Positions 1 to 64,000 of a stretch of 64,000 nucleotides of DNA are shown piece by piece. How positions within the stretch are numbered: the stretch's first letter is position 1; the number at the start of each line of letters is the position of its first letter. The notes below the pieces were generated by a model. The model worked only from the letters and a program-made list of their open reading frames with translations, searched no databases and had not been told where the DNA came from. This DNA comes from Candidatus Latescibacterota bacterium (lineage in GTDB: Bacteria; Krumholzibacteriota; Krumholzibacteriia; WVZY01; JAKEHA01), in assembly GCA_963707635.1 (NCBI GenBank), contig OY970173.1, positions 2,944,001 through 3,008,000 of the forward strand, in the 5' to 3' direction. Position numbers and translations under genes: made by a program.

Positions 1-618
<618 letters not shown>

Positions 619-634
619 CCAGAGAGTCCGAGCC

Positions 635-1546
635 ATGGCAACCCTTCTGGACCTGAAACAGCGGATTCGAGCGGTCGAGAACATCCGCAAGATCACGCGA
701 GCGATGCAGCTGGTGGCGGCGGCGAAGCTCAACCGCGCGCAGACCCGGGCCCACGCGGTGCGCCCGTTCGCCGAGGAGCTGGATCGCGTGCTGGGGGGCC
801 TCGCCGGCGGCGGCGTCGACGAGGCGGCCGACGTCCAGATCGAGTTCACCTTCGCGGACGCCACCCCCCCGGTGCGCACGACGCTGGGTCGCATCTTCTC
901 GCAGCACGACGTGCGCAGGCCCGGTATCGTGCTGGTGACGTCGGACCGCGGGCTGTGCGGGGCGTTCAACACCAACCTGATTCGCGCGGCACAGAACTTC
1001 ATCAAGGAAAATTCCGACAAAGAGTGCAAGCTGGTCGTGATCGGCAAGAAAGGACACGCGTTCTTTCGGCGGCGCCCGACCCCGATTCTCTACCACCGCA
1101 CCGGCATCAGCGACAAACTCGAGCTCGCGGAGATCAAGGAAGTGACCGGCAGGCTCGTCGAGCTCTACCACAGCGACCAGGTGGACGCACTCTACTTCAT
1201 CTACGCCAAGTCGATCCGGGCCGCGCTCTACCGGATCACGACCCAGCGGTTCTTGAGCATTCCGCCGGTCGAGGGCAAGCAGGCCGACGACAACTACCTG
1301 GTCGAACCCGGCCGCAACGAACTCTTCGCCGACCTCATTCCCCTCTTCGCCACGTCGCAGGTGTTCTCGGCGCTGGCAGATTCGTTCGCGTCGGAATACG
1401 GCGCGCGCATGGCGGCGATGCAGCAGGCCACGAAGAACGCGGATGAGCGATTGAACGATCTGGTCATCGACCGCAACCGGCTCCGCCAGGCGACCATTAC
1501 CAAGGAGCTCGCGGAAATCGTCGGCGGCGCCGAGGCGCTGAGATAG
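635..1546 (+). CDS. atpG: F1 ATP synthase subunit gamma
   Basis: KITRAMQLVAAAK, TSDRGLCGAFN, SEYGARMAAM, NRLRQATITKELAEIVGGAEAL; lies between atpA and atpD. Confidence 0.98.
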   Translation: MATLLDLKQRIRAVENIRKITRAMQLVAAAKLNRAQTRAHAVRPFAEELDRVLGGLAGGGVDEAADVQIEFTFADATPPVRTTLGRIFSQHDVRRPGIVLVTSDRGLCGAFNTNLIRAAQNFIKENSDKECKLVVIGKKGHAFFRRRPTPILYHRTGISDKLELAEIKEVTGRLVELYHSDQVDALYFIYAKSIRAALYRITTQRFLSIPPVEGKQADDNYLVEPGRNELFADLIPLFATSQVFSALADSFASEYGARMAAMQQATKNADERLNDLVIDRNRLRQATITKELAEIVGGAEALR

Positions 1547-3025
<1,479 letters not shown>

Positions 3026-3040
3026 CGCCGGGGAACGACC

Positions 3041-3325
3041 ATGGTGACCGCCGCCACCTTCAACTTCAAGATGCTGACGCCGAACCGCACGGTGCTGGAC
3101 GGCGAGGTGGTGTCGATCGTGGTCCCCGGCGGCGCGGGCTATCTCGGTGTGCTCGCGCACCACGCGCCGCTCATCACGACTCTGATCGAGGGCGAGCTGA
3201 CGGTTCGTTTCCAGGACCACCGCGTCGCCCACTACCGCGTCGGGCGCGGCCTGCTCAAGGTCGCCCACAATCAGGCCGTGCTGCTCACCGAGTCGATCGA
3301 GGAATCGCCGGGCGAACGAGCCTGA
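3041..3325 (+). CDS. atpC: F1 ATP synthase subunit epsilon (short form, beta-sandwich only)
   Basis: LTPNR, GYLGVLAHHAPLIT motif; follows atpD; 94 aa. Confidence 0.93.
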   Translation: MVTAATFNFKMLTPNRTVLDGEVVSIVVPGGAGYLGVLAHHAPLITTLIEGELTVRFQDHRVAHYRVGRGLLKVAHNQAVLLTESIEESPGERA

Positions 3326-3332
3326 TCCGGGC

Positions 3333-5090
3333 TCACGCGGACTCGGGCAGGTCGCCCCAGCCGGCGTCACCCCGCCCCTCCGCGGCCGTCGCGCGCGCTC
3401 CCGGGACGGCTCCATCCAACCACATCCTCGTCATTTCGTCGGTCTCGACCGGGATCGCAAACGTGAACGTGCTGCCGCGGCCGCTCTCGCTCTTGACCGA
3501 GATGCGGCCGCCGTGCAGTTCGACGATGTGTTTCGCGATCGCCAGCCCGATTCCGAGGCCTCCCCAGCGCCGCGTCGACGACCCGTCCAGCTGCCGGAAG
3601 GTGTCGAAGATCTTGGCCAGCTGATCCTTCGCGATCCCGGCCCCGGTATCGGCGACCTCGACCACCACGCAGCCATCCTCCCGCCGCGTGCTCAGTTCGA
3701 TTCTCCCGCCACGATCCGTGAACTTGATCGCGTTCTGGACCAGGCAGCTCACCACCTGGCTGATCCGGCGATTGTCGATGTACACCACCGGGATCTCGTA
3801 GCCCGGTTTGAACATCACTTCGATGCCCTTCGACGCCGCCGCTTCCGTCATCTTCGGCCACAGCGCGCGCACGACGTCGTGGATGTGCGATAGGCTGAAG
3901 CTCAGCATCGCACCGGTCATTTCCAGCTTCGACAGGTCCAGCAGGTCGTTGATCAGGCGCAGCAGGTGCTCGCCGTTCTCGGCGATCACGTCCAGGAAGT
4001 GCTTGCGGTCAGCGTCGTCGACCAGCCCGTCGCGCATGGCTTCCGTGTAGGCGATGATGACCGACAGGGGCGTGCGCAGTTCATGGCTGATGTTGGCGAG
4101 AAACTCGGTCTTCATCTGGTCGACTTCGCGCAGGCGCTGGTTGGCGTCCTGCAGGTTCTTGTTCTGCAGAATGATCTGCTGTTCGAGCATCTTGCGCTGG
4201 GAAATGTCGTGGACCAGCACCTGGATGAAGGTGTCGGACTTGATCTCCACCAGGCTCGCGCTGATATCCACGTACATGACGCCGCCGTCGCGCCCCGCCA
4301 TACGGCGGTCCACGAACGAGCGTGATTTCTGGCTCATGATGTTGATGAAGTCGCGGCGGGCCTGGAACTGATCCTCGGCGGGAAACAGGTCGAAGTACGA
4401 CTTGCGCAGCAGCTCCTCCTCGGTCAGCCCGAGCGCCGCGCTGGCCTGGCGATTGACTTCGACAATTCGTCCGCTGCTGCGATCCAGCAAAACGATGATG
4501 TCGCTGGCGTTGCGCTGGAGCGTGCGATACCGTTCTCCGAGGTCCTTCGCCTCGGCGAGCAGCATCGCGTGCTCGATCACGCCGCTGGCGATGTTCGCGC
4601 AGTTCACGAGTTTTTCCAGGTCGGTGTCGTCGAGGGTGTTGGGCGCGTGACATCCGATGTTCAAGGTGCCGATGACCTCGCCGTGCGCGATCAGCGGCGC
4701 CACCATGTCGCAGCCGAGTTTCTCGTCCGTCATCACCTCGAGGAAGCGCCCGTCGTTGGCGACATCGCGGCGCAGCATCGCGCGCCGCTTCAGGAACACC
4801 CATCCCACGACCGACTTCTCGTTCAGCGGGATCACGCGCCCTTCCCCGGCTCTCTCCCCGGCTCCATCGCGCTGGTGGATGTGCCTGAGCACCATCGATT
4901 CGCGGTCGGGAGTGAGCAGGGCCACGCTGGAGCGATCAAACTGGATCAACTGGGATACTTCGCGCGTGATGGCGGCGAGAATGTCGTCGAGGCGCGTATA
5001 CTGCAGGATGGTCCCGGCGATCCGGACCATGGCCAGGAGCTCCGCGTTGAGCCTCGCGGTGGTGGAAACGTTCTCGTGGTTTTTCGGCAT
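3333..5090 (-). CDS. GAF-PAS sensor histidine kinase (HisKA + HATPase_c)
   Basis: FLANISHELRTPL H-box, NAIKFT N-box, DTGAGI and GLGIGL G-boxes; N-terminal GAF- and PAS-like segments; no transmembrane helix seen. Confidence 0.93.
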   Translation of the reverse strand: MPKNHENVSTTARLNAELLAMVRIAGTILQYTRLDDILAAITREVSQLIQFDRSSVALLTPDRESMVLRHIHQRDGAGERAGEGRVIPLNEKSVVGWVFLKRRAMLRRDVANDGRFLEVMTDEKLGCDMVAPLIAHGEVIGTLNIGCHAPNTLDDTDLEKLVNCANIASGVIEHAMLLAEAKDLGERYRTLQRNASDIIVLLDRSSGRIVEVNRQASAALGLTEEELLRKSYFDLFPAEDQFQARRDFINIMSQKSRSFVDRRMAGRDGGVMYVDISASLVEIKSDTFIQVLVHDISQRKMLEQQIILQNKNLQDANQRLREVDQMKTEFLANISHELRTPLSVIIAYTEAMRDGLVDDADRKHFLDVIAENGEHLLRLINDLLDLSKLEMTGAMLSFSLSHIHDVVRALWPKMTEAAASKGIEVMFKPGYEIPVVYIDNRRISQVVSCLVQNAIKFTDRGGRIELSTRREDGCVVVEVADTGAGIAKDQLAKIFDTFRQLDGSSTRRWGGLGIGLAIAKHIVELHGGRISVKSESGRGSTFTFAIPVETDEMTRMWLDGAVPGARATAAEGRGDAGWGDLPESA

Positions 5091-5251
5091 GCTGGATTCG
5101 GAACGAACGCGGCCGTGGACTCCCCCCGGCGCGAAGCCGCGTGCACGAAGCGTTCCAACCCGGTCCGCGCGGGAGCGATTGTCCGCCGTGTAACCGTATG
5201 CTAGACTGGGACTTTACGTGACTGTCCCGTCATCAGCATGAGAACGTCGTC

Positions 5252-7405
5252 ATGACCCGTCGAAACAAGACTGCGCGCCCCGCCGCCACACCCGTCACGG
5301 GCCGCGCCCCGGCGCGCACCGCGTCGAATCTCGACCAGGCTCGTCCGTTTCGCTGGAGCGACGGCCAGGACCGGCTCCACCTCGGCATTGTGCTCGGCGT
5401 GGCGCTCGCGCTGCGGCTCGCGTACTTCTTCCTCAACCAGGCGTTCAACCCCACCTTCCGTTTCCCGATCATGGATTCGCTCTACCACCACGAGTGGGCC
5501 CTCGACCTGGTCGGGGGTGGAACGGCGGGAACGGACGCGTTCTTCCGCGGACCGCTGTACCCGTATTTCCTGGCCCTGCTCTACAAGATGAGCGGCAACA
5601 GCATTGCGTTCGCAATCCTCGTGCAGCACCTGCTCGGCACGCTGACGGCCGGGCTGGTCTATCTCACCGCCCGCCTGCTCTTCTCGCGGACGGTGGCACT
5701 CGTCGCGGGTCTCACCACCGCACTCTACTGGGTGCTCGTCTACATGGAAGGCGACCTGCTGGTCGAGACGACGTTCATTTTTTTCAATTCGCTGAGCCTG
5801 CTCCTGCTCACCATGGGAATGTCCCGGCATCGGATCGGGCTCCTCGCCGCCGGCGGGTTCGCCCTCGGGCTCGCCACCATCACCCGGCCCAGTGTTCTGG
5901 TGTTCGTGCCGGTGATTCCGCTCGCCATCTACCTGACCGCCCGCAAGCGCCCGCCGGAAACGCGCGGGTGGATCTCGCGGTCCATCGTGACCCTGGCGGC
6001 GTGCGCGATTCCGATCATGCCGGTGATGATTCGCAACTACCGCGTCGCCGGGGCAATCGTGCCGGTGGGCACGTCGGGCGGTGTCAACTTTTTCATCGGC
6101 AACAACCCCCTGTCGGACGGGTCGACCGCCATCGTCCCCGGCACGCGCGCGGACTGGTGGGGCGGTTACAACGACGCTATCGCCATCGCGGAGCGCGACC
6201 GGGGCCACAAACTCACGCTGGCGGAAGTGTCGGACTATTACTTCGACCGCGGGTTCGAGTTCATGCGAGCCCGACCGGAGCAGGCGCGCGCGCTGATGCT
6301 CAAGAAACTCCGGATGTTCTGGGGGGCTGGCGAACGCGCAAACGACAAGTTCATCTATTTTTTCTGGCACCTGGTGGGGATGAAGTACGTGTTGCTGCCC
6401 GGATTCTGGCTGGTGGCACCCCTCGGCATGCTCGGCGGAGTGCTGCTCTGGCGCCGGAGGAGCGAACTGGCGATGTTCTACCTGTTCATCGCCCTGTATT
6501 CGATCGGCGTCGTGGCGTTTTTCGTCAACGCGCGGTTCCGGCTGCCCATCATTCCGGTTCTCACGCTGTTCTCGGCGTACGCCAGCGTATACCTGGTCAG
6601 CGCGTTCCGCGAAAAGCGATTCGCGGTGCTCAAGGCGCTGCTGGTTCTGACGGTCGCGGCGGCGTTCGTGAACTCGGACTACATCTACCAGAAACAAATG
6701 CGAGCGTACTCAGACGCGTTTTCGAACTACACCCTCGCCAACGCCTACCTCAAGATGGGGCTCAAGAGCACCGCGCTCACCCACTACGCCCGGGCGGACG
6801 AGATCAACCGCGAGTCTCCCACCGACGCCTATCACTTGATTTCCCGGGACGTGGACTACAACCTGGGCGTGTTGCTCGCGGAACAAGGCCTGTGCTCGCG
6901 GGCGATCGAGGTCCTAGAGCGGGTCGGGGGCAACGACCAGTTCGCGGCGGATGCGCTCGACCGCCTGGGCGATTGCTACCTCAAGCGGCGCGACGTCGAA
7001 AGCGCCCGCCGGGTGTTCGAGAGCTTGCGTCAGGTCTCGCCAGCGGACGAGCGTGGAATCGTCGGCCTCGCGCGCTGCGCGGCCATGACGGGCGACTTCG
7101 CGCAGGCGGAGAAGATGCTCAATGAAATAGTCGATCCATCCAAGGCGGTGTACGCCCCCGCGTATGTGGTGCTTGCGGAGGTGCAGCGCGCGCAGGGGAG
7201 GATCGACGACGCCATCAAGAGCTACACTCACATCGCGCAGCTTACCGGCTACGAGCGGCAGGGATACATGGCGCTGGCTGAGCTCTATCACCAGAAGGGC
7301 GACAACAACGCGGCGCTGAAGGCGGTCGAGCAGGCGCAGATCTACTCGCCGCCCGACGACGCGGCAATCCGGGGCTTGCTGGCCACGATTCGCGCGCGGC
7401 CATGA
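5252..7405 (+). CDS. GT-C fold (ArnT/PMT, GT39/83-like) membrane glycosyltransferase with C-terminal TPR repeats
   Basis: DSLYHHEWA and FRGPLYPYFLA first-loop motifs, many transmembrane helices, ARFRLPIIP, then TPR-like helices (YNLGVLL, LAELYHQKGD). Confidence 0.8.
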   Translation: MTRRNKTARPAATPVTGRAPARTASNLDQARPFRWSDGQDRLHLGIVLGVALALRLAYFFLNQAFNPTFRFPIMDSLYHHEWALDLVGGGTAGTDAFFRGPLYPYFLALLYKMSGNSIAFAILVQHLLGTLTAGLVYLTARLLFSRTVALVAGLTTALYWVLVYMEGDLLVETTFIFFNSLSLLLLTMGMSRHRIGLLAAGGFALGLATITRPSVLVFVPVIPLAIYLTARKRPPETRGWISRSIVTLAACAIPIMPVMIRNYRVAGAIVPVGTSGGVNFFIGNNPLSDGSTAIVPGTRADWWGGYNDAIAIAERDRGHKLTLAEVSDYYFDRGFEFMRARPEQARALMLKKLRMFWGAGERANDKFIYFFWHLVGMKYVLLPGFWLVAPLGMLGGVLLWRRRSELAMFYLFIALYSIGVVAFFVNARFRLPIIPVLTLFSAYASVYLVSAFREKRFAVLKALLVLTVAAAFVNSDYIYQKQMRAYSDAFSNYTLANAYLKMGLKSTALTHYARADEINRESPTDAYHLISRDVDYNLGVLLAEQGLCSRAIEVLERVGGNDQFAADALDRLGDCYLKRRDVESARRVFESLRQVSPADERGIVGLARCAAMTGDFAQAEKMLNEIVDPSKAVYAPAYVVLAEVQRAQGRIDDAIKSYTHIAQLTGYERQGYMALAELYHQKGDNNAALKAVEQAQIYSPPDDAAIRGLLATIRARP

Positions 7406-8367
7406 CGCGCCGGCGCAACGAGCCGCGCACCCGCCGACGCAACCCGCCCCCCTCACCCGTCGCCGTCATCGACATCGGGACCAATTCGACGAAGCTGCTC
7501 GTGGGCCGCGCGCGCGCGCGCCGCGTCGAGACCGTCTACTTCGCCCGCGAAACCACCCGTCTGGGCACGGGACTGGATAAGACAGGCCAGATCAGCGACG
7601 CCGCGACCACCCGCACCATTCGCGTCGTGCGCCGCTTCGCGGCCATCGCACGGCGACTGCACGCGAGTGAGATCACGGCGGTCGGGACGAACGCGTTCCG
7701 CGACGCCGCCAACGGCCGCGCCGTGGCCGCCCGCATCGCGCGTGCAACCGGGGTCCCGGTGCGCGTGCTCTCGGGACGCGAAGAAGCGATCTTCTCTTTC
7801 TATTCCGCGCGCTCGCGACTCGCGCGTCCCCGTGCCTACCTGGTGACGATCGACGTGGGCGGCGGGTCCACCGAGCTGGTGGTGGCGGAGCGCGACCGGG
7901 TGCGCCTGGCGCGCTCGCTCCCGCTCGGAGCCCTGCGGCTCACGGAGCGCCACCTGCACGCCGACCCGATTGCGCCGGAAGAGTACGGCGCGCTGACGCG
8001 GGAGGTCGACGCCGTGATGGTACGCGTGGGCGCGCGCCTCGCTGTGCTCCCGCCGCGAGCGGTCGACCTGGTCGCCTGCGGAGGGTCCGCCACCACGGCG
8101 CTCGACATGGTGCGCGGCCGCCAGCGCACGAGCCGCCGGAGCATGCAGGCCCTCACCCGCGCGCAGGTGCGGCGCCTCGAACAGACCTGCCTGCGCGCCT
8201 CGATCGACCAGCGCCGGCGAATGCCGGGCCTCCCCCCCGACCGCGCCGACATCATTCCGGCCGGAATCGCGGTGCTGGTCGCGTTCATGGTCCGCGCGCG
8301 CAAACGCTCGGTGTGGATCAGCGACGGCGGGATTCGAGAAGGCGTGATCCTGGCTCAGGCGAAGTAA
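7402..8367 (+). CDS. ppx: Ppx/GppA family exopolyphosphatase (short form)
   Basis: IDIGTNS, GTNAFRDA, LSGREEA, DVGGGSTE, RADIIPAG, GIREG; ATGA coupling to the upstream gene. Confidence 0.9.
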   Translation: MTRRRNEPRTRRRNPPPSPVAVIDIGTNSTKLLVGRARARRVETVYFARETTRLGTGLDKTGQISDAATTRTIRVVRRFAAIARRLHASEITAVGTNAFRDAANGRAVAARIARATGVPVRVLSGREEAIFSFYSARSRLARPRAYLVTIDVGGGSTELVVAERDRVRLARSLPLGALRLTERHLHADPIAPEEYGALTREVDAVMVRVGARLAVLPPRAVDLVACGGSATTALDMVRGRQRTSRRSMQALTRAQVRRLEQTCLRASIDQRRRMPGLPPDRADIIPAGIAVLVAFMVRARKRSVWISDGGIREGVILAQAK

Positions 8368-9053
8368 TCGGCGATCGCATCCGCGAATCGAGTCCACGGC
8401 GCGACCGGCGGCGGGGGCGCCGCCAGGATCACGGCCTCCTCGCGCACCGGGTGCGGGAATCGAAGCCTCGCGGCATGCAGCGCGATCGAGCGGTCGGCCA
8501 GCGGCTCGGGCGCCTTGTACTTGACGTCTCCCGCGACCGGATGACCCGCGGCCGACAGCTGCAGCCGGATCTGGTGGTGACGACCGGTGCGAGGGGTGAC
8601 CTCGAGGAGGCTCATTCCGCCCGCGCGCGCCAGCACACGGTACGCGAGTGTGGCCTGCTTCGAACGCGGGGTCGCGGCCGTGACCAGACGCGCCCGCATG
8701 TGCGCGCGTTCGAGATGTCCGTGTAACTCGCCCGTCGCGTCGCCCATCTCTCCCAGCACCACCGCGAGGTACACCTTCTCCACCTCGCGATCGTGAAACG
8801 ACCGCGAGAGGCGGGATGCGGCCTTGGACGTGCGCGCGAACACCATCACGCCCGACACCGGGCGGTCGAGCCGGTGCACGGCACCAAGGAACACGGCGCC
8901 TGGTTTGCGGTAGCGTACTTTCAGGTAGCGCTTCACGAGCTCGAGGGCGGTGGGATCTCCCGTTCGATCCCCCTGGGTCAGAAGTCCCGCCGGCTTGAAG
9001 ACGCCGAGGATATGGTTGTCCTCGTAGAGAATCTCGATCGACGCGTGCGACAC
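8355..9053 (-). CDS. RluA family pseudouridine synthase
   Basis: KPAGL, HRLDRPVSG, TGRHHQIRLQL, GDVKY, LHA motifs. Confidence 0.93.
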   Translation of the reverse strand: MSHASIEILYEDNHILGVFKPAGLLTQGDRTGDPTALELVKRYLKVRYRKPGAVFLGAVHRLDRPVSGVMVFARTSKAASRLSRSFHDREVEKVYLAVVLGEMGDATGELHGHLERAHMRARLVTAATPRSKQATLAYRVLARAGGMSLLEVTPRTGRHHQIRLQLSAAGHPVAGDVKYKAPEPLADRSIALHAARLRFPHPVREEAVILAAPPPPVAPWTRFADAIADYFA

Positions 9054-9109
9054 GGCAACAGCCCCCGGCGGCGAACCAACTCCGCGCTGGAAAGTTCAAC
9101 GGGGCGCGC

Positions 9110-9138
9110 TTGACCCGCGCCACCGCCTCGCCTATACT
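9110..9138 (+). promoter_or_regulatory. sigma70-type promoter upstream of the ABC/arc operon
   Basis: TTGACC-17 nt-TATACT, about 30 nt before the ATG at 9171. Confidence 0.65.
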
Positions 9139-9170
9139 GCCGAGTTCACCCGGTCAGGCAAGTGCGAGTC

Positions 9171-10098
9171 ATGATAGAAGTTACAAATCTAACCAAAAAC
9201 TTCGGGAAAGTCGAGGCGGTACGCGGGGTTTCCTTCTCCGTGCGCCCCGGCGAGGTGTTCGGCCTGCTGGGTCCCAACGGAGCCGGCAAGTCGACGACCA
9301 TCAACATCCTCTGCGGGCTGGTCGCCGCGTCGTCGGGAAGCGCGCGCGTGGGCGGGTTCGACATCGCCGCCGAGCCGACCCGAGGCCAAGCGCATCCTCG
9401 GCGTCGTGCCCCAGCAGTCCGTCGTCATCGAAGAGTTGAGCGCGCAGGCCAACTGCATGTTCTTCGGGTCGCTCTACGGCGTCGATGCGCGCACGCTGCG
9501 CGAACGCACCCGCACGCTGCTCGACTGGATCGAGCTCTCCGACCACGCGCGCAAGCCTGCGAGTGCGCTGTCGGGCGGGATGCTGCGCCGCCTGACGCTG
9601 GTGCTCGGCATCCTGCACGAACCCAGGGCGCTCATCCTGGACGAGCCCACCACCGGTCTCGACCCGCAGACGCGCCTCTTGCTGCTGGAACGGATTCGAG
9701 AAATCGCCTCGCGCGGCACGGCCGTGCTGCTCACCACCCACCACCTCGAGGAGGCGGAGCGTCTGTGCGACCGCATCGCCATCATCGACGAGGGACGCAT
9801 CGTCAAGGAAGGCACGCTGGAAAGCCTCCGCGCCGAGGTCCAGGACGCGCAGCTGTTCAGCCTGCGCGGAGAGTTCTCGCGCGAGCGCCTGCGCGGCGCG
9901 GTCGCGGCCCTCGCGGGCGCCGAAGTCCTCCTCGACGCTCCCGACGAAGTCGTGGTCTCGGTCCCGACCGGGAGCGGCCTCTCGGGCCGCCTGCTCGAAA
10001 TCGCCGCCTCGCTCGACCACGTCCGGGAAGTGACGATAAAGCCGCCTTCGCTCGAGAGCATGTTCATCCGCCTCACGGGCCGTGAGCTCCGGGAATGA
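9171..10098 (+). pseudogene. ABC-2/DrrA-type exporter ATP-binding protein interrupted by a single-base frameshift (true lesion or sequencing error)
   Basis: Walker A GPNGAGKST is in one frame. The Q-loop (GVVPQ), LSGGM, ILDEPT and TTHHLEEAE are in the next frame. Removing one C from CCC at 9379-9381 gives a continuous EPTEAKRILGVVPQ. Confidence 0.85.
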
Positions 10099-10102
10099 CT
10101 CG

Positions 10103-11353
10103 ATGACGCAGTTTCGCGTGGATTCGGAGGTCGGGAAGCTCCGCAAGGTGCTCGTGCACCGTCCCGACTTGAGTCTGCGCCGACTCACCCCGTCCAATCG
10201 CGAGGAGCTGCTGTTCGACGACGTGCTCTGGGTTCGCAAGGCCCGCGGCGAGCACGACAAGTTCGTCGCGCACCTGGAGCGCCGCGGCGTCGAAGTCTTC
10301 TACCTCGACGACATGCTCGCCGAGGTGCTCAAGAATCCCGAGGCGCGCTCATTCGTGATCGACAAGACCGTCACGCGCCTCACCGTCGGCCCGGCGCTGG
10401 TGAAGGACTTTCGCGCCTACCTGTTCGAAATGGACCCGCGCAGTCTCGCGACGATCCTGATCGGCGGCCTGGCGCGCGCGGAGCTCGACGACAGCCTGCT
10501 GCGCAAGCACTCCCTGACCTTGGTCACCATGGAGACCACCGATTTTCTGCTCCCGCCGCTGCCCAACTCGCTGTTCACGCGCGACGCGTCGTCGTGGATC
10601 TACAACGGCGTCTCGCTCAACCCGATGTACTTCGAGGCCCGGCAGCTGGAAGTCGTCCACGTCGCGGCCGTGTACAACTGGCACCCGATGTTCGCCGACG
10701 CCGATTTCGAGTTCTGGTACCCGGACCAGGACGAGCAGGGCCGCTTCGTGCAGGAGGACTGGGGCCGCGCCTCCCTCGAGGGCGGCGACGTGATGCCGAT
10801 CGGCAACAAGGCAGTGCTGGTCGGGATCGGAGAGCGCACCACCGCGCAGATGGTGGAGCGGCTGGCGCAGTCCCTGTTCCGCGCCGGCGCGGCGGACCGG
10901 GTGATCGCCTGCGTGATGTCGAAGGACCGGGCCCACATGCACCTGGACACCATCTTCACCATGGTCGACCGCGACGCCGTCACCGTCTACCCGCGGGTGT
11001 CGGAACGGATCCGCACCTTCAGCCTCCGGCCCGCCGACAAGAGCGGCCAGACGGAGCTCACGGAAGAAAAGAGCTTTCTCGATGCAGTCGCCGACGCGCT
11101 GGGCGTGCCCAAGCTGCGCGTGATCGGAACCGGCGGCGACGAGTACCAGTCGGAGCGCGAGCAATGGGACGACGGCAACAACCTGCTCGCGATCGAGCCG
11201 GGCGTGGTGGTCGCGTACTCGAAGAACGAATACACGAACAAGCGCCTGCGCAAGGCGGGCATCAAGGTCCTGACCATCGACGGTTCGGAACTCGGCCGGG
11301 GCCGCGGCGGCGGCCATTGCATGACGTGCCCGCTGCTGCGCGATTCGATCTGA
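10103..11353 (+). CDS. arcA: Arginine deiminase
   Basis: [62 protein letters not shown]. Confidence 0.97.
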
Positions 11354-11360
11354 TTGCCGC

Positions 11361-12272
11361 ATGGAACGACAACGCATCGTGATAGCCCTGGGCGGCAACG
11401 CGCTCCTGAAACGCGGCGAGCCGCTCACGGTGGAGAACCAGCGCCGCAACGTGCGCGCGGCGGCACGCGCGATCGCGCCGGTGACCGAGGGCAACGACAT
11501 CGTCATCTCGCATGGCAACGGCCCGCAGGTCGGATTGCTCGCGCTGCAGTCGGCCGCCTCGGGCCAGCACACGCCGCTCGACGTGCTGGGGGCGGAGACC
11601 GAGGGGATGATCGGCTACATGATCGAGCAGGAGCTGGGCAACCTGGTTCCGTTCGAACGTCCGTTCGCGACCATGCTCACCATGGTCGAAGTGGATCCCC
11701 GCGACCCGGCGTTCACGAATCCGACCAAGCCGATCGGTCCGATGTACACCGAGGACGCCGCCCGCAGCCTCGCCGCCGAACGGGGCTGGAACGTCGCGCC
11801 GGATGGCACCGGCTGGCGGCGAGTGGTACCTTCTCCGCTCCCGCGGCGAATCTTCGAGCTGCGTCCGATCCGCTGGTTGCTCGAGAAGAACACGATCGTC
11901 ATCTGCGCCGGCGGGGGAGGCATCCCGACCGTGTACGACTCCGGCGGCAGCCTCGTCGGAGCCGAGGTCGTGATCGACAAGGATCGCGCCAGCGCCGTGC
12001 TCGCGCGCGAGGTGGAGGCCGACCTGCTGGTCATGGCCACGGACGTGGCGGGCGTGTACGCGGACTGGGGAACGTCGAAGCACCGGCTGCTGCAGCGGGC
12101 CACGGCCACCGAGCTGCGCGCGCTGCGTTTCGCATCCGGGTCGATGGGGCCGAAGGTCGACGCCGCGATCGCGTTCGTCGAGGAGACGGGCGGCCGCGCG
12201 GCCATCGGGTCGCTGCAGGAAATCGGGGAGATCGTGGCCGGCCGCGCTGGGACGTCGGTCGTGCGCGGCTAG
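11361..12272 (+). CDS. arcC: Carbamate kinase
   Basis: [47 protein letters not shown]. Confidence 0.97.
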
Positions 12273-12286
12273 GCGCGCGGAGAATC

Positions 12287-13501
12287 ATGCACCTCTTTCG
12301 CATGTACTGGCAGCGTTCCCTTCTGCGGCCGGGCGCCATCCTGCTCTGGCTGTCGATTCCGTTCGTGTTCATGACGATCTATACGCTGGTATTCGGGCGC
12401 GACCCCGGGCAGACCCCGCGCACCAACCTCGCCGTGGTCGACCAGGACAGCTCGTTCGTCTCGCGGCTGGTGAAGGGCGCGTTCGCGCAGGGGCCGATCG
12501 GCGAGATGATCGCCGTCGTGGACGCCAAGGACCTCGGCGAGGTGGACGGCCTCTTCGCGGCGGAGGACGCGTCCGCCGCGCTCGTCATCCCGGACGGATT
12601 CGGCGACCGCCTGCTGCGCGGCGAGCCCGATTCGCTGGTGTTGTATCGGAACCCGCGCCACTTCATCGGGCCGGAGATCGCCGAAGGCGTGGTCGGCAGC
12701 ATGGTGGAGCTCGGCAACGGGCTGCTGGGACAATTCGCGTCGCCGATGAAAGAGGTGCGGGGCTCGCTCGACCGAGATGCCGAGCCGTCGCCGGATGAGA
12801 TCGCGAGCATCTCGAAATCGTTCTACACCGCCGGGCGCGACGCCCGCGGGCTCACGGCGATCCGGAACATCGAGGTCACCGTGGTGCAGAAGGAGGAGGA
12901 CGAGCGGGAGAAGGACTTCAACCTGGCCGCCCTCTTCTTTCCCGGGCTGGTGATGTTCGGCCTGATGTCGGTGTCGCTGCACCTCGAGCATCGCTTTCTC
13001 GTCGACCGCAACCACCACGTCACGCGGCGCATCGTGACCGCCCCGATTTCACCGTGGCAGGTCGTCGTCCAGCAGCGGGTCTATGCCGCTTCCTTCGTGT
13101 ACGTCGTCGGCGTACTGGCCGCCGTGGTGGGGGGACTGGCGTGGCGGATACCGCCGCACGGCCTCGCGACCGCCAACCTGATCACGATGGCGCTCGCGCT
13201 GTTCGTGGCCGGGATCAACGGCGTAATTTTTTCGTTGTCGAACTCGGTGCGCGCGGTCGGCGCCATCAGCTCCCTGGCGATGATCTTCCTGAATATTCTG
13301 GGCGGCGGCTTCTTCCCGGCCGAGTTCACGCCGCCGGCGTTTCAGGCCGTCATCAAGTGGATCCCCACCGGTATGGCCAACCTCGGTCTCACGCATTGTC
13401 TGACCGGGCGCGACGCCGGCATCTCCCTGCCCGTGCTGTTCGCTTACTGCGGGGCCTTCTTCGCCGCCGGAATGCTCGCCGGACGAAGGAGGATCGTGTA
13501 G
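12287..13501 (+). CDS. ABC-2 type exporter permease
   Basis: One transmembrane helix, a large extracytoplasmic loop (AVVDQDSS...LVIPDGF) and five further helices; LGGGFFP. Start chosen at the ATG after a GGAG RBS. Confidence 0.85.
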   Translation: MHLFRMYWQRSLLRPGAILLWLSIPFVFMTIYTLVFGRDPGQTPRTNLAVVDQDSSFVSRLVKGAFAQGPIGEMIAVVDAKDLGEVDGLFAAEDASAALVIPDGFGDRLLRGEPDSLVLYRNPRHFIGPEIAEGVVGSMVELGNGLLGQFASPMKEVRGSLDRDAEPSPDEIASISKSFYTAGRDARGLTAIRNIEVTVVQKEEDEREKDFNLAALFFPGLVMFGLMSVSLHLEHRFLVDRNHHVTRRIVTAPISPWQVVVQQRVYAASFVYVVGVLAAVVGGLAWRIPPHGLATANLITMALALFVAGINGVIFSLSNSVRAVGAISSLAMIFLNILGGGFFPAEFTPPAFQAVIKWIPTGMANLGLTHCLTGRDAGISLPVLFAYCGAFFAAGMLAGRRRIV

Positions 13502-14605
13502 GTGCAGTTCACGTGGTGGAAGATCGCCCGGCTCGAACTCACGCTGGCCTTTCGCGACCGCGAATCGCTGATGTGGTCGTTGATCGCACCGATCGCGATG
13601 GCGTGGATCTTCGGGTCGATGTTCGATTCGAAACCGCCCGCGCCAACCCGCGTCGCTGTGGACGGCGGCGCCAACCCCGCGTTCGTGAGCCGGGCGGTCG
13701 CCGACTTCCTGACCGCCGGCGGCATGGTGGTGGACGACGACGGCATCCGCGTCGTCCTGCCGGACAGCCTGCTGGACCGCCTCGCTGACGGCCGCAAGGC
13801 CGACGTGCGCGTGATCCAGGGAGACGCCCCGGACGTGCAGGCCCGCTCGATCAGCGCGCGCATGCGCCAGGCCGTCTATCGGCTTGCGTTTCGCGCGCCG
13901 GCGTTGCAGCGCGCGCCCGCGGACAGCGCCGCGCTGGACATGGGTTCGAGCGGACCGCTGGCCCTCGCGACCTCGACGCTCGGCAGCGCCCCGCGCGTCG
14001 CCAGCGGCAAGGAGCGCCAGCTGCCCGCGATGCTCATCATGTTCATCATGTTCCAGGTGATGACGTTCTTCCTGACGCTGTGGGTTGAAGACTTGCGTAC
14101 AGGCAAAATCAAGCGCATCGTCATGAGTCCGACCCGGCCGCGCGATCTGCTCGCCGGCCAGCTCGTCGCCCGGATGGTGTGGGCGTCGTTGCAGGTCGTC
14201 GTCATCCTCGGGGTCGGCTCGCTGGTGATGGGTGTGCGCCTCAACGTCCCGTGGGTGGGCTTCGGGGCCGTCATCGCCGCGTTCATGCTGACGGCGGCGT
14301 CGATCGGCATGCTGCTCGGGTCGTGCTTCAAGACCAGCGAGAAGGCCAACGCCGTCGGCGTGATCGTGTCGCTGGTGATGGCGGCGCTGGGCGGGTGCTG
14401 GTGGCCGATCGAGATCGTCCCCGGCGCGATGCGGGCGGTGGCCCGCGTGCTGCCGACGGGGCAGGCCATGGAGGCCATCGGGAACCTGATGGCGGTCGGG
14501 CCGGACGCGCCGTTCCCGTTGGTCAACGTCTTGATCCTCGTCGTCATGACGGCCGTCGTCCTGCCGGTCGCGGTCCGTCGGTTGAAGGCGCAGCTCGTCG
14601 GGTAA
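13502..14605 (+). CDS. ABC-2 type exporter permease
   Basis: EDLRTGKIKRIVMSP, ALGGCWWPIE, LPTGQAM; starts immediately after the previous permease. Confidence 0.87.
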   Translation: MQFTWWKIARLELTLAFRDRESLMWSLIAPIAMAWIFGSMFDSKPPAPTRVAVDGGANPAFVSRAVADFLTAGGMVVDDDGIRVVLPDSLLDRLADGRKADVRVIQGDAPDVQARSISARMRQAVYRLAFRAPALQRAPADSAALDMGSSGPLALATSTLGSAPRVASGKERQLPAMLIMFIMFQVMTFFLTLWVEDLRTGKIKRIVMSPTRPRDLLAGQLVARMVWASLQVVVILGVGSLVMGVRLNVPWVGFGAVIAAFMLTAASIGMLLGSCFKTSEKANAVGVIVSLVMAALGGCWWPIEIVPGAMRAVARVLPTGQAMEAIGNLMAVGPDAPFPLVNVLILVVMTAVVLPVAVRRLKAQLVG

Positions 14606-14634
14606 CCGGGCCGCGCAGGAACAAGGAGACGCCA

Positions 14635-16290
14635 ATGCGTGTCATGAGAATCGTCGCGTGCCTCGTGCTCGCGGGCGCGGGCGCCGCCAGCATGCGCGCC
14701 GCCGCGGACGACGAGTTGATCTCGCAGGAACGCATGCGCCATCACATCGAATTTCTCGCGTCGGATGACCTGGCCGGCCGCGCACCGGGCACGCCGGGGG
14801 AGAAGACGGCGGTCGCCTACCTCGCACGCACGCTGAAGGAAATGGGCTGCGAACCGGGCAACCCGAACGGCGCGTTCACGCAGCCGGTCCCGCTCTTCGG
14901 GTTCACCGTCACCAATGCGCCTTCCTTCGACCTCAAGAAGACCGACGGCGCGGCGGTGAGGTCGCTTTCCAGCGGGAGCGAGTTCGTCGGGTGGACGCTC
15001 CACCAGGGCGCCGGCACGAGCGTGAAGGACGCCGAGCTCGTGTTCGTCGGCTACGGCGTGGAAGCGCCCGAATACGCGTGGAACGACTATAAGGACGTGG
15101 ATGTGCGCGGCAAGATCATCGTGATGCTGGTGAACGACCCTCCCCTGGCGGACTCGTTGCTCTTTGGCGGGCGGGCGATGACCTACTACGGGCGCTGGAC
15201 CTACAAGTTCGAGAAGGCGGCCGAGAAGGGCGCGGCAGGCGCCGTGCTGGTGCATACGACCACCGACGCCGGCTATCCGTGGGCGGTGGTGGAGAACAGC
15301 TGGTCGGGCGAGCAGTTCGACGTGGTCCGCGCGGACCTGGGCGCATCGCGCTGCAGCTTCGAATCCTGGGTGACCGAGGACGCCGCCCGGGCGATGTTTG
15401 CGGCTACCGGACGTTCGCTCGATGCGGCGCGGCTCCAGGCGACGTCACCCGACTTTCGCCCGTACTCGATCGGGCTGCTGGGATCGGTCGAGGTGAAACT
15501 GCGTTCCCGCATCATCACGTCGTCCAATGTCGTCGCCCGACTGCCCGGCACGGACAAGAGCCACGCGGACGAGACGATCGTGTACACCGCGCACTGGGAC
15601 CACCTCGGCATCGGCAAGCCGGCCGACGGGGATTCCATCTACAACGGCGCTATCGACAACGCGTCGGGGGTGGCGGGCGTGCTCGAGATCGCGCACGCGC
15701 TCGCGGCCCGGCGCGCCGAGCTGCATCGCTCCGTGCTTTTCCTGTTCACGACCGGAGAAGAAAGTGGCCTGCTCGGCTCGACGCACTACACCAACCAGCC
15801 GCTCTTTCCGCTGGAAAAGACCATCGCGGAGATCAACGTGGACGCGCTCAACGTCTGGGGTCGAACCGAAGAGATGATCGTGGTCGGCTTCGGACAGTCC
15901 GACCTCGATCAGATGCTGGCCGAAGCAAACGCGCCGCTCCAGCGGCGCGTCGAGCCGGACGGCGAACCCGAGAAAGGGTATTACTACCGCTCGGATCACT
16001 TCCCCTTCGCCAGGATGGGGGTGCCCTCGCTCTACTCCGACAGCGGTGTCGAGCACCGGGGCCGGCCCAAGGGCTGGGGTGCGGAGCGGCGCCGGGAATA
16101 CGTGGCGCAACGCTACCACAAGCCCCAGGACGAGTACGACGCGACCTGGGACCTGTCGGGAGCGGCGGAGGACATGGAAGCGCTGTTCCGCGTGGGCTAT
16201 CTGCTGGCGACCACGGATCGCACACCGCAGTGGAGCGACAAGAGTGAATTCAAGCGCGTGCGCGACGAGATGCTCCGCGGTGGAGAGTGA
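14635..16290 (+). CDS. Secreted M28 family metallopeptidase with PA domain
   Basis: Signal peptide; LASDDLAGRAPG, AHWDHLG, GAIDNASG, TGEESGLLGS, RSDH, YH; AAGGAG RBS. Confidence 0.92.
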   Translation: MRVMRIVACLVLAGAGAASMRAAADDELISQERMRHHIEFLASDDLAGRAPGTPGEKTAVAYLARTLKEMGCEPGNPNGAFTQPVPLFGFTVTNAPSFDLKKTDGAAVRSLSSGSEFVGWTLHQGAGTSVKDAELVFVGYGVEAPEYAWNDYKDVDVRGKIIVMLVNDPPLADSLLFGGRAMTYYGRWTYKFEKAAEKGAAGAVLVHTTTDAGYPWAVVENSWSGEQFDVVRADLGASRCSFESWVTEDAARAMFAATGRSLDAARLQATSPDFRPYSIGLLGSVEVKLRSRIITSSNVVARLPGTDKSHADETIVYTAHWDHLGIGKPADGDSIYNGAIDNASGVAGVLEIAHALAARRAELHRSVLFLFTTGEESGLLGSTHYTNQPLFPLEKTIAEINVDALNVWGRTEEMIVVGFGQSDLDQMLAEANAPLQRRVEPDGEPEKGYYYRSDHFPFARMGVPSLYSDSGVEHRGRPKGWGAERRREYVAQRYHKPQDEYDATWDLSGAAEDMEALFRVGYLLATTDRTPQWSDKSEFKRVRDEMLRGGE

Positions 16291-16318
16291 GCTGACCGTA
16301 CCGCGAATCCAGGCTCGA

Positions 16319-16376
16319 GCGGGTGGCGCCGACGGGCTGTCGGCGACAGGACCCGCGGAGCCGACAGGACCCGCGG
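16319..16376 (+). repeat. Short copy (A) of a dispersed palindromic element, followed by a duplication of its right arm
   Basis: GCGGGTGGCGCCGA-CGGGCTG-TCGGCGACAGGACCCGC; both arms are identical to the copy at 51591-51657. CGACAGGACCCGCGG occurs at 16344 and again at 16362. Confidence 0.8.
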
Positions 16377-16380
16377 GGGT

Positions 16381-17232
16381 CTACTGACTCATCGCCAGAA
16401 CGCGCGCGTTTTCTTCCAGCTTGATCTCCGCCATCGCGAAGCCCGCGTTCACCGCGGCGTCTAGCTTCGAATAGTCTTCGATCTTGAGGTCCGGTGAAAG
16501 TGACGGGCGAATCAGCACCTCGGGCGGGTTGAGCGACAGCCGAATCGAATTGAGAGGCGCCTGCGGGATGTCGATCGCCTTCATCATCATTTCGAACAGG
16601 AGCGGTCGCTTGCCCTCCAGCAGCGGCTTGCGCAACTTCTCCCACAACGAGCGCTCGTCGGTAAACACCAGCTCACGGTCCGCCGGCGCGCTGGTGTCGA
16701 CCGCCACCACCGGGGCCGTCGTCAGGGTTCGAATCACGTCGACCGGGAGATTGTTGAGGAGCGCTCCATCGACCAGCACCCTTCCGCGGTGACGCACGGC
16801 CGCAAACAGTCCGGGCAACGCGCTGGTCGCGCGCAACGCGGGCAACAGTTCGCCCTCGTTCAAGACCACCAGCTTGCCGCGCTGCACGTCGACCGAGGTC
16901 ACGCTCAGCGGGAGGGCGAGCTCTTCGAACGTGCCCGGGAGGTACTTCTCCAGGTGGCGCGTGATTCCCCGCCCGCCGATCAGTCCACCCATGCGGCCCG
17001 GGTCGAGGAGGCGTATCACGTCGAAGCCGCGGAAGATCTCGTGAATGCGCTCGGATCCGTAGCCGGCGGCGTGCAGCGCGCCGATGATCCCGCCCATCGA
17101 ACACCCCGCGACGGCCGTGACCTCGAAGCCGCGCCCCTCCAGCGAGCGCAGCACGCCGATGTGGGCAAACCCGCGCGCGCCGCCGCCGCCGAGCACGAGT
17201 CCTATTTTCAGCTTCGCGGTTTCGGAACCCAT
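16381..17232 (-). CDS. Patatin-like phospholipase (RssA/NTE family)
   Basis: GGGGARG, GCSMG nucleophile elbow, DGALLNNLP. Confidence 0.92.
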   Translation of the reverse strand: MGSETAKLKIGLVLGGGGARGFAHIGVLRSLEGRGFEVTAVAGCSMGGIIGALHAAGYGSERIHEIFRGFDVIRLLDPGRMGGLIGGRGITRHLEKYLPGTFEELALPLSVTSVDVQRGKLVVLNEGELLPALRATSALPGLFAAVRHRGRVLVDGALLNNLPVDVIRTLTTAPVVAVDTSAPADRELVFTDERSLWEKLRKPLLEGKRPLLFEMMMKAIDIPQAPLNSIRLSLNPPEVLIRPSLSPDLKIEDYSKLDAAVNAGFAMAEIKLEENARVLAMSQ

Positions 17233-17370
17233 GGAGTCCCGATAGTGTGGCGACGAAACGCGGCGCTGTCAAACTCCCCTCGCGGGTGCGGCTCTGTTTT
17301 CCCTTGCGCGGCCTTCCCGCGCTTTGCTACTGTCGGTCTCCCGGGCCGGGGACCGCAGTTCCCCCTTTCG

Positions 17371-17916
17371 ATGCAAGCAAGTCTCCTGTTGGGATTGGGC
17401 CTCGCTGCCCTTGCGGCGTGTTCGTCGGTCGAGGTGCACAACGACTTCGACGTCGAAGCGAACTTCGCCGCCTACCATACCTATGCGTGGATTCCTCAGC
17501 CGGTGAACGCCACCGGGAGCGTGAAGTCCGCACAGGAGCGCAATACGCTGCTGGACAAGCGCATCCGCAGCGCGGTCGATGCGCAGATGGCCGCCAGGGG
17601 GTTTCGCGTCGACGCATCGGCCCCCGACCTGCTCGTGGTCTATCACACGGGCCTCGCCGACAAGGTATCCGTGACCGACTGGGGTTACACCTACGCGGGC
17701 AACTACTGGGGATGGGCCGGACGCGACATCGACGTGTCCACGTACACGGAAGGGACGCTCATCGTCGACCTGGTCGAGGTGGCCAGCAAGGAACTGGTGT
17801 GGCGGGGTTCCGCGACCGGCACGGTGGATCCGTCCGCTTCTCCGGAGAAACGCGAACAGCGCCTGAACGACGCGGTCGCACGCATGTTCGAGAAGTATCC
17901 ACCGCATCAAGACTAG
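17371..17916 (+). CDS. DUF4136-like lipoprotein
   Basis: Lipobox LAAC; DFDVEANFAAYHTYAW, YTEGTLIVDLV...LVWRG, MFEKYPP. Confidence 0.8.
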   Translation: MQASLLLGLGLAALAACSSVEVHNDFDVEANFAAYHTYAWIPQPVNATGSVKSAQERNTLLDKRIRSAVDAQMAARGFRVDASAPDLLVVYHTGLADKVSVTDWGYTYAGNYWGWAGRDIDVSTYTEGTLIVDLVEVASKELVWRGSATGTVDPSASPEKREQRLNDAVARMFEKYPPHQD

Positions 17917-17956
17917 CGGCGAATCGACAGCCAACCACCCGCAGACGAGGTTCCGA

Positions 17957-18598
17957 ATGATTCGCAGACTGGCAGCATGGGTCGTCGTCGTCCTGGCCGT
18001 ATCCGCCACCGGCGCCGCCGCGCAGCAGATGAAGGTGTACCGCTACAACGACCGCGCCGCCAGCCGTTTCGAAGTCGTCCCCTTCGGCGGATACGTCTGG
18101 TCGTTCGGGAAGGATTTCTATTACTCCGCTGCGGGGCAACTCGACTTCAAGGACACGGGCTACTTCGGCGTGAGCCTCGACGTCGGCGTCCACCCGGGCA
18201 CCCAGCTCCGGCTGCTGTACCGGCGGCAGGATACCGAGCTCGAATTCCGCACCGTCTTGAATCTACAGACGGTCACCGGCGCGATCGAGTACTGGCACAT
18301 CGGCGGCCTCACCGGCGTACAACGCGGCAACGTGCTACCCTACGGAATGCTCACCCTCGGTGGCACCCGCTACCTCGCGCAGGACGACGACGTGTGGAAG
18401 TTTTCCATGATCTTCGGCCTCGGGGCCAAGATCTACGCCAGCGGCAAGTTCGGCCTCCAGATTCAGGGCAGCCTCCCGTTCACCTTTGTCGACGGCGGCG
18501 GCTCGATCAGTTGCGGCGGGGGAGGTTGCTTCAGCTCGGTGGGGGGAACCGGCCTCGGCCAGATCGACGTCAGTGGTGGTCTCATTATCGGTCTCTAA
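17957..18598 (+). CDS. Putative outer-membrane beta-barrel protein
   Basis: Signal peptide; alternating amphipathic strands (FEVVPFGGY, FGLGAKIY, SGGLIIGL). Confidence 0.65.
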   Translation: MIRRLAAWVVVVLAVSATGAAAQQMKVYRYNDRAASRFEVVPFGGYVWSFGKDFYYSAAGQLDFKDTGYFGVSLDVGVHPGTQLRLLYRRQDTELEFRTVLNLQTVTGAIEYWHIGGLTGVQRGNVLPYGMLTLGGTRYLAQDDDVWKFSMIFGLGAKIYASGKFGLQIQGSLPFTFVDGGGSISCGGGGCFSSVGGTGLGQIDVSGGLIIGL

Positions 18599-18620
18599 AC
18601 CTCGAAAAGGAGTCAAACGC

Positions 18621-19085
18621 ATGTTGAAGAGAATCGTTCTATTGCTGTCTTTCCTGTCCGTCGTGGGTGCGACCGCGCCGAGCTTCGCGCAGGCGGACCT
18701 GGTCGAGCTGATGCGTTCGGACCTGCGCACGCAGAAGAAAGCCATCCTCACCCAGGCCATGCAGTTGACCGAGGCGCAGTCCGAGGCGTTCTGGCCGGTC
18801 TACAACGAATACGAAGGGGAGCTCATGAAGCTCAACGATGCCCGCCTGGCGCTCATCAAGGACTACGCGTCCAACTACAGCACGATGACCGACGCGGTCG
18901 CGAAGGACCTGGTCAAGCGTTCGTTCAAGTGGCAGGAGGGAAACACCAAGCTGCTGAAGAAGTACTATGGGAAAATGGAGAAGGCGTTGTCGCCGATCGT
19001 CGCGGCGCGCTGGGTCCAGGCCGAGCACGCCATCGACGCCATGATCGACGTCCAGGTCGCGTCGGAAATTCCGCTGATGCCGTAG
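18621..19085 (+). CDS. Exported helical protein (Spy/CpxP-like LTxxQ...FWPVY pattern)
   Basis: AAGGAG RBS, signal peptide ending SFA-Q, MQLTEAQSEAFWPVYNEY. Confidence 0.7.
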   Translation: MLKRIVLLLSFLSVVGATAPSFAQADLVELMRSDLRTQKKAILTQAMQLTEAQSEAFWPVYNEYEGELMKLNDARLALIKDYASNYSTMTDAVAKDLVKRSFKWQEGNTKLLKKYYGKMEKALSPIVAARWVQAEHAIDAMIDVQVASEIPLMP

Positions 19086-19110
19086 TCGTTCCAGTGAACC
19101 AGGAGTGGGC

Positions 19111-19764
19111 ATGAACGGCCTCGCACGGACACTCGCCCGCGTCGCGGCGTGCGCGGCGGCAGCCGGGTTCGCCGTCCTGATGGCGTCCTGCACGCCGGGG
19201 TCCGAGATCACCGCGGCCGAGTCGGACCTCGTGGCGACTCGGTACGAAGGGGCGTTCGACTTCGGAGCGGTCCAGAGCTATGCGCTTCCGGATTCCATCG
19301 TACACATCACGGGGGATACCACCGACGCCGACTCGCGGCTCCTCTCCCGCGACTACGACGATGAAATCATCGCGCAAGTTGCCGGCGAGCTGGACGCTCT
19401 GGGGTGGACGCGGGTCACGGACCCGGGCACGGCGGATATGGTCGTACTCGTGGGAGCCACCGCGCGGGTCGATCTCGCGTCCTATTCTCCCTGGTACGGG
19501 TACTGGGGCTGGTATTACCCGTACCCGGGCGGGTGGGGCTGGTATTACCCGTATCCGGTGGTGTCGTACAACTACACGATCGGCACGCTCGTGATTCTCA
19601 TGAGCGATCCGGATTCGGCCGACCCGAATACCGAGACCTACGAGGTACCATGGGTGGCCGCGATCAACGGCGTTTTGGACGACGCCACCGCCGACAAGCA
19701 GGCTCGGATTTCACACGGCATTGCACAGGCCTTCGATCAGTCGCCCTACTTGTCGGGCGACTAG
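19111..19764 (+). CDS. DUF4136-like lipoprotein (second paralogue)
   Basis: Lipobox MASC; DFGAVQSYALPD, W/Y/P-rich loop, YTIGTLVILM, QAFDQSPYL. Confidence 0.72.
   Translation: MNGLARTLARVAACAAAAGFAVLMASCTPGSEITAAESDLVATRYEGAFDFGAVQSYALPDSIVHITGDTTDADSRLLSRDYDDEIIAQVAGELDALGWTRVTDPGTADMVVLVGATARVDLASYSPWYGYWGWYYPYPGGWGWYYPYPVVSYNYTIGTLVILMSDPDSADPNTETYEVPWVAAINGVLDDATADKQARISHGIAQAFDQSPYLSGD
19504..19553 (+). repeat. Intragenic 20-bp direct repeat with 30-bp period (WGWYYPYP twice)
   Basis: TGGGGCTGGTATTACCCGTA at 19504 and 19534. Confidence 0.85.
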
Positions 19765-19780
19765 CCGGACGGAGACCCCG

Positions 19781-20395
19781 ATGGGAAGACCGGTGCTTGC
19801 CTTCGTTCTGCTGGGTGTGTGCCTGCCCGCCGCCGCGTTCGCGCAGGAGAAGATGGCGGGAGTGACCTATACCATGTCGCTGCCCGGGTCCAACATGGAA
19901 GTGTACATCGACGAGACCAGCTTCCGGGGGGTTCAGGTCTTCGTCCGCGGGACCGCGTGGCGCGGCCGGCCCATCATGGTAGGCGCGACCATGGGCTGGG
20001 AGGTATTCAGCTTCGAGACCAGCGAGCCGATCCAGCTCGACAGCGGGACCATCTCCGGCCAGCAGCGCCGGTACCTCAACGCGGTGCCACTCCTGGCCAC
20101 GCTCCACTACTACCTGGGAAACCAGGACTCGTGGCGGGTGCTCGTCGGCCTCGGCGTGGGTACCATCTACATGCTTCAGACCTTCGAACTCGGCGTCTAC
20201 TCGTTCGACAATGGGACCTGGCAATTCGGGTTGGTACCCGAGGTGGGCGTGCAGATTCCGGTGAGTTCCACGACCGACCTCTATCTGGCCGGCCACTACG
20301 ATTACGCGTTCGAAGCCGGCGAGTCGCTCAACGGAGAAGGAGTGGCGTGGAACTACTGGAGCCTCGACGTCGGGTTCGCCTGGACGGGATGGTAA
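19781..20395 (+). CDS. Putative outer-membrane beta-barrel protein (OmpW/OmpA-like)
   Basis: Signal peptide ending AFA-Q; strands VPLLATLHYY, FGLVPEVGVQIP, WSLDVGFAW. Confidence 0.68.
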   Translation: MGRPVLAFVLLGVCLPAAAFAQEKMAGVTYTMSLPGSNMEVYIDETSFRGVQVFVRGTAWRGRPIMVGATMGWEVFSFETSEPIQLDSGTISGQQRRYLNAVPLLATLHYYLGNQDSWRVLVGLGVGTIYMLQTFELGVYSFDNGTWQFGLVPEVGVQIPVSSTTDLYLAGHYDYAFEAGESLNGEGVAWNYWSLDVGFAWTGW

Positions 20396-20410
20396 CGCGG
20401 CGCCTCGCGG

Positions 20411-21886
20411 TCACAGGCCGAACACCCAGCGTCCCCACGTATAGACCAGCACCGTCACGACGACGATGCCGATCCAGTCGAGCACGAACCCGGCGCGCAC
20501 CATGTCCGCGGTGCGCACGCGCCGGGTGCCGAACACGATCGCGTTGGGCGGCGTGGCCACCGGCAGCATGAAGCCGCACGACGCCGCCAGTGTCGCCGGC
20601 ACCATGAGAAACAGCGGGTGGATCCCGGTCGCGCCGGCCATCGACGCCAGCACCGGCAGCATCACCTGCGCGAGCGCCGTGTTGGACGCGAGCTCGCTCA
20701 AGAAACACACGGCCGCGGTCACCACCGCCAGCACCACGATCGGCGGCGCACCCGCGACACCACCGAGCTGCTTCCCCAGGTATTCCGATAGCCCCGACAC
20801 CTGAAACGCCTCTGCCAGCGCGAAGCCGCCCCCGAAGAGGATGACAATCTCCCAGGGCAGCTTCTGAAGGGCGGCGCCGTCCAGCACGAAGCCGGGCTGC
20901 GACCGCGATGGCGTCAGGAACAGCACCAACGACATCCCGATCGCCACCACCCCGTCCGACATCCGCTCCCCGAGTCCCAGCCGCGTCGCCCAGCCGCGCA
21001 CGGTCGTCTCGCCGAACACCGCGTCGGCGCGGGTGACAATCAAGGCCACGAAGAGGACGAAGACCGACAGCACGACGCGCTGCTCGAAGGTGATGGGGCC
21101 CAGCGCGCGATGCTCGTCCCGGATCAGTCCACGGTCGATCGGGACGTTGCAACGTCGCAGCACGGTGACGCGAAAATAGGCGTACAACAGGAGCAGCATC
21201 GTGGTCGAAACCGGGACGGCAGCCGCCATCCAGGCGAGAAACGTCACCGGCGGGGCGTCGGGAAACGCCCCCGAGTAGACGCGCAGAAACACGAGATTGG
21301 GCGCAGTGCCGATCAGCGTCGCCATTCCGCCGATCGACGCCGCGTAGGCCACCCCGAGCAGCATTGCGGTGGTAAGCCGCGCCGCGTCCACGCCGCCGCG
21401 TTCTTCCAGTTTCACCATCAACGACATGACGATGGGCAGCATCATCAGCGTCGTCGCGGTATTGTTGACCCACCACGAAATGAACCAGGTCGCGGCCATG
21501 ACACCGAGGAGCAGCGTGGCCGCGTTCCGCCCGATCCACAGCAGGATGCGAAGCGCGATGCGGCGGTGGAGACCCCACTCCTGCATCGCGATGGCCAGGA
21601 GGAAGCCTCCGATGAACATGAACATCAGGTCGTTCATGTACTCGGAGGCGGTGGCGGAAGGGCTCATGACGCCGAGCAAGGGCAGGAGCACCACCGGGAG
21701 CAACGCGGTCACTCCCATCGGGAGCGCTTCCGTGAGCCAGTAGCACGCCATGAGCACCGCTACCGCGAGCGTCCTTCCCACCGCCGGTTTCTCCGGCACC
21801 GGGTCCGCGCCGAACAGGACGGCGAAGAACAACAACGCCCCCGCGGCGAGGGCGATTCGCGCGCGAACCTCGCGGCGCACCGTCAT
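20411..21886 (-). CDS. SLC13/DASS family anion:sodium symporter
   Basis: WLTEALP, NNTATTLMMLP, IGGMATLIGTAPN, SNTA, FMLPVATPPNAI. Confidence 0.93.
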   Translation of the reverse strand: MTVRREVRARIALAAGALLFFAVLFGADPVPEKPAVGRTLAVAVLMACYWLTEALPMGVTALLPVVLLPLLGVMSPSATASEYMNDLMFMFIGGFLLAIAMQEWGLHRRIALRILLWIGRNAATLLLGVMAATWFISWWVNNTATTLMMLPIVMSLMVKLEERGGVDAARLTTAMLLGVAYAASIGGMATLIGTAPNLVFLRVYSGAFPDAPPVTFLAWMAAAVPVSTTMLLLLYAYFRVTVLRRCNVPIDRGLIRDEHRALGPITFEQRVVLSVFVLFVALIVTRADAVFGETTVRGWATRLGLGERMSDGVVAIGMSLVLFLTPSRSQPGFVLDGAALQKLPWEIVILFGGGFALAEAFQVSGLSEYLGKQLGGVAGAPPIVVLAVVTAAVCFLSELASNTALAQVMLPVLASMAGATGIHPLFLMVPATLAASCGFMLPVATPPNAIVFGTRRVRTADMVRAGFVLDWIGIVVVTVLVYTWGRWVFGL

Positions 21887-21901
21887 GCGGCACGGCCGCG
21901 G

Positions 21902-22552
21902 TTAGAGTCCGTCATAGCTCCGCCACAGATAGAGGGTGCCGATCGTGCGGTAGGGGCGCCACGCGTCGGCGATGCGATGGTATCGGCTGGCGCGCACGTT
22001 TCGGCGCAACCCGTACCGCGCCGCCATCGCCTTGCGCAGCCCCAGGTCGCCCACCGGAAACACGTCGAGGCGGTTGAGCGCGAAAATGAGGAACATGTGC
22101 CCGGACCACTCCCCCACCCCCTTGATCGCGGTGAGGGTCTGCATGACGCCCTCGTCGTCGGTGCGCGCGAGCGAGCGCCGGTCGAAACGGCGGGACGCAA
22201 ACGCGGCGGCGACATTTCGGGCGTAGACGACCTTCGACCGCGACAGGCCGCACGCGAGCAGTTCCGCGTCGGAAAGTGCGAGGACCGATGCGGCGGTGGG
22301 GGCGCGCCCGCCGGCCGCGGCGGCGAGGCGGCGATAGATCGCGCGGGCGGCGTGCGTGCTCAACTGCTGGGACACGATCGTCTCCAGCATCACCTGAAAC
22401 GCGCTGCGAGTTCCACGCAGCTCGTACGGGCCGAAGCGATCGATGAGCGCGCGAACCACGGGATCGCGCCGTCGCAGGTGGCGAACGGCCGCGCGAACTT
22501 CCCGGTCGAGTTCGGCAACCCGTGACGAATTGCGGCCGTCGAGCCACGCCAT
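21902..22552 (-). CDS. DNA-3-methyladenine glycosylase II family (AlkA-like, HhH-GPD)
   Basis: IVSQQLS, GLSRSK, IKGVGEWS, FPVGDLG, WRPYRT. Confidence 0.9.
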   Translation of the reverse strand: MAWLDGRNSSRVAELDREVRAAVRHLRRRDPVVRALIDRFGPYELRGTRSAFQVMLETIVSQQLSTHAARAIYRRLAAAAGGRAPTAASVLALSDAELLACGLSRSKVVYARNVAAAFASRRFDRRSLARTDDEGVMQTLTAIKGVGEWSGHMFLIFALNRLDVFPVGDLGLRKAMAARYGLRRNVRASRYHRIADAWRPYRTIGTLYLWRSYDGL

Positions 22553-22652
22553 GGCGTCATTATATACGTCCCGCACCCGCCCACAACCGCCGTTCTGCCT
22601 CGCAACCCTATTGATGTGCCGGGCGCCGTTCTGATAGCGTGAGGCATCCACC

Positions 22653-23885
22653 ATGTCGGCACCCGGCGAAGACAATCTCATCCACGACTGGAACCCGCCC
22701 GTCGCGGCCCCGCGTTACCCGCTCAAGCTCAACGACGAAACCCTGCGCGACGGCTTGCAGTCGCCGTCGGTGTTCAACCCCAGCGTCGCGGAGAAGCTCG
22801 AAATCCTGCATTTCATGGAGGGTCTGGGGATGTCTTCGGCCGCGATCGGCCTGCCGGCAGCCGGGCCCCACGCGTTCAACGACGTGCTCGCCATCGCGGG
22901 GGAAATCGCGCGCGCGCGGATGAAGATCTACCCCTACTGCGCCGCGCGCACGCACCCCAACGACATCACCCCGATCATCGAGATCCAGCAGAAGACGGGC
23001 ATCAAGGTGCAGGCGGCGCTGTTCATCTTCTCCAGTCCGATCCGCCAGCTGGCCGAGGACTGGACGGTCGACAAGATGCTCAAGGTGAGCGAGGCCGCGA
23101 TCGAATTCGCGCACAACAACGAGGTCCCGGTCATGTATGTGACCGAAGACACCACGCGCTCGCGACCCGACACCCTTGCGCGCCTCTATCAGATGGCCAT
23201 CGACCACGACGTCGAGCGCCTGTGCATTTCCGACACGGTCGGCCACGCGACGCCGTCGGGAGCGGACGCGGTGGTCCGGTTCATTCGCGGGCTGGTGGAG
23301 AAGGCGGGCAAGCCGATCGGAGTGGACTGGCACGGCCATCGCGACCGCGACCTCGCGGTCGCCAACTCGATCGCCGCCCACCTGGCCGGCGCCGATCGGA
23401 TCCACGGGTCGATGCTGGGTATCGGCGAGCGCGTCGGCAACACGCCCATCGACACGCTGATGGTGAATTTCAAACTTATGGGCCTGTTCGACCACGACCT
23501 GACCAGCCTGCCGGCGTACGCGCGCAAGGTCTCGCAGGCGTGCCGCGTTCCGATCCCCGACAACTACCCGGTGCTCGGGCGCGACGCATTTCGGACCCAG
23601 ACCGGCGTGCACGCGGACGCGATCGTCAAGGCCTACCGCAAGGGCAACGCGTGGCTGGCGAATCGGGTCTACAGCGGCGTCCCCGCGGACGAGCTGGGTC
23701 TGGAGCAGGTGATCGAAGTGGGACCGATGAGCGGAAAATCAAACGTTCGCTACTGGCTCGAGTCGCGCCGCATCGACGCGACCGACGCGCTGGTCGAGCG
23801 CATCTTCGAGCGCGCCAAGCAGGCGGATCACATCCTCACCGACGATGAGATTCGCGCCATCGTCCGGGCGAACGCGGCGGAATAG
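22653..23885 (+). CDS. DRE-TIM LeuA/homocitrate synthase family enzyme without the C-terminal regulatory domain
   Basis: DETLRDGLQ, EDTTR, DTVG, HGHRD, GIGERVGN, GVHADA, GPMSG; 410 aa. Confidence 0.87.
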   Translation: MSAPGEDNLIHDWNPPVAAPRYPLKLNDETLRDGLQSPSVFNPSVAEKLEILHFMEGLGMSSAAIGLPAAGPHAFNDVLAIAGEIARARMKIYPYCAARTHPNDITPIIEIQQKTGIKVQAALFIFSSPIRQLAEDWTVDKMLKVSEAAIEFAHNNEVPVMYVTEDTTRSRPDTLARLYQMAIDHDVERLCISDTVGHATPSGADAVVRFIRGLVEKAGKPIGVDWHGHRDRDLAVANSIAAHLAGADRIHGSMLGIGERVGNTPIDTLMVNFKLMGLFDHDLTSLPAYARKVSQACRVPIPDNYPVLGRDAFRTQTGVHADAIVKAYRKGNAWLANRVYSGVPADELGLEQVIEVGPMSGKSNVRYWLESRRIDATDALVERIFERAKQADHILTDDEIRAIVRANAAE

Positions 23886-23895
23886 CGCGCGGCGC

Positions 23896-24576
23896 CTATC
23901 GGTACAGAGACTTGACCTTGCCCCAAGTCGTGGGGGCAACGGGTACGACGGCGTTGAGGGCCAGGATACCGAATCGTGGCGTTCCCTGAAACGCGCCGTC
24001 GCCGTTCTTGTCGGAGAACGCAATCACGCGCATGACCGGCGCGCCCGTCCACGAGCATGCCACCGCCCGAGTATCCGAGTAGAAGCCGGGCGCCACCATC
24101 GTAACGACGTCGAGAGCGGGAAGCGGCGTCGTCCAGCGTTGCAGCGGAAGGCCGTTTACTTCGATCTCCACCACCGCGGATCCAGACTCGGGCCAGAAGC
24201 GCAGACACAGACTCCCCAGCGTGCGCGGAGTGGATGCGAAGCCGTCGACGACCACCTCGAAATCGTTGCGAAACGTCACGAACTCGCTGTTGCCGCTCGG
24301 CGACGGCTCGAAGCCGATGAGGTCGGGCGCCTGGTAGACCTCGAGTGGCAGTCGGTTCTCCGCCCGATCCCAGAGCATCTGGCCACCGATCGCGTAGCCC
24401 TCTTGAAACTTGGGATCCAACGGGGTGAGCAACTGGTAGCGCCCGCTGTCGTATCGGAAGACCGCGGGGCTGCTGGGATAGATGAGAAACGACGGCTCGG
24501 CCGCCGCGGCCACCGCCGACGACGAGCCCAACGGGAGCCACAGGAGAGCGAGCACGATGCCCTTTTTCGTGCCCAT
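23896..24576 (-). CDS. Hypothetical exported protein with a C-terminal VPVAPTTWGKVKSLYR motif
   Basis: GGAGG RBS, signal peptide (MGTKKGIVLALLWLPLG...AAA), beta-rich body. Confidence 0.75.
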   Translation of the reverse strand: MGTKKGIVLALLWLPLGSSSAVAAAAEPSFLIYPSSPAVFRYDSGRYQLLTPLDPKFQEGYAIGGQMLWDRAENRLPLEVYQAPDLIGFEPSPSGNSEFVTFRNDFEVVVDGFASTPRTLGSLCLRFWPESGSAVVEIEVNGLPLQRWTTPLPALDVVTMVAPGFYSDTRAVACSWTGAPVMRVIAFSDKNGDGAFQGTPRFGILALNAVVPVAPTTWGKVKSLYR

Positions 24577-24797
24577 ATCGGACTACCTCCGCGCGAGACG
24601 CGATATCGAATGAAGCGACCGCCGACGCATCGAAATCGAAGCACCGGCGGATACACGGCGGCGGTTGCCAGCTGCCGCCCGCGCACGTTCTGCACAACTC
24701 GCTGCCAGAGTATACCATAGCCCCGGGGTGGTCGGGAAGTAGCCACCTGCGCCGGAGACGCTGGATGTGGATCCGGGGTCCTTACTAATTCATTTAC

Positions 24798-24875
24798 AAT
24801 CAGTTAGTTGATCCGCTCGCCTCGCGCACTTTAGAGGCCTTGGTGCTTCTCGCCGGGCACACCCGGTGCTACACT
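24798..24875 (+). promoter_or_regulatory. IHF-like site plus candidate promoter (sigma54-like -24/-12, or extended -10) upstream of the oppA-like gene
   Basis: AATCAGTTAGTTG fits WATCARN4TTR. GGGCAC-ACCCG-GTGCT at 24855-24870 overlaps TGCTACACT. Confidence 0.4.
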
Positions 24876-24923
24876 GCCGACCACGCACGGGGACTCGTGG
24901 TCCGGGGAACCAAGGAGAGGCAC

Positions 24924-26591
24924 ATGCGGCGCAGTTTTCGTCTGGTCGTTTCGATCGTCGCGCTCACGGCCGCCATCGCCGGATGCGGCGGCGGCGGGGA
25001 CGGGTCCTCGAAGAACGCGGCGCCGCCCGACGGCGTCGCCGCCACCGAGCCCCGCTCCGGCGGGACCGTGATTCGCCGGCTGGAGTCCGAGTGCAAGACG
25101 CTGAACTGGGTCCTGTACACGACCCAGTACGAGATCTTCGTCTTGCGGCACATCTACGATCCCATCGTCGATTTCAACGAGGCGGGGGAGATGATCCCGG
25201 TGCTCGCGGCGGCGCTGCCGACCGTGAGCCCCGACCACCTTCGCATCACCGTCAAGCTGCGCAAGGACATCCACTGGCAGGACGGGACGCCCATCACGGC
25301 GCGCGACGTCCAATTCACCCTCGATAAGATCCGGGACCCCAAGATCCCCGCGATCAACAAGGAAGCCTACTTCGAGAAACTCGACCACCTCGAGATCGTC
25401 GACGATCAGACGGTGGTATTCGTCTGGAAGGAGCCGTTCGCTCCCTCGCTCTACGCGATCTCGCAGTTGTGGCCGATTCCGGAGCACGTCTACTCGCAAG
25501 GCGACTTCATGACCAACCCCGCCAACCGCAAGCCGGTCGGCAGCGGGCCGTTCATGCTCGAGGAGTGGAGCTCGTCGCAGTACATCAAACTGGTTCGCTA
25601 CGACGGATACCACGGCAAGAAGGCGTACCTCGACCGGATCATCTTCAAGGTGGTGGAAGACGACGCCGTCGCCCTCAACATGCTCAAGGCGGGCGAACTC
25701 GACGAGATGCGCGCGACCCAGATCCAGTGGGAGAGGCAGACCAGCGACCCGGAGTTCGCGGCGCGATTCGAGAAATATCACTACTACGCCCCGTCGTATA
25801 ACTACATCGGTTGGAACTGCCGGTCGGTCTGGTTTTCCGACGCGCGCGTTCGGCGCGCCATGACGATGCTCTTCGACCGCGAAAGCATCAACACCAAGAT
25901 GTACTCGGGATTCGCGCGGTTGGTCAGCGGGCCGTTCTACATCAACTCGTGGGCCTACGACAAGACGGTCAAGCCCCTCCCGTTCGACCCCCAGGCGGCC
26001 AGGCAGCTCCTCGACGAGGCCGGCTGGTCGGACTCCGACCGCGACGGCATTCGCGACAAGGGCGGAAAGAAATTCGATTTCGAGCTGTTGATCGCGGGCG
26101 GCAGCAATACCGCGGCGCAGTTTTCGCAGCTCCTGCAGGAGGAGTGCGGAAAGGTCGGGATACGCGTGCGCATCCGCCAGGTCGAGGGCTCGACGCTGTT
26201 CGACCGGATCGAAAAGGGCGACTTCGACGCCTCAATGTCGGGGTGGCGGCTCGACCTCGACCCCGACGTGTTCGACACTTTCCACTCCAGCATGACCCCG
26301 CCGAACGGACTGAATCATGGCTTCTACAGCAACCCCACGGTGGACAGCCTGCTGGTGGCCGGGCGGCGCGAATTCGACCCCGCCGCGCGCGAGCGGATCT
26401 ACCACCAGGTGCACCGGATCATCGCCGAGGAACAACCCTACACCTTCATCAACGCCGTGCCGGAAAAGCGCCCGATCGCGCGCAAGATCCACGGCGTGGT
26501 GATCTCCTTCAACGGCCCCTACGATTTCTGGCCGGGCGCCAACTACTGGTGGATCGGCGATGGCGACGGGACGGTCGCCACGGAGCATTGA
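24924..26591 (+). CDS. Peptide/nickel ABC transporter substrate-binding lipoprotein (SBP family 5)
   Basis: Lipobox IAGC; WQDGTPITARDVQFT, PVGSGPF, DARVRRAM, LLDEAGW; AAGGAGAGG RBS. Confidence 0.93.
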   Translation: MRRSFRLVVSIVALTAAIAGCGGGGDGSSKNAAPPDGVAATEPRSGGTVIRRLESECKTLNWVLYTTQYEIFVLRHIYDPIVDFNEAGEMIPVLAAALPTVSPDHLRITVKLRKDIHWQDGTPITARDVQFTLDKIRDPKIPAINKEAYFEKLDHLEIVDDQTVVFVWKEPFAPSLYAISQLWPIPEHVYSQGDFMTNPANRKPVGSGPFMLEEWSSSQYIKLVRYDGYHGKKAYLDRIIFKVVEDDAVALNMLKAGELDEMRATQIQWERQTSDPEFAARFEKYHYYAPSYNYIGWNCRSVWFSDARVRRAMTMLFDRESINTKMYSGFARLVSGPFYINSWAYDKTVKPLPFDPQAARQLLDEAGWSDSDRDGIRDKGGKKFDFELLIAGGSNTAAQFSQLLQEECGKVGIRVRIRQVEGSTLFDRIEKGDFDASMSGWRLDLDPDVFDTFHSSMTPPNGLNHGFYSNPTVDSLLVAGRREFDPAARERIYHQVHRIIAEEQPYTFINAVPEKRPIARKIHGVVISFNGPYDFWPGANYWWIGDGDGTVATEH

Positions 26592-26598
26592 CGGCGCG

Positions 26599-27576
26599 AT
26601 GCTCCATTACACGTTGCGGCGTCTGCTGTACCTGATCCCGACGCTGCTCGGAATCACCATCGTCACGTTCGTGGTGGTGAGCCTGGCTCCGGGTGATCCG
26701 GTCGAGTTGATCAATCGCGGCCAGATGGACGCGCGCATCTCTCCCGAATCCTACCGCCAGATGCTCCACCTCTATGGTCTCGACGACCCGGTGCACGTCC
26801 GCTACCTGGTGTGGCTGAAACGGCTGGCGACGCTGGATTTTGGCCGCTCCTTTCTCGACCAGCGCCCGGTGATCGAGAAGATCCTCGAGCGCCTGCCCGC
26901 GACCATGGCGCTGAATGCGGCCTCCCTCGTGATTTCGCTCGTGCTCGCGATTCCGCTCGGCCTGTATGCGGCGGTCCGGCAGCATTCGAAGCTGGACAAG
27001 CTGGGTGGGACGGCGCTCTACCTCCTCTACTCGCTGCCCGAGTTCTGGGTGGCACTGCTGCTCATCATGCTCTTCGGGGTCAAACTCAAGTTGCTGCCCT
27101 TTCACGGCATGGAGTCCGTCGACGCGCGCGACCTGGGATTCTTCGGCTACTGGTGGGATCGCCTTGTGCACATGGTCCTGCCCACCTTCTGCCTCACCTA
27201 CGGATCGCTCGCATTCCTGTCGCGATTCGTACGAGGGTCGTCGCTCGAGGTGATTCGCCAGGATTACATCCGCACCGCGCGCGCCAAGGGGCTAGACGAG
27301 AAACGCATCGTGTACCACCACGTGTTCCGCAACACGATGATTCCCGTGCTGACGCTGCTCGGGCTCCTGCTGCCCACGCTGGTCAGCGGCAGCATCATCC
27401 TCGAGTCCATCTTCTCGTGGCCCGGGATCGGCAACCTGTTCTTCACCGCCGTGCTGGCGCGCGACTATCCCGTGGTCATGGGGTTGAGTTTCGTCACCGC
27501 CGTCCTGATTCTCCTGAGCACGCTCGTCGCCGACCTGCTCTACGCGTGGGCCGATCCCCGGGTGACCTACCGATGA
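26599..27576 (+). CDS. Peptide ABC transporter permease (OppB/DppB-like)
   Basis: LAPGDP, LDFGRS, DYIRTARAKGL, ESIFSWPGIG, ARDYP, ADPR. Confidence 0.94.
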   Translation: MLHYTLRRLLYLIPTLLGITIVTFVVVSLAPGDPVELINRGQMDARISPESYRQMLHLYGLDDPVHVRYLVWLKRLATLDFGRSFLDQRPVIEKILERLPATMALNAASLVISLVLAIPLGLYAAVRQHSKLDKLGGTALYLLYSLPEFWVALLLIMLFGVKLKLLPFHGMESVDARDLGFFGYWWDRLVHMVLPTFCLTYGSLAFLSRFVRGSSLEVIRQDYIRTARAKGLDEKRIVYHHVFRNTMIPVLTLLGLLLPTLVSGSIILESIFSWPGIGNLFFTAVLARDYPVVMGLSFVTAVLILLSTLVADLLYAWADPRVTYR

Positions 27577-28649
27577 ATCCGCCCGCCGAGTCACCCACGA
27601 ACCCTCCGTTCCCGCGCGCCCCGACGGACGCGAAGCGCGCCGGGTACGCCCGCATCGTGTGGCGCGGCCTGCTCCGGGACCGATACGCGCTGGCGGGACT
27701 GGTCGTGATCGGGTTTCTGTTCGCGGTATCGTGGCTGGCGCCGGTGCTCGCCAACAACCGGCCCCTCGTCATGCGGTGGGACGACCGCATCATCTACCCC
27801 GCGATCGCGGAGCTGATTCCGCTTCGCTACGTGATCAAGTACCCGGGGTTGTCGAGCCTGGATTTCGACGTGCTGAAGCACGACGCGGGCGTGGCCCTGG
27901 TGATGCCGCCGATCCCGTACTCCGCGGTCTCCACCGAGCTCGACCATCGCTTGCAGGAGCCGGGACACACGCACCTGCTGGGGACCGACGAACTGGGGCG
28001 CGACGTGCTCGCCCGCCTGATCCACGGCGCGGGCGTCTCGCTCAAGGTCGGACTCGTGGCCACCGGCATCTCACTCGTGATCGGGCTCCTGATCGGCGCG
28101 ATCGCGGGGTACTACGGCGGGGGCGTGGACATGGTGTTATCGCGTCTGATCGAGATCGTGATCTGCTTTCCGTTTCTGTTCCTGATCCTGGCGGTGATCG
28201 CCTTTCTCCCGCCGAGCATCTACAACATCATGATCGTGATCGGCATCACCCGCTGGACCGACATCGCGCGCTACACCCGCGCCGAATTCATGCGGCTGAA
28301 AGCGCGCGAGTTCACCGAAGCCGCGCGCGCACTCGGGGTCAACGATCGCACCATCATCTTCCGCCACATCCTGCCCAACTCGCTGGCGCCCGTGCTGGTG
28401 ACCGCCACCTTCGGGGTTGCGAACGCGATTCTGATCGAGGCCGCCTTGAGTTTTCTCGGTCTCGGCACCCAGCCGCCGATGCCGAGCTGGGGCGGGCTGC
28501 TCGCCAGCGCCCGCGAACAGGATTTCGCCTGGTGGCTGACGACGTTCCCCGGGTTCGCGATCTTCGTCAGCGTGACCGCCTATAACCTGCTGGGCGAGGG
28601 ACTGCGCGACGCGAGCGACCCGCGGATTGCGTACGGAGCGAAGGACTGA
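27573..28649 (+). CDS. Peptide ABC transporter permease (OppC/DppC-like)
   Basis: HLLGTDELGRD, EAARALG, HILPN, EAALSFLGLG, PSWG, GEGLRDASDP; ATGA coupling. Confidence 0.94.
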   Translation: MNPPAESPTNPPFPRAPTDAKRAGYARIVWRGLLRDRYALAGLVVIGFLFAVSWLAPVLANNRPLVMRWDDRIIYPAIAELIPLRYVIKYPGLSSLDFDVLKHDAGVALVMPPIPYSAVSTELDHRLQEPGHTHLLGTDELGRDVLARLIHGAGVSLKVGLVATGISLVIGLLIGAIAGYYGGGVDMVLSRLIEIVICFPFLFLILAVIAFLPPSIYNIMIVIGITRWTDIARYTRAEFMRLKAREFTEAARALGVNDRTIIFRHILPNSLAPVLVTATFGVANAILIEAALSFLGLGTQPPMPSWGGLLASAREQDFAWWLTTFPGFAIFVSVTAYNLLGEGLRDASDPRIAYGAKD

Positions 28650-29475
28650 CGCCGCGCGGCCGGGCCTGGCAACCCGGGCAGAAGTGCGTGCCGCGCTGCG
28701 CCACTTCGATGCGCGCGATGGCGCGCCCGCACTCGGGGCACGGTTCGCCCTCCCGGCCGTACACGGCGAGCCGTTGCTGGAACTCCCCGCGCGAGCCGTC
28801 GGGGCGGCGATAGTCGCGGAGCGTCGTGCCGCGGGAACGAATCGCCCTGTCCAGGATTCGGCGCGCCGCCCCCAGGATGCCGGCGGCGCCGGCGGCCGCG
28901 CGGTCGCCGGTCGTGAGCGGATGGACCCGCGCCGCGTGCAGGGACTCGTCGACGTAGATGTTTCCCAGCCCGGAGATGATCCGCTGGTCGAGCAAGAGCG
29001 ACTTGATCGGCGCGCGGCGCCCGCGCAGCGCGCGCGCCAGATCCTCGGCGCCGATTTCGAACGGATCGGGTCCGATACGGAGCGACTCGTTCGTCCGGGC
29101 GGCGTCGCCCACGAAGATGAAGCCGAACCGGCGCGGGTCGATATAGACGAGCCGGGATCCGTCCTGAAAACTCCAGCGCGCGTGCAGGTGGGTGTGCCCG
29201 GCGCCGCCGCGAGCGGGCGCCGCCTCGCCCCACAACAGCTGCCCGGTCATGCCGAGATGGACGACGAGTCGGATGTCACCGGGACCGCAGCGCACGACGA
29301 TCGCTTTTCCGCGGCGCTGGACGTCGAGAACGCGCGCGCCCACCAGCGCCGACACGTTACGGCTCCCGGCACGGTAGAGGTCGCGCGCGGTGAGGGAGGC
29401 GCGCGCAATCACGCGGCCGGGCAGCACGGCGCGCAGCTCGCGGACCACGGTCTCGACTTCGGGGAGTTCGGGCAT
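28567..29475 (-). CDS. mutM: Formamidopyrimidine-DNA glycosylase
   Basis: MPELPEVE start, RRGK, HLGMTG, DPRRFG, GLGNIYVDE, CPEC...CPGCQ zinc finger. Confidence 0.96.
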   Translation of the reverse strand: MPELPEVETVVRELRAVLPGRVIARASLTARDLYRAGSRNVSALVGARVLDVQRRGKAIVVRCGPGDIRLVVHLGMTGQLLWGEAAPARGGAGHTHLHARWSFQDGSRLVYIDPRRFGFIFVGDAARTNESLRIGPDPFEIGAEDLARALRGRRAPIKSLLLDQRIISGLGNIYVDESLHAARVHPLTTGDRAAAGAAGILGAARRILDRAIRSRGTTLRDYRRPDGSRGEFQQRLAVYGREGEPCPECGRAIARIEVAQRGTHFCPGCQARPRGVSPSLRTQSAGRSRRAVPRPAGYRRSR

Positions 29476-29495
29476 CGCGGACGAGTATACTCCAC

Positions 29496-29524
29496 GTGAC
29501 AGCCGCCCGTGGACAGGGTAGAAT
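29496..29524 (+). promoter_or_regulatory. sigma70-type promoter for the radical SAM gene
   Basis: GTGACA-17 nt-TAGAAT. A divergent TATACT on the minus strand at 29484-29489 may serve mutM. Confidence 0.45.
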
Positions 29525-29597
29525 GCCGCGATAAGCAGACCGTCGCGCGCGAAGGGCATGAGCGGAGGGCAGCGTGACGGCCCCAAGAGAAAGAACC

Positions 29598-31364
29598 GTG
29601 AACAAAACCATTCGCGACATACTCTTCGACGAAGTCCTTCCGCGCGTGCAGAAGCCCGGGCAGTACGCGGGCGGCGAGCGCAACCTCATCGTGAAGGACC
29701 ATGCGTCCGTCGATATCAAGGTGGCGCTCGCGTTTCCGGACACTTACGCGATCGGGATGTCGCACCTCGGGATGCGCATCCTCTACCACGTGATCAATGG
29801 CCGCGAGGACGCCTGCGCGGAGCGCGTCTTCGCGCCGTGGGTCGACATGGAGGACGAGCTGCGCCGTCGCGAGCTGCCGCTGGTCACACTCGAGACCTTC
29901 ACGCCCCTCGACCGCTTCGACGTGATCGGCTTTTCGATGCAGTACGAGCTCGGCTTCACCAACCTGCTCAACATGCTCGAACTGGCCCGCGTGCCGCGCC
30001 TCACCGAGGACCGCGGCATCAGCGACCCCGTCATTCTCGGCGGCGGTTCCATCACGCTCGCGATGGAACCGGTGGCGCCGTTCTTCGACGCCATCCTGGT
30101 CGGCGACGCCGAGGACGTCATCCACCGCGCGCTGGACGTGATCAAGGATTGGCGGCGCAGTGGCCGGACGCGCCCGGAGCTGCATCGCGCGCTGTGCACG
30201 ATTCCGGGCATGTACGTGCCCTCGCTCTACCGGGTCGACTACCACGACGACGGAACCATCGCGCGGATCGAGAACCTTCCGCCGGCGCCCGCCAGCATCC
30301 CCAAGACCACGGTCTGGGACCTGGAGAACGCGCCGTTTCCGACCCGGCCCGTGATCCCGAACGTCGAGGTCATCCACGACCGCATCAACATCGAGATCAT
30401 GCGCGGGTGCCCGAACCAGTGTCGCTTCTGCCAGGCGGTGCAGCACTATCGCCCGCTGAAGATGCGCACGATCGAAAAAGTTCTCGCGCTGGCCGAGGCT
30501 TCCTATGTCGAAACCGGCTACGACGAGATCAGCCTCACGAGCCTATCGACCGCGGACTACCCGGGCATCATCGAGCTCCTGCAGGCGGTCGGGGAGCGCT
30601 TCCGCGCGCGGCGCGTCAACGTGTCACTGCCGTCGCTGCGCGTCGGACCGGAGCTCAAGCGGCTGCCGGGTCTGACCAGCACCGTGCGCAAGTCGGGACT
30701 CACGATGGCGCCGGAAGTTGCGACCGATCGCCTGCGCGAAGTGATCCGCAAGCCGATCAGGAACGAAGATTTGATGGCCGGGTGCGCGGCCGCTTTCGAA
30801 TCCGGCTACCGGCTGGTGAAGTTCTACTTCCTGATCGGAGCCCCGACCGAGCGCGACGAGGATCTGCGCGGCATCGTCGACCTGGCGGATGCCGCGAGCC
30901 GCATGCGCCGCGAGATGTTCGGCCAGCGCGCCCAGATCAACTGCTCGATCTCGTCGCACATCCCGAAGCCGCACACCCCGTTCCAGTGGGAGGCGATGGA
31001 CACGCGCGAGGAGCTGCTCGCCAAGCAGCGCGTCATCAAGAAGTACAACCGGTCCTCCCACGTGCAGCTCAAGTTCCACGACGTCGACGTGAGCTACCTG
31101 GAAGCGGTGTTCTCGCGCGGCGATCGCCGGCTCGCGGATTCACTCCTGAAGGCGCGCGAGGCGGGGCTGCGCATGGACGCGTGGTCGGAGTGCTTCGACA
31201 TGCGTCGCTGGGACGACGTGTTTCGCGACGCCGGGGTCGACCCCGACTGGTACGCGCTGCGCGCGCGGCCGACCGACGAGATCCTCCCGTGGGACATGAT
31301 CGGGCTGAAGATTCCCACCGCCCACCTCGCCAAGGAGCACGCGCGCGCCCACGCGATGGCGTAA
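29598..31364 (+). CDS. TIGR03960-like B12-binding radical SAM protein
   Basis: VQKPGQYAGGE, AFPDTYAIGMSHLG, ERVFAP, RGCPNQCRFCQA (CxxxCxxC), SLPSLR, PKPHTPFQW, LPWD. Confidence 0.9.
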   Translation: MNKTIRDILFDEVLPRVQKPGQYAGGERNLIVKDHASVDIKVALAFPDTYAIGMSHLGMRILYHVINGREDACAERVFAPWVDMEDELRRRELPLVTLETFTPLDRFDVIGFSMQYELGFTNLLNMLELARVPRLTEDRGISDPVILGGGSITLAMEPVAPFFDAILVGDAEDVIHRALDVIKDWRRSGRTRPELHRALCTIPGMYVPSLYRVDYHDDGTIARIENLPPAPASIPKTTVWDLENAPFPTRPVIPNVEVIHDRINIEIMRGCPNQCRFCQAVQHYRPLKMRTIEKVLALAEASYVETGYDEISLTSLSTADYPGIIELLQAVGERFRARRVNVSLPSLRVGPELKRLPGLTSTVRKSGLTMAPEVATDRLREVIRKPIRNEDLMAGCAAAFESGYRLVKFYFLIGAPTERDEDLRGIVDLADAASRMRREMFGQRAQINCSISSHIPKPHTPFQWEAMDTREELLAKQRVIKKYNRSSHVQLKFHDVDVSYLEAVFSRGDRRLADSLLKAREAGLRMDAWSECFDMRRWDDVFRDAGVDPDWYALRARPTDEILPWDMIGLKIPTAHLAKEHARAHAMA

Positions 31365-31392
31365 GCCCGTACGGCCGCATCCCGCAAGCAAG

Positions 31393-31420
31393 AGGGGCCA
31401 CCCGCGATCGGGTGGCCCCT
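31393..31420. terminator. Hairpin between convergent genes, probably a bidirectional terminator
   Basis: Perfect 12-bp stem AGGGGCCACCCG-CGAT-CGGGTGGCCCCT; the U-tracts are short. Confidence 0.7.
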
Positions 31421-31451
31421 TGTACTTAAGGTGAAAACGGGAAAGCAGCCG

Positions 31452-32060
31452 TTACATTGCCGAGCGCTTCATCGTCAATTCGATCATCTTGACGTCCTTG
31501 CCATCCGGGCCCGGGCTGGACATTTCCATCGTCACCGTATTGTCGTCGACCAGCCTGGTCACGCTCTTCATCGTGACCTTCTTGCCAGTCATCGGGTCGA
31601 TGCTATCGCCGGTCATCGTCCACGTCGTCCCCTTGCCGTCGCACTGGCCGTGGGAGACCATGATGCCCGTCCCCATGTTGTCGATCCAGGTCATCACGTA
31701 TTCCTTCGCCAGGTTGTCGTAGGCCATGATGCTCATGCCTTCGAACGGCATGCCCATGAACGACCCCGTGATCTTCTCCTGCAGATAGCGACCGCCGAGG
31801 AGGAACTCGGCGGTGCGCTTGCCCGTCGACTCCGTCGGCGGCATCGAGGGGTCCATCCACATCTTGATCGTGTAGTCGAAATTCCCCGCCAGCTTCTTCA
31901 TGTGCTCGTGGTGCACGCCCGGGGTCATCGCCTGCATCATCGCCTGCTGGGCGGCAGCGTCCGTGGCGGGGGGCGCCTTCTTCTCGTCGCCTGCGAACGC
32001 GGTAATCACGAGTCCGCCGACCATGGTCAGGGTCAGCGCCGTACATACGAATCGCTTCAT
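31452..32060 (-). CDS. DUF1579-like exported protein
   Basis: Signal peptide; TPGVHHEHMKKLAG, LGGRYL, MPFEG, YDN, WIDNMGT. Confidence 0.8.
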   Translation of the reverse strand: MKRFVCTALTLTMVGGLVITAFAGDEKKAPPATDAAAQQAMMQAMTPGVHHEHMKKLAGNFDYTIKMWMDPSMPPTESTGKRTAEFLLGGRYLQEKITGSFMGMPFEGMSIMAYDNLAKEYVMTWIDNMGTGIMVSHGQCDGKGTTWTMTGDSIDPMTGKKVTMKSVTRLVDDNTVTMEMSSPGPDGKDVKMIELTMKRSAM

Positions 32061-32278
32061 TGGGTCACGCTCCGTGGAAGTAATGGCTGATTAGGATACC
32101 CGCCAGCTGCGGCCGCGGGTTCCCGGTCGCGACGGCTCGCTCTTCGATGTGTCGGTAGATGCCGCGCGGCCGCCCGGTGGGTGTCGGGACGGGTGTCACG
32201 ATAGCACACCGGCCGGGTGCCTTCAAGTTGAGGGCTTTGTCGTCGGCGGACGGCCGAATCCTGTGCTACCGTAGCCGC

Positions 32279-33010
32279 ATGAAACCGCTTCGGGACGCCA
32301 CCGGCGAAAACGCGCTCCCGGCCACCGGGCCGTCCCACGCCGACGGGCGTGTCACGGGATGGACCACGGCCGCGATGCTCGCAGTGATGTGGGCGGGTGT
32401 GCCCTGGGCAGCTCCGCTGGCCGCCGCGGCTCCGCTGGCGTGGGCGCTTCGCCGGGAGCGCGTCCCGCTGCGAGCCTCGCTGGTGACACGCTGGGTCGCC
32501 ACCGTCTGGATCGTCGGAGTCGTGTGCATCGGACTCATCGGAGCGCGCGCGGTGCGCACCGTTCCCTTTGGCCCGGCGGGATCCGGTGACGCGCGCGCCT
32601 GGATGGAAGGCGCGGGCGAGGCCCCGCCCGGGATATGGGTCATGCTGGCCGCGAGCGCGGGGGTCGCGATCGCCGCGGCGACCACGCGCGGCCTGCTCGG
32701 GTCCGTGGCGCTGGCGGGTGTGGTGCTGTGGACCGCGGTGACCGCGGGCGCGGTCTACGTCCGGTGCAACAACCTCTTCGAGGCAACCGTGGTGGCACTC
32801 CCCGCGTGGATGCTGCTCTGGGTGGCCGGCCTGACGATCGCACTCGCGCCGCTTTCCGCGTGGGGCCCGCCGCGGCGGCGCGACGCGGGAAGCGCCTTCC
32901 CCCGGCGCGAGCTGCTCGTCGCCGCCGCCCTGGTGGCGATGGCGGTCCTCGTCCGGCTGGGAGCCGCCGCCTTTTATACGGAGCTCGCGCGGCGATTGAC
33001 GGCTCGCTAG
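32279..33010 (+). CDS. Hypothetical integral membrane protein
   Basis: Several Ala/Val/Trp-rich hydrophobic segments; fills the gap between neighbours; start uncertain. Confidence 0.55.
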   Translation: MKPLRDATGENALPATGPSHADGRVTGWTTAAMLAVMWAGVPWAAPLAAAAPLAWALRRERVPLRASLVTRWVATVWIVGVVCIGLIGARAVRTVPFGPAGSGDARAWMEGAGEAPPGIWVMLAASAGVAIAAATTRGLLGSVALAGVVLWTAVTAGAVYVRCNNLFEATVVALPAWMLLWVAGLTIALAPLSAWGPPRRRDAGSAFPRRELLVAAALVAMAVLVRLGAAAFYTELARRLTAR

Positions 33011-33035
33011 AGAGTCGCTCGCCGGGTGCGGGGCA

Positions 33036-35264
33036 TCAGCAGCGCGAGTAACCGCACGCGCGACACACGGCGCACCCACCCTCGAATTCCAGCACGTTGC
33101 CGCACTCCACACAGTTGCCGGCCAGCCGCTCCGCGCGATCGTCGGCGGGCGCGGCGTCGCCTCCCGGCAACCGGTCGAGATGAGTTTCCAACGCCTGTCC
33201 GATCGCGTCGGCGCACGAGAGCACCTTGTGCCCCCGGTTCCAGGCCGGATACGGGCAGCGCACGCCGCGAAGCTGGCGCGCGACCGCGCGCGCGTCGACC
33301 CCGGAGCGCAGCGCCAGCGAAACCAGCCGCCCGATCGCTTCGGTCTGCGACGCGGCACAGCCCCCGGTCTTCCCGATGTGGGCGAAGAGTTCGAACGGGC
33401 CCTGGTGGGTCTCGTTGGTGGTGACGTAGAGATTGCCGCAGCCGGTCTCCATGCGCATCGTCTTTCCGTCGACCACCTCGGGGCGCGCGCGCGGCTGGAG
33501 GCGCCCGCCGTCGGTGCGCGGCGCCACCTCGGGCCCCGTGCTCAACACCTGGCGATCGCGACTCCCGTCGCGGTAGATGGTCACGCCCTTGCACCCCAGT
33601 TCGAACGCGCGCGCGAACACGGTCGCGACGTCGTCGCGGGTGGCGCCCTTCGCGAGATTGACCGTCTTGGAGACGGCGTTCTCGGTGTGGCGCTGGAATG
33701 CCGCCTGGATGCGAACGTGCCCCTCCGGCGTGACGTCGTGCGCGGTATGAAACACGCGCTGCCAGCGCTCCGGGACGCTGTCGACCCCGTGCGCGGTGCC
33801 GTCGCGCGCGATGCGCGCGACCAGGGCGTCGGTGTAGAAACCCTCCCGCTTCGCGACGGTTTCGAACAGCGGGTTCACTTCGACCAGCTCGGCGTTGTCG
33901 AGCACCCGGCGCCGGAAGGCGACGGCGAACAGCGGCTCCACGCCGCTCGACACGCCAGCGATGATGGCGATCGACCCCGTGGGCGCGATGGTGGTGACGG
34001 TGGCGTTGCGCCGGGCGGGCTCGCCCCGCCGCGCGTACGTGCTGCAATCGAAGTTCGCGAAGGCGCCCCGCTGCACCGCCAGCTCGCGCGACGCCTCCAC
34101 CGCCGACTCCTGCACGGCTTGCATCACGTGCTCGGCTACGGCCTCCGCCTCGGGCGATTCGTAGGCGATGCCCATCTCGATCAGGAGGTCGGCGAACCCC
34201 ATCACCCCCAGCCCGACTTTGCGATTCGCCTGCGTCATGGCTTCGATCTGCGGAAGCGGATAGCGGTTCGCGTCGATCACATCGTCGAGGAAGCGGATTG
34301 CGACGCGCGCGACCTCGCGCAGACGGACGGTGTCGACCTCGGCGCGGCCGCATTCTCCCCGCGCGAAGCGCGCGAGGTTGATCGACCCCAGGTTGCACGA
34401 TTCGTAAGGAAGGAGGGGTTGCTCGCCGCAGGGGTTGGTGCTCTCGATCGCGCCCGCGTCGGGCGTGGGATTGTCACGATTGATACGATCGAGGAAGACG
34501 ATGCCGGGTTCGCCGTTGTGCCATGCGCGCTCCACGATGCGCGCGAACACATCGCCCGCCCGGAGCGTCCCCGCGGCCGCGCCCGTCCGGGGGTTGATGA
34601 GGTCGTACGCGCCGTCGCCGGCCAGGGCGTCCATGAACCCGTCGGTCAGCGCGACCGAGAGGTTGAAGTTGTTGAGGCGGTCGCCCGCTGCCTTCGCGTC
34701 GATGAATTCCAGGATGTCGGGGTGGTCGACCCGCAGGATCGCCATGTTGGCGCCGCGGCGGCGGCCGCCTTGCCGGATGGTTTCCGTCGCCGCGTCGAAG
34801 ACGGTCATGAAGGACACCGGGCCGCTCGAGACGCCCTGCGTGCTTTGCACGACGTCGTTCTTGGGGCGCAGGCGCGAGAACGAGAATCCGGTGCCGCCGC
34901 CGCTCTTGTGAATGAGCGCCGTGTGCTTGATGGAGTCGAAGATCGACTCGATCGCGTCGGCGACCGGCAGGACGAAGCACGCCGAGAGTTGTTGGAGGGA
35001 GGTGCCGGCGTTCATGAGGGTCGGTGAGTTGGGCAGAAACTCCAGTCGGCGCATCAGCTGGAAGAAGGTCTCTTCCCAGCGGAGGCGGTCGTTTTCGCTC
35101 GCGCCGTAGCCCAGCTCGGAGCAGGACACGTTCGCGGCGACGCGCCGGAACATCTGGTCCGGGGTCTCGACGACCTCGCCGGCGGCGTTCCTGATCAGAT
35201 AGCGCGCCTCGAGCACACGCCGGGCGTTGTTCGTGAGTTCCGGTACTTCGTCGATGAGGAGCAT
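33036..35264 (-). CDS. nrdJ: Class II adenosylcobalamin-dependent ribonucleotide reductase with TSCPD-like domain and Zn-ribbon
   Basis: PNSPTLMNAG, LSACFV, GGGTG, RRGANM, TNPCGEQPL, CNLGSINL, TIAPTG, SKTVN, SCADA, CVECG...CRACGYSRC. Confidence 0.95.
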   Translation of the reverse strand: MLLIDEVPELTNNARRVLEARYLIRNAAGEVVETPDQMFRRVAANVSCSELGYGASENDRLRWEETFFQLMRRLEFLPNSPTLMNAGTSLQQLSACFVLPVADAIESIFDSIKHTALIHKSGGGTGFSFSRLRPKNDVVQSTQGVSSGPVSFMTVFDAATETIRQGGRRRGANMAILRVDHPDILEFIDAKAAGDRLNNFNLSVALTDGFMDALAGDGAYDLINPRTGAAAGTLRAGDVFARIVERAWHNGEPGIVFLDRINRDNPTPDAGAIESTNPCGEQPLLPYESCNLGSINLARFARGECGRAEVDTVRLREVARVAIRFLDDVIDANRYPLPQIEAMTQANRKVGLGVMGFADLLIEMGIAYESPEAEAVAEHVMQAVQESAVEASRELAVQRGAFANFDCSTYARRGEPARRNATVTTIAPTGSIAIIAGVSSGVEPLFAVAFRRRVLDNAELVEVNPLFETVAKREGFYTDALVARIARDGTAHGVDSVPERWQRVFHTAHDVTPEGHVRIQAAFQRHTENAVSKTVNLAKGATRDDVATVFARAFELGCKGVTIYRDGSRDRQVLSTGPEVAPRTDGGRLQPRARPEVVDGKTMRMETGCGNLYVTTNETHQGPFELFAHIGKTGGCAASQTEAIGRLVSLALRSGVDARAVARQLRGVRCPYPAWNRGHKVLSCADAIGQALETHLDRLPGGDAAPADDRAERLAGNCVECGNVLEFEGGCAVCRACGYSRC

Positions 35265-35331
35265 GGTTCCGTCCTCGGGTTGGTGGTCCGTCCGACGCCG
35301 CGACCCGCAAAACGCGGCGTCACGTCTAATT

Positions 35332-35349
35332 TAAGATACTATTATCTTA
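35332..35349. promoter_or_regulatory. AT-rich palindrome, candidate operator upstream of nrdJ
   Basis: TAAGATA-CTAT-TATCTTA in otherwise GC-rich DNA. Confidence 0.5.
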
Positions 35350-35540
35350 TTTCGGCCCAGGCGGCCACCAGTACCTGCTTTCCGCCAACGGGTCTCATTT
35401 CAACTTGTTAGACACCAGAGAGATAGCAACGTCCGTCGTGACTTGGCCCGGCGGCCACCGAAGGCGGTTTGTCCTGATTCTTGCTTGATGGCTACGCCAC
35501 TCCGGCCAGTCCCGCCCGCGGACGAGGACGAACGGGAAAC

Positions 35541-37094
35541 ATGCTTCATCTACGCATCATTTCGGGAAACTCGAAGGGCCGGTTCGTCGCGCTCGAACCG
35601 GGGAACCTTCCCTTGACCATCGGCCGCGACGTCGAAAACTCCATCGTTCTCGACCACACCGCCATCTCGCGTTTCCACTGCCGCATCACCAGCGAGAGCG
35701 GACAGTACTTCGTACAGGATCTCGGCAGCACCAACGGCACCTACTTGAACGGCCGCCGCATCTCGCGCGAACCGTTGAGCCCCGGCGACGAGCTGATCAT
35801 CGCCAACGTCGGCATCCTGGCCGAGGCATCGCACTCGACGATCCACGACTCGCGCCCCCCGCTCAACGTCACGGTGTCGATCGACGCCCAACCGAAGAAG
35901 TCGTCGGTGACCGTGTCCAATCCGGCCGAACAGAGCGGCACGCACGATTTCCTCGAGGGCCTCGGGGCCGACCCGCAGTCGGCGCAACGCGCGCTCCAGG
36001 TGCTCTACAAGGCGGACAGCGCGTTCCGCAACATCGAGGACCTGCAGCTCCTGCTCGACAACCTGCTCGCTCTCATCATGGAGAGCATTCCGGCCTCGCG
36101 CGGGTTCGTCTTCCTGCTCCAGCGCGACACGGGCGCGCTCATCCCCTACTCGCGCCTGCCGCTCGGGGACAACGCGGACGACGGCGAGCTGGTCGTGAGC
36201 CAGACCATCATCCAGACCGCCGTCCGCCAGAAATCGTCGATCATTTCGAGCGACGCGCTGGTCGACGAGCGGTTCCTCCATTCCCGCAGCGTCGCCGCGC
36301 TCGACGTGCGCAGCGCCATGTGCGCCCCGCTCGTCAATCGCAGCACCGTGCTCGGCCTCGTGTACGTGGATTCGCACAAGGCAAATTCGTTCACGCGCCG
36401 GGACCTGGCGCTCTTCTCGGCCCTGGCCCTGAAGGTCGGCATCGCGGTGGACAACGCCCGGCTCTACGACGACCTGCGCGGCCTCTTCTATAACACGGTG
36501 GAAACGCTCGTGCGCACCATCCAGGCCAAGGACCAGTACACGGCCGGTCATTCCACCCGCGTGAGCCGCTACGCGCTCATGATCGCGGACAAGCTCGGAA
36601 TGTCCACCAAGGAGAAGCACCAGCTCTACCTGGCCGCCATGCTCCACGACATCGGCAAGATCGGCGTGCCCGACGACCTGCTGAACCGCCCGGGCAAGCT
36701 GTCGCTCGAGGAAATGGAACGGGTCCGCAGCCACGTCCAGGTGGGTGCGTCGATGATCGAGATGCTGGGCGAGATGCACGCGATCGTGCCGCTGATCCGG
36801 CACCACCACGAGTGCTATGACGGGTCCGGCTATCCCGACGGGCTGCAGGGGGAACAGATACCGCTGATCTCGCGGGTCATCGCGGTCGCGGACATGTACG
36901 ACGCCATGACGTCGGACCGTCCCTACCGGAAACGCCGGAGTCACCAGTTCGCCGTGGAAGAGATATTGAACGCGAGCGGCATCAAGATCGACCCGCGGGT
37001 CGCGGAAGCGTTTCTCGACGTGCTCAAGGACATCGTTCCCGCCACCGAGAACGCGCCCACGTCCGAGGTGCCTAGCGGAACTCCAGCTCGCTGA
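35541..37094 (+). CDS. FHA-GAF-HD-GYP protein (putative cyclic dinucleotide phosphodiesterase)
   Basis: FHA: IGR...ISRFH...DLGSTNGT. GAF: SAMCAPL...GLVYVD. HD-GYP: GHSTRV, LHDIGK, HHECYDGSGYPDGL, DAMTSDRPYR. Confidence 0.93.
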   Translation: MLHLRIISGNSKGRFVALEPGNLPLTIGRDVENSIVLDHTAISRFHCRITSESGQYFVQDLGSTNGTYLNGRRISREPLSPGDELIIANVGILAEASHSTIHDSRPPLNVTVSIDAQPKKSSVTVSNPAEQSGTHDFLEGLGADPQSAQRALQVLYKADSAFRNIEDLQLLLDNLLALIMESIPASRGFVFLLQRDTGALIPYSRLPLGDNADDGELVVSQTIIQTAVRQKSSIISSDALVDERFLHSRSVAALDVRSAMCAPLVNRSTVLGLVYVDSHKANSFTRRDLALFSALALKVGIAVDNARLYDDLRGLFYNTVETLVRTIQAKDQYTAGHSTRVSRYALMIADKLGMSTKEKHQLYLAAMLHDIGKIGVPDDLLNRPGKLSLEEMERVRSHVQVGASMIEMLGEMHAIVPLIRHHHECYDGSGYPDGLQGEQIPLISRVIAVADMYDAMTSDRPYRKRRSHQFAVEEILNASGIKIDPRVAEAFLDVLKDIVPATENAPTSEVPSGTPAR

Positions 37095-37884
37095 TCGCCA
37101 CGTTCGCCCCGGATCCCTGAATCTCCAGCCGTATCGACGGCGCGCCGGTCACCGCCGGGTCCAGCTTGAACCGCTGCTCCTCCGACGTACTCGCCAGGTC
37201 CAGCGCCTGGGTCGCATCGCCCGCCACCAACCCGATCTTCGTGGGCCGGTCCTTTCCCGCCAGGCGCACGGTCAGCTCGCCCTTGCCCAGCCCGAACGGG
37301 TTGGGAAAGTCGAGGAACGCGCCGCTCGCCGGCGCCTGCCACACCGTGGCGGTGTCGCCGTCGAAGCACTTCCACACGTCGGCGGGCGCCGAGGACTCTC
37401 CGTTGAGCGCGACGAGCCCTTCGCGCTCGGGCCCCATGAAGGTGAACGCCTGGCCCTGGATCAGGTCCTGCGTCTTGCCCCCCTTCATGAACACGCGCAC
37501 GTCCCAGAGGCCGTCGTCGTTGAGTTCCAGCGCCTGGATCGAATCCGGCGCACCGTCCCGGAACAGCCAGTGCCAGGACACGAGGTCGGGCCCGGAAGGC
37601 ATGCTCTGCGCATACAGCACTCCGCCGCTCTTGCCGTCACCCGACTGGTACACCACCACCGTGGCGCGCCGGGCCGCGAGCTGGGCTGGGAACCGCTTCG
37701 CCTGCACGACCCGATAGCCTTTCGCCGCGATCGCCGCGGCAAACGGGGCGTTCTCGACCGTCACCGACGGTTCTGCAGCGACGGCGCCTTCCCCCTTCAC
37801 GGCTTCCGGCTTGGGTCCATTCGACTTGCCGCACGCGTGCAGCAGTACCAGGCCGCCGATCAGCAGCATTCTCCAGCATTTCAT
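37072..37884 (-). CDS. Hypothetical lipoprotein, possibly with a discoidin-like C-terminal domain
   Basis: Lipobox LHAC; LNDDGLWD Ca-binding-like loop; CFDGDTATVW...ISELEF. TTGACA-17-CAAGAT lies upstream at 37947-37975. Confidence 0.65.
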   Translation of the reverse strand: MKCWRMLLIGGLVLLHACGKSNGPKPEAVKGEGAVAAEPSVTVENAPFAAAIAAKGYRVVQAKRFPAQLAARRATVVVYQSGDGKSGGVLYAQSMPSGPDLVSWHWLFRDGAPDSIQALELNDDGLWDVRVFMKGGKTQDLIQGQAFTFMGPEREGLVALNGESSAPADVWKCFDGDTATVWQAPASGAFLDFPNPFGLGKGELTVRLAGKDRPTKIGLVAGDATQALDLASTSEEQRFKLDPAVTGAPSIRLEIQGSGANVAISELEFR

Positions 37885-38004
37885 GGTGTTTCCTGTCCTG
37901 AAGGTTGACGAGCGGTGCGGGCGTGCAACCGCAGATTCTGTCGGGAATCTTGCGCGAACGCGCCCGGGGTGTCAAGCGCCCCGACCGCGCCCTCGCCGGC
38001 CGCC

Positions 38005-39624
38005 CTAGGGCCGGTCGAGGTAGAGCATGTTCATGACGTTGGCAAGGCAGTCCGATCCCGGGGTGGCCAGCGACCTGGGACTGTCGGCATAGCCCCAGAA
38101 GAAGTAGACGACCGGGGTCCCGCCGGGGTTGTTGAACCGGAAATCGGCGAGCGTCCACCGGTTGTTGGGCCCCGTGCATACGATGAGGCGGGCGCAGTCC
38201 GTCGAGGCGTAGAGGTTCGCCCCGACCGGAACGGCGGCAATGCTGAAATCGGTGGTCGTCGCCGGCTTGTCGCAGAAGTTGATGGCTCCCCCGCCGACGG
38301 GATGCGGCGTCGAGAAGATGCGCGCGCTGCCGTCGGGCGCGTAGTAGTCGCCGTCGGGATCGGAGTTCGTGGCATGCGCCGCGCTGGTCGCCCCTACCAG
38401 CTGCAGAAACACCGCCCCACCCTTGCCGATCGCCATCACGTTGGCGCGGGTGAATGCGATCACCGCGGCGCGCGCCGGCTCGCCGTCGCCCCAGTTCGCG
38501 GGAAAGTCGCCGGTGTCGTCCGCAACGATGATGGTGTCGAACACGTCCATGTCGCGCCAGTCCAGGTCCTTCACCGGGATAGCCACTACCCCGCTGTATC
38601 CGAAGTCGTCGGTGTACTTCATCAGGGTTTCGATGTACTCGAGTGCGTATTTCCCACCGTCGGTGACGTAGGCCACGCGCTGGGAGACGAACGGGGCGTC
38701 GGAGGTGTCGAAGCCCAGCCAGCCCGCGCCGCTCACGACGCTGACCGTGTTGGTGGTGGCGTTGCGCGGCAGGCGGACCGTCAGCGCGCCCCACGACGCC
38801 GTCTCGATGGGAAGCGGCGTTGCCCCGATCCACGCCCGCGTGCCCGGAAAGTCGAGGTTCTCGCCGAGGATCGTGAAGGGCTCTCCCGGAATCGCCGCCC
38901 CGGGGTTGAAGCCGGTGACGTCGAGTGAACCCGACCCGCCCGCCACGTAGCCGAATTCCGGCCCGGCCGGCGTGCCGGCGGCGAACTGCGTACTCGGGAT
39001 GACGCGGAAGTAGTGCGAGCCAGGCGCCCGCTGGGTATCGAGAACGGTGTCGACAACCGTTTGTGCCCACTCGATCACACTAAAATTGGGCGTGGTACTC
39101 GACTGCACGCGATACCAGGCGGCCGCCGTCGCCGCGTTCCAGGCCAACGAGAAGGAGGATCCGGTGGGAACGACTTGCGGTGACACCGAGAGCGAGTCGA
39201 TCGTGAACGGGTAGGCGTCGATATTGATCGACGTGGTCTTGTCGGTCACAACGTCGACGTCCGTGTCCACGCCGTGGTGCGTCATGACGCCTGCCTCGAA
39301 CACCTCGACACTCACGCGCTTGCCGGTCTCCGCGATGCACGGAATCGAGAGCTCGATGGGTTCGGGCCCGGTCACCGCCGCGCCCTTGACGGCCTCCAGC
39401 GTGATCGCGCCGCCGCCGCGAAACACGCGGACCGCCACCGAGTCGGGCGACGCCGCGATCGACGACGGGACCATCGCGCTCATTTCCGGCGCGGACGCGG
39501 GCGCGGGTTGGAAGTACAGGACGACGCGACCGTTCGGGAGCACGGGCTCGCTCGGCGAGGAGCACGAGGCGAGTGCGGCGGCAAGCACGACCCAGCCCGG
39601 GCGGAACCCGTGAACGCGCGTCAT
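38005..39624 (-). CDS. Hypothetical lipoprotein with Fn3-like and IPT/TIG-like domains
   Basis: Lipobox LASC; LAWNA...WYRVQ...HYFRV; TGFNPGAAIPGEPFTILGENL; ATGA-coupled to the upstream gene. Confidence 0.7.
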   Translation of the reverse strand: MTRVHGFRPGWVVLAAALASCSSPSEPVLPNGRVVLYFQPAPASAPEMSAMVPSSIAASPDSVAVRVFRGGGAITLEAVKGAAVTGPEPIELSIPCIAETGKRVSVEVFEAGVMTHHGVDTDVDVVTDKTTSINIDAYPFTIDSLSVSPQVVPTGSSFSLAWNAATAAAWYRVQSSTTPNFSVIEWAQTVVDTVLDTQRAPGSHYFRVIPSTQFAAGTPAGPEFGYVAGGSGSLDVTGFNPGAAIPGEPFTILGENLDFPGTRAWIGATPLPIETASWGALTVRLPRNATTNTVSVVSGAGWLGFDTSDAPFVSQRVAYVTDGGKYALEYIETLMKYTDDFGYSGVVAIPVKDLDWRDMDVFDTIIVADDTGDFPANWGDGEPARAAVIAFTRANVMAIGKGGAVFLQLVGATSAAHATNSDPDGDYYAPDGSARIFSTPHPVGGGAINFCDKPATTTDFSIAAVPVGANLYASTDCARLIVCTGPNNRWTLADFRFNNPGGTPVVYFFWGYADSPRSLATPGSDCLANVMNMLYLDRP

Positions 39625-40235
39625 CGGATCGTCACCCCTACCGTGACGCCGCCCGACTCGGGCGGTGGGCCGGACCCGCCGTCGTCTCCGCCCGCCGCAG
39701 CGCCGGCCACGAGCAGCACCGCGGCCGCGCCCGCGTAGAGCCACCATTGCTTATAGACCGGCTTGCTCTTCTTCTCGGACGTGGTTGCCAACGGATCCGA
39801 CGACGAAGGAGACGCCAGCTCCCCGGAGGGCGGGGCATTCTTGATCAGCATTGCCGCGTGTTCGGAGCGCGCCTCGCCGTAAATATTCATGACGTCGAGC
39901 TTGAACACCGTCGGGTCGGGTCCGACGTAAGCGGGGTCCTTCGCTAGCATCTGCAGGAACACGTCCTTGCCCATGGCCGGCGCGCCACCAAGGATGTACG
40001 ACGCCGCCAGGAACTCGCGCGCGCGCGTCGCATCCGCCGGGGCGAGGTCGACGCGGGCCAGGAACGTCTGCAGCGATTCGATGGCCTGCTGGTACTTCCC
40101 GCGGAAGTAGTACTTGTATTCGATCTGCTTGAGATCGTCCGCCGGCACGCCGGCATGAACGACCCCCGGGGCGGCCATGGACGCCAGCATGACCGCGATC
40201 AGTACGAATGCCGTGGCTCTTCGAATGTCCATCAT
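39621..40235 (-). CDS. Exported TPR-like protein with C-terminal KPVYKQWW + hydrophobic segment
   Basis: Signal peptide, YYFRGKYQQAIESL helical repeat, basic-aromatic-hydrophobic tail. Start uncertain (40232-40262). Confidence 0.65.
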   Translation of the reverse strand: MMDIRRATAFVLIAVMLASMAAPGVVHAGVPADDLKQIEYKYYFRGKYQQAIESLQTFLARVDLAPADATRAREFLAASYILGGAPAMGKDVFLQMLAKDPAYVGPDPTVFKLDVMNIYGEARSEHAAMLIKNAPPSGELASPSSSDPLATTSEKKSKPVYKQWWLYAGAAAVLLVAGAAAGGDDGGSGPPPESGGVTVGVTIR

Positions 40236-40269
40236 GAAGTCCATGGGTTGCGTGACCTCCATGCCTTGC

Positions 40270-42120
40270 CTACGGTGACGGCGTCACGACCGGTACGCCG
40301 CCCATCTCGTATTCGACCACCGTCTCCAGGTCGGCGCGGATCGTTACCGTGACTTCGCGCGGCGCATCGTCCCCGGTCATGCGACAGGCGATGCGGTAGG
40401 TTCCCACCGGCAGGACGGCGCCCTCGAACGGCGGCTGTTGGGCGAACTTCTTCCCATTGACGCGCAGTTCCCCGACGCCTCCCAGAAAGAACACCGACAA
40501 CGTCCCCGTCTCGACGCGCGGCGGCGCGGCGCGAGTCGGTTTCGAGCGGGAGGCGCTCACCACCGGCAGCGTGTCGGGCCGGGCCTCGACGTTGGGTTCG
40601 GCCGGCTTTCGATTCGCATTCGCATCGAGCGGCACCGGCTTCGACGTCGTGCCAGTCGCCGGGTCGCGCGCGCGATCCTTCGCCAGCGCGACGGAGACTT
40701 CGGCGGCCTTGGAAACGGCGTCGCCAGGACGAGTCTGTCCGGACGGAGTCTGCGTGGTATCGGCGGATTTCACCGGGACCGCGGCACCCGGGCCGAGCAC
40801 CGGAGGCTCCAACACCGACGCCATCGCCGGCGTGTCGCGCGGCGCCACCGACGCCGGCGATTCCTGGTTGTGCCCGCGCGCAAACCACGCGGCGGCGCCT
40901 CCCGCCGTCGCGAGCACGGCCACCGCTGCGAACACCCAGCGCGACGCGCCGCGGCGCGGCGGCGCCGTGCGGCGCGCGGCAGCAGCCACCGTCGGCTTCG
41001 CGGACCCGGACCCGGCGCCGGCAGCCGCGGGGGCGGTGTCGATCGTCACGGTTCGCCCCGGACCGCCGCTCTCCTTGCGAATACGATCGAGGTGCTTGCG
41101 CGCACGCTCGTTGGCCGGATCGAGAAACAGGATGCGTCGAAACTCCAGCTCGGCGTCCTCGATGTGGCTCCGCCCCTTCTGGAGAAAGAACGAACCGCGC
41201 GACAGGCACTGCGCGATGGTTTTTTCGTTGAAGGAGGCGTCGTAGGCGTCGGGATCCTTCACGTACGAGGCCAGACGCCGGCGGTCGCGCGGGAACTTGT
41301 TCTGCTCCATCGCCGCCTCGAGATCGGTGATCAGCTCGGTCACGCGCGCATAGCGTTCGCGCTCGTCCTTGCATAGCATGCGCAGCACGATTGTTTCGAA
41401 CTCGCGCCCGATGAGCGGATTGATGTTCGTGACCGCCGTCGGTTCGTAGGTCTGGATTTTCTCGAGGATCTCCGAATAGGTCTTCCCCTCGAACGGCTTC
41501 CGCCGGCTCAGGAGCTCGTAGGCCGCGACTCCCAGCGAGAAGATGTCGCTGGGCGGACCGACGGGGCGCCCCGCCGCCTGCTCCGGCGACATGTACGCGG
41601 GCGTCCCCATTACCTTGCCCAGCTGCGTGATCATCGTGATCGAATCGGACTTCTTCGCCAGGCCGAAGTCCGCGATCTTGATCCCGCCCTGGTTGGTGTA
41701 GATGATGTTCCCCGGCTTGATGTCGCGGTGCACGATGTCGAGTGCGTGTGCTGCCTCGAGCCCGTAGGCAACTTCGAGCAGAATCTGAGCGGCGATGTCG
41801 GTCGGGATCCCGGGGCGCTCCTTCATCAGGGTCTCGAGGGTGCGGCCGTCGTAGTACTCCATCACGATGTAGAACGACCCCTCGCTCTCGCCGAAGTCGA
41901 TCACGTTGACGACGTTCTCGTGCTGGATGCTGGCGGCGGCTTTGGCTTCGCGCTTGAAGCGATCGATGAAGCTCTCGTCGGTGGCGAGATACGGGAAGAG
42001 CACCTTGATCGCGACGGTCTTGTCGATCGAGACCTTGCGGGCCTTGTAGACCGCGGCCATGCCGCCGACCCCGATCTGCTCGAGCGAGTCGTAACCCTCT
42101 ATCGCGACGTGTATTGCCAT
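40270..42120 (-). CDS. Hanks-type Ser/Thr protein kinase, membrane-anchored, with PEGA-like C-terminal domain
   Basis: IGVGGMAAVY, VAIKVL, HRDIKPGN, DFGLAK, GTPAYMSPEQ, SDIFSLG; transmembrane helix WVFAAVAVLATAGGAAAWF; GTLSV...LPVGTYRI. Confidence 0.94.
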   Translation of the reverse strand: MAIHVAIEGYDSLEQIGVGGMAAVYKARKVSIDKTVAIKVLFPYLATDESFIDRFKREAKAAASIQHENVVNVIDFGESEGSFYIVMEYYDGRTLETLMKERPGIPTDIAAQILLEVAYGLEAAHALDIVHRDIKPGNIIYTNQGGIKIADFGLAKKSDSITMITQLGKVMGTPAYMSPEQAAGRPVGPPSDIFSLGVAAYELLSRRKPFEGKTYSEILEKIQTYEPTAVTNINPLIGREFETIVLRMLCKDERERYARVTELITDLEAAMEQNKFPRDRRRLASYVKDPDAYDASFNEKTIAQCLSRGSFFLQKGRSHIEDAELEFRRILFLDPANERARKHLDRIRKESGGPGRTVTIDTAPAAAGAGSGSAKPTVAAAARRTAPPRRGASRWVFAAVAVLATAGGAAAWFARGHNQESPASVAPRDTPAMASVLEPPVLGPGAAVPVKSADTTQTPSGQTRPGDAVSKAAEVSVALAKDRARDPATGTTSKPVPLDANANRKPAEPNVEARPDTLPVVSASRSKPTRAAPPRVETGTLSVFFLGGVGELRVNGKKFAQQPPFEGAVLPVGTYRIACRMTGDDAPREVTVTIRADLETVVEYEMGGVPVVTPSP

Positions 42121-42292
42121 TTGCAAGGCCTTCCCGAAACGGCGATTCTCGCACCCGTCACGCAGCATCTAATCGATTGTGCGATAACAGGTTACGAGTC
42201 GATAACCCCGACCGGACTGGAATCAGCAAGTTCCAAGCCACCCCGCGCAATTCGGGGTTGTCGGGCGCGACGCGACGCTGCTATAAGACGTC

Positions 42293-42967
42293 ATGCTCTC
42301 GGCACGACCTCGGCTCAATCGGCACGCGCGTGCGGCGCGGCTCGCGCTCCCGGCGCTGCTGGCGGCGTGCGTCCTCCCGAGCCTCGCGCGCGCGCAGGTG
42401 TTCTATTCGTACCCCGGGGCGCGGCCGGTGTCCGACTACTCGCCGTCGCTGGGGGCGGTGGCCGGCTTCGGCGACAACCTGGTCCGACTGGCGGGGTTCG
42501 CCCGCTTCAACGTCTCGGCGGCCTCCGACCTCGGCGTCGAGGCGGTTTACGACAACGTCGGCGCGGAAGGCATCGACGATGACGTCGGTTTCGGTGGCGC
42601 CGGGGTCGATTTCCGCTACCGGATCGTCGCGGCGGGCGACAGCTCGCCGCTCGACGTGGCGGCGCAGGCGGGAGGAGGATTCCTCGCGCGCTCCGACTTC
42701 CTCGACCTTCGATTTCCCCTGGGTGTCGTGGCCAGCCGCGATCTCCTGCTCAAAGACGGGCGCGTCCTCGTGCCGTACGGCGGGATCTACGTGATGATCG
42801 ACTATGTCAACATCAGCGGCGCGGGTGGAGACCAGTCCGACACCGACGCGGACGTGGAGTTGCGCCTGGGAATCAGCGCGGAGATCGTGAAGAAAGGGAG
42901 CCTGTTCGCCGCGCTCCATGTCGGCGACGACACCATGTTCTTTGTGGGGTTCAACGCCGGTCTGTGA
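42293..42967 (+). CDS. Putative outer-membrane beta-barrel protein
   Basis: Signal peptide ending ARA-Q; amphipathic strands; C-terminal FFVGFNAGL. Confidence 0.6.
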   Translation: MLSARPRLNRHARAARLALPALLAACVLPSLARAQVFYSYPGARPVSDYSPSLGAVAGFGDNLVRLAGFARFNVSAASDLGVEAVYDNVGAEGIDDDVGFGGAGVDFRYRIVAAGDSSPLDVAAQAGGGFLARSDFLDLRFPLGVVASRDLLLKDGRVLVPYGGIYVMIDYVNISGAGGDQSDTDADVELRLGISAEIVKKGSLFAALHVGDDTMFFVGFNAGL

Positions 42968-43039
42968 TCCCGGCGTCGCATCGAAAGGGGTTGTCCCGTG
43001 AAGTTCGTGTGGACGTGACCGAAGACCGCGCCCGGGGGT

Positions 43040-43795
43040 CTACAGCGATTTGACCCGGATGACCTGCACCGTGATATTGTCCCGCCCGCCCTGCTCATTC
43101 GCCATCTTCACCAGTTTCTTGCACGCCTCTTCCGGAGAGCCCGTGGCCAGAACCGCCGCGATGTCCGCGTCGGAGAGGTAGCTCGTCAAACCGTCGGAGC
43201 ACAGGAGGAAGGTGTCGCCCGCCTCCAGCGCCATCGGCACCGCGGGGGTGTCCGCCGCGATGTCGTCCTGGGCGCCGAGCGAGCGTGTGATCACGTTGCG
43301 CTTGGGGTGATTGCGGGCGTCCTCGTCTGTGATGATGCCCGACCGGACCATCTCGCCCACGATCGAGTGGTCATGGGTGAGCTGGGAGAGGCTCCCCTGG
43401 CGCAGGAGATACGCGCGCGAATCTCCCACGTGGGCGAAGTACGCTTTTCCACCCTGCAGGGCGACGGCGGTGCAGGTCGTCCCCATCCCGAAGAGCGTCG
43501 AATCGGCCACCGATTCCTGAATGATGGTGGTGTTGGCCTCTCGGAACGCCCTCGCCAGCGCCTGCGAGCGGTCTTCGTCGCTGTTCGCGGAGTAGAACGC
43601 CAGGATGCTTCGAACCGCGATGCGGCTCGCGATCTCGCCTCCCCGATGGCCACCCATTCCATCCGCGACCACGAACACCGCGCCGAGATCCTCCATCTGC
43701 TCGTCCGTCGTCGGAACGAACTGACCACACGAGTCCTCGTTGTTGAGCCGGATGCGGCCGCGGTCGGATAGAGATGCGTGCTCGATGGTCAGCAT
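43040..43795 (-). CDS. PP2C-family Ser/Thr phosphatase (Stp1/PrpC-like)
   Basis: RGRIRLNNED, VADGMGG, MGTT, HVGDSRAY, DHS, LCSDGL, GGRDNIT. Confidence 0.95.
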   Translation of the reverse strand: MLTIEHASLSDRGRIRLNNEDSCGQFVPTTDEQMEDLGAVFVVADGMGGHRGGEIASRIAVRSILAFYSANSDEDRSQALARAFREANTTIIQESVADSTLFGMGTTCTAVALQGGKAYFAHVGDSRAYLLRQGSLSQLTHDHSIVGEMVRSGIITDEDARNHPKRNVITRSLGAQDDIAADTPAVPMALEAGDTFLLCSDGLTSYLSDADIAAVLATGSPEEACKKLVKMANEQGGRDNITVQVIRVKSL

Positions 43796-43843
43796 TCGGT
43801 TTTCCAGGGACCCTGGGATCTGCCGGGACACAAAGTGGCTCCT

Positions 43844-43872
43844 AGACTATGAGAAACCACCGCCCCGGTCAA
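43844..43872 (-). promoter_or_regulatory. sigma70-type promoter for the PP2C gene
   Basis: Minus strand TTGACC-17 nt-TAGTCT. Confidence 0.5.
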
Positions 43873-43891
43873 CCATGTCCAACAGCGCGAT

Positions 43892-43945
43892 TGCCAAAAC
43901 AATGCCAACCGGCGTCGGGACGCGATGCGTGGCACGCTTCTGGCA
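43892..43945. promoter_or_regulatory. Mirrored TGGCA-N6-TGGCA sites (divergent sigma54-like promoters or an operator)
   Basis: Minus strand 43907-43892 TGGCATTGTTTTGGCA; plus strand 43930-43945 TGGCACGCTTCTGGCA. Both keep GG-N10-GC spacing. Confidence 0.5.
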
Positions 43946-44057
43946 CGCGCGGATCGCGCGGTAGGGCCTCGCCGGGATGCCCTCGTCGCCCCGAACTGGC
44001 AACGCCATTAACGAACGCGACCTGCGTGGTCGCGCTGATCGACGGAGGTTCATCGGA

Positions 44058-45110
44058 ATGGCCGGCAACGCGGAAATCGACCAGAGCCGAATCGACGAAA
44101 CGCTTTCCGCGTACCGCGAACTGCAATCGCAATTCGAACGGGTGCGCGACCGGCTGCGCCTCGCCGAGGAGAACCGCCATACCGTCAATCGGCGCATCTA
44201 CGAGAAGGTCCGGGGCGAGTATGACCGCGAGCTGGATTCGATTCGAGCCAAGATGTCGCCGCTGCGCGCGGAGATGGCGACGTTGCGGGCCGGGCTCGAA
44301 GAGCGCGTGCGCGACGCGAGGGCCAAACTCGCCACGGTGGAGGAGGAGCAGGCCGAGGCCGCGTTCCGGCACACCGTGGGTGAATACAGCGCCTCGGTGA
44401 TCGACGAAAAGCAGCAGGAGCTCGACGCGCGTCTCGCGGCCGCCCGCGACGCGGTGGAGCGGTTCCAGCAGACGCTCGCGTCCCTCGACGCCGTGCAGAA
44501 CGCGGACGCGGCAGACGCCGCGCCCGAGGACCTCGCCGACGAACCCGCGCCGGCACCGGCCGCCGAAGCGCCGCGCCGCCCGGTGCTCAAGGCGGCCGAT
44601 CTCGCCGCCGCCGCTCCGGCCCCGGCTGCCGCCACCCGGACCGTGCCCGCGGCGACCGCTGCCGCCGATCGTTTCGAGAATCCGCACGACTGGGTCAACG
44701 AGGTCGGACGCGACCCGCTCAAGGACCTTCGCGCGGCACCCGCGCGCGAGCGCGGCTCGGCGACGGAGGCGTCTCCGGTGGCCACGGCCGCCGCGCACCG
44801 CAACGCACCCAGCCTGGTGTTCGTCAGCGGCACCCATACCGGGCAGTCCATCCCGCTCTTGCCGACCACGCTCACGATCGGTCGCGAGCACGACAACAAC
44901 ATCGAGATCAAGGACGCGGAGGTGGCCCGGTACCACGCGCGGATTCTGCACGAGCGCGGGAGCTATGTGGTGGAGGACCTGGAGAGCACGACCGGGACCT
45001 GGGTCAACGGCAAGCGCGCGCGGCGCGCGGTCCTCAATCATGGGGACGTCATCAAGGTCGGTCAGACCGAACTCGCCATCGATTTCGAGTGGGCGACCAA
45101 CGCGGATTGA
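44058..45110 (+). CDS. Coiled-coil protein with C-terminal FHA domain
   Basis: GGAGG RBS; long heptad-rich N-terminus, Ala/Pro linker, then TIGREHDN...VARYHA...DLESTTGTWVNG. Confidence 0.85.
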   Translation: MAGNAEIDQSRIDETLSAYRELQSQFERVRDRLRLAEENRHTVNRRIYEKVRGEYDRELDSIRAKMSPLRAEMATLRAGLEERVRDARAKLATVEEEQAEAAFRHTVGEYSASVIDEKQQELDARLAAARDAVERFQQTLASLDAVQNADAADAAPEDLADEPAPAPAAEAPRRPVLKAADLAAAAPAPAAATRTVPAATAAADRFENPHDWVNEVGRDPLKDLRAAPARERGSATEASPVATAAAHRNAPSLVFVSGTHTGQSIPLLPTTLTIGREHDNNIEIKDAEVARYHARILHERGSYVVEDLESTTGTWVNGKRARRAVLNHGDVIKVGQTELAIDFEWATNAD

Positions 45111-45123
45111 CCGCCCTTTCCCG

Positions 45124-45972
45124 CTAGATACGCTCGACGGACCGGGCGTCCATCCAGCCGGACAGCTCGCCGGGCAGATCGATTCTCACCCAGTCGGAAC
45201 GCGCATCGCGCACCGAGAGCACGGTGCCCTCGTGCACCTTGAACTGCACGGTCGCATCGCGGCTCGGCCCGCTGAACACCGGCACCTCCTCGACCACCAC
45301 CACCCCGCGGGAGCGGTCCCTTTCTCCCCGCAGCTTGACCACCGCCGAGGCGGTGAAGATCGCGGTCAGAGCGAACACCAGCGACATGGAGATCGCGACG
45401 TCCTGCGTCATGTCCAGCCCGAAGAGGCGCGCCGGAGAAAGCACCGAGATCCGCCGGTACGCGCCTGCCACCCACGGCGTGCGCCGAAACACCATCACCA
45501 CCGCCAGAACGCACAGGAGCACGTAGAGCGCGCTGGCGAACGCCACCGACTCCGCCACCGTGGTGTCACGGTGCCAGGCCATCGAGGCCCGGCGAATCCC
45601 CGTCGGTTCCGCGACGAGTTGCTTGTCGCGCACCAGTGTGCGCACCAGCGCGAGATTCTCGCGGATGTCTTCGCTGCGTGGGTCCATCCGGCGGGCCCGC
45701 TCGTAATGGAGCACGGCGTGCCCGAGGTCGCCCGCCTTGAAGTAGGCGTTGCCGAGGTTGAAATCGAGGCTCGGATTGACGATGCCGCGCTCGGTCAGCG
45801 CCAGGTAGGTGTCGATCGCTTCCGCGTAGTCGCCGCGCTCGAACGCCGTGTTACCGGCGACGAAGAGCGATTCGGGCGGCGCGGCCGGCGTGTCTACCGC
45901 GAACGACGGCGTGGTCGCGCGCGCCAGAGCGACCCCCACCACCAGGGCCAGGACCCGATTCCGTCGCTTCAC
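45124..45972 (-). CDS. batE: BatE-like TPR + SH3 protein
   Basis: FNLGNAYFKAG, YERA, RENL, two transmembrane helices, VHEGT...WVRI...GW; last gene of the Bat operon. Confidence 0.82.
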   Translation of the reverse strand: MKRRNRVLALVVGVALARATTPSFAVDTPAAPPESLFVAGNTAFERGDYAEAIDTYLALTERGIVNPSLDFNLGNAYFKAGDLGHAVLHYERARRMDPRSEDIRENLALVRTLVRDKQLVAEPTGIRRASMAWHRDTTVAESVAFASALYVLLCVLAVVMVFRRTPWVAGAYRRISVLSPARLFGLDMTQDVAISMSLVFALTAIFTASAVVKLRGERDRSRGVVVVEEVPVFSGPSRDATVQFKVHEGTVLSVRDARSDWVRIDLPGELSGWMDARSVERI

Positions 45973-47798
45973 TTGAGCGCCCTTTCGACCGCGTGGATGG
46001 CATCGCGCGCCGCACTCGCGAGCCTCGTGCCCGCCCCGGCGTCGGCCGGACCCGCGGCGTAACGCGCCGCGTCGCAGGCCTCGATGGCGCCCCGCACCGC
46101 GCCGGCCTGCGCGTCACCAACCTCCCGGGTGGTGAGAAACGACTGGATCGCGTCGCTCGTGAGCCCAGCGACCGGCGCGTTCATCCGATCTGCGAAATAG
46201 CCGAACAGCGCCGCGTGAATCGCCCCGTAGCCGGCCTCCACGTTTCCGGACCGGAACGACTTCTCGGCCGCTCCCAGACGCCGCTCCGCGTCGCGCGCCG
46301 CGCGGCTCGCGCGCGCAAAGCCGACGTCGTCGCGCAGGCGGCGGCGGCGACGCTCCACGGCCAGCGACGCGACCACCCCCAGCGCGGGCAGGGCCTGCAG
46401 GATGAGGAACAACGGCCGGGTATAGAACGGCTCCGGTGCGGCGGCGAGAACCGCGGGCAGCGGATGGATGTACCGGATGTCGCGGTTGAGCACCTCGAAG
46501 TCGTCGCCGCCGCCGGCGTAGATCACCTTGCGGCCGTCTTCGTTGGTGCCGGGCTTGACCTCGATCGCGATCGCGGCCGCCTGCGCCACGTCGTAACGGT
46601 GCCGGCGGGGGTCGTAGTACGCGATCCGCGTCCCCGGCAGCGTGAACTTCCCCTCGGTCTGGGGGACCATCACGTAGTCGAACTTGCGGCGGCCGGACAC
46701 CAGGTAGTCCTTCTTGAACGAGTCGGTCGCGTTTCCGGATTCGTACACCTTGAATCCCTCGAGTCCCGCGAGTTTCGGCGGGGAAAGTGTGCGCATGTTG
46801 CCCACGCCGTTCACCTCGATGGACACGTTGATCGGTTCGCCCACCTGCGCCACCTGCTTGTCCGCGACCAGCGTGACGGTGAGGTCGCTCGCCACCGCGC
46901 CGCCGAAATCGGAGGGTTTGCCCGCGCCGGGCAGCGGCAGCACGACGATCTTCTTCGGCTGGGTGGTGAGGGAGCGTTGCTCGCCGAATCCGCCCCCGCG
47001 AAATCCACGGTTGAAGAAGTCGTCGAAGCGCCCGCGCATGTCGTCGAGAACGAGGTCGACGCGTGCCTCTCCGATCGTGTAGACGCCGGGCGCGGTCGGG
47101 AAATACGCCCGCTTGATCTCGGACACCAGGTAGCGGCGGTTGTGGATGGTGGCGTTGTACTTGTTCTGCGGCGGGAGGTCCTCGACCCAGAACCCCTCCG
47201 CGCTGGGCGGCGAGTAGTTGGGCGCGCGCAGGAGCTCGACCCGGCCGTCGGCGTAGTAGCCGAGCGTCCACGTCACCTGCTCGTTCACATACACGGTGTC
47301 GCGGTCGACGGCGGCGGCGACGAAGATACTCTCGTCCTGCGACGGCAGGGCCGTCCCCGGTGTGCCGGCGCTCGCCGGCGGCGCGTTCGGCGTGGGGATG
47401 GATGCGCCGCCCGCCACCACCTGGACCACGACCGGGTTGGCCGTGTATTGCTTGTCCCCCAGCACGAGGCGAATGGGCTCGATGCGGAAAGTGCCCTCCT
47501 TGCGCGGCTGGAGCACGTAGGAGAACGTGATCGACGAACTGGCCTGTCCGTTGACGAAGCTGAAGTTCTGCGACGTGCCCGCCTCGAACACGTCGAAGTC
47601 CTCGAGGGCAGGAAGCTCCGGCGCGACCGAGCGCCGGAATTTTCCCTCCACCTCGATGGTCAGGACGGCCTGACCGCCGACCTCCACCGTCGCAGGCTCG
47701 ACGCGCGCGCGCACGGTGACGTCGTCCGCGCGCGCGACTCCCGCGCACACCCACGCCGCGAGCGCCAACGTCATGACTCTGGACCGTGCCGATCTCAT
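45969..47798 (-). CDS. batD: BatD-like protein
   Basis: SFVNG, VYVNEQ, FGGAV, VGEP, GVGN, YYDP; operon position. Confidence 0.85.
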   Translation of the reverse strand: MRSARSRVMTLALAAWVCAGVARADDVTVRARVEPATVEVGGQAVLTIEVEGKFRRSVAPELPALEDFDVFEAGTSQNFSFVNGQASSSITFSYVLQPRKEGTFRIEPIRLVLGDKQYTANPVVVQVVAGGASIPTPNAPPASAGTPGTALPSQDESIFVAAAVDRDTVYVNEQVTWTLGYYADGRVELLRAPNYSPPSAEGFWVEDLPPQNKYNATIHNRRYLVSEIKRAYFPTAPGVYTIGEARVDLVLDDMRGRFDDFFNRGFRGGGFGEQRSLTTQPKKIVVLPLPGAGKPSDFGGAVASDLTVTLVADKQVAQVGEPINVSIEVNGVGNMRTLSPPKLAGLEGFKVYESGNATDSFKKDYLVSGRRKFDYVMVPQTEGKFTLPGTRIAYYDPRRHRYDVAQAAAIAIEVKPGTNEDGRKVIYAGGGDDFEVLNRDIRYIHPLPAVLAAAPEPFYTRPLFLILQALPALGVVASLAVERRRRRLRDDVGFARASRAARDAERRLGAAEKSFRSGNVEAGYGAIHAALFGYFADRMNAPVAGLTSDAIQSFLTTREVGDAQAGAVRGAIEACDAARYAAGPADAGAGTRLASAARDAIHAVERALK

Positions 47799-47810
47799 GG
47801 ATGCCCGAGC

Positions 47811-49661
47811 CTACCAGTCCTTGCCCGAATGCTTCAACTTCCGGAACGCCGCCTTGCGGCGCTCGCGCTGGAGCTGCGCTTCGCGGTCTTCGAGCGCCTG
47901 CAGGATGCGCATCGCGTCTTCCTTCGACAACTGCTGCATCTGCTCCTCCGACAGGGGCGACGCCAGCGAGTCGGCCGGAGGCGGCTGCATCCGGGACGAA
48001 TCGGGCTCCGAGGGCTGACTCTGCGAGGAATCCGGCGGCGACGGGTTGCGGTCCCGATCCTGCGACGGTGAAGGCTGCGAGTCCGACCTGGTCGAATCGG
48101 ACCCGGAGCCGGACTGGGAGTCCTCCCTGGACTGATCGCCACCGGAAGACTTCTGCTTCTGCTGCTGCTTGTCCTGTTGCTGCTGCTGCTTCTGGGCCAG
48201 CGCCATTTCGAGATTGTGGCGCGCGTCTTCGTCGTCGGGCAGGTACTGCAACGCCTGGATGTACGACTCGACCGCTTCGCCCGCCCGGCCACTCTTGAAG
48301 AGCGCGTTGCCGCGGTTGTAGAGCATGCGCCCGGTGAGCACGCTGTCGGGCGAGAAGCCGCGCTGGTAGTAGTCGATCGCGCGGTCGTACTTCTTCTGCT
48401 GAAAGAGCGCGTTGCCCCCGTTGTAGAAGACGCCCGGAGCGTTCGCGGGCGGGCGGGCGCTGTCGCCGAGCGCCTGGCGGTAGAGACCGAATGCCTTGTC
48501 GTATTCGCCGTCGGCGTACGCGTGGTTGCCGGAGCGCAGCTTGCCGCGACTGACCGATTTGGCGCTCGCGGGCACCGCGTTGCCGGCGAGCTCCAGCGCG
48601 GCCAGTGCGGTCACGACCAGCGCCCCCGTGTGCAACGGCCGCGTCCGCTCGCCCCCGCGCCGGCTGGCCCGCGTCCCGACCAGTGCGTCGACCAACAGGC
48701 ATCCGAGCGCGAGCGCGAGTGGCACCCAGAAGCGCTCTTTCTTCCGCTCGACGAATTCTCCCTTGATCAGTTTCTTCTGCATGCCCGCAATTTCATCGTA
48801 GAGCACCTTGATCTCGACGCCCTCCGGCGTCGCGGGGAGATACCGGCCATTCCCCGCCGCGGCCACCCGCCGCAGGGAAGCTTCGTCCAGGCGACTCAGC
48901 ACCGTCTCCCCCCTCGCATCCTTCTTGTATCCCGTGACCGCGCCGTCCGTTCCGCGCTCCGGAATCAACTCGCCCTTCGGAGTCCCCATGCCGATGGCGT
49001 ACACGCGGATCCCCTTCTCGGCCGCCGCGGCGGCCGCCCGTTCGGGCTCGCCCTGCTGGTTCTCACCGTCGGTCACCAGGATGATGGCGCGGTCGCCCGC
49101 TTCCGTGGGCCCGAACATGACGACGGCGGTCTCGATCGCGTCTGCGATGGCGGAGCCGGGCTCCGAAATGGTGTACACGTCGACGGACCGGACCAGCATG
49201 AGCGCGGCGGCGTAGTCGACCGTCAACGGACAGAGGGCCACCGCTTCACCGGCGAACGCCACCACCCCGACCCGGTCACCCTGCAGCCCGCCGATCAGAT
49301 CCATGATCTCGCGCTTCGCGCTCTCCAGACGGTTCGGCGGCACGTCCTCGGCCAGCATCGACAGCGAGGTGTCGAGCGCGATCACGACGTCAATTCCTTC
49401 TCTTTCCACTTTGACCAGCTGGCTCCCGAAGCGCGGCCCCGCGATGGATGTGATCAACATCGCGTACGCCAGGACCCACAACATGCCTTTCGCCAGGTGA
49501 CGCCGCCAGCTGAATCCCGGCGCCAGCGCCGGTTCGAGCCCGCGCCCGATGAATGCCGACAGGGCGTTCCGGCGCCCGCGGACGCCGAGTGCCACCAGCA
49601 CGGCCAGGAGCGGAATTCCGGCCAGGCCCCACAACCATAACGGTCTCGAGAACTCGATCAT
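47811..49661 (-). CDS. BatB-BatC fusion (VWA + TPR + Q/S-rich tail)
   Basis: ALDTSLSM MIDAS, PNRL, PLTVD, VTDGEN, YNGGN/YNRGN TPRs, ARHNLE, poly-Q, terminal KDW. Confidence 0.87.
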   Translation of the reverse strand: MIEFSRPLWLWGLAGIPLLAVLVALGVRGRRNALSAFIGRGLEPALAPGFSWRRHLAKGMLWVLAYAMLITSIAGPRFGSQLVKVEREGIDVVIALDTSLSMLAEDVPPNRLESAKREIMDLIGGLQGDRVGVVAFAGEAVALCPLTVDYAAALMLVRSVDVYTISEPGSAIADAIETAVVMFGPTEAGDRAIILVTDGENQQGEPERAAAAAAEKGIRVYAIGMGTPKGELIPERGTDGAVTGYKKDARGETVLSRLDEASLRRVAAAGNGRYLPATPEGVEIKVLYDEIAGMQKKLIKGEFVERKKERFWVPLALALGCLLVDALVGTRASRRGGERTRPLHTGALVVTALAALELAGNAVPASAKSVSRGKLRSGNHAYADGEYDKAFGLYRQALGDSARPPANAPGVFYNGGNALFQQKKYDRAIDYYQRGFSPDSVLTGRMLYNRGNALFKSGRAGEAVESYIQALQYLPDDEDARHNLEMALAQKQQQQQDKQQQKQKSSGGDQSREDSQSGSGSDSTRSDSQPSPSQDRDRNPSPPDSSQSQPSEPDSSRMQPPPADSLASPLSEEQMQQLSKEDAMRILQALEDREAQLQRERRKAAFRKLKHSGKDW

Positions 49662-49685
49662 CGTCCTTCCTCGTCGTGCGCCGCG

Positions 49686-50672
49686 CTACGGCGTCTCGCG
49701 CAGCACGGTCTCTCCCAACCCCAGCTCGAGCACCAGGAGCCCGAGCGCGGGGATGAGGAACCATGTAAACCGATCCGTGTACTCGACGAACGTTTCCGAT
49801 TCGACTTTCGACTTTTCCATTTTATCGATGGTGTCGTAGATCGCCGACAGCTCTTCCCGGTCGGTGGCGCGAAAGTACTCACCGCCGGTCAGCTTCGCGA
49901 TCTTCATTAGAGAGTCTTCGTCGATGTCGACCTCGACCGACACCAAACGACGGCCAAACACCGGGTCGTCGATCGGCATGGGCGCGCGCCCGCGCGTGCC
50001 GACCCCGATCGTGTACACCTTGATCCCAAGCGACGCGGCCACGCGCGCGGCGGTGATGGGGTCGACCATGCCCGCGTTGTTCTGCCCGTCGGTCAAGAGG
50101 ATCGCGATGCGGCTCTTGGCGTCGCTGGTTCGCAGGCGGTTGCACGCGGTGGCCAGCGCCACCCCGATGGCCGTGCCGTCTTCGAGCATGCCGAAATCGA
50201 CCGCGTCGACGAGCTTGGTGAGCAGCGCGTAGTCCAGGGTCAACGGGCACTGCGTGATGGCGTCGGCCGCAAACGCGACCAGGCCGATGCGGTCCTGGCT
50301 TCGCTTGGCGATGAACTCCTTGACCACTTCCTTCGCTACGTGGAGGCGGTTCTTCGGCTCGAAGTCCTGCGCCTGCATGCTGCCGCTGGTGTCGAGCACC
50401 AGCATGATGTCGATTCCTTCCGCGTAGGTGGTGTGCTTCGACCGTCCGGTTTGCGGCCGCGCGAGCCCGACGATCACCAGCGAGAGCACGGCGAGGCGCA
50501 GCGCGAGCACCGCGTGTCGTTTCCACACCGGCGCCCCGAGCCCGGCGGCGAGCATGAGGTCGAGCGACGAGTACGCGACGCTGCGCCGCCGGCCGTGGCG
50601 CAGCGCGTACCACGCGACCAGCGGCACCAGCGCGAGCAGCGAAAGCAGGTACGGGTGCGCGAAGCGGAACAT
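49686..50672 (-). CDS. batA: BatA-like VWA domain protein
   Basis: LARPQ, LDTSGSM MIDAS, PLTLD, GTAIG, LLTDGQNN, YTIGVG, TGGEYFRA. Confidence 0.9.
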   Translation of the reverse strand: MFRFAHPYLLSLLALVPLVAWYALRHGRRRSVAYSSLDLMLAAGLGAPVWKRHAVLALRLAVLSLVIVGLARPQTGRSKHTTYAEGIDIMLVLDTSGSMQAQDFEPKNRLHVAKEVVKEFIAKRSQDRIGLVAFAADAITQCPLTLDYALLTKLVDAVDFGMLEDGTAIGVALATACNRLRTSDAKSRIAILLTDGQNNAGMVDPITAARVAASLGIKVYTIGVGTRGRAPMPIDDPVFGRRLVSVEVDIDEDSLMKIAKLTGGEYFRATDREELSAIYDTIDKMEKSKVESETFVEYTDRFTWFLIPALGLLVLELGLGETVLRETP

Positions 50673-51683
50673 TTACGCGTCTCCCCCCGCGGCGGCCGCG
50701 GCAGTCTCCACCCGCGGCGTGGTGTCGACCACGACCGCGCGGGCGCGCTCGATGGCGGCGGTCGCCGCCGGCCGGTCCGGCACCAGTTTGGCGAACTTGA
50801 CCAGATCCGCCTCTTCCAGCAGCGCGGCGAGGTCGCCCACCGGCGCGTCGCGGCGGTGGATTTCCCGTATCAGCTCCGGCGAGGTTCGATCCATCGCTTC
50901 GACCCCGAAGCGCGCCTCGAGGTAGCGCCGCACCACGTCGACCACGAGTGTGTAGTAGAGCTTGAATTCTCCCCGGTCGAGGTACCCCATCCCCGCGATC
51001 CGTTCCAGCTCGGTGAGCGCCACCAGGTCGGGCGGAAGGCGGACTTCCGCCGCGGCGGTCACCGGCCGGCGCGCGCGACGCCGGCGAATCCACCACACGA
51101 TCCCCGCCGCGAGTGCCAGCACGCCGAGGCCCACCAGCGCCCACAGCAGGTAGTTGGGCGGGAGCGTCCATTGCTCCTTCAGCGGCCGCGTGTCCTTTGC
51201 GTCGAGCGCGATGCGGCGGATCGGCACCTCGATGGCGTCGCTCACCGCATACACGGTGTCCCCCGCGGGAGCGAGGAACGCGAACCGGTTGGCGGGAACC
51301 ACCGACGAGTCGAGGTCGACGGGAATGAAGGTGACTTCGGCGGTCCGTTCGACCCGGCCGCCGGCGGGCTTCTCGCTCCACGCGATCGACACCACCCGGC
51401 AGGTGCCCGCTTCGAGCCGGTCGGGAATCAGCTGGGTGAGCGAGTCAGGAAAGGAAAAACGGTACGCGACGTGGAATCGCTGCCCCACCGTTACCGAGTC
51501 GAAACGCGCGTCGGTGGTGAGCTCGACGGTGTCGAAAGTGGCGGCGCCGGCCGACGACGCGAACATGCACGCTGCCCAAATGAGGCACAAGCGGGTGGCG
51601 CCGATCCGGGGCCCCCGCGGGCAAAGCCCCGTGGGGTGGATCGGCGACAGGACCCGCGCGGTTGCCTCGTGGAGCCGATTCAT
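50673..51683 (-). CDS. Bat operon membrane-anchored protein (conserved position between DUF58 and BatA); start uncertain
   Basis: Beta-rich N-domain, a transmembrane helix, then VRRYLEARFG, MDRTS, ADLVKFAK. Confidence 0.75.
   Translation of the reverse strand: MNRLHEATARVLSPIHPTGLCPRGPRIGATRLCLIWAACMFASSAGAATFDTVELTTDARFDSVTVGQRFHVAYRFSFPDSLTQLIPDRLEAGTCRVVSIAWSEKPAGGRVERTAEVTFIPVDLDSSVVPANRFAFLAPAGDTVYAVSDAIEVPIRRIALDAKDTRPLKEQWTLPPNYLLWALVGLGVLALAAGIVWWIRRRRARRPVTAAAEVRLPPDLVALTELERIAGMGYLDRGEFKLYYTLVVDVVRRYLEARFGVEAMDRTSPELIREIHRRDAPVGDLAALLEEADLVKFAKLVPDRPAATAAIERARAVVVDTTPRVETAAAAAGGDA
51591..51657 (+). repeat. 67-bp palindromic element, copy B
   Basis: GCGGGTGGCGCCGATCCGGGGCCCCCGCGGGCAAAGCCCCGTGGGGTGGATCGGCGACAGGACCCGC; 61/67 identical to the reverse complement of 53634-53700. 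Confidence 0.9.
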
Positions 51684-51698
51684 GTGGAAGGCGCTCGC

Positions 51699-52622
51699 CT
51701 AACGCCGGCGGGCCCGCGACTTGAAGAACACGGACAGCGGCACGATGTAGTCCTGCCCCGCCTCGATGCGCACGCAGTCCACTCCGTGGCGACGGAACAG
51801 ACCCGCCAGCTCCTCGTCGCGACGGCGCGCGTGGGCCGCGAAGCGTTCGCGCGCCGCGCTTGAGCTCAAGTCGACCACGCGCTCGATCTGTGCCTCCTGG
51901 TCCCACACCCGGAGCATTCCCGCCCCTTCGAGCCGGTCCTCGCGCGGGTCGGCGAGGCGGATCGCAACCAGGTCGTGACGGCGCGCCGCCATCGCCAGCG
52001 GGCGCGAGAAATCGGGCGAGAGAAAATCGCTCACCACGAACACGATGGCGCGGCGCTTCTGCACCTTGAGCAGAAACTCGAGCGCCTGCGCCACGCGCGT
52101 GCGGTGGCCGCGCGGCTCGTAGAAGAGGATTTCGCGCACCAGGTGGAGCACGTGGCGCCGGCCCTTGTCGGGTGGAATGTACTCCTCGACGTCGTCGGTG
52201 AAGGCGATGGCGCCGACTTTGTCGTGGTTCTGGATCGCGCTGAAGGCGAGCACCGCGCAGATCTCGGCGGCGGTGTCGAGCTTGGTCTTGTCGGCGGAGC
52301 CGAACCTGCCCGACGCGCTCACGTCGAGCAGGAACATCACCACCAGCTCGCGCTCCTCCATGAAGCGCTTCAGGTAGGGCGTGCCCATGCGCGCGGTCAC
52401 GTTCCAGTCGATGGCGCGAATATCGTCGCCGGGCTGGTACTCGCGCACCTCGTCGAACTCCATGCCCTGGCCCTTGAACACGCTGTGGTATTCGCCCGAG
52501 AAGACGTCGTTCACCAGCCGGCGGGTCGTGATCTCGACGCGGCGGACCTTCTTCAAGATCTCCGCGATGCGTCTCTCTCCCGCCGGCGACGGCGGGTTCG
52601 CGCTACGGGTCGGGGGCGCCAT
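51699..52622 (-). CDS. DUF58 domain protein
   Basis: SVFKGQGMEFDEVREYQPGDDIRAIDWNVTAR, EERE, DVSAS, VSDF. Confidence 0.93.
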   Translation of the reverse strand: MAPPTRSANPPSPAGERRIAEILKKVRRVEITTRRLVNDVFSGEYHSVFKGQGMEFDEVREYQPGDDIRAIDWNVTARMGTPYLKRFMEERELVVMFLLDVSASGRFGSADKTKLDTAAEICAVLAFSAIQNHDKVGAIAFTDDVEEYIPPDKGRRHVLHLVREILFYEPRGHRTRVAQALEFLLKVQKRRAIVFVVSDFLSPDFSRPLAMAARRHDLVAIRLADPREDRLEGAGMLRVWDQEAQIERVVDLSSSAARERFAAHARRRDEELAGLFRRHGVDCVRIEAGQDYIVPLSVFFKSRARRR

Positions 52623-52626
52623 CGGC

Positions 52627-53613
52627 TCAAGGCACCTCGATGTGGTCGAAGATGCGCTGGAGAACGGCCTCGGAGTCCAGGCCCTCCGCCTCGGCTTCGT
52701 AGGTCACGATTACCCGGTGGCGGAGCACGTCGAATCCGACCGCCTTGACGTCCTCGGGCGTGGCGTAGCCGCGCCCGCGCAGGAACGCGTGCGCCCTGGC
52801 CGCTTCGGCGAGGAAGATGGTGGCGCGCGGCGAGCCGCCGTAGGCGATGAGGTGCTTGATGGGAAGCTTGAATGATTCGGGATCCCGCGTGGCAAAAACG
52901 ATGTCGAGGATGTAATTCTTCACCTTCTCGTCCATGTAGATTTCGCGCACCGTCTGCTGCGCCTGCTTGAGGACCTGCGGGTTGATCACCGGGTCGATGA
53001 CCGGCACGTTCCCCGCGGTGACCATCTCCATGATTGCCTTCTCTTCCTCGCGCGACGGGTAGGTGACCTTGAGCTTGAGCATGAAGCGGTCGACCTGCGC
53101 CTCCGGGAGCGGGTAGGTCCCCTCCTGCTCGATCGGATTCTGGGTGGCAAGCACCAGGAAGGGAAACGCGAGCGGATAGGTCTTGTCGCCGATCGTCACC
53201 TGGCGTTCCTGCATGCATTCGAGCAACGCACTCTGCACTTTCGCGGGCGCACGGTTGATTTCGTCCGCCAGAATGAAGTTCGCGAAGATGGGTCCCTTCT
53301 TGGCCGTGAAGGAATGGTCGCGCGGGTTGTAGACCTCCGTGCCGATGAGATCAGCGGGCAGCAGGTCCGGGGTGAATTGGATGCGGCGGAACGTCGTGTC
53401 GATCGACGCCGCCAGCGTCTTGACCGAGAGCGTCTTGGCGAGTCCGGGGACGCCTTCGATGAGCACGTGCCCGTCGCACAGAATGCCGATCAGCAGCCGG
53501 TCCACCAGATAGCGCTGGCCGATGATGGCGCGCTGGATCGACCTCTGCAGGATCGGGATGAAGTGACTCTCGCGCTGGACGCGCTCGTTCAGGGCCTGGA
53601 TTTCGTGCTGCAT
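52627..53613 (-). CDS. moxR: MoxR family AAA+ ATPase
   Basis: EGVPGLAKT, RIQFTPDLLPAD, ADEINRAPAKVQSALLE, ATQNPIEQEGTYPLPEAQVDRF, SPRA; GGAGGTG RBS. Confidence 0.96.
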   Translation of the reverse strand: MQHEIQALNERVQRESHFIPILQRSIQRAIIGQRYLVDRLLIGILCDGHVLIEGVPGLAKTLSVKTLAASIDTTFRRIQFTPDLLPADLIGTEVYNPRDHSFTAKKGPIFANFILADEINRAPAKVQSALLECMQERQVTIGDKTYPLAFPFLVLATQNPIEQEGTYPLPEAQVDRFMLKLKVTYPSREEEKAIMEMVTAGNVPVIDPVINPQVLKQAQQTVREIYMDEKVKNYILDIVFATRDPESFKLPIKHLIAYGGSPRATIFLAEAARAHAFLRGRGYATPEDVKAVGFDVLRHRVIVTYEAEAEGLDSEAVLQRIFDHIEVP

Positions 53614-53633
53614 CGTCACCTCCGTTGAACTAC

Positions 53634-53700
53634 GTGGGTCCTGTCATCGATCCACCCCACGGGGCTTCGCCCGCGGGGGCCCCGGATCGATGCCACCCGC
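53634..53700 (-). repeat. 67-bp palindromic element, copy C (in the moxR 5' leader)
   Basis: Minus strand GCGGGTGGCATCGATCCGGGGCCCCCGCGGGCGAAGCCCCGTGGGGTGGATCGATGACAGGACCCAC. Confidence 0.9.
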
Positions 53701-53819
53701 TCGTGCACGGTATTCAACATCGCTGAGGACCCACGGTTCCCGTGGTTGCCACGCGCCGCCAACTTGCGGTAGTGTGGATGTTTCGTGGCGAGCCGCCAGA
53801 GCGCATGAACGGAAGGCAC

Positions 53820-54704
53820 ATGATACCCCAGGAACTCCCCAAGTCAAGCAACCTGACCGTGGCGGCAGCCCGGCGCATGCCCTGGTACGGGTGGGTGGGA
53901 CTGGCGTCGCTGGTCGTGTTCCAGGTGCTGCTCTTCACCACCGACAGCGCGCTCGTCGGCTGGTTCTTCACCCCCATCCAGTGGACCGGCCTCATTCTCT
54001 TTCTCGACGGCCTGCGCAAGCGGCGCCGCGGCGTCTCGCTGGCGGCCGACCACCCCGGCGAGCTTCTGCTCTTGAGCCTCATCTCCATCGGAAGCTGGCT
54101 GGTGTTCGAGGGGTACAACCTGCTGCTGAACAACTGGGCATACGTCGGCCTGCCCGACGACCCGTGGATCCGCTACCCCGGGTACATCTGGGCGTTCGCC
54201 ACCATTTCCCCGGGGATGTTCCTCATCTACGAAACGCTCTCGGATCTGTTTCCCGGCGACGACGCGACCACCTACCCCCGGCTGCCGAACCGCGTCTTCT
54301 GGCCCTTCGTGGTGTTCGGAGCCGTCTGCCTGGTGGCGCCGTTCATCTGGCCCTCGCCGTACATGACCCCGCTGGTGTGGATGGGATTCGCGTTCTTCCT
54401 CGATCCGATCAACGGGCGCCTCGGCGAGCGGTCGATCCTCTCCGAGTTCTTCACGGGCCGGTTTCGTTCGATGCCGGTGTTCTTTTTGGCCGGCCTGATC
54501 GCGGGGCTGTTGTGGGAGTTCTGGAACTACTGGGCGCTCGCCAAGTGGGAGTACGACGTGCCCTACCTCGGGCATATCAAGGTTTTCGAGATGCCGGTGC
54601 TCGGGTTTCTCGGTTTCATGCCCTTCATCATCGAGAGCCTCGCGATCTACCGTTTCACCCGGCGCTTCGTCCCGATGCGCGACGAGGCGCGCTACCTTGG
54701 CTGA
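53820..54704 (+). CDS. Hypothetical integral membrane protein
   Basis: About eight transmembrane helices; WLVFEGYN...WAY and LWEFWNYW...WEY...FEMPVLGFLGFMPF; start uncertain. Confidence 0.75.
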   Translation: MIPQELPKSSNLTVAAARRMPWYGWVGLASLVVFQVLLFTTDSALVGWFFTPIQWTGLILFLDGLRKRRRGVSLAADHPGELLLLSLISIGSWLVFEGYNLLLNNWAYVGLPDDPWIRYPGYIWAFATISPGMFLIYETLSDLFPGDDATTYPRLPNRVFWPFVVFGAVCLVAPFIWPSPYMTPLVWMGFAFFLDPINGRLGERSILSEFFTGRFRSMPVFFLAGLIAGLLWEFWNYWALAKWEYDVPYLGHIKVFEMPVLGFLGFMPFIIESLAIYRFTRRFVPMRDEARYLG

Positions 54705-55404
54705 TCCCCCGCGCGTCGATCCCATCCGGCTGGACACGTTTCGTGCGCTGCTGCGGGCGCGCGTCATGATCTTCGATTTCGACGGTGTGCTCGTGGACAG
54801 CGAGCGCTTTCACTTCGAGACCTATAACGCCGTGTTCCAGAAATACGGCCATACCCTCGACCCGACCGAGTACTGGAAGTACTGGACCTCGCTCGGGCAC
54901 GGACCGAAGGGGGAGATCGAGCGCCACGGGCTGGACCTTGACCCGCAGCGCATCCGCGACGAGAAGCGGCCCATCTTCTCCGAGTACTGTCGCAACGGCA
55001 CCATCCGATTCTTCCCCGAAGCGCACGAAGTGGTGGAGATTCTCGCGCGGGCGGGCAAGGTGCTCACGATCGCCAGCGGCTCGACACGCGCCGACATCGA
55101 GGCGATCCTGGCCAACGAGGGACTGACGGGCGCGCTCGCGACCATCGTGGGGAGCGATACGGTGACGGCCCTGAAGCCCGCCCCGGATATCTTTCTAGCC
55201 GCGCTGGAAGCGGTGGGGGCGACGCCGTCGGAGGCGCTTGTGTTCGAGGACGCCGAGAAGGGTGTGGGCTCGGCGATCGCGGCGGGGATTCCGGTCGTTG
55301 TGGTCCGGACGAGAGAGACGCACGGGATCGACTTCTCGGCGGCCGACGTTGTGTTCGACTCGCACGCTGAGCTGCTCGAGGCGGTGCGGAGTGCCTGTCC
55401 GTGA
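54697..55404 (+). CDS. HAD-superfamily phosphatase (beta-PGM/CbbY-like)
   Basis: FDFDGVLVDSE, IASGS, KPAPDIF, VFEDAEKG. Confidence 0.9.
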   Translation: MADPPRVDPIRLDTFRALLRARVMIFDFDGVLVDSERFHFETYNAVFQKYGHTLDPTEYWKYWTSLGHGPKGEIERHGLDLDPQRIRDEKRPIFSEYCRNGTIRFFPEAHEVVEILARAGKVLTIASGSTRADIEAILANEGLTGALATIVGSDTVTALKPAPDIFLAALEAVGATPSEALVFEDAEKGVGSAIAAGIPVVVVRTRETHGIDFSAADVVFDSHAELLEAVRSACP

Positions 55405-55418
55405 TACGCGGAATCGTC

Positions 55419-56429
55419 TCACCTCACCACCGTGACCCGCCCCTTCAATACGACGTCATTGCCAGTAGCTGCCAGCGACGCGCGGTAGAAGTAGATGCCC
55501 GCCGGGAGCGCCCGCGATGGCTCGAAGCTACCGGACTGCCCAACCGAGACGATTCGCTGGGAACGCCCCACGCGGCGTCCCGCGACGTCGAACAACTCGA
55601 GCGTCAATGTACCGGCCAGCGACGAAGCAAACCCGATGGATACCGTCGAGGCCGGATTTCCAAAAGGACCCACCCATAGCGGGGAGGGGCGGGCGGGCGT
55701 CGTGACGACCGCGGTGGCAGGCGTCTCGTATCGCACCCAACCCGTGTACGATTCGCTGTTCGCCCAGTAGGTCGGATCACCGAACGTCACTCCCTCGGTG
55801 GTCTCGGCCGCTCCGAGCGCGGGCAGCTCCAGCACCAACACCCCGTCGATGCGAAGGGCGGCACCCACACCGCCGGACGCACGCTCGATGCGGTAGACGT
55901 GGTGTTGATCCGTCGTTACAAATGGAGTGGTCAGCGTATTCGACTGACCGTACTGACCGTAGAAGGTGTTCGACAGAAAAATTTCCGTCGTGCCGAGGCC
56001 GACCCAGAATGCCCTCCCGCTCGACATCCGTCACCGGGACGTGTACCCGGGCCGGGGCCAGCCCGAACTCGTGTTGATGCTGTGATCGGGGGCCGAAACG
56101 ATCTTCACGCTCACTTCTACCGCGAAGTCCTGGGTGAAATCGATCCCGAGACCCGAACGTGACCACCAAACGCCGCCACCGACATCCGGCGGAACGTTGA
56201 CGCCGAACCCCAGCGTGGAGAGATATAGACCGTCGGGGCCAACGCTCACGGGGTATGCCGTGGGCGGCATGATGTCTTCCGCCAGTACCCAACCTTGATC
56301 TTGCGGGAACGTGCCCAATGCCGGGTCGTATATCGTAGTCAAGCCCAGCGCAACGTCCGGCGCCAACATGCCGCCCGTGAGCGCGAGCAACAAGACGAAT
56401 AGAATGGACTTCCGAGGAAATGTCTGCAT
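55419..56429 (-). pseudogene. Secreted beta-rich protein with T9SS-type C-terminal domain, interrupted by an in-frame TGA at 56033-56031
   Basis: AGGAGG RBS and signal peptide MQTFPRKSILFVLLLAL. The same frame continues after the TGA to GNPAS...LFDVAGRRV...LPAGIYFYR...GRVTVVR. Confidence 0.72.
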
Positions 56430-56624
56430 TGAGAGATCCTCCTGGCCACACCGCGTGATCATCACCTTGCGGATTGCCGTCGCCCGGCTCGCGTTCACCT
56501 TGCGCGTTCGCCGGGATCTGCGAGGCACGCCGCTCACATTCACTCTAAACTATACCATACCGACACCGCCGGAAACGGCCTGCGTGGTACGGCTCGGGCC
56601 GGCAGGTCCAGTTCCGACTCCCGG

Positions 56625-59600
56625 CTAGACCGAAAACGCGCACACGCTTCGGTGAACGCACGAGGCGCACACTGCGCCAGGCGTCGCCGCGAATACCCCC
56701 GAGGCAACGGTAACGTCGAGCGCCATGGCGATGCGTTCGATTCCCTCATCGACGGGGACATCCAGCATCTCAAGGCCCGTCTCGCGCAGATAGACCACGC
56801 GGCCGCGGATTGGCGGACTGATGCCGCCGCGGTGCGTAGCCCACGCGTAGGTCCGTACCTGCCACTGGTGCTCATCGCTCCGCTCGCCCACCTTGTACTC
56901 CGTGATCATAGCGCCGCCCGGAGCAACGTCGAGACGGTCGATTACACCGCGCACCAGCACGCGGTCCAACCGGACCACAAACTGGACCTCCGCGCTGGCG
57001 CCGGAGGCGGGAACGGCCACGCCGGCCGCGACGGCGTGCTTCACCAGAGTTCGTGCGGTGGCGATTGCGGTGTCGTGTTTCTTTCCAGGGTCGTGGCGAG
57101 GCAGCGAGGTCTGTATCGCAGTGTCCAGATCGTCTCCCGCCGTCACGCGCTGGAGTACGTCGTGAACGAATGCGCCGAACGTGGCGGGGTCGACGCCGCG
57201 TGGAACCGCGGAGTCACCACCCACTCCTCTGGGCGTCTCGTCGGCGATCTCGTGCCCGGTTTCCGCGTTCAGTTTGAACTGCAGCGGGCAGCGCGCGAAT
57301 GCGGCAATGTCAGCCCACGTGACAGTCGCCACGCCATCCACGGGAAACACCTCCGGCGCCACGACATTCCGATCCCGTAGCTCCGCCCACTCGCGAAGCA
57401 CCTCCTCCGCGCCGTCGTCGTTCCCTGGCAGTAGTTGCCTTGACGGTGCCCCCACCAAAGAAAGGTTCCCCGCCTCCCGAATCTCACGCGCCAGGTCCAG
57501 CTTGCGCGCGCTCTCCACCAGCTCCGTGAACAGCCACGGTCGCGTCTCGTTCTTGAGGAGCTTCCTCCCCTCGATCGACGGTGCACTCACCCACAGGTGG
57601 TCGCGGGCGCGCGTTAAGGCCACGTAGAGGACACAGCGCTCCTCCACGTCTTCCATGTGCTCCTCCCGCCGGTGGTTCTCGGCGAGTTCCTTGTGCCGGT
57701 TCCACGGCTTGCCGGTCTTCTCGCCGAAGTAGAGGCCACTCTCGCGCGACACGAGGAAACCCTCGCTGCGCGAGGTGGAATCCACCACGCCCACCACTGC
57801 GACCGCGGGAAACTCGAGCCCCTTGGCCTGGTGGACGGTCATGACGGCCACGCGGCCCTGCGGGAGGGCGGCCTCGCCGTCCTCGCGAAACTTGCGCTCG
57901 TCGAGGGAAGCGTGCAGGTGGTCGAGGAAGGTGGCCAGGTTCAGCCTACCGCGGCGCGCCAGACCGTCGGCGAGGTCGAGTAGCTCGCGCAGCAGCTCGT
58001 CCACGGCTGCGGGTTGGGTGCCGTCGCGGAGCAGCCGCGCGCGGAGCGGAGTGTTCTCGATGCTCCACACCAGAAACTCGCGGAACTCGCGCGTGCGCCA
58101 CACGCCCGCGGCCTGGTCCACCGATGCGCGCACATCGCGCATGGCGGTCGCGTCGCGTTGGTCGGTCACGCGTGCGATATTCGAGTCGTCGAGGATGCTT
58201 ATGATCTCTGACTCCGATGTCTCCCGGAACAGCTCCGTGAGCGAGGCTTCCGACACGAAGTACGGCGGCGCCTCCAGCACAGCGACGAGATCCACGGAGC
58301 GGTTGCCGGGCAGGAGCAGCGAGACCCACGCGTGCCAGCTTTCCAGGGCGCGCGCCTCCACGCGGTTGGCGCCGCCGACCACGGCAAAGGGGATGCCGCG
58401 GCGCTGAAAGATGCGCTCGATGGCGGGCATGAGATTGCTACTCGCAAAACGTCGCAGGAGCACGGCGATCTCGTGGGGGTGGAGCGACGGCTTCACGTGC
58501 TCCAGATTCCACGCGGCGGGCGCAGCGACACGCCCGAGCAGGTGGTCCACCCACGCGCCGAGCGCCTCGGCCTCCTCGTCGTGGCGCTCCTTGCCGCCGG
58601 GCGGATGGAACAGGAGCACGCTCGCCGGGCCGGCGCCGCGGTGTGCGGTGAGTGGGACGGCCGCGGCGCGCAGATCCGGCTCGCCCATCACCAGCGCGTG
58701 GGCAAGGTCGAGAATCTCCTGGTGGGAGCGGTAGTTCATCGTGAGTTCGCGCGGGCTGGGATCTGGAAACTCGCTGATGTTCTCCACGCGCGCGTCGCGC
58801 CATCGATAGATGGACTGCTTCATGTCCCCCACGACGGTGACGCGCGCGAAGTCGCCGCCGGAGAGCGCGCGGACCAGCTCGTTCTGGGCGGCACTGGTGT
58901 CCTGGAACTCGTCCACGAGGATGTGGTCGAAGGCACCCTGGTACGCCCGCGCCAGCGCGGGCATGTCGCGCAGCGCGCGCGCGGGGATGGTGATCATGTC
59001 GCTGAAGTCGAGCAAGCCGTGGCGCGCCAGCTCGTCCTCGTACTCGCGCGCGAGTGCGACCACCGTGTCCACACGCGCGATGTAGGCGGGGTGGTCGGCG
59101 GGGGTCACCATTCCGCGCAGCGCCCCCGGCTCGAGCATGATTCCGCGGCAGTGGTGCACAACTTTCATGAGGGTATCGAAGAGGGACCCGAGCTTGGTGG
59201 GCGGCGGCGGCGCGCCGCCGAAATCCGACGGCACGCCCGCCACGCGACCATTCTCGAAGCGCGCGCGCAGCACGCCCTGGATGCGCTGGAACTCCGCGAT
59301 GGACACGACGTCCACGCCGGGATCGATCCCGAGCGCGGGCGCGTTCTCCTTGATGAAGCGGTAGCCGAACTGGTGGAAGTTCATGATCCACGCGCCGGAC
59401 ATGCGCCGCGCCAGCGTGGCGTGGCGCTCGCCCACGGCGCGGCGCACGCGCTCGCGCATCTCGCCGGCCGCCTTGAGGGTGAAGGTGAGTGCGAGCAGAC
59501 GCTCGATGGGCACGCCGTCCGCCACCAGCTTGAGGTAACGCTCGACGAGCACGGTGGTCTTCCCCGTCCCCGCTCCCGCGACCACGTTGGTGGCCTCGGC

Positions 59601-59663
59601 GATGGACGCGTGGACCGCGTCGCGCTGGCCGTCGTCTAAATCGATGCTTGGCTTCTCTGACAT
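56625..59663 (-). CDS. UvrD/AddA/AdnB-like SF1 helicase with C-terminal PD-(D/E)XK nuclease
   Basis: AGAGTGKT, LTFT, ILVDEFQDT, VGDMKQSIYRWR, NYRS, TVHQAKGLEF, YVALTRA, GVIDR, EYK, CASCVHRSVC. Confidence 0.92.
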   Translation of the reverse strand: MSEKPSIDLDDGQRDAVHASIAEATNVVAGAGTGKTTVLVERYLKLVADGVPIERLLALTFTLKAAGEMRERVRRAVGERHATLARRMSGAWIMNFHQFGYRFIKENAPALGIDPGVDVVSIAEFQRIQGVLRARFENGRVAGVPSDFGGAPPPPTKLGSLFDTLMKVVHHCRGIMLEPGALRGMVTPADHPAYIARVDTVVALAREYEDELARHGLLDFSDMITIPARALRDMPALARAYQGAFDHILVDEFQDTSAAQNELVRALSGGDFARVTVVGDMKQSIYRWRDARVENISEFPDPSPRELTMNYRSHQEILDLAHALVMGEPDLRAAAVPLTAHRGAGPASVLLFHPPGGKERHDEEAEALGAWVDHLLGRVAAPAAWNLEHVKPSLHPHEIAVLLRRFASSNLMPAIERIFQRRGIPFAVVGGANRVEARALESWHAWVSLLLPGNRSVDLVAVLEAPPYFVSEASLTELFRETSESEIISILDDSNIARVTDQRDATAMRDVRASVDQAAGVWRTREFREFLVWSIENTPLRARLLRDGTQPAAVDELLRELLDLADGLARRGRLNLATFLDHLHASLDERKFREDGEAALPQGRVAVMTVHQAKGLEFPAVAVVGVVDSTSRSEGFLVSRESGLYFGEKTGKPWNRHKELAENHRREEHMEDVEERCVLYVALTRARDHLWVSAPSIEGRKLLKNETRPWLFTELVESARKLDLAREIREAGNLSLVGAPSRQLLPGNDDGAEEVLREWAELRDRNVVAPEVFPVDGVATVTWADIAAFARCPLQFKLNAETGHEIADETPRGVGGDSAVPRGVDPATFGAFVHDVLQRVTAGDDLDTAIQTSLPRHDPGKKHDTAIATARTLVKHAVAAGVAVPASGASAEVQFVVRLDRVLVRGVIDRLDVAPGGAMITEYKVGERSDEHQWQVRTYAWATHRGGISPPIRGRVVYLRETGLEMLDVPVDEGIERIAMALDVTVASGVFAATPGAVCASCVHRSVCAFSV

Positions 59664-62560
59664 ATCCTTGCGAAGTGACAGTTGGGACAGATTCCCAGGT
59701 TGGGGGTGCGCTCGTAGCGGCACCCGCCTTCTAAAATTGAGCGGTGAATTTCGACGGCGCGAGCCATCGCCCCCGCGACGGTTCCGGTGTCCACGGGGCC
59801 GTACCGGTACGGCCGCCGCGACCCCAGCGGGATGGGCGCCGGATGATGTCCCGGCGCGAGCTGGACACCGACGGCGAAGCTCTCATCGCCGGGCGGGAGC
59901 GCGTAGTACACGAAGCCGGCCGCGCCAACACCGTTGACCGCCGCCAAGGTGGTGTAGACGGGAATCTGCCAGTAGTCGGTTTCGATCTTATCGACCAGTG
60001 TGGGATGCGTGCGGGCGATGTTTCCCGAGGTCTTATAGTCGATGATCACCGATCCCAGACCCGTCACGTCGTCCATGCGGTCGATCTTCCCGCTCAGCGG
60101 CATACCTTCGACCTCGGCCTTCACGGACTCTTCCATGAAGCGTACGCGGTAGCTTCCCTCGCGTTGCGCCTCCAGCTCTGCCACGCTCACCAGCATGTCC
60201 TCGAGGTAGCGCACGGACAGGTCCCGCATCCAGGGTCCCGCATCCTTCATTGCTTCGGAGACCAGGCGCTCGGAGATCTCCCGCGTGCCGGCGCCACGCA
60301 GCGCGGCGCGCACCTCGTCGCCGCTCGATCCAGCGGGTATGATCTCGTTGAGCGCCTTGTGCACCAGGTTTCCGACGCGCAGGTAAATGGACTCGGGCTC
60401 GTCCAGCTTGAGCACCTTCCGGTAGAAGAACTGCCGCGGGCAACGCGCATAGGAACTGAGCTTCGAGGCGCTCATCGAAAACGACTCCAGCGCGGGCAAG
60501 CGTTCCGGCGGGGCGGGCGACGCCCACCATCCGGCCAGCGGGTCGAGCGCACGCAGACGCTCGGCGAGTTCCGGTGACGGCGGTGACGCCGCCACGGCGG
60601 CAGCAGCGCGGGCGCAGGGCGAGGTGGCGCGGCTGGCGGTCTCGCGCGTGAAACCCTCCTCCGGGCCCAGCACGCGCGCCGGGACCGTGGATTCGCCGGC
60701 GATCCGCGCGGGCGCCAGAATGGTGAGTGCCTCGCGCGCGCGTGTGAGCGCGGTGAGGAACAGCGCATTCTCCGCGCGCTCCACAGCCGCCTCGTCCACC
60801 CGCGCCACAATATCCGCCGCGGCGTCGGTGTCCACCTTTTCCAGCGCGCGCGCCAGCGCCGTCACGGGAATGTAGCCGTCGCGAACCGCGGCGGCCGGAA
60901 AGTGCCCTTCGGCGCAGCCGCACACGAACACGGTGTGGAACGAACGGCCCGTCGCCTCGCGCGGTGAGAGTAGCGCTACACGGCCGACGGAAGCAGGACG
61001 GTGGAGCGGCTCGCCGAGATAGGCGGCACGAAACTCGTCGAGCGACGCGCCACCTCCGGCGTTGTCCACCACTTCGGCGTAGCGCTGCCACTCCTCGATT
61101 ACGGCCGCCAGGGCAGCATGGGAGGCGGTGTCGCCGCGCGGCAGCGCAGGTGTGACACGTTCGCGCACCAGGCGCTCCAGATCGAAACCGCCGCCGCGCG
61201 GCGCGTACTCGCGCTTGAGGGCGCGGACGAGCCCGGTGACGTCGCCATATCCCTCGCAGAACCGAGGGGTGAAGGGCGACGCGGCGAGCGCGTCGGCAAA
61301 ACGGGCGTCCGCGTCCGCACCCAGCGCGCCGAAGAGCGAGCGCAAAAAGTCCGCCGCCGCGCCGTGCCCCTCTCCACCCGGGTCCAGCGGTACGCCCCAC
61401 TCGTGATACGCAATGAGGAGCGCGGAGCGGTATCGCGCCGGATTGCGCGCGATCACCGCGATATCGCGCGGCGCCACGCCGGCATCTAGCGCCGCACGCG
61501 CGCGCGTGGCGACGGCCTGCGCCTCGGCGATCTCGTCGTCTGCAATCACCAGCGTGGCCGTGCAGGCCCACGGTGGACGCACGTTCAGCGCGCCGGAGGC
61601 CCGCGCGTCCTGCAGGTTCTGAAAGAGTGGGAGATCCGCCGCGGCCGCAGTCGGACGCTCGGCACGCGACGTCTCGGCGACGAGCGAGTGTACGGTGGCG
61701 GCCAACGCAGCGTCGGTGGTTCGGGGCGTGTTCAGTTCGAAATCCACCGGCGCGTAATCGCGCGGGAACGACGTCGTGAAGAAGCGATCCGTCGTGCCAC
61801 GAAACGCAAAGCGCGCGCCGGTGGGATCGCCGAAGGCCTCCAGCGCCGTGGCACCTTGCGGTGGCACGAGGCGCGTCAGGAGGCGATACTGGCCGGGGTC
61901 GAGGTCGTGGAAGTCGTCTATCAACACCACGTCGAAGCCTGCCAACGGGGAGGAGATGCCGCCGGCGTCGAACCGCTCCGCCGCCCGCCAGGCGGCGTCG
62001 TAGAACGTCACCAGCCCGCGCTCGCCGCACACCTCGCGGTAGCGCGCGTAAGCATGAAGGACGTCGCGCGCGCGCGGGCCAGCGCCGCTGTCCGCACACG
62101 TGCGCGCAGCGTCCGGTGCGAGCCCGTGCTGTGCGAGCGCGTGGACCGCTTCCAGCAGGTCGCGCAGGAACGTGGACGAGGCCGCGATGGCGGAGAGATC
62201 GCTCGCCAGCAACGACGGCTCGCGGCGCAGCAGGCGGCCCAGCACGAGCAGCTCGTCGACGTCGCGCAGGGTGCGCAGGCGCGAGGGGTTGGCCGCGTTG
62301 AGGATGGCGGACGCGAGCAGGGCGTGGGTCGTCACCGGTTCCGGCCCGAGGCGGCCGGTGTTGGGCGGGATCACGAGCTCGACCAGGCGCTGGCGCTGTT
62401 CGTGACCGAAGGCCACAATGCCCGGCCGGCGCCCGCGCGCCTCCAGGGCGCGGAAGCGCTCTACCAGCAGCCTGGTCTTGCCGCTCCCGGGCGGGCCGAT
62501 AGCACGCAGGTGCCTCCCGGTGTGCTCGATGATGGCTCGCGCGGGGCTCTCCGGTGGCAT
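59636..62560 (-). CDS. AddB/AdnA-like degenerate helicase with C-terminal PD-(D/E)XK nuclease
   Basis: GPPGSGKT, VLIDDFHD, FGDP, TALTRARE, SASKLSSYARCP, GKIDRMD, IIDYKT, CPNCHFARIC. Confidence 0.87.
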   Translation of the reverse strand: MPPESPARAIIEHTGRHLRAIGPPGSGKTRLLVERFRALEARGRRPGIVAFGHEQRQRLVELVIPPNTGRLGPEPVTTHALLASAILNAANPSRLRTLRDVDELLVLGRLLRREPSLLASDLSAIAASSTFLRDLLEAVHALAQHGLAPDAARTCADSGAGPRARDVLHAYARYREVCGERGLVTFYDAAWRAAERFDAGGISSPLAGFDVVLIDDFHDLDPGQYRLLTRLVPPQGATALEAFGDPTGARFAFRGTTDRFFTTSFPRDYAPVDFELNTPRTTDAALAATVHSLVAETSRAERPTAAAADLPLFQNLQDARASGALNVRPPWACTATLVIADDEIAEAQAVATRARAALDAGVAPRDIAVIARNPARYRSALLIAYHEWGVPLDPGGEGHGAAADFLRSLFGALGADADARFADALAASPFTPRFCEGYGDVTGLVRALKREYAPRGGGFDLERLVRERVTPALPRGDTASHAALAAVIEEWQRYAEVVDNAGGGASLDEFRAAYLGEPLHRPASVGRVALLSPREATGRSFHTVFVCGCAEGHFPAAAVRDGYIPVTALARALEKVDTDAAADIVARVDEAAVERAENALFLTALTRAREALTILAPARIAGESTVPARVLGPEEGFTRETASRATSPCARAAAAVAASPPSPELAERLRALDPLAGWWASPAPPERLPALESFSMSASKLSSYARCPRQFFYRKVLKLDEPESIYLRVGNLVHKALNEIIPAGSSGDEVRAALRGAGTREISERLVSEAMKDAGPWMRDLSVRYLEDMLVSVAELEAQREGSYRVRFMEESVKAEVEGMPLSGKIDRMDDVTGLGSVIIDYKTSGNIARTHPTLVDKIETDYWQIPVYTTLAAVNGVGAAGFVYYALPPGDESFAVGVQLAPGHHPAPIPLGSRRPYRYGPVDTGTVAGAMARAVEIHRSILEGGCRYERTPNLGICPNCHFARICQRSQASI

Positions 62561-62571
62561 GGGTTCGTCGC

Positions 62572-63045
62572 CTACGTCGCTTCTGCCAGGCGCTTCACGC
62601 CCTCAATGGTGCGCAATGCCCTGCGTGCCATGAGACGCCGCAGGACGAGGGCGTTCAACACGCGCGTCTTCCACCCAATTGGTTCGTAGTAAGCTTCAAC
62701 GACCACATCCGTCTCGAAATCCCCATGCGGCACGAGGACGCTGTCCACGACAAAGTCCCGCAACCTCTTGCTGATCCCCCACGTGTCTTCAGGAAAAGCC
62801 GTGGCGAATCGTTCGCCTGGGACGTAGTCGACTACCTCCTCAACACAACTGCCTTTCCTACCCTCCAGTATCGTGCATCGGTACTTCACACCAGTCGCCC
62901 TCGTGCTCTGCCCTGATAGGAGATCAACCTTGCCGACCTCTGCATGGTACTTGGGAATCAGGGATATGTCGTCAACGATCGCCCAAAGCCGATCACGCGG
63001 GACCCTGATCCTCAACGACGTTCTCCACTGAAAGCGCCCTCTCAT
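62572..63045 (-). CDS. SRPBCC/polyketide cyclase-dehydrase-like protein
   Basis: IRVPRDRLWAIVDD...IPKY, EEVVDYVPGERF, C-terminal helix; 157 aa. Confidence 0.7.
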   Translation of the reverse strand: MRGRFQWRTSLRIRVPRDRLWAIVDDISLIPKYHAEVGKVDLLSGQSTRATGVKYRCTILEGRKGSCVEEVVDYVPGERFATAFPEDTWGISKRLRDFVVDSVLVPHGDFETDVVVEAYYEPIGWKTRVLNALVLRRLMARRALRTIEGVKRLAEAT

Positions 63046-63124
63046 CTCAAGAGCTCCTTCTGAATCATGAGTATCTTGCCCGCCTGATCCATCGGCGACG
63101 CGAACTGGAGTTTCGAGGGACGCA

Positions 63125-64000
63125 TCAGTCCTTCCGATGCTCTCGGAACGCCTCCAGTCTCTTCTTCAACTCCGCCTCCAGGCCCTCGCCACCCGGCTCG
63201 TAGAAACGCCGGCCGCGCAGCTCGTCGGGAAGGAACGACTGCGGCGTCGCGTCGGGATGGTCGGGCGGGTACATGTAGTCCTTGCCGTAACCGAGGTCCT
63301 TCATCAGTGGCGTGGGCGCGTTGCGGATGTGGAGCGGCACCGGGAGCGGTGGCGTCGAGTTCACCGTGTCGGCGGCGGCTCCGTAGCCGCGATAGACGGC
63401 GACGCTCTTCGGTGCGAGCGCGAGGTAGGTCACGCATTGCGCGAGTGCAAGCTTGCACTCCGGGTAACCGATGAAGTCCACCGCGTCGCGCGCGGCGATG
63501 GAAATCACGAGCGCGTTGGGGTCGGCATTGCCGACGTCCTCGGATGCAAACCGCACCAGGCGGCGCGCGATGTAGAGCGGGTCCTCACCCGCCTCGCACA
63601 TGCGCGCGAGCCAGTAGAGCGAGGCGTCGGCGTCCCCGCCCCGGAGACTCTTGTGCAGGGCCGAGATCAGGTTGAAGTGCGATTCGCCGGACTTGTCCGT
63701 CCAGACGACGCGGCGCTGCAGGGCGTCCTCCGCCAGCTTCCGCGTGAGCACGCGCGGGGGAGGCGTGCGCGCGAGCACCGAGCCCGCGTATTCGAGCGCG
63801 TTGAGCGCCACGCGCGCGTCTCCCTGCGCCAGGTCCGCGACGAACTCCAGCACGCCTTCCGCGGCGGCCAGTTCCAGGCTGCCCAGGCCGCGGTCGCGGT
63901 CGGCCAGCGCGCGCTCGAGGATCGTGACGATGCCCGCGGTTCCCAGCGGCTGCAGGACGAACACGCGCGACCTCGACAACAGGGGTCCGATCACTTCGAA
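63125..64000 (-). CDS. rarA: Replication-associated recombination protein A (5'-truncated by the window edge)
   Basis: PLLSR, GDARVALNALE, ISALHKSLRG, IARRLVRFASEDVG, APKS, VPLHIRNAPTPLMKDLGYG. Confidence 0.96.
   Translation of the reverse strand, partial: FEVIGPLLSRSRVFVLQPLGTAGIVTILERALADRDRGLGSLELAAAEGVLEFVADLAQGDARVALNALEYAGSVLARTPPPRVLTRKLAEDALQRRVVWTDKSGESHFNLISALHKSLRGGDADASLYWLARMCEAGEDPLYIARRLVRFASEDVGNADPNALVISIAARDAVDFIGYPECKLALAQCVTYLALAPKSVAVYRGYGAAADTVNSTPPLPVPLHIRNAPTPLMKDLGYGKDYMYPPDHPDATPQSFLPDELRGRRFYEPGGEGLEAELKKRLEAFREHRKD

Follow-up and report, generated by a model that had tools for sequence, protein, structure and literature searches.

The dispersed palindromic element described here is a repeat of the REP/RPE kind, which is distinguished by a foot that remains invariant across phyla, and it is probably a gene-less mobile DNA, composed of this fixed foot and a freely changing top, for which a foot-recognising mover protein is the candidate agent. 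Folding on one strand of single-stranded DNA is likely, as is copying to new sites by a foot-recognising protein, with host repair synthesis probably completing the joint. This reading draws upon the dispersal of the copies, empty sites, the constancy of the foot across phyla, paired but variable inner stems and strand asymmetry, together with ends that are imprecise, insertions that recur in frame and in either orientation at one gene loop, and tail-out doublets. The original prediction of a structure-keeping, REP-like mobile repeat is supported, and both further copies and empty orthologous sites were found.

Three copies, termed A, B and C, lie in a 64,000-nucleotide stretch of a Candidatus Latescibacterota genome (the window, Table 1). 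The alignment of B with C gave the same identity as had been claimed (61 of 67 positions), and the differences at 10, 11, 54 and 55 constitute two compensated pairs, that at 33 falls in the apical loop, and that at 66 breaks one outer-stem pair in C. Copy A keeps the outer arms, with 14 nt of the left end of B and 17 nt of its right end on either side of a 7-nt centre, and the right arm of A is duplicated as described, with similar right-arm duplications present at other places in the genome. The fold proposed for B and C was recovered as claimed, except that the supposed GG/ACAGG internal loop resolves into two further pairs, a G.A mismatch and a purine bulge of 3 nt; the folding energies are -29 kcal/mol for B (z -3.46; 1 of 200 shuffles as good) and -21.9 kcal/mol for C (z -2.76; 4 of 200). 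Scanning the window for the right arm with at most one mismatch returned only A, its duplicate, B and C, plus one unrelated match. Copy B adds about 23 residues to the ORF in which it lies, ahead of a hydrophobic stretch that we read as a predicted signal peptide.

Table 1. Copies of the element and associated features in the window
Feature	Coordinates	Strand	Context
Copy A, 38-nt short form	16319..16356	+	Flanked by two convergent genes (Peptidase M28 family; patatin-like)
Second right arm after copy A (period 18 nt)	16360..16374	+	
Copy B, 67-nt form	51591..51657	+	Antisense, in open frame, inside 5' end of ORF 50673-51683
Left flank of copy B	51585..51590	+	Fits the loose genome-wide upstream consensus GCACGA
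Copy C, 67-nt form	53634..53700	-	Divergent spacer, 20 nt upstream of MoxR-type AAA_3 gene
Left flank of copy C	53701..53706	-	GCACGA
336-aa ORF, no Pfam match	50673..51683	-	Start codon predicted

The further copies that had been expected were found, amounting to 73 genome-wide in three size classes and in both orientations. A two-arm pattern matched 14 sites versus none for a reversed control, and a looser two-arm pattern matched 54 versus none, so that chance is excluded. The near-invariant arms are GCGGGTGGC (left) and GACAGGACCCGC (right), of which the former is exact in 72 of 73 copies and the latter in 61 of 73. Together they form a foot made up of a stem, a G·A mismatch and a 3-nt purine bulge, which went unrecovered in one of the four folds of one folding set. 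The inner stems are variable yet fully paired, and in a set of 329 distinct elements each inner position from 1 to 7 shows all four Watson-Crick pair types, exceeding all 1000 shuffles in a comparison uncontrolled for relatedness. The compensatory changes behind the earlier description "structure-selected" are real, but alone they are no proof of selection, since template switching can create them in one step (bioRxiv 10.1101/2021.04.15.439925); a dispersed hairpin may show such changes without being a functional RNA. Nested and stacked copies occur in the genome, and the spaced pairs are inverted in 12 of 13 cases with the right arms outward. Doublets are a minority, most copies being singlets, and doublet partners often derive from different subfamilies. 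A replichore bias is often seen for single-strand transposition; here, the leading strand holds 40 of 73 copies (p 0.48) and an overall bias is absent.

The sites of all three window copies were found empty in relatives, that of A in 3 of 3 and that of B in 12 of 12 aligned relatives, and the position of C in 13 of 13 genomes aligned; the same spacer in one of these carries a copy that belongs to a different subfamily and has the opposite orientation. These empty sites indicate a mobile element instead of a conserved cis-RNA. At the site of B, a metagenome contig contains 80 nt versus 145 nt in this genome, and at the site of another copy 82 nt are replaced by 13 nt in a second metagenome contig, an allele that could alternatively be a deletion scar; the comparisons cover relatives and metagenome contigs, and none of these supplied a clean allele predating the insertion in a near-identical strain. 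One gene loop is unoccupied in 8 genomes and is lengthened by 9-99 bases in 16, all 16 longer alleles being in frame. The full copies at this loop comprise seven on the plus strand and six on the minus strand, their net insert length varies, the flanks turn with the element, and different subfamilies occupy one orthologous site. A fixed-length direct target duplication was not found among the imprecise ends, and direct flank similarity barely exceeds that of shuffles. In this genome, 13 of 73 copies lie within an open ATG-started frame and 4 are deep inside genes according to our own gene calls, and a strict test for internal in-frame copies of the Solirubrobacterales type gave 1 of 50.

A functional structured RNA under host selection, such as a terminator, an mRNA stabiliser or a cis-regulator, had been put forward as the alternative. 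It would suit the strong covariation, the mostly intergenic location with only 3 of 73 copies between divergent genes, and the plus strand being also the better folder as RNA. Nevertheless, it is very unlikely in view of the copies between co-oriented genes (32 sense, 21 antisense, p 0.17), the empty orthologous sites and the presence of both orientations inside one gene loop. Moreover, the stem-closed GNNA loops of the Solirubrobacterales type are GNYA in 33 of 35 cases, not GNRA, and the suggested Rfam comparison gave no match at gathering score.

Mobile DNA of the REP/RPE kind, by comparison, agrees with a marked strand asymmetry. G.A versus T.C mismatches stand at 43:2 in this genome and 203:12 elsewhere, and G.T versus A.C at 106:15 elsewhere but 4:4 in this genome. 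That the purine mismatches and the GNA/GNYA loops share one strand speaks for single-stranded DNA. Among 128 external copies, the three bases flanking the element are paired in 112, 109 and 104 (at most 69, 73 and 66 in shuffles), whereas this outer pairing is weak in this genome (29, 23 and 23 of 70; shuffle maxima 31, 28 and 31). The pairing extends over at least 5 pairs in 21 of 80 lower-GC-locus copies versus 1.8 expected, reaching up to 17 bp. Such palindromic flanks of host-like composition, the single GC kept in one empty allele and the lengths at B, which fit a 65-nt gain, would be compatible with a classical MITE bearing GGGT/ACCC terminal repeats, in which a DDE or IS110 enzyme uses palindromic NNN-GC-NNN targets with GC duplication. 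This explanation is highly improbable, given that the terminal bases change together as an inverted pair (GC..GC in 20, AC..GT in 7 and AT..GT in 1 of 28), that the net insert length is variable with flanks turning with the element, and that IS110 is absent from this genome. The GC target duplication had been our first reading and was dropped on the variable insert lengths and the covarying terminal pair.

The element had been called lineage-specific, which proved incorrect, as the same foot occurs in Solirubrobacterales, Omnitrophota, Rokubacteria, Nitrospirae and others. The right arm is present 2-59 times per genome in 41 of 41 carriers versus 0-3 times for the control, these carriers having been picked for already having one copy, and the arm constancy across them is partly imposed by the exact search patterns. 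With a looser pattern applied at 28 loci, the free position is A in 24 and the terminal dinucleotide is paired in all 28. One phage contig carries a true copy (one among 11 in that search of viral contigs); the earlier viral-contig searches returned 2 poorly paired matches, none, and 120 matches, 9 of them with short stems and not one convincing, and the plasmids searched held no copy.

As for a mover, the RAYT or Y1 partner that had been proposed was sought and none was found beside copies, in agreement with the earlier remark that the window has no cognate transposase. A search for Y2 enzymes was silent beside the copies and in its control genomes alike. PF01797 occurs in 0 of 17 genus genomes, and Y1 is present in 15 of 41 carriers, yet none of 30 fetched Y1 loci had a copy within about 1.5 kb. 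NF047646 is absent from this genome, six carrier relatives and ten actinobacterial carriers. The 89-aa GIY-YIG gene of this genome has no copy nearby, and among the fetched GIY-YIG loci 1 of 30 has one, beside a 412-aa frame; ten Solirubrobacterales or other actinobacterial carriers gave at most one GIY-YIG match each, in frames of 181-830 aa that we take to be UvrC. No Ssn-size gene was found beside any copy. Copies were seen at 0 of 15 DUF559 loci, and one copy elsewhere abuts a DUF559-like gene. Reverse transcriptase was detected in 1 of 5 genomes, a genome other than this one, and never beside a copy. The orphan arms in this genome bound no recognisable transposase, and Pfam searches of 83 of 124 candidate neighbour ORFs revealed no transposase or mobile nuclease, 28 of the 83 having no Pfam family. 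The right arm may resemble relaxase nick sites.

Integron attC sites are bulged two-part hairpins with a variable top and conserved R-box ends, occurring in cassette arrays with an integron integrase nearby. An attC-like folded site for a tyrosine recombinase, bracketing gene cassettes, would match the bulged two-part hairpin with its variable top and the foreign-looking DNA between copies at three loci. It is scarcely credible here, where the copies are scattered in either orientation among housekeeping genes, the three integrase-family (tyrosine recombinase) matches of this genome have no copy within 1.5 kb, and the ends are imprecise.

It is also conceivable, albeit unlikely, that a dedicated mover does not exist and that the hairpin stalls forks or is cut by host repair, spreading via gene conversion, microhomology and template switching among copies. 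The ~370 loci surveyed by ORF clustering and reference BLAST favour this explanation, as no mobile gene lies beside copies and the neighbour clusters are housekeeping only, and so do the nested and stacked copies and the different subfamilies at one orthologous site. In addition, one locus shows raised third-position A/T in the vicinity of filled sites (near, p 0.0013; far, p 0.09), in a comparison of 14 filled and 7 empty alleles that are not independent and whose tree is mostly unresolved. However, new insertions at unrelated sites, the fixed tail-out doublets and the unerased asymmetric foot are not readily explained in this way, and the patchy presence (11 of 151 in one class) suggests a patchy factor.

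If a foot-recognising protein moves the element, one strand would fold during replication, repair or transformation, and a nuclease may bind the bulged foot, which would account for the persistence of bulge and mismatch where all other positions change. The strand would then be joined at a break and its 3' end would prime fold-back synthesis, resulting in inverted flank copies, partial arm duplications and variable net length; both the nuclease-binding and the fold-back step are drawn by analogy, since the mover search found nothing. Template switching between the arms may generate the compensatory changes, selection would keep intergenic and in-frame insertions, and phages or other incoming DNA may carry the element between phyla.

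The CGTC-tagged REPs, or Ssn-related motifs, resemble the element in that its minus strand combines a stem with a TGTC tag and a tail containing CCA, most inverted dimers have the tag outward, and intragenic copies exist. The minus-strand TGTC is present in 66 of 73 own and 308 of 308 external copies (where the pattern imposes it), inside a longer stem. The account of these repeats by Di Nocera 2013 (PMC3733652) leaves them without a dedicated transposase and includes RPE-4 and RPE-6 among them, and their link with Ssn dates only from 2025 (Chenal, PMC11893778). They are about 30 nt long in contrast with 24-128 nt here, where another invariant stem surrounds tag and tail, a fixed AT start is absent, and the purine-rich loops are on the strand that does not carry the tag; the SRM pattern as published, with a stem of 8-9 bp and a loop of 4-5 nt, matched 0 of 308 external and 0 of 73 own copies on either strand. 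The Rickettsia palindromic elements are likewise palindromic, intergenic and in frame within unrelated genes (PMC10969869); set apart by descriptions, they are about 150 bp long, whereas the present element is shorter, crosses phyla and takes both orientations at one site. REPINs mobilised by RAYT (Bertels and Rainey 2011, PMC3116915) are also non-autonomous, extragenic and arranged in inverted pairs of fixed polarity, but here singlets prevail, doublets are often of mixed subfamilies, no RAYT was detected in the high-copy hosts tested, and the arm and flank consensus lacks the terminal GTAG of REP/RAYT. The mycobacterial MIRUs share a length of 40-100 bp, 40-50 copies, GC-rich internal inverted repeats and open frames overlapping genes, and differ, as compared by description, in the 4-nt direct repeats reported at filled MIRU sites (PMC3184786), none of which was found here. 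The element was not described in the titles and abstracts listed by a literature search that covers a minority of the subscription journals.

The wider question addressed is the origin and movement of RAYT-less REP/RPE-type hairpins, for which the element offers a fixed recognition foot across distant phyla, filled and empty alleles, and a patchy presence that makes a profile search for the mover possible; a new hairpin-specific ssDNA enzyme, if found, would be a useful tool. A bolder proposal, possible but doubtful, is that of a widespread ssDNA replicator, whose 21-base bulged foot would be read by one conserved, undescribed protein across many phyla and which would insert by fold-back instead of RAYT, Ssn or DDE chemistry. 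If true, this would represent a third REP-moving system and would make the writing of new peptides into essential proteins by RPE-type repeats tractable in a model; the element might also bracket islands of foreign genes. The twelve regions examined between neighbouring copies contain housekeeping genes, repair polymerases or foreign-looking cargo, and at one locus (L221) a 154-aa ORF between two inverted copies matched only unnamed Atlas clusters (0.89-0.90).

The three copies of the hairpin repeat lie where the original prediction placed them, and B and C are, as it stated, identical at 61 of 67 positions; their compensatory changes amount to two compensated pairs, and of the two further differences one alters the loop and the other disrupts the outer stem of C. 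The predicted folds of both beat nearly all shuffled sequences, and intermediates between them occur among other copies, where the first pair to change is a G.T wobble in one copy and the finished A-T pair in two. A search of the closed 3.2-Mb contig of this genome yielded 73 non-redundant copies and no matches to reversed-pattern controls. The left arm is exact in 72 and the right arm in 61 of the 73, which comprise a ~67-nt type (38), a ~95-nt type (23) and short forms (12), and they are frequently stacked, nested or trailed by a repeated right arm. According to our own gene caller, co-oriented genes enclose 32 copies in sense and 21 in antisense, convergent genes 17 and divergent genes 3, and an open ATG-started frame holds 13 of the 73, four of these deep within genes. 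Overall, replichore bias is absent (40/73 on the leading strand); post hoc, the 67-nt type was distributed 27 leading to 11 lagging and the 95-nt type 6 to 17 (Fisher p 0.0012), a contrast for which a single replichore is almost entirely responsible (15:1 and 1:14).

The repeat family is real and mobile. Among 16 genus relatives, site B is empty in all 12 that could be aligned and site C in all 13, and site A is empty in the three aligned relatives of five searched; in one of the 13, G009, the spacer of C holds a different subfamily in reverse orientation. Copy B lies antisense within the 5' end of an ORF, preceding a hydrophobic stretch, and the counterpart in relatives starts at about the same place without the insert. 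Metagenome contigs of ~90% identity are shorter at B (80 nt versus 145 here) and at two other copies (13 versus 82 and 154 versus 222 nt), and are not clean pre-insertion alleles. With its dispersal and empty sites, the proposed REP-like mobile repeat is supported; neither Rfam nor the literature compared gave a match. The flanking of the VWA operon by B and C looks incidental. In a further genome, G008, the spacer orthologous to that of copy A (L660) holds a different ~120-nt insert, which suggests a hotspot common to both genomes.

Coordinates of the repeat copies and associated features (G000:C1, whole contig of this genome; L-numbers, loci in other genomes)
Feature	Position	Strand	Remark
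Copy A	window 16319-16356	+	38-nt form; additional right arm ending 16374
Spacer of copy A	window 16290-16381
Copy B	window 51591-51657	+
Copy C	window 53634-53700	-
ORF holding B	window 50673-51683
BatA-type VWA operon	window 49686-53613		MoxR (AAA_3) and DUF58 genes, flanked by B and C
~190-bp repeat	G000:C1:2626610-2626807		relatives at, e.g., 393881-394071 and 1308242-1308417
DUF559 match	G000:C1:3198817-3199127		spread across two frames, amid other hairpin-like sequence
Direct copies	L653:918-5531		like flanks; bracket foreign-looking TIR and AAA ATPase block
Inverted copies	L655:1060-17032		around foreign-looking 16-kb block with JAB, HEPN/RES, integrase fragment
Inverted copies	L221:584-1218		around one AT-rich, foreign-looking orphan ORF
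Four copies in 7 kb	L650:1407-8172		around IMS-family and DNA polymerase III alpha genes
Phage-like contig	L674:4001-4090		true copy between genes

Structurally, the near-invariant left and right arms form a foot, which in B and C folds into five pairs (three outer pairs in C), a 3-nt purine bulge, two pairs, a G.A mismatch and one pair; the same fold was recovered in three of four distant copies. In the variable inner stem, or top, each of positions 1-7 takes every one of the four Watson-Crick types across a set of 329 distinct elements, exceeding all 1000 shuffles with kinship uncontrolled. Mismatches are G.A rather than T.C by 43:2 in this genome and 203:12 elsewhere, C-GNA-G loops in this genome number 63 on one strand versus 2 on the opposite one, and in the Solirubrobacterales type 33/35 tetraloops closed by a stem are GNYA; from this asymmetry in sequence, one strand is probably the folded strand. 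DNA forms stable loops of the GNA and GNNA kinds, and GNRA is favoured in RNA; a functional RNA is very improbable. An attC-like site is a highly improbable account of the repeat.

Outside the foot, flank bases 1-3 pair in 112, 109 and 104 of 128 copies from other genomes and the fourth does not; at lower-GC loci the pairing extends by at least 5 pairs in 21/80 copies, one reaching 17, and in this genome it is weak. A GC target duplication is disfavoured because the terminal dinucleotides stay paired in 28/28 loci found with a looser pattern; a MITE, for which target duplication is the failing feature, is very unlikely.

Taken as a whole, the observed dispersal, empty sites, fixed foot, paired but variable top, strand asymmetry, ragged ends and in-frame entry are probably best explained by a repeat acting through single-stranded DNA. 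One strand would fold into the hairpin, a hypothetical protein would recognise the foot, the folded strand would be joined at the site with fold-back synthesis, and arm-to-arm copying may occur within the hairpin. Host repair alone, acting without such a protein, is unlikely, if less so than the other alternatives. Because a single template switch can restore the pairing of a stem (bioRxiv 10.1101/2021.04.15.439925), compensatory changes on their own say little for selection; that the asymmetric foot stays constant is a stronger sign of recognition, since arm-to-arm copying would erase the asymmetry.

Insertion was followed at a loop in a Solirubrobacterales gene (L190-L219), which we take from its translation to be nuoC. 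The loop could be excised from 24 of 30 loci, of which 8 are empty (88 nt), one carries the right arm only (97 nt), and the others (148-187 nt) hold plus-strand copies (7), minus-strand copies (6) or other hairpins (2). Several subfamilies are represented, the reading frame is preserved in all alleles, 5-10 flanking bases invert together with the element, and filled and empty alleles intermingle on a tree that is largely unresolved. Within 45 nt, filled sites have more third-position A/T than empty ones (p 0.0013; p 0.09 farther away), which hints, for one locus in related genomes, at error-prone patching near copies. At a second site (L190-L214), antisense copies at a gene start supply a new start codon together with a purine-rich flank that resembles a ribosome-binding site.

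The range proved wider than the 'lineage-specific' distribution originally proposed, which is not supported. Scanning a single genome for each species gave at least 123 stretches, of which a few pair poorly and may be chance; hosts among the matches listed are mostly Solirubrobacterales and other Actinomycetota, together with Omnitrophota, Rokubacteria/Methylomirabilota, Krumholzibacteriia/Latescibacterota, Vicinamibacterales, Planctomycetales, Margulisiibacteriota, Nitrospirae and Patescibacteria. Counts of the right arm in 41 of these genomes are 2-59 per genome versus 0-3 for the control. Presence is patchy in this phylum (61/208 genomes, family f3 being at control level), in the class of genome G065 (11/151) and in the order of genome G048 (42/121, some single matches being chance-like), and the inner top GCGCGCAG...GAGCAC is common to all three. 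Single copies in metagenome bins could reflect misbinning, against which counts that AT-rich hosts carry their own subfamilies within AT-rich context. One phage-like contig carried a true copy.

The repeat behaves as do REP (PMC3733652, PMC3116915), SRM (PMC11893778) and RPE (PMC10969869) elements. The inverted doublets of REP/RAYT are found here without its RAYT, the in-frame insertion of RPE is shared, and neither the published SRM pattern nor the Ssn-flanking features of SRM-Ssn apply. The Rfam comparison suggested originally returned no family at gathering score, only two miRNA hairpin matches far below threshold, and the repeat is not described in the text of the REP, SRM, RPE and MIRU literature compared (including PMC3184786), whose figures and supplements could list its consensus.

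The RAYT or Y1 partner envisaged earlier did not materialise: Y1 transposases are absent from this genome and its genus, 0/30 Y1 loci from carrier genomes have a copy nearby, and RAYT is absent from 17 carriers in this phylum and Actinomycetota. IS110 and reverse transcriptase were not found in this genome, and no copies flank small GIY-YIG or DUF559 genes. At ~300 external loci the neighbours are housekeeping or without assigned family, as are the shorter ones next to the 73 copies (28 of 83 neighbour ORFs scanned lack one). With incomplete bins, and with a search that covered the families named here but neither DDE nor a number of nuclease families, a mover may have been missed; a new mover is possible, though doubtful.

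Spaced pairs of copies are inverted in 12 of 13 cases, with right arms facing outward. At L650, two of the four copies lie at or within the DNA polymerase III alpha frame; repair genes are reported as favoured REP sites in the text of PMC3733652. The separate ~190-bp dispersed repeat of this genome, with ~9 full-length relatives, lacks the arms of the 73-copy family and consists of two joined ~95-bp hairpin families, each of which also occurs singly.

What the first reader, a model, noticed from the sequence alone, without database searches (positions are those of the whole stretch)
23896..23949. C-terminal 'VPVAPTTWGKVKSLYR' tail: candidate protein-sorting signal
Seen: a signal-peptide-bearing hypothetical protein ends in a short linker plus the amphipathic WGKVKSLYR at the extreme C-terminus, with no transmembrane anchor. 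From memory and not verified here, many unrelated exported proteins of uncultured lineages (Krumholzibacteriota, Latescibacterota, Eisenbacteria, Poribacteria) end in (S/T)WGx(I/V)KxxY(R). Inference: a targeting or attachment signal for an uncharacterised secretion or surface-display system. It would coexist with the T9SS-type C-terminal domain seen at 55419.
Basis: partly seen in the sequence, partly recalled or inferred. Interest (0 to 1): 0.72.

Follow-up and report, generated by a model that had tools for sequence, protein, structure and literature searches.

The report
TWG tail: portable envelope docking helix
Dozens of unrelated small proteins in this uncultured bacterium and its relatives, mostly predicted to be exported, end in the same 17-residue tail, which resembles the end helix of a predicted lipid-anchored protein encoded beside a predicted very wide outer-membrane pore and likely docks them onto that machinery, pointing to an uncatalogued and still untested protein-sorting route.

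Summary
Observation confirmed. The 226-aa gene at 23896-24576(-) ends in the tail. In this genome 43 reading frames (26 unrelated groups) end the same way; they are mostly small, signal-peptide-like and without a membrane anchor. The motif occurs in 151 of 151 genomes sampled from the phylum (reversed pattern: 2 hits in all) and has no Pfam or NCBIfam model. It is modular: one paralog carries a T9SS domain at the same junction, and two homologs lack it. Likely reader: a conserved operon of a predicted 28-stranded plug-less barrel and NTF2-fold lipoproteins. LipA ends in a built-in TWG-like helix, the best tail match among 2,507 other proteins; LipB usually lacks it. Tandem NTF2 proteins keep the helix after each domain (62 of 101 internal linkers). 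Best reading (0.55): the tail docks on an NTF2 lipoprotein. Rival (0.22): a minimal T9SS signal, since SprA and PorU are equally widespread and the stalk resembles PorU sites. The scan noted this tail before on other DNA (14 findings, at least 12 genomes); one of those notes gave me the lipoprotein lead.

The parts
23896..24576 (-). Gene for a 226-aa hypothetical protein carrying the TWG tail; body has no Pfam or NCBIfam family
   Evidence: 95 homologs at 46-85% identity, three named Ca. Krumholzibacteria hypothetical proteins
24499..24576 (-). Predicted Sec signal peptide (about residues 1-26)
   Evidence: sequence; heuristic; homologs show the same layout before the conserved mature start. 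Not a SignalP result.
23929..23949 (-). Stalk of the tail, residues 210-216; genome consensus (P/T)(V/L)(A/S/P)(T/V)E(S/P)(S/T); here with Pro six residues before W
   Evidence: column counts
23899..23928 (-). Core TWGKVKSLYR, residues 217-226, predicted amphipathic helix
   Evidence: W, K and Y invariant in 43 of 43 genome copies (W and K by the selecting pattern); hydrophobic moment 1.24 at 100 degrees against 0.96 at 170 degrees; the matching segment of LipA is helical in its model
23896..23898 (-). Stop codon directly after the tail
   Evidence: a stop follows at this position in at least 31 of 43 copies
55419..56429 (-). Comparison only: signal-peptide-bearing gene ending in a T9SS type A domain, interrupted by an in-frame TGA at 56031-56033; its linker has the T-A-V motif that resembles the TWG stalk

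Best explanation
The tail is a portable peptide, predicted to form an amphipathic helix, that unrelated small proteins carry at their C-terminus, and after likely Sec export it would dock non-covalently onto an NTF2-fold lipoprotein of a conserved operon that also encodes a predicted 28-stranded plug-less outer-membrane barrel. Steps. (1) Shown: the tail is modular, conserved and enriched on signal-peptide-like proteins. (2) Shown by sequence and model: the operon's first lipoprotein (LipA) ends in a related motif, T-W-G-x-L-R-G-x-L, modelled as a confident helix on an NTF2-like domain; the paralog LipB usually stops right after the last strand; further paralogs carry a cargo-type tail on a longer linker, once per domain. 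(3) Inferred: the helix completes a site on the NTF2 domain, so a helix-less paralog offers an empty site that a cargo tail fills (donor-helix complementation). (4) Inferred, weakest: docking either holds cargo at the outer membrane or hands it through the barrel, beside the T9SS, which handles larger proteins. Tail-bearing NTF2 lipoproteins could chain head to tail.
For: Of 2,507 called proteins without the tail, LipA has the best C-terminal score to a profile of 111 cargo tails (14.7 bits; next 10.4; 99th percentile 4.1). Column match between the LipA end and the cargo tail; intermediates with a short LipA-type linker and a cargo-like helix exist (P0330, P0332). LipA model pLDDT 94.8, helix 165-176 at pLDDT 92-98; NTF2-like, Z 14.5, rmsd 2.1 over 122 residues to 3rob. 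LipA and LipB are paralogs (hhalign probability 99.0). The barrel is found in 143 of 151 phylum genomes, 59 of 61 and 10 of 10 in two other tail-bearing phyla. LipA follows the barrel in 20 of 20 loci chosen across families and a LipB-type gene follows LipA directly in 19 of 20. In 91 tandem-NTF2 proteins, 62 of 101 inter-domain linkers carry the motif against 1 of 101 control windows, which fits a binding element better than a terminal cut-off signal. In this genome the strongest internal copy lies between two NTF2 domains. Barrel model: 28 strands, no plug, pLDDT 90.8; best fold match MtrB, which from my own knowledge sheathes a partner protein. Tail proteins are small (median 211 aa) against 598 aa for T9SS-domain proteins.
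Against: The LipA resemblance is modest: family median 0.4 bits (shuffled -5.9; true tails 35.4) and only 16 of 46 LipA ends exceed the 99th percentile; W is present in 24 of 44. The operon persists in Eisenbacteria-phylum genomes whose motif counts are near background (3-6 matches; LipA and LipB seen in 10 of 11 such loci, the other cut by a contig end), so it has a job apart from these cargo. In several lineages the second lipoprotein has its own tail-like end, so the empty site is not universal. SprA (150 of 151) and PorU (151 of 151) are just as widespread, so profiling does not single out the operon. The tandem-domain set came from a profile that included the tail columns, which enriches for tails. 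LipB is frameshifted twice in this assembly and public contigs did not settle whether that is real. I could not see model coordinates, so where the helix packs is inferred.
Confidence: 0.55

Rival explanations
1. The tail is a minimal T9SS signal: a PorU-type cleavage site (the stalk) plus a short helix read by one of the genome's many PorV-like shuttles. Cargo exits through SprA, is cut in the stalk and is attached to a surface glycan.
For: The genome has 102 TIGR04183 matches, SprA, a PorU-PorV operon and 7 PorV-family frames over the cut-off. Adjacent paralogs (41% identical) carry either the tail or a T9SS domain, switching at the same junction. The stalk matches [TVLI][GAS][VIT] in 29 of 43 tails, and a similar motif lies in 61 of 102 T9SS linkers against 20% of random windows. 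This agrees with the small residue at +1 and aliphatic at +2 of PorU sites (PMC11969387, passages). That paper also shows signals can shrink to 40-55 aa.
Against: Even short T9SS signals are three-stranded beta-sheets read through motifs B, D and E (PMC11969387, passages), and the tail has none of these. Pro occupies the would-be +1 position in 10 of 43 tails here, in this very protein, and in 32 of 94 orthologs; that Pro blocks cleavage is my own knowledge of proteases, not tested for PorU. Internal copies between domains and tails on lipoproteins fit a cleaved signal poorly. It does not explain why LipA's end resembles the tail.
Confidence: 0.22
2. The barrel itself reads the helix as an export signal. 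LipA's end is simply its own export tag, and the NTF2 domains are passengers or plugs rather than receptors.
For: Same operon linkage; a plug-less 28-stranded barrel is wide enough in principle for small folded domains (size argument is my inference); cargo is small.
Against: LipA's helix is modelled at pLDDT 92-98 within the single chain, which suggests it packs on its own domain. Internal copies after each NTF2 domain would be useless as terminal export tags.
Confidence: 0.1
3. The tail needs no dedicated reader: the short cationic amphipathic helix binds outer-membrane lipid, lipopolysaccharide or a generic scaffold, as an S-layer-homology or dockerin module does.
For: Amphipathic, W/K/Y/R-rich composition; tandem double tails occur (P0088, L207); one cluster of tail genes lies behind a gene with a weak dockerin-type match (E 4e-4, below cut-off).
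Against: Position-specific near-invariance of T, W, G, K and Y and of stalk spacing across unrelated families and three phyla is more than lipid binding usually demands (inference); the link to one lipoprotein family is unexplained.
Confidence: 0.1
4. The tail is a periplasmic degradation or processing tag, or a functionless remnant spread by gene duplication.
For: A few copies sit on short or broken frames that look like gene remnants.
Against: Retained in 94 of 95 orthologs with synonymous variation and in 151 of 151 genomes; internal copies are kept.
Confidence: 0.03

Closest known systems
T9SS type A C-terminal domain (TIGR04183), read by PorV/SprA and cut by the PorU sortase
   Same: Follows a Sec signal peptide on unrelated cargo, is exchangeable with the tail at the same junction, has a similar linker motif, and occurs in the same genomes.
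   Different: About 17 residues and predicted helical rather than a 40-90 residue beta structure; no TIGR04183 match; often Pro at the would-be cut site; also internal and on lipoproteins; cargo much smaller. No in-frame tail-plus-domain protein was seen among the matches listed for 151 genomes.
Tripartite C-terminal sorting signals (LPXTG/sortase, PEP-CTERM/exosortase, MYXO-CTERM); layout recalled from my own knowledge
   Same: Short conserved motif at the end of many unrelated exported proteins, many copies per genome.
   Different: No transmembrane helix or basic tail after the motif (0 of 43 with a hydrophobic segment); no match to those models.
Donor-strand complementation in type V pili (Fim/Mfa of Porphyromonas gingivalis)
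   Same: Lipoprotein subunits whose C-terminal element is self-complementing in one form and fills a neighbour's groove in another (PMC13655056, passages); this is the logic I propose.
   Different: Helix on an NTF2-like fold instead of strands on a double beta-sandwich. Polarity would be reversed: there the anchor and stalk carry donor strands and the tip lacks them; here the lipid-anchored LipB lacks the donor and the cargo carries it. No filament is shown.
MtrB porin (PDB 6r2q) and LptD-LptE, wide barrels that house a partner protein
   Same: MtrB is the best structural match to the barrel (Z 18.1, 460 aligned); a plug-less barrel encoded with lipoproteins.
   Different: rmsd 9.4 A, TM about 0.43 and 8-9% identity, so only the general barrel shape is shared; no Pfam or NCBIfam family for the barrel; the partners are NTF2-like, not cytochromes or LptE.
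NTF2-like superfamily (SnoaL/DUF4440, LinA, scytalone dehydratase)
   Same: LipA fold (Z 12-14.5); a weak DUF4440 hit on a paralog; some solved members align through the C-terminal helix (3b8l to residue 173, 2chc to 176).
   Different: Lipoproteins of 7-16% identity to solved members, no catalytic role shown; a peptide-receptor role is inferred.

Membership tests
T9SS type A CTD | Match to TIGR04183 / FlgD-type Ig domain at the C-terminus | tested here: not met
   no match for the window protein or any of 113 tails, while 102 other sites in the genome match
T9SS type A CTD | Folded beta-sheet signal of at least about 40 residues with motifs B, D and E | tested here: not met
   conserved part is about 17 residues; the related segment of LipA is helical; criterion from PMC11969387 passages
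T9SS type A CTD | N-terminal Sec signal peptide on the cargo | tested here: met
   heuristic positive on 26 of 34 called genes here and 56 of 64 complete frames elsewhere
T9SS type A CTD | PorU-type cleavage motif in the linker | tested here: inconclusive
   motif-like in 29 of 43, but Pro at the +1 position in 10 of 43 and 32 of 94 orthologs
T9SS type A CTD | SprA, PorV and PorU encoded in the genome | tested here: met
T9SS type A CTD | Binding to PorV, cleavage and glycan attachment | not testable with these tools
Tripartite sorting signals (LPXTG, PEP-CTERM, MYXO-CTERM) | Motif followed by a transmembrane helix and a basic tail | tested here: not met
   no hydrophobic segment after residue 35 in 43 of 43; a stop follows the motif directly
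Tripartite sorting signals (LPXTG, PEP-CTERM, MYXO-CTERM) | Cognate sortase, exosortase or rhombosortase gene | not tested
   not searched
Type V pilin (Fim/Mfa) | Double beta-sandwich pilin fold with donor beta-strands | tested here: not met
   LipA is confidently modelled as a single NTF2-like domain with a terminal helix
Type V pilin (Fim/Mfa) | Export as lipoprotein precursor | tested here: met
   Cys after a hydrophobic leader in 80% of LipA and 98% of LipB rows; lipidation itself is inferred
Type V pilin (Fim/Mfa) | Protease-triggered exchange and polymerisation | not testable with these tools
   needs experiment
MtrB/PioB porin or LptD | Family HMM match | tested here: not met
   no Pfam or NCBIfam match for the barrel
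MtrB/PioB porin or LptD | Structural identity with the solved barrel | tested here: inconclusive
   MtrB best at Z 18.1 but rmsd 9.4; LptD lower at Z 12.6
NTF2-like superfamily (LipA/LipB) | Alpha+beta cone fold | tested here: met
   Z 14.5, rmsd 2.1 over 122 residues; LipB by profile homology to LipA

The most novel reading that the evidence does not exclude
A second outer-membrane protein export route running beside the T9SS in Krumholzibacteriota, Eisenbacteria and related phyla: a 28-stranded plug-less barrel gated by NTF2-fold lipoproteins recognises a 17-residue C-terminal helix by helix exchange and passes small folded proteins to the surface, where tail-bearing NTF2 lipoproteins chain head to tail as a display scaffold.
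Probability: 0.3. Interest if true: 0.93.

Novelty: categorically new. Interest (0 to 1): 0.8.

Why it matters
The tail marks over 1% of this genome's proteins and is present in every genome of the phylum that I sampled, yet it has no curated model and my searches of the open literature found no description. It would let annotators assign an envelope destination to thousands of hypothetical proteins in uncultured, widespread phyla. A 17-residue peptide with a small soluble receptor is also directly testable in E. coli or in vitro and could serve as a protein-display tag. If the T9SS rival holds, the rating falls to a new variant of a known kind, but it would still be the shortest T9SS signal that I know of and the first helical one.

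Tried and rejected
DNA repeat or cassette site: rejected, synonymous codons vary. Family look-ups for the tail, window protein, barrel and lipoproteins: nothing above cut-off; no PDB sequence matches the tail profile; Atlas hits for the window protein were all under 0.9 and for the barrel were unnamed barrel clusters, commonest taxon Bacteroidota, with a low recognition score, leads only. Tail directly in front of a T9SS domain (reported in scan notes for Poribacteria): none in this genome; a gapped DNA pattern gave matches in 31 of 151 genomes, and those I could read were tails followed by a stop or unrelated sequence (the pattern needs a P-N-P motif within 81 bases, so it can miss cases). 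Phylogenetic profiling: not discriminating, because tail, barrel, SprA and PorU all sit in nearly every genome and I obtained no outgroup without the tail (the phylum reached through a record titled Gemmatimonadota had only 10 genomes, all tail-rich). SprA was missed by PF14349 but found by TIGR04189. GldM and GldN not found; the controls did not ring over cut-off, so absence is not shown. Genes next to SprA: the downstream lipoprotein is an M28 peptidase, not a receptor candidate. Type V pilus analogy: my recalled polarity was wrong; corrected from PMC13655056. Sequencing runs: no RNA holder listed; contigs showed no indel row at the two LipB frameshifts and none of the listed pieces spans them. 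Cluster look-up for taxon range named only one Eisenbacteria record. Paper searches with no hits; with listings whose titles and abstract starts were off topic. My gene caller mis-set several starts and missed 9 of the 43 tail frames, so lengths and signal counts are approximate.

Full report
Observation. The gene at window 23896-24576 on the minus strand encodes 226 aa and ends in VVPVAPTTWGKVKSLYR followed by a stop. It has a signal-peptide-like start and no later hydrophobic segment, and no Pfam or NCBIfam family above cut-off. The window lies in a 3.2-Mb single-contig genome, 96% complete. Three homologs of this protein and three of a lipoprotein discussed below are named Candidatus Krumholzibacteria, so the host is likely a member of Krumholzibacteriota.

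The motif is a genome-wide protein feature. A slightly wider pattern gives 43 terminal copies with consensus (P/T)(V/L)(A/S/P)(T/V)E(S/P)(S/T)TWG(A/R)(V/I)K(A/S)LYR. Y is invariant although the pattern does not ask for it, and synonymous codons vary. With tails removed the 43 fall into 26 groups; recognisable bodies include CHRD and DUF7450, and most have no family (which scanned 39 proteins, about two thirds of them tail proteins). A crude signal-peptide heuristic fires on 26 of 34 tail frames that my gene caller called, against 409 of 1,509 other proteins of 120-400 aa (p=5e-9) and 64 of 95 T9SS-domain proteins; counting all 43 frames, some of which look like remnants, it is 30 of 43. Median length is 211 aa against 598 aa for T9SS-domain proteins. 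In loci from other genomes 56 of 64 complete frames are positive and 74 bodies form 46 groups. The tail is kept in 94 of 95 homologs of the window protein.

Range. A DNA pattern for the core matches 151 of 151 genomes sampled from the phylum, about 2,500 matches, while the reversed pattern gives 2. In the phylum of an Eisenbacteria record a looser pattern gives tens of matches in most of 61 genomes, but about a quarter sit near the control level. A third small phylum has 13-41 matches in 10 of 10 genomes. Kin are not independent, so these are descriptions, not statistics.

Modularity. One tail protein and the adjacent gene share a domain at 41% identity; one continues into the tail and the other into a T9SS domain, switching at the same junction. 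Two other tail proteins have homologs in the genome (57% and 33% identical) that stop where the tail would begin. The genome has 102 TIGR04183 matches, SprA, a PorU-PorV operon and several further PorV-like genes. The stalk resembles the linker motif before T9SS domains (29 of 43 tails; 61 of 102 linkers; 20% background) and the PorU site preference described in PMC11969387 (passages read). Against a shared cut, Pro fills the would-be +1 position in 10 of 43 tails and 32 of 94 orthologs, and the shortest T9SS signals in that paper are still three-stranded sheets. PMC11285876 (passages) likewise stresses a folded domain. I saw no in-frame tail-plus-domain protein in this phylum.

Candidate reader. 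A scan note (e1-9875132) mentioned a small lipid-anchored protein beside a very wide pore. Looking for that, I found at genome 371617-376832 a 656-aa barrel followed by four paralogous lipoprotein genes. LipA ends in a built-in TWG-like motif 13 residues after the last strand's W in 28 of 44 rows. LipB stops right after that strand; in this assembly it carries two compensating frameshifts. LipC has two domains, each followed by a cargo-type tail, and LipD has one domain plus a tail, 21-23 residues from the same W in most homologs. The barrel is found in 143 of 151 genomes with a single-protein query, nearly always once. LipA follows it in 20 of 20 loci picked across families and LipB follows directly in 19 of 20. 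The same order holds in Eisenbacteria and the third phylum. AlphaFold2 gives LipA an NTF2-like fold at pLDDT 94.8 with the TWG-like segment as helix 165-176, and the barrel 28 strands with no plug at pLDDT 90.8. The best structural match of the barrel is MtrB at rmsd 9.4, a likeness of shape only. None of these proteins has a curated family above cut-off. The lipoprotein family is large: 4,635 representatives at E up to 0.001.

Tests of the link. With a profile built from 111 cargo tails (the two NTF2-lipoprotein tails dropped), LipA has the highest C-terminal score of the 2,507 called proteins that lack the tail (14.7 bits, next 10.4). Across the family 16 of 46 LipA ends exceed the 99th percentile against 1 of 86 LipB ends; 43 of those 86 were database proteins chosen as tailless, so only the 43 locus-derived rows test this. 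True tails score far higher (median 35.4), so LipA's end is a distant variant. In 91 proteins with two or more NTF2 domains, 62 of 101 inter-domain linkers carry the motif against 1 of 101 same-length windows inside the domain, and 79 of 91 also end in it. The set is the top 150 hits of a profile that included tail columns, which inflates these shares, but the repeated unit is plainly domain plus helix. A motif kept deep inside a chain is better read as a binding element than as a terminal signal that is cut off.

Results against this reading. The operon is intact in genomes with few or no detectable cargo tails. In several lineages the second lipoprotein carries a tail-like end. SprA (150 of 151) and PorU (151 of 151) are as widespread as the barrel, so co-occurrence favours neither reader. 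The state of LipB in this strain is unresolved; nearby SecD and methionyl-tRNA synthetase genes also appear split (names recognised from memory) and contigs from two studies lack one base that this assembly has just upstream, which points to assembly indels but does not prove them.

Mechanism. Most likely (0.55) the tail is a portable copy of LipA's terminal helix. After Sec export it would fill the equivalent site on a helix-less NTF2 lipoprotein associated with the barrel, holding cargo at the outer membrane or passing it through. Shown: modularity, conservation, operon anatomy, sequence likeness, predicted folds. Inferred: binding, complex formation with the barrel, and whether the outcome is anchoring or export. 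Rivals: minimal T9SS signal (0.22), direct reading by the barrel (0.10), generic lipid or scaffold binding (0.10), degradation tag or remnant (0.03). A hybrid, with helix-guided export followed by PorU cleavage in the stalk, is not excluded.

Comparison and novelty. It works like a C-terminal sorting signal and, on my model, like donor-strand complementation in type V pili, but with a helix, another fold and reversed polarity (PMC13655056, passages). It fails the defining tests for T9SS type A domains, tripartite signals and type V pilins. Searches of the held library found no description (no hits; off-topic listings; PMC11495043 passages mention the phylum but not T9SS or C-terminal signals). 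The library lacks most subscription journals and I read no supplements, so an obscure description could exist. The scan's own notes report the tail from 14 findings in at least 12 other genomes and the barrel operon from three more; they are leads, not support.

Verdict. Real, widespread and uncatalogued; sorting or docking role very likely; reader probably the barrel-NTF2 operon but untested. Interest 0.8.

Noticed in passing
   Followed up: partly
L018:7522-8200 (G000 373522-374200, -): LipB carries two compensating frameshifts, one at a G run; its three pieces match intact P0023 at 160 of 198 residues. Public contigs did not settle it.
   Followed up: partly
L018:1663-3349 and L018:16423-17972: Genes that read as SecD and methionyl-tRNA synthetase (names from memory) are split in two, and several T9SS-domain frames are abnormally short, suggesting frequent indel errors in this assembly.
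   Followed up: no
L016:9877-20000 (G000 231877-241895, -) and L031:3427-10916 (G000 1369427-1376916, +): Two PorV-like genes sit in operons with genes that read as ExbB/ExbD-type (one also with TonB-like and TPR genes), recognised from memory and not by HMM, while GldM and GldN were not found. A TonB-type motor might stand in for the T9SS motor.
   Followed up: no
G000 genome-wide (L006-L010 and others): Nine PorV-family frames, seven over the cut-off; several lie directly after a large protein ending in a T9SS-type domain, as if each were a dedicated shuttle.
   Followed up: partly
L015:2878-10587 (G000 2276875-2284587, -): Downstream of PorU-PorV lie two unknown membrane proteins, an NHL-repeat protein, an 1,102-aa barrel-like protein with only weak SprA similarity and a POTRA/Omp85-type protein.
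   Followed up: partly
L014:9494-16822 (G000 2725491-2732822, -): Three tail genes follow a gene with a weak dockerin-type match (NF041540, E 4e-4, below cut-off) and precede a second C25 peptidase with a T9SS-type end. Members of the 8-member tail group are homologous to the N-terminal domain of a T9SS-domain protein at 1324692.
   Followed up: partly
G000 2805530-2805691, 781960-782322, 792591-793073, 1046182-1047090: Tail copies on short, broken or read-through frames; the first is nearly the same as the end of the gene at 224832. They look like remnants of lost cargo genes.
   Followed up: partly
L023:8950-9900 (G000 2808950-2809900, -): A BNR-repeat protein ends in a variant tail without W and G (T-M-S-E-I-K-A-L-Y-R), scoring 33.5 bits on the genome profile.
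   Followed up: partly
P0088; L207:2774-3478: NTF2 lipoproteins with two tails in tandem at the C-terminus.
   Followed up: no
P0267, P0276, P0279, P0283, P0295, P0296, P0357: NTF2 lipoproteins of about 490 aa in which an extra stretch of roughly 100 residues separates the two NTF2-plus-tail units.
   Followed up: no
G000 1488590-1503980 and 2610582-2615438: Four large C25 (gingipain-like) peptidase frames, three in tandem, most ending in a T9SS domain.
   Followed up: no
window 45124-53619 (-): A MoxR ATPase, DUF58 and vWA/TPR gene run that reads like a Bat operon (names from memory, not tested).
   Followed up: no
window 17327-20395 (+): A run of five small signal-peptide-like genes, including two small barrel-like proteins and two lipoprotein-like proteins, three genes from the finding; none carries the tail.
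   Followed up: no
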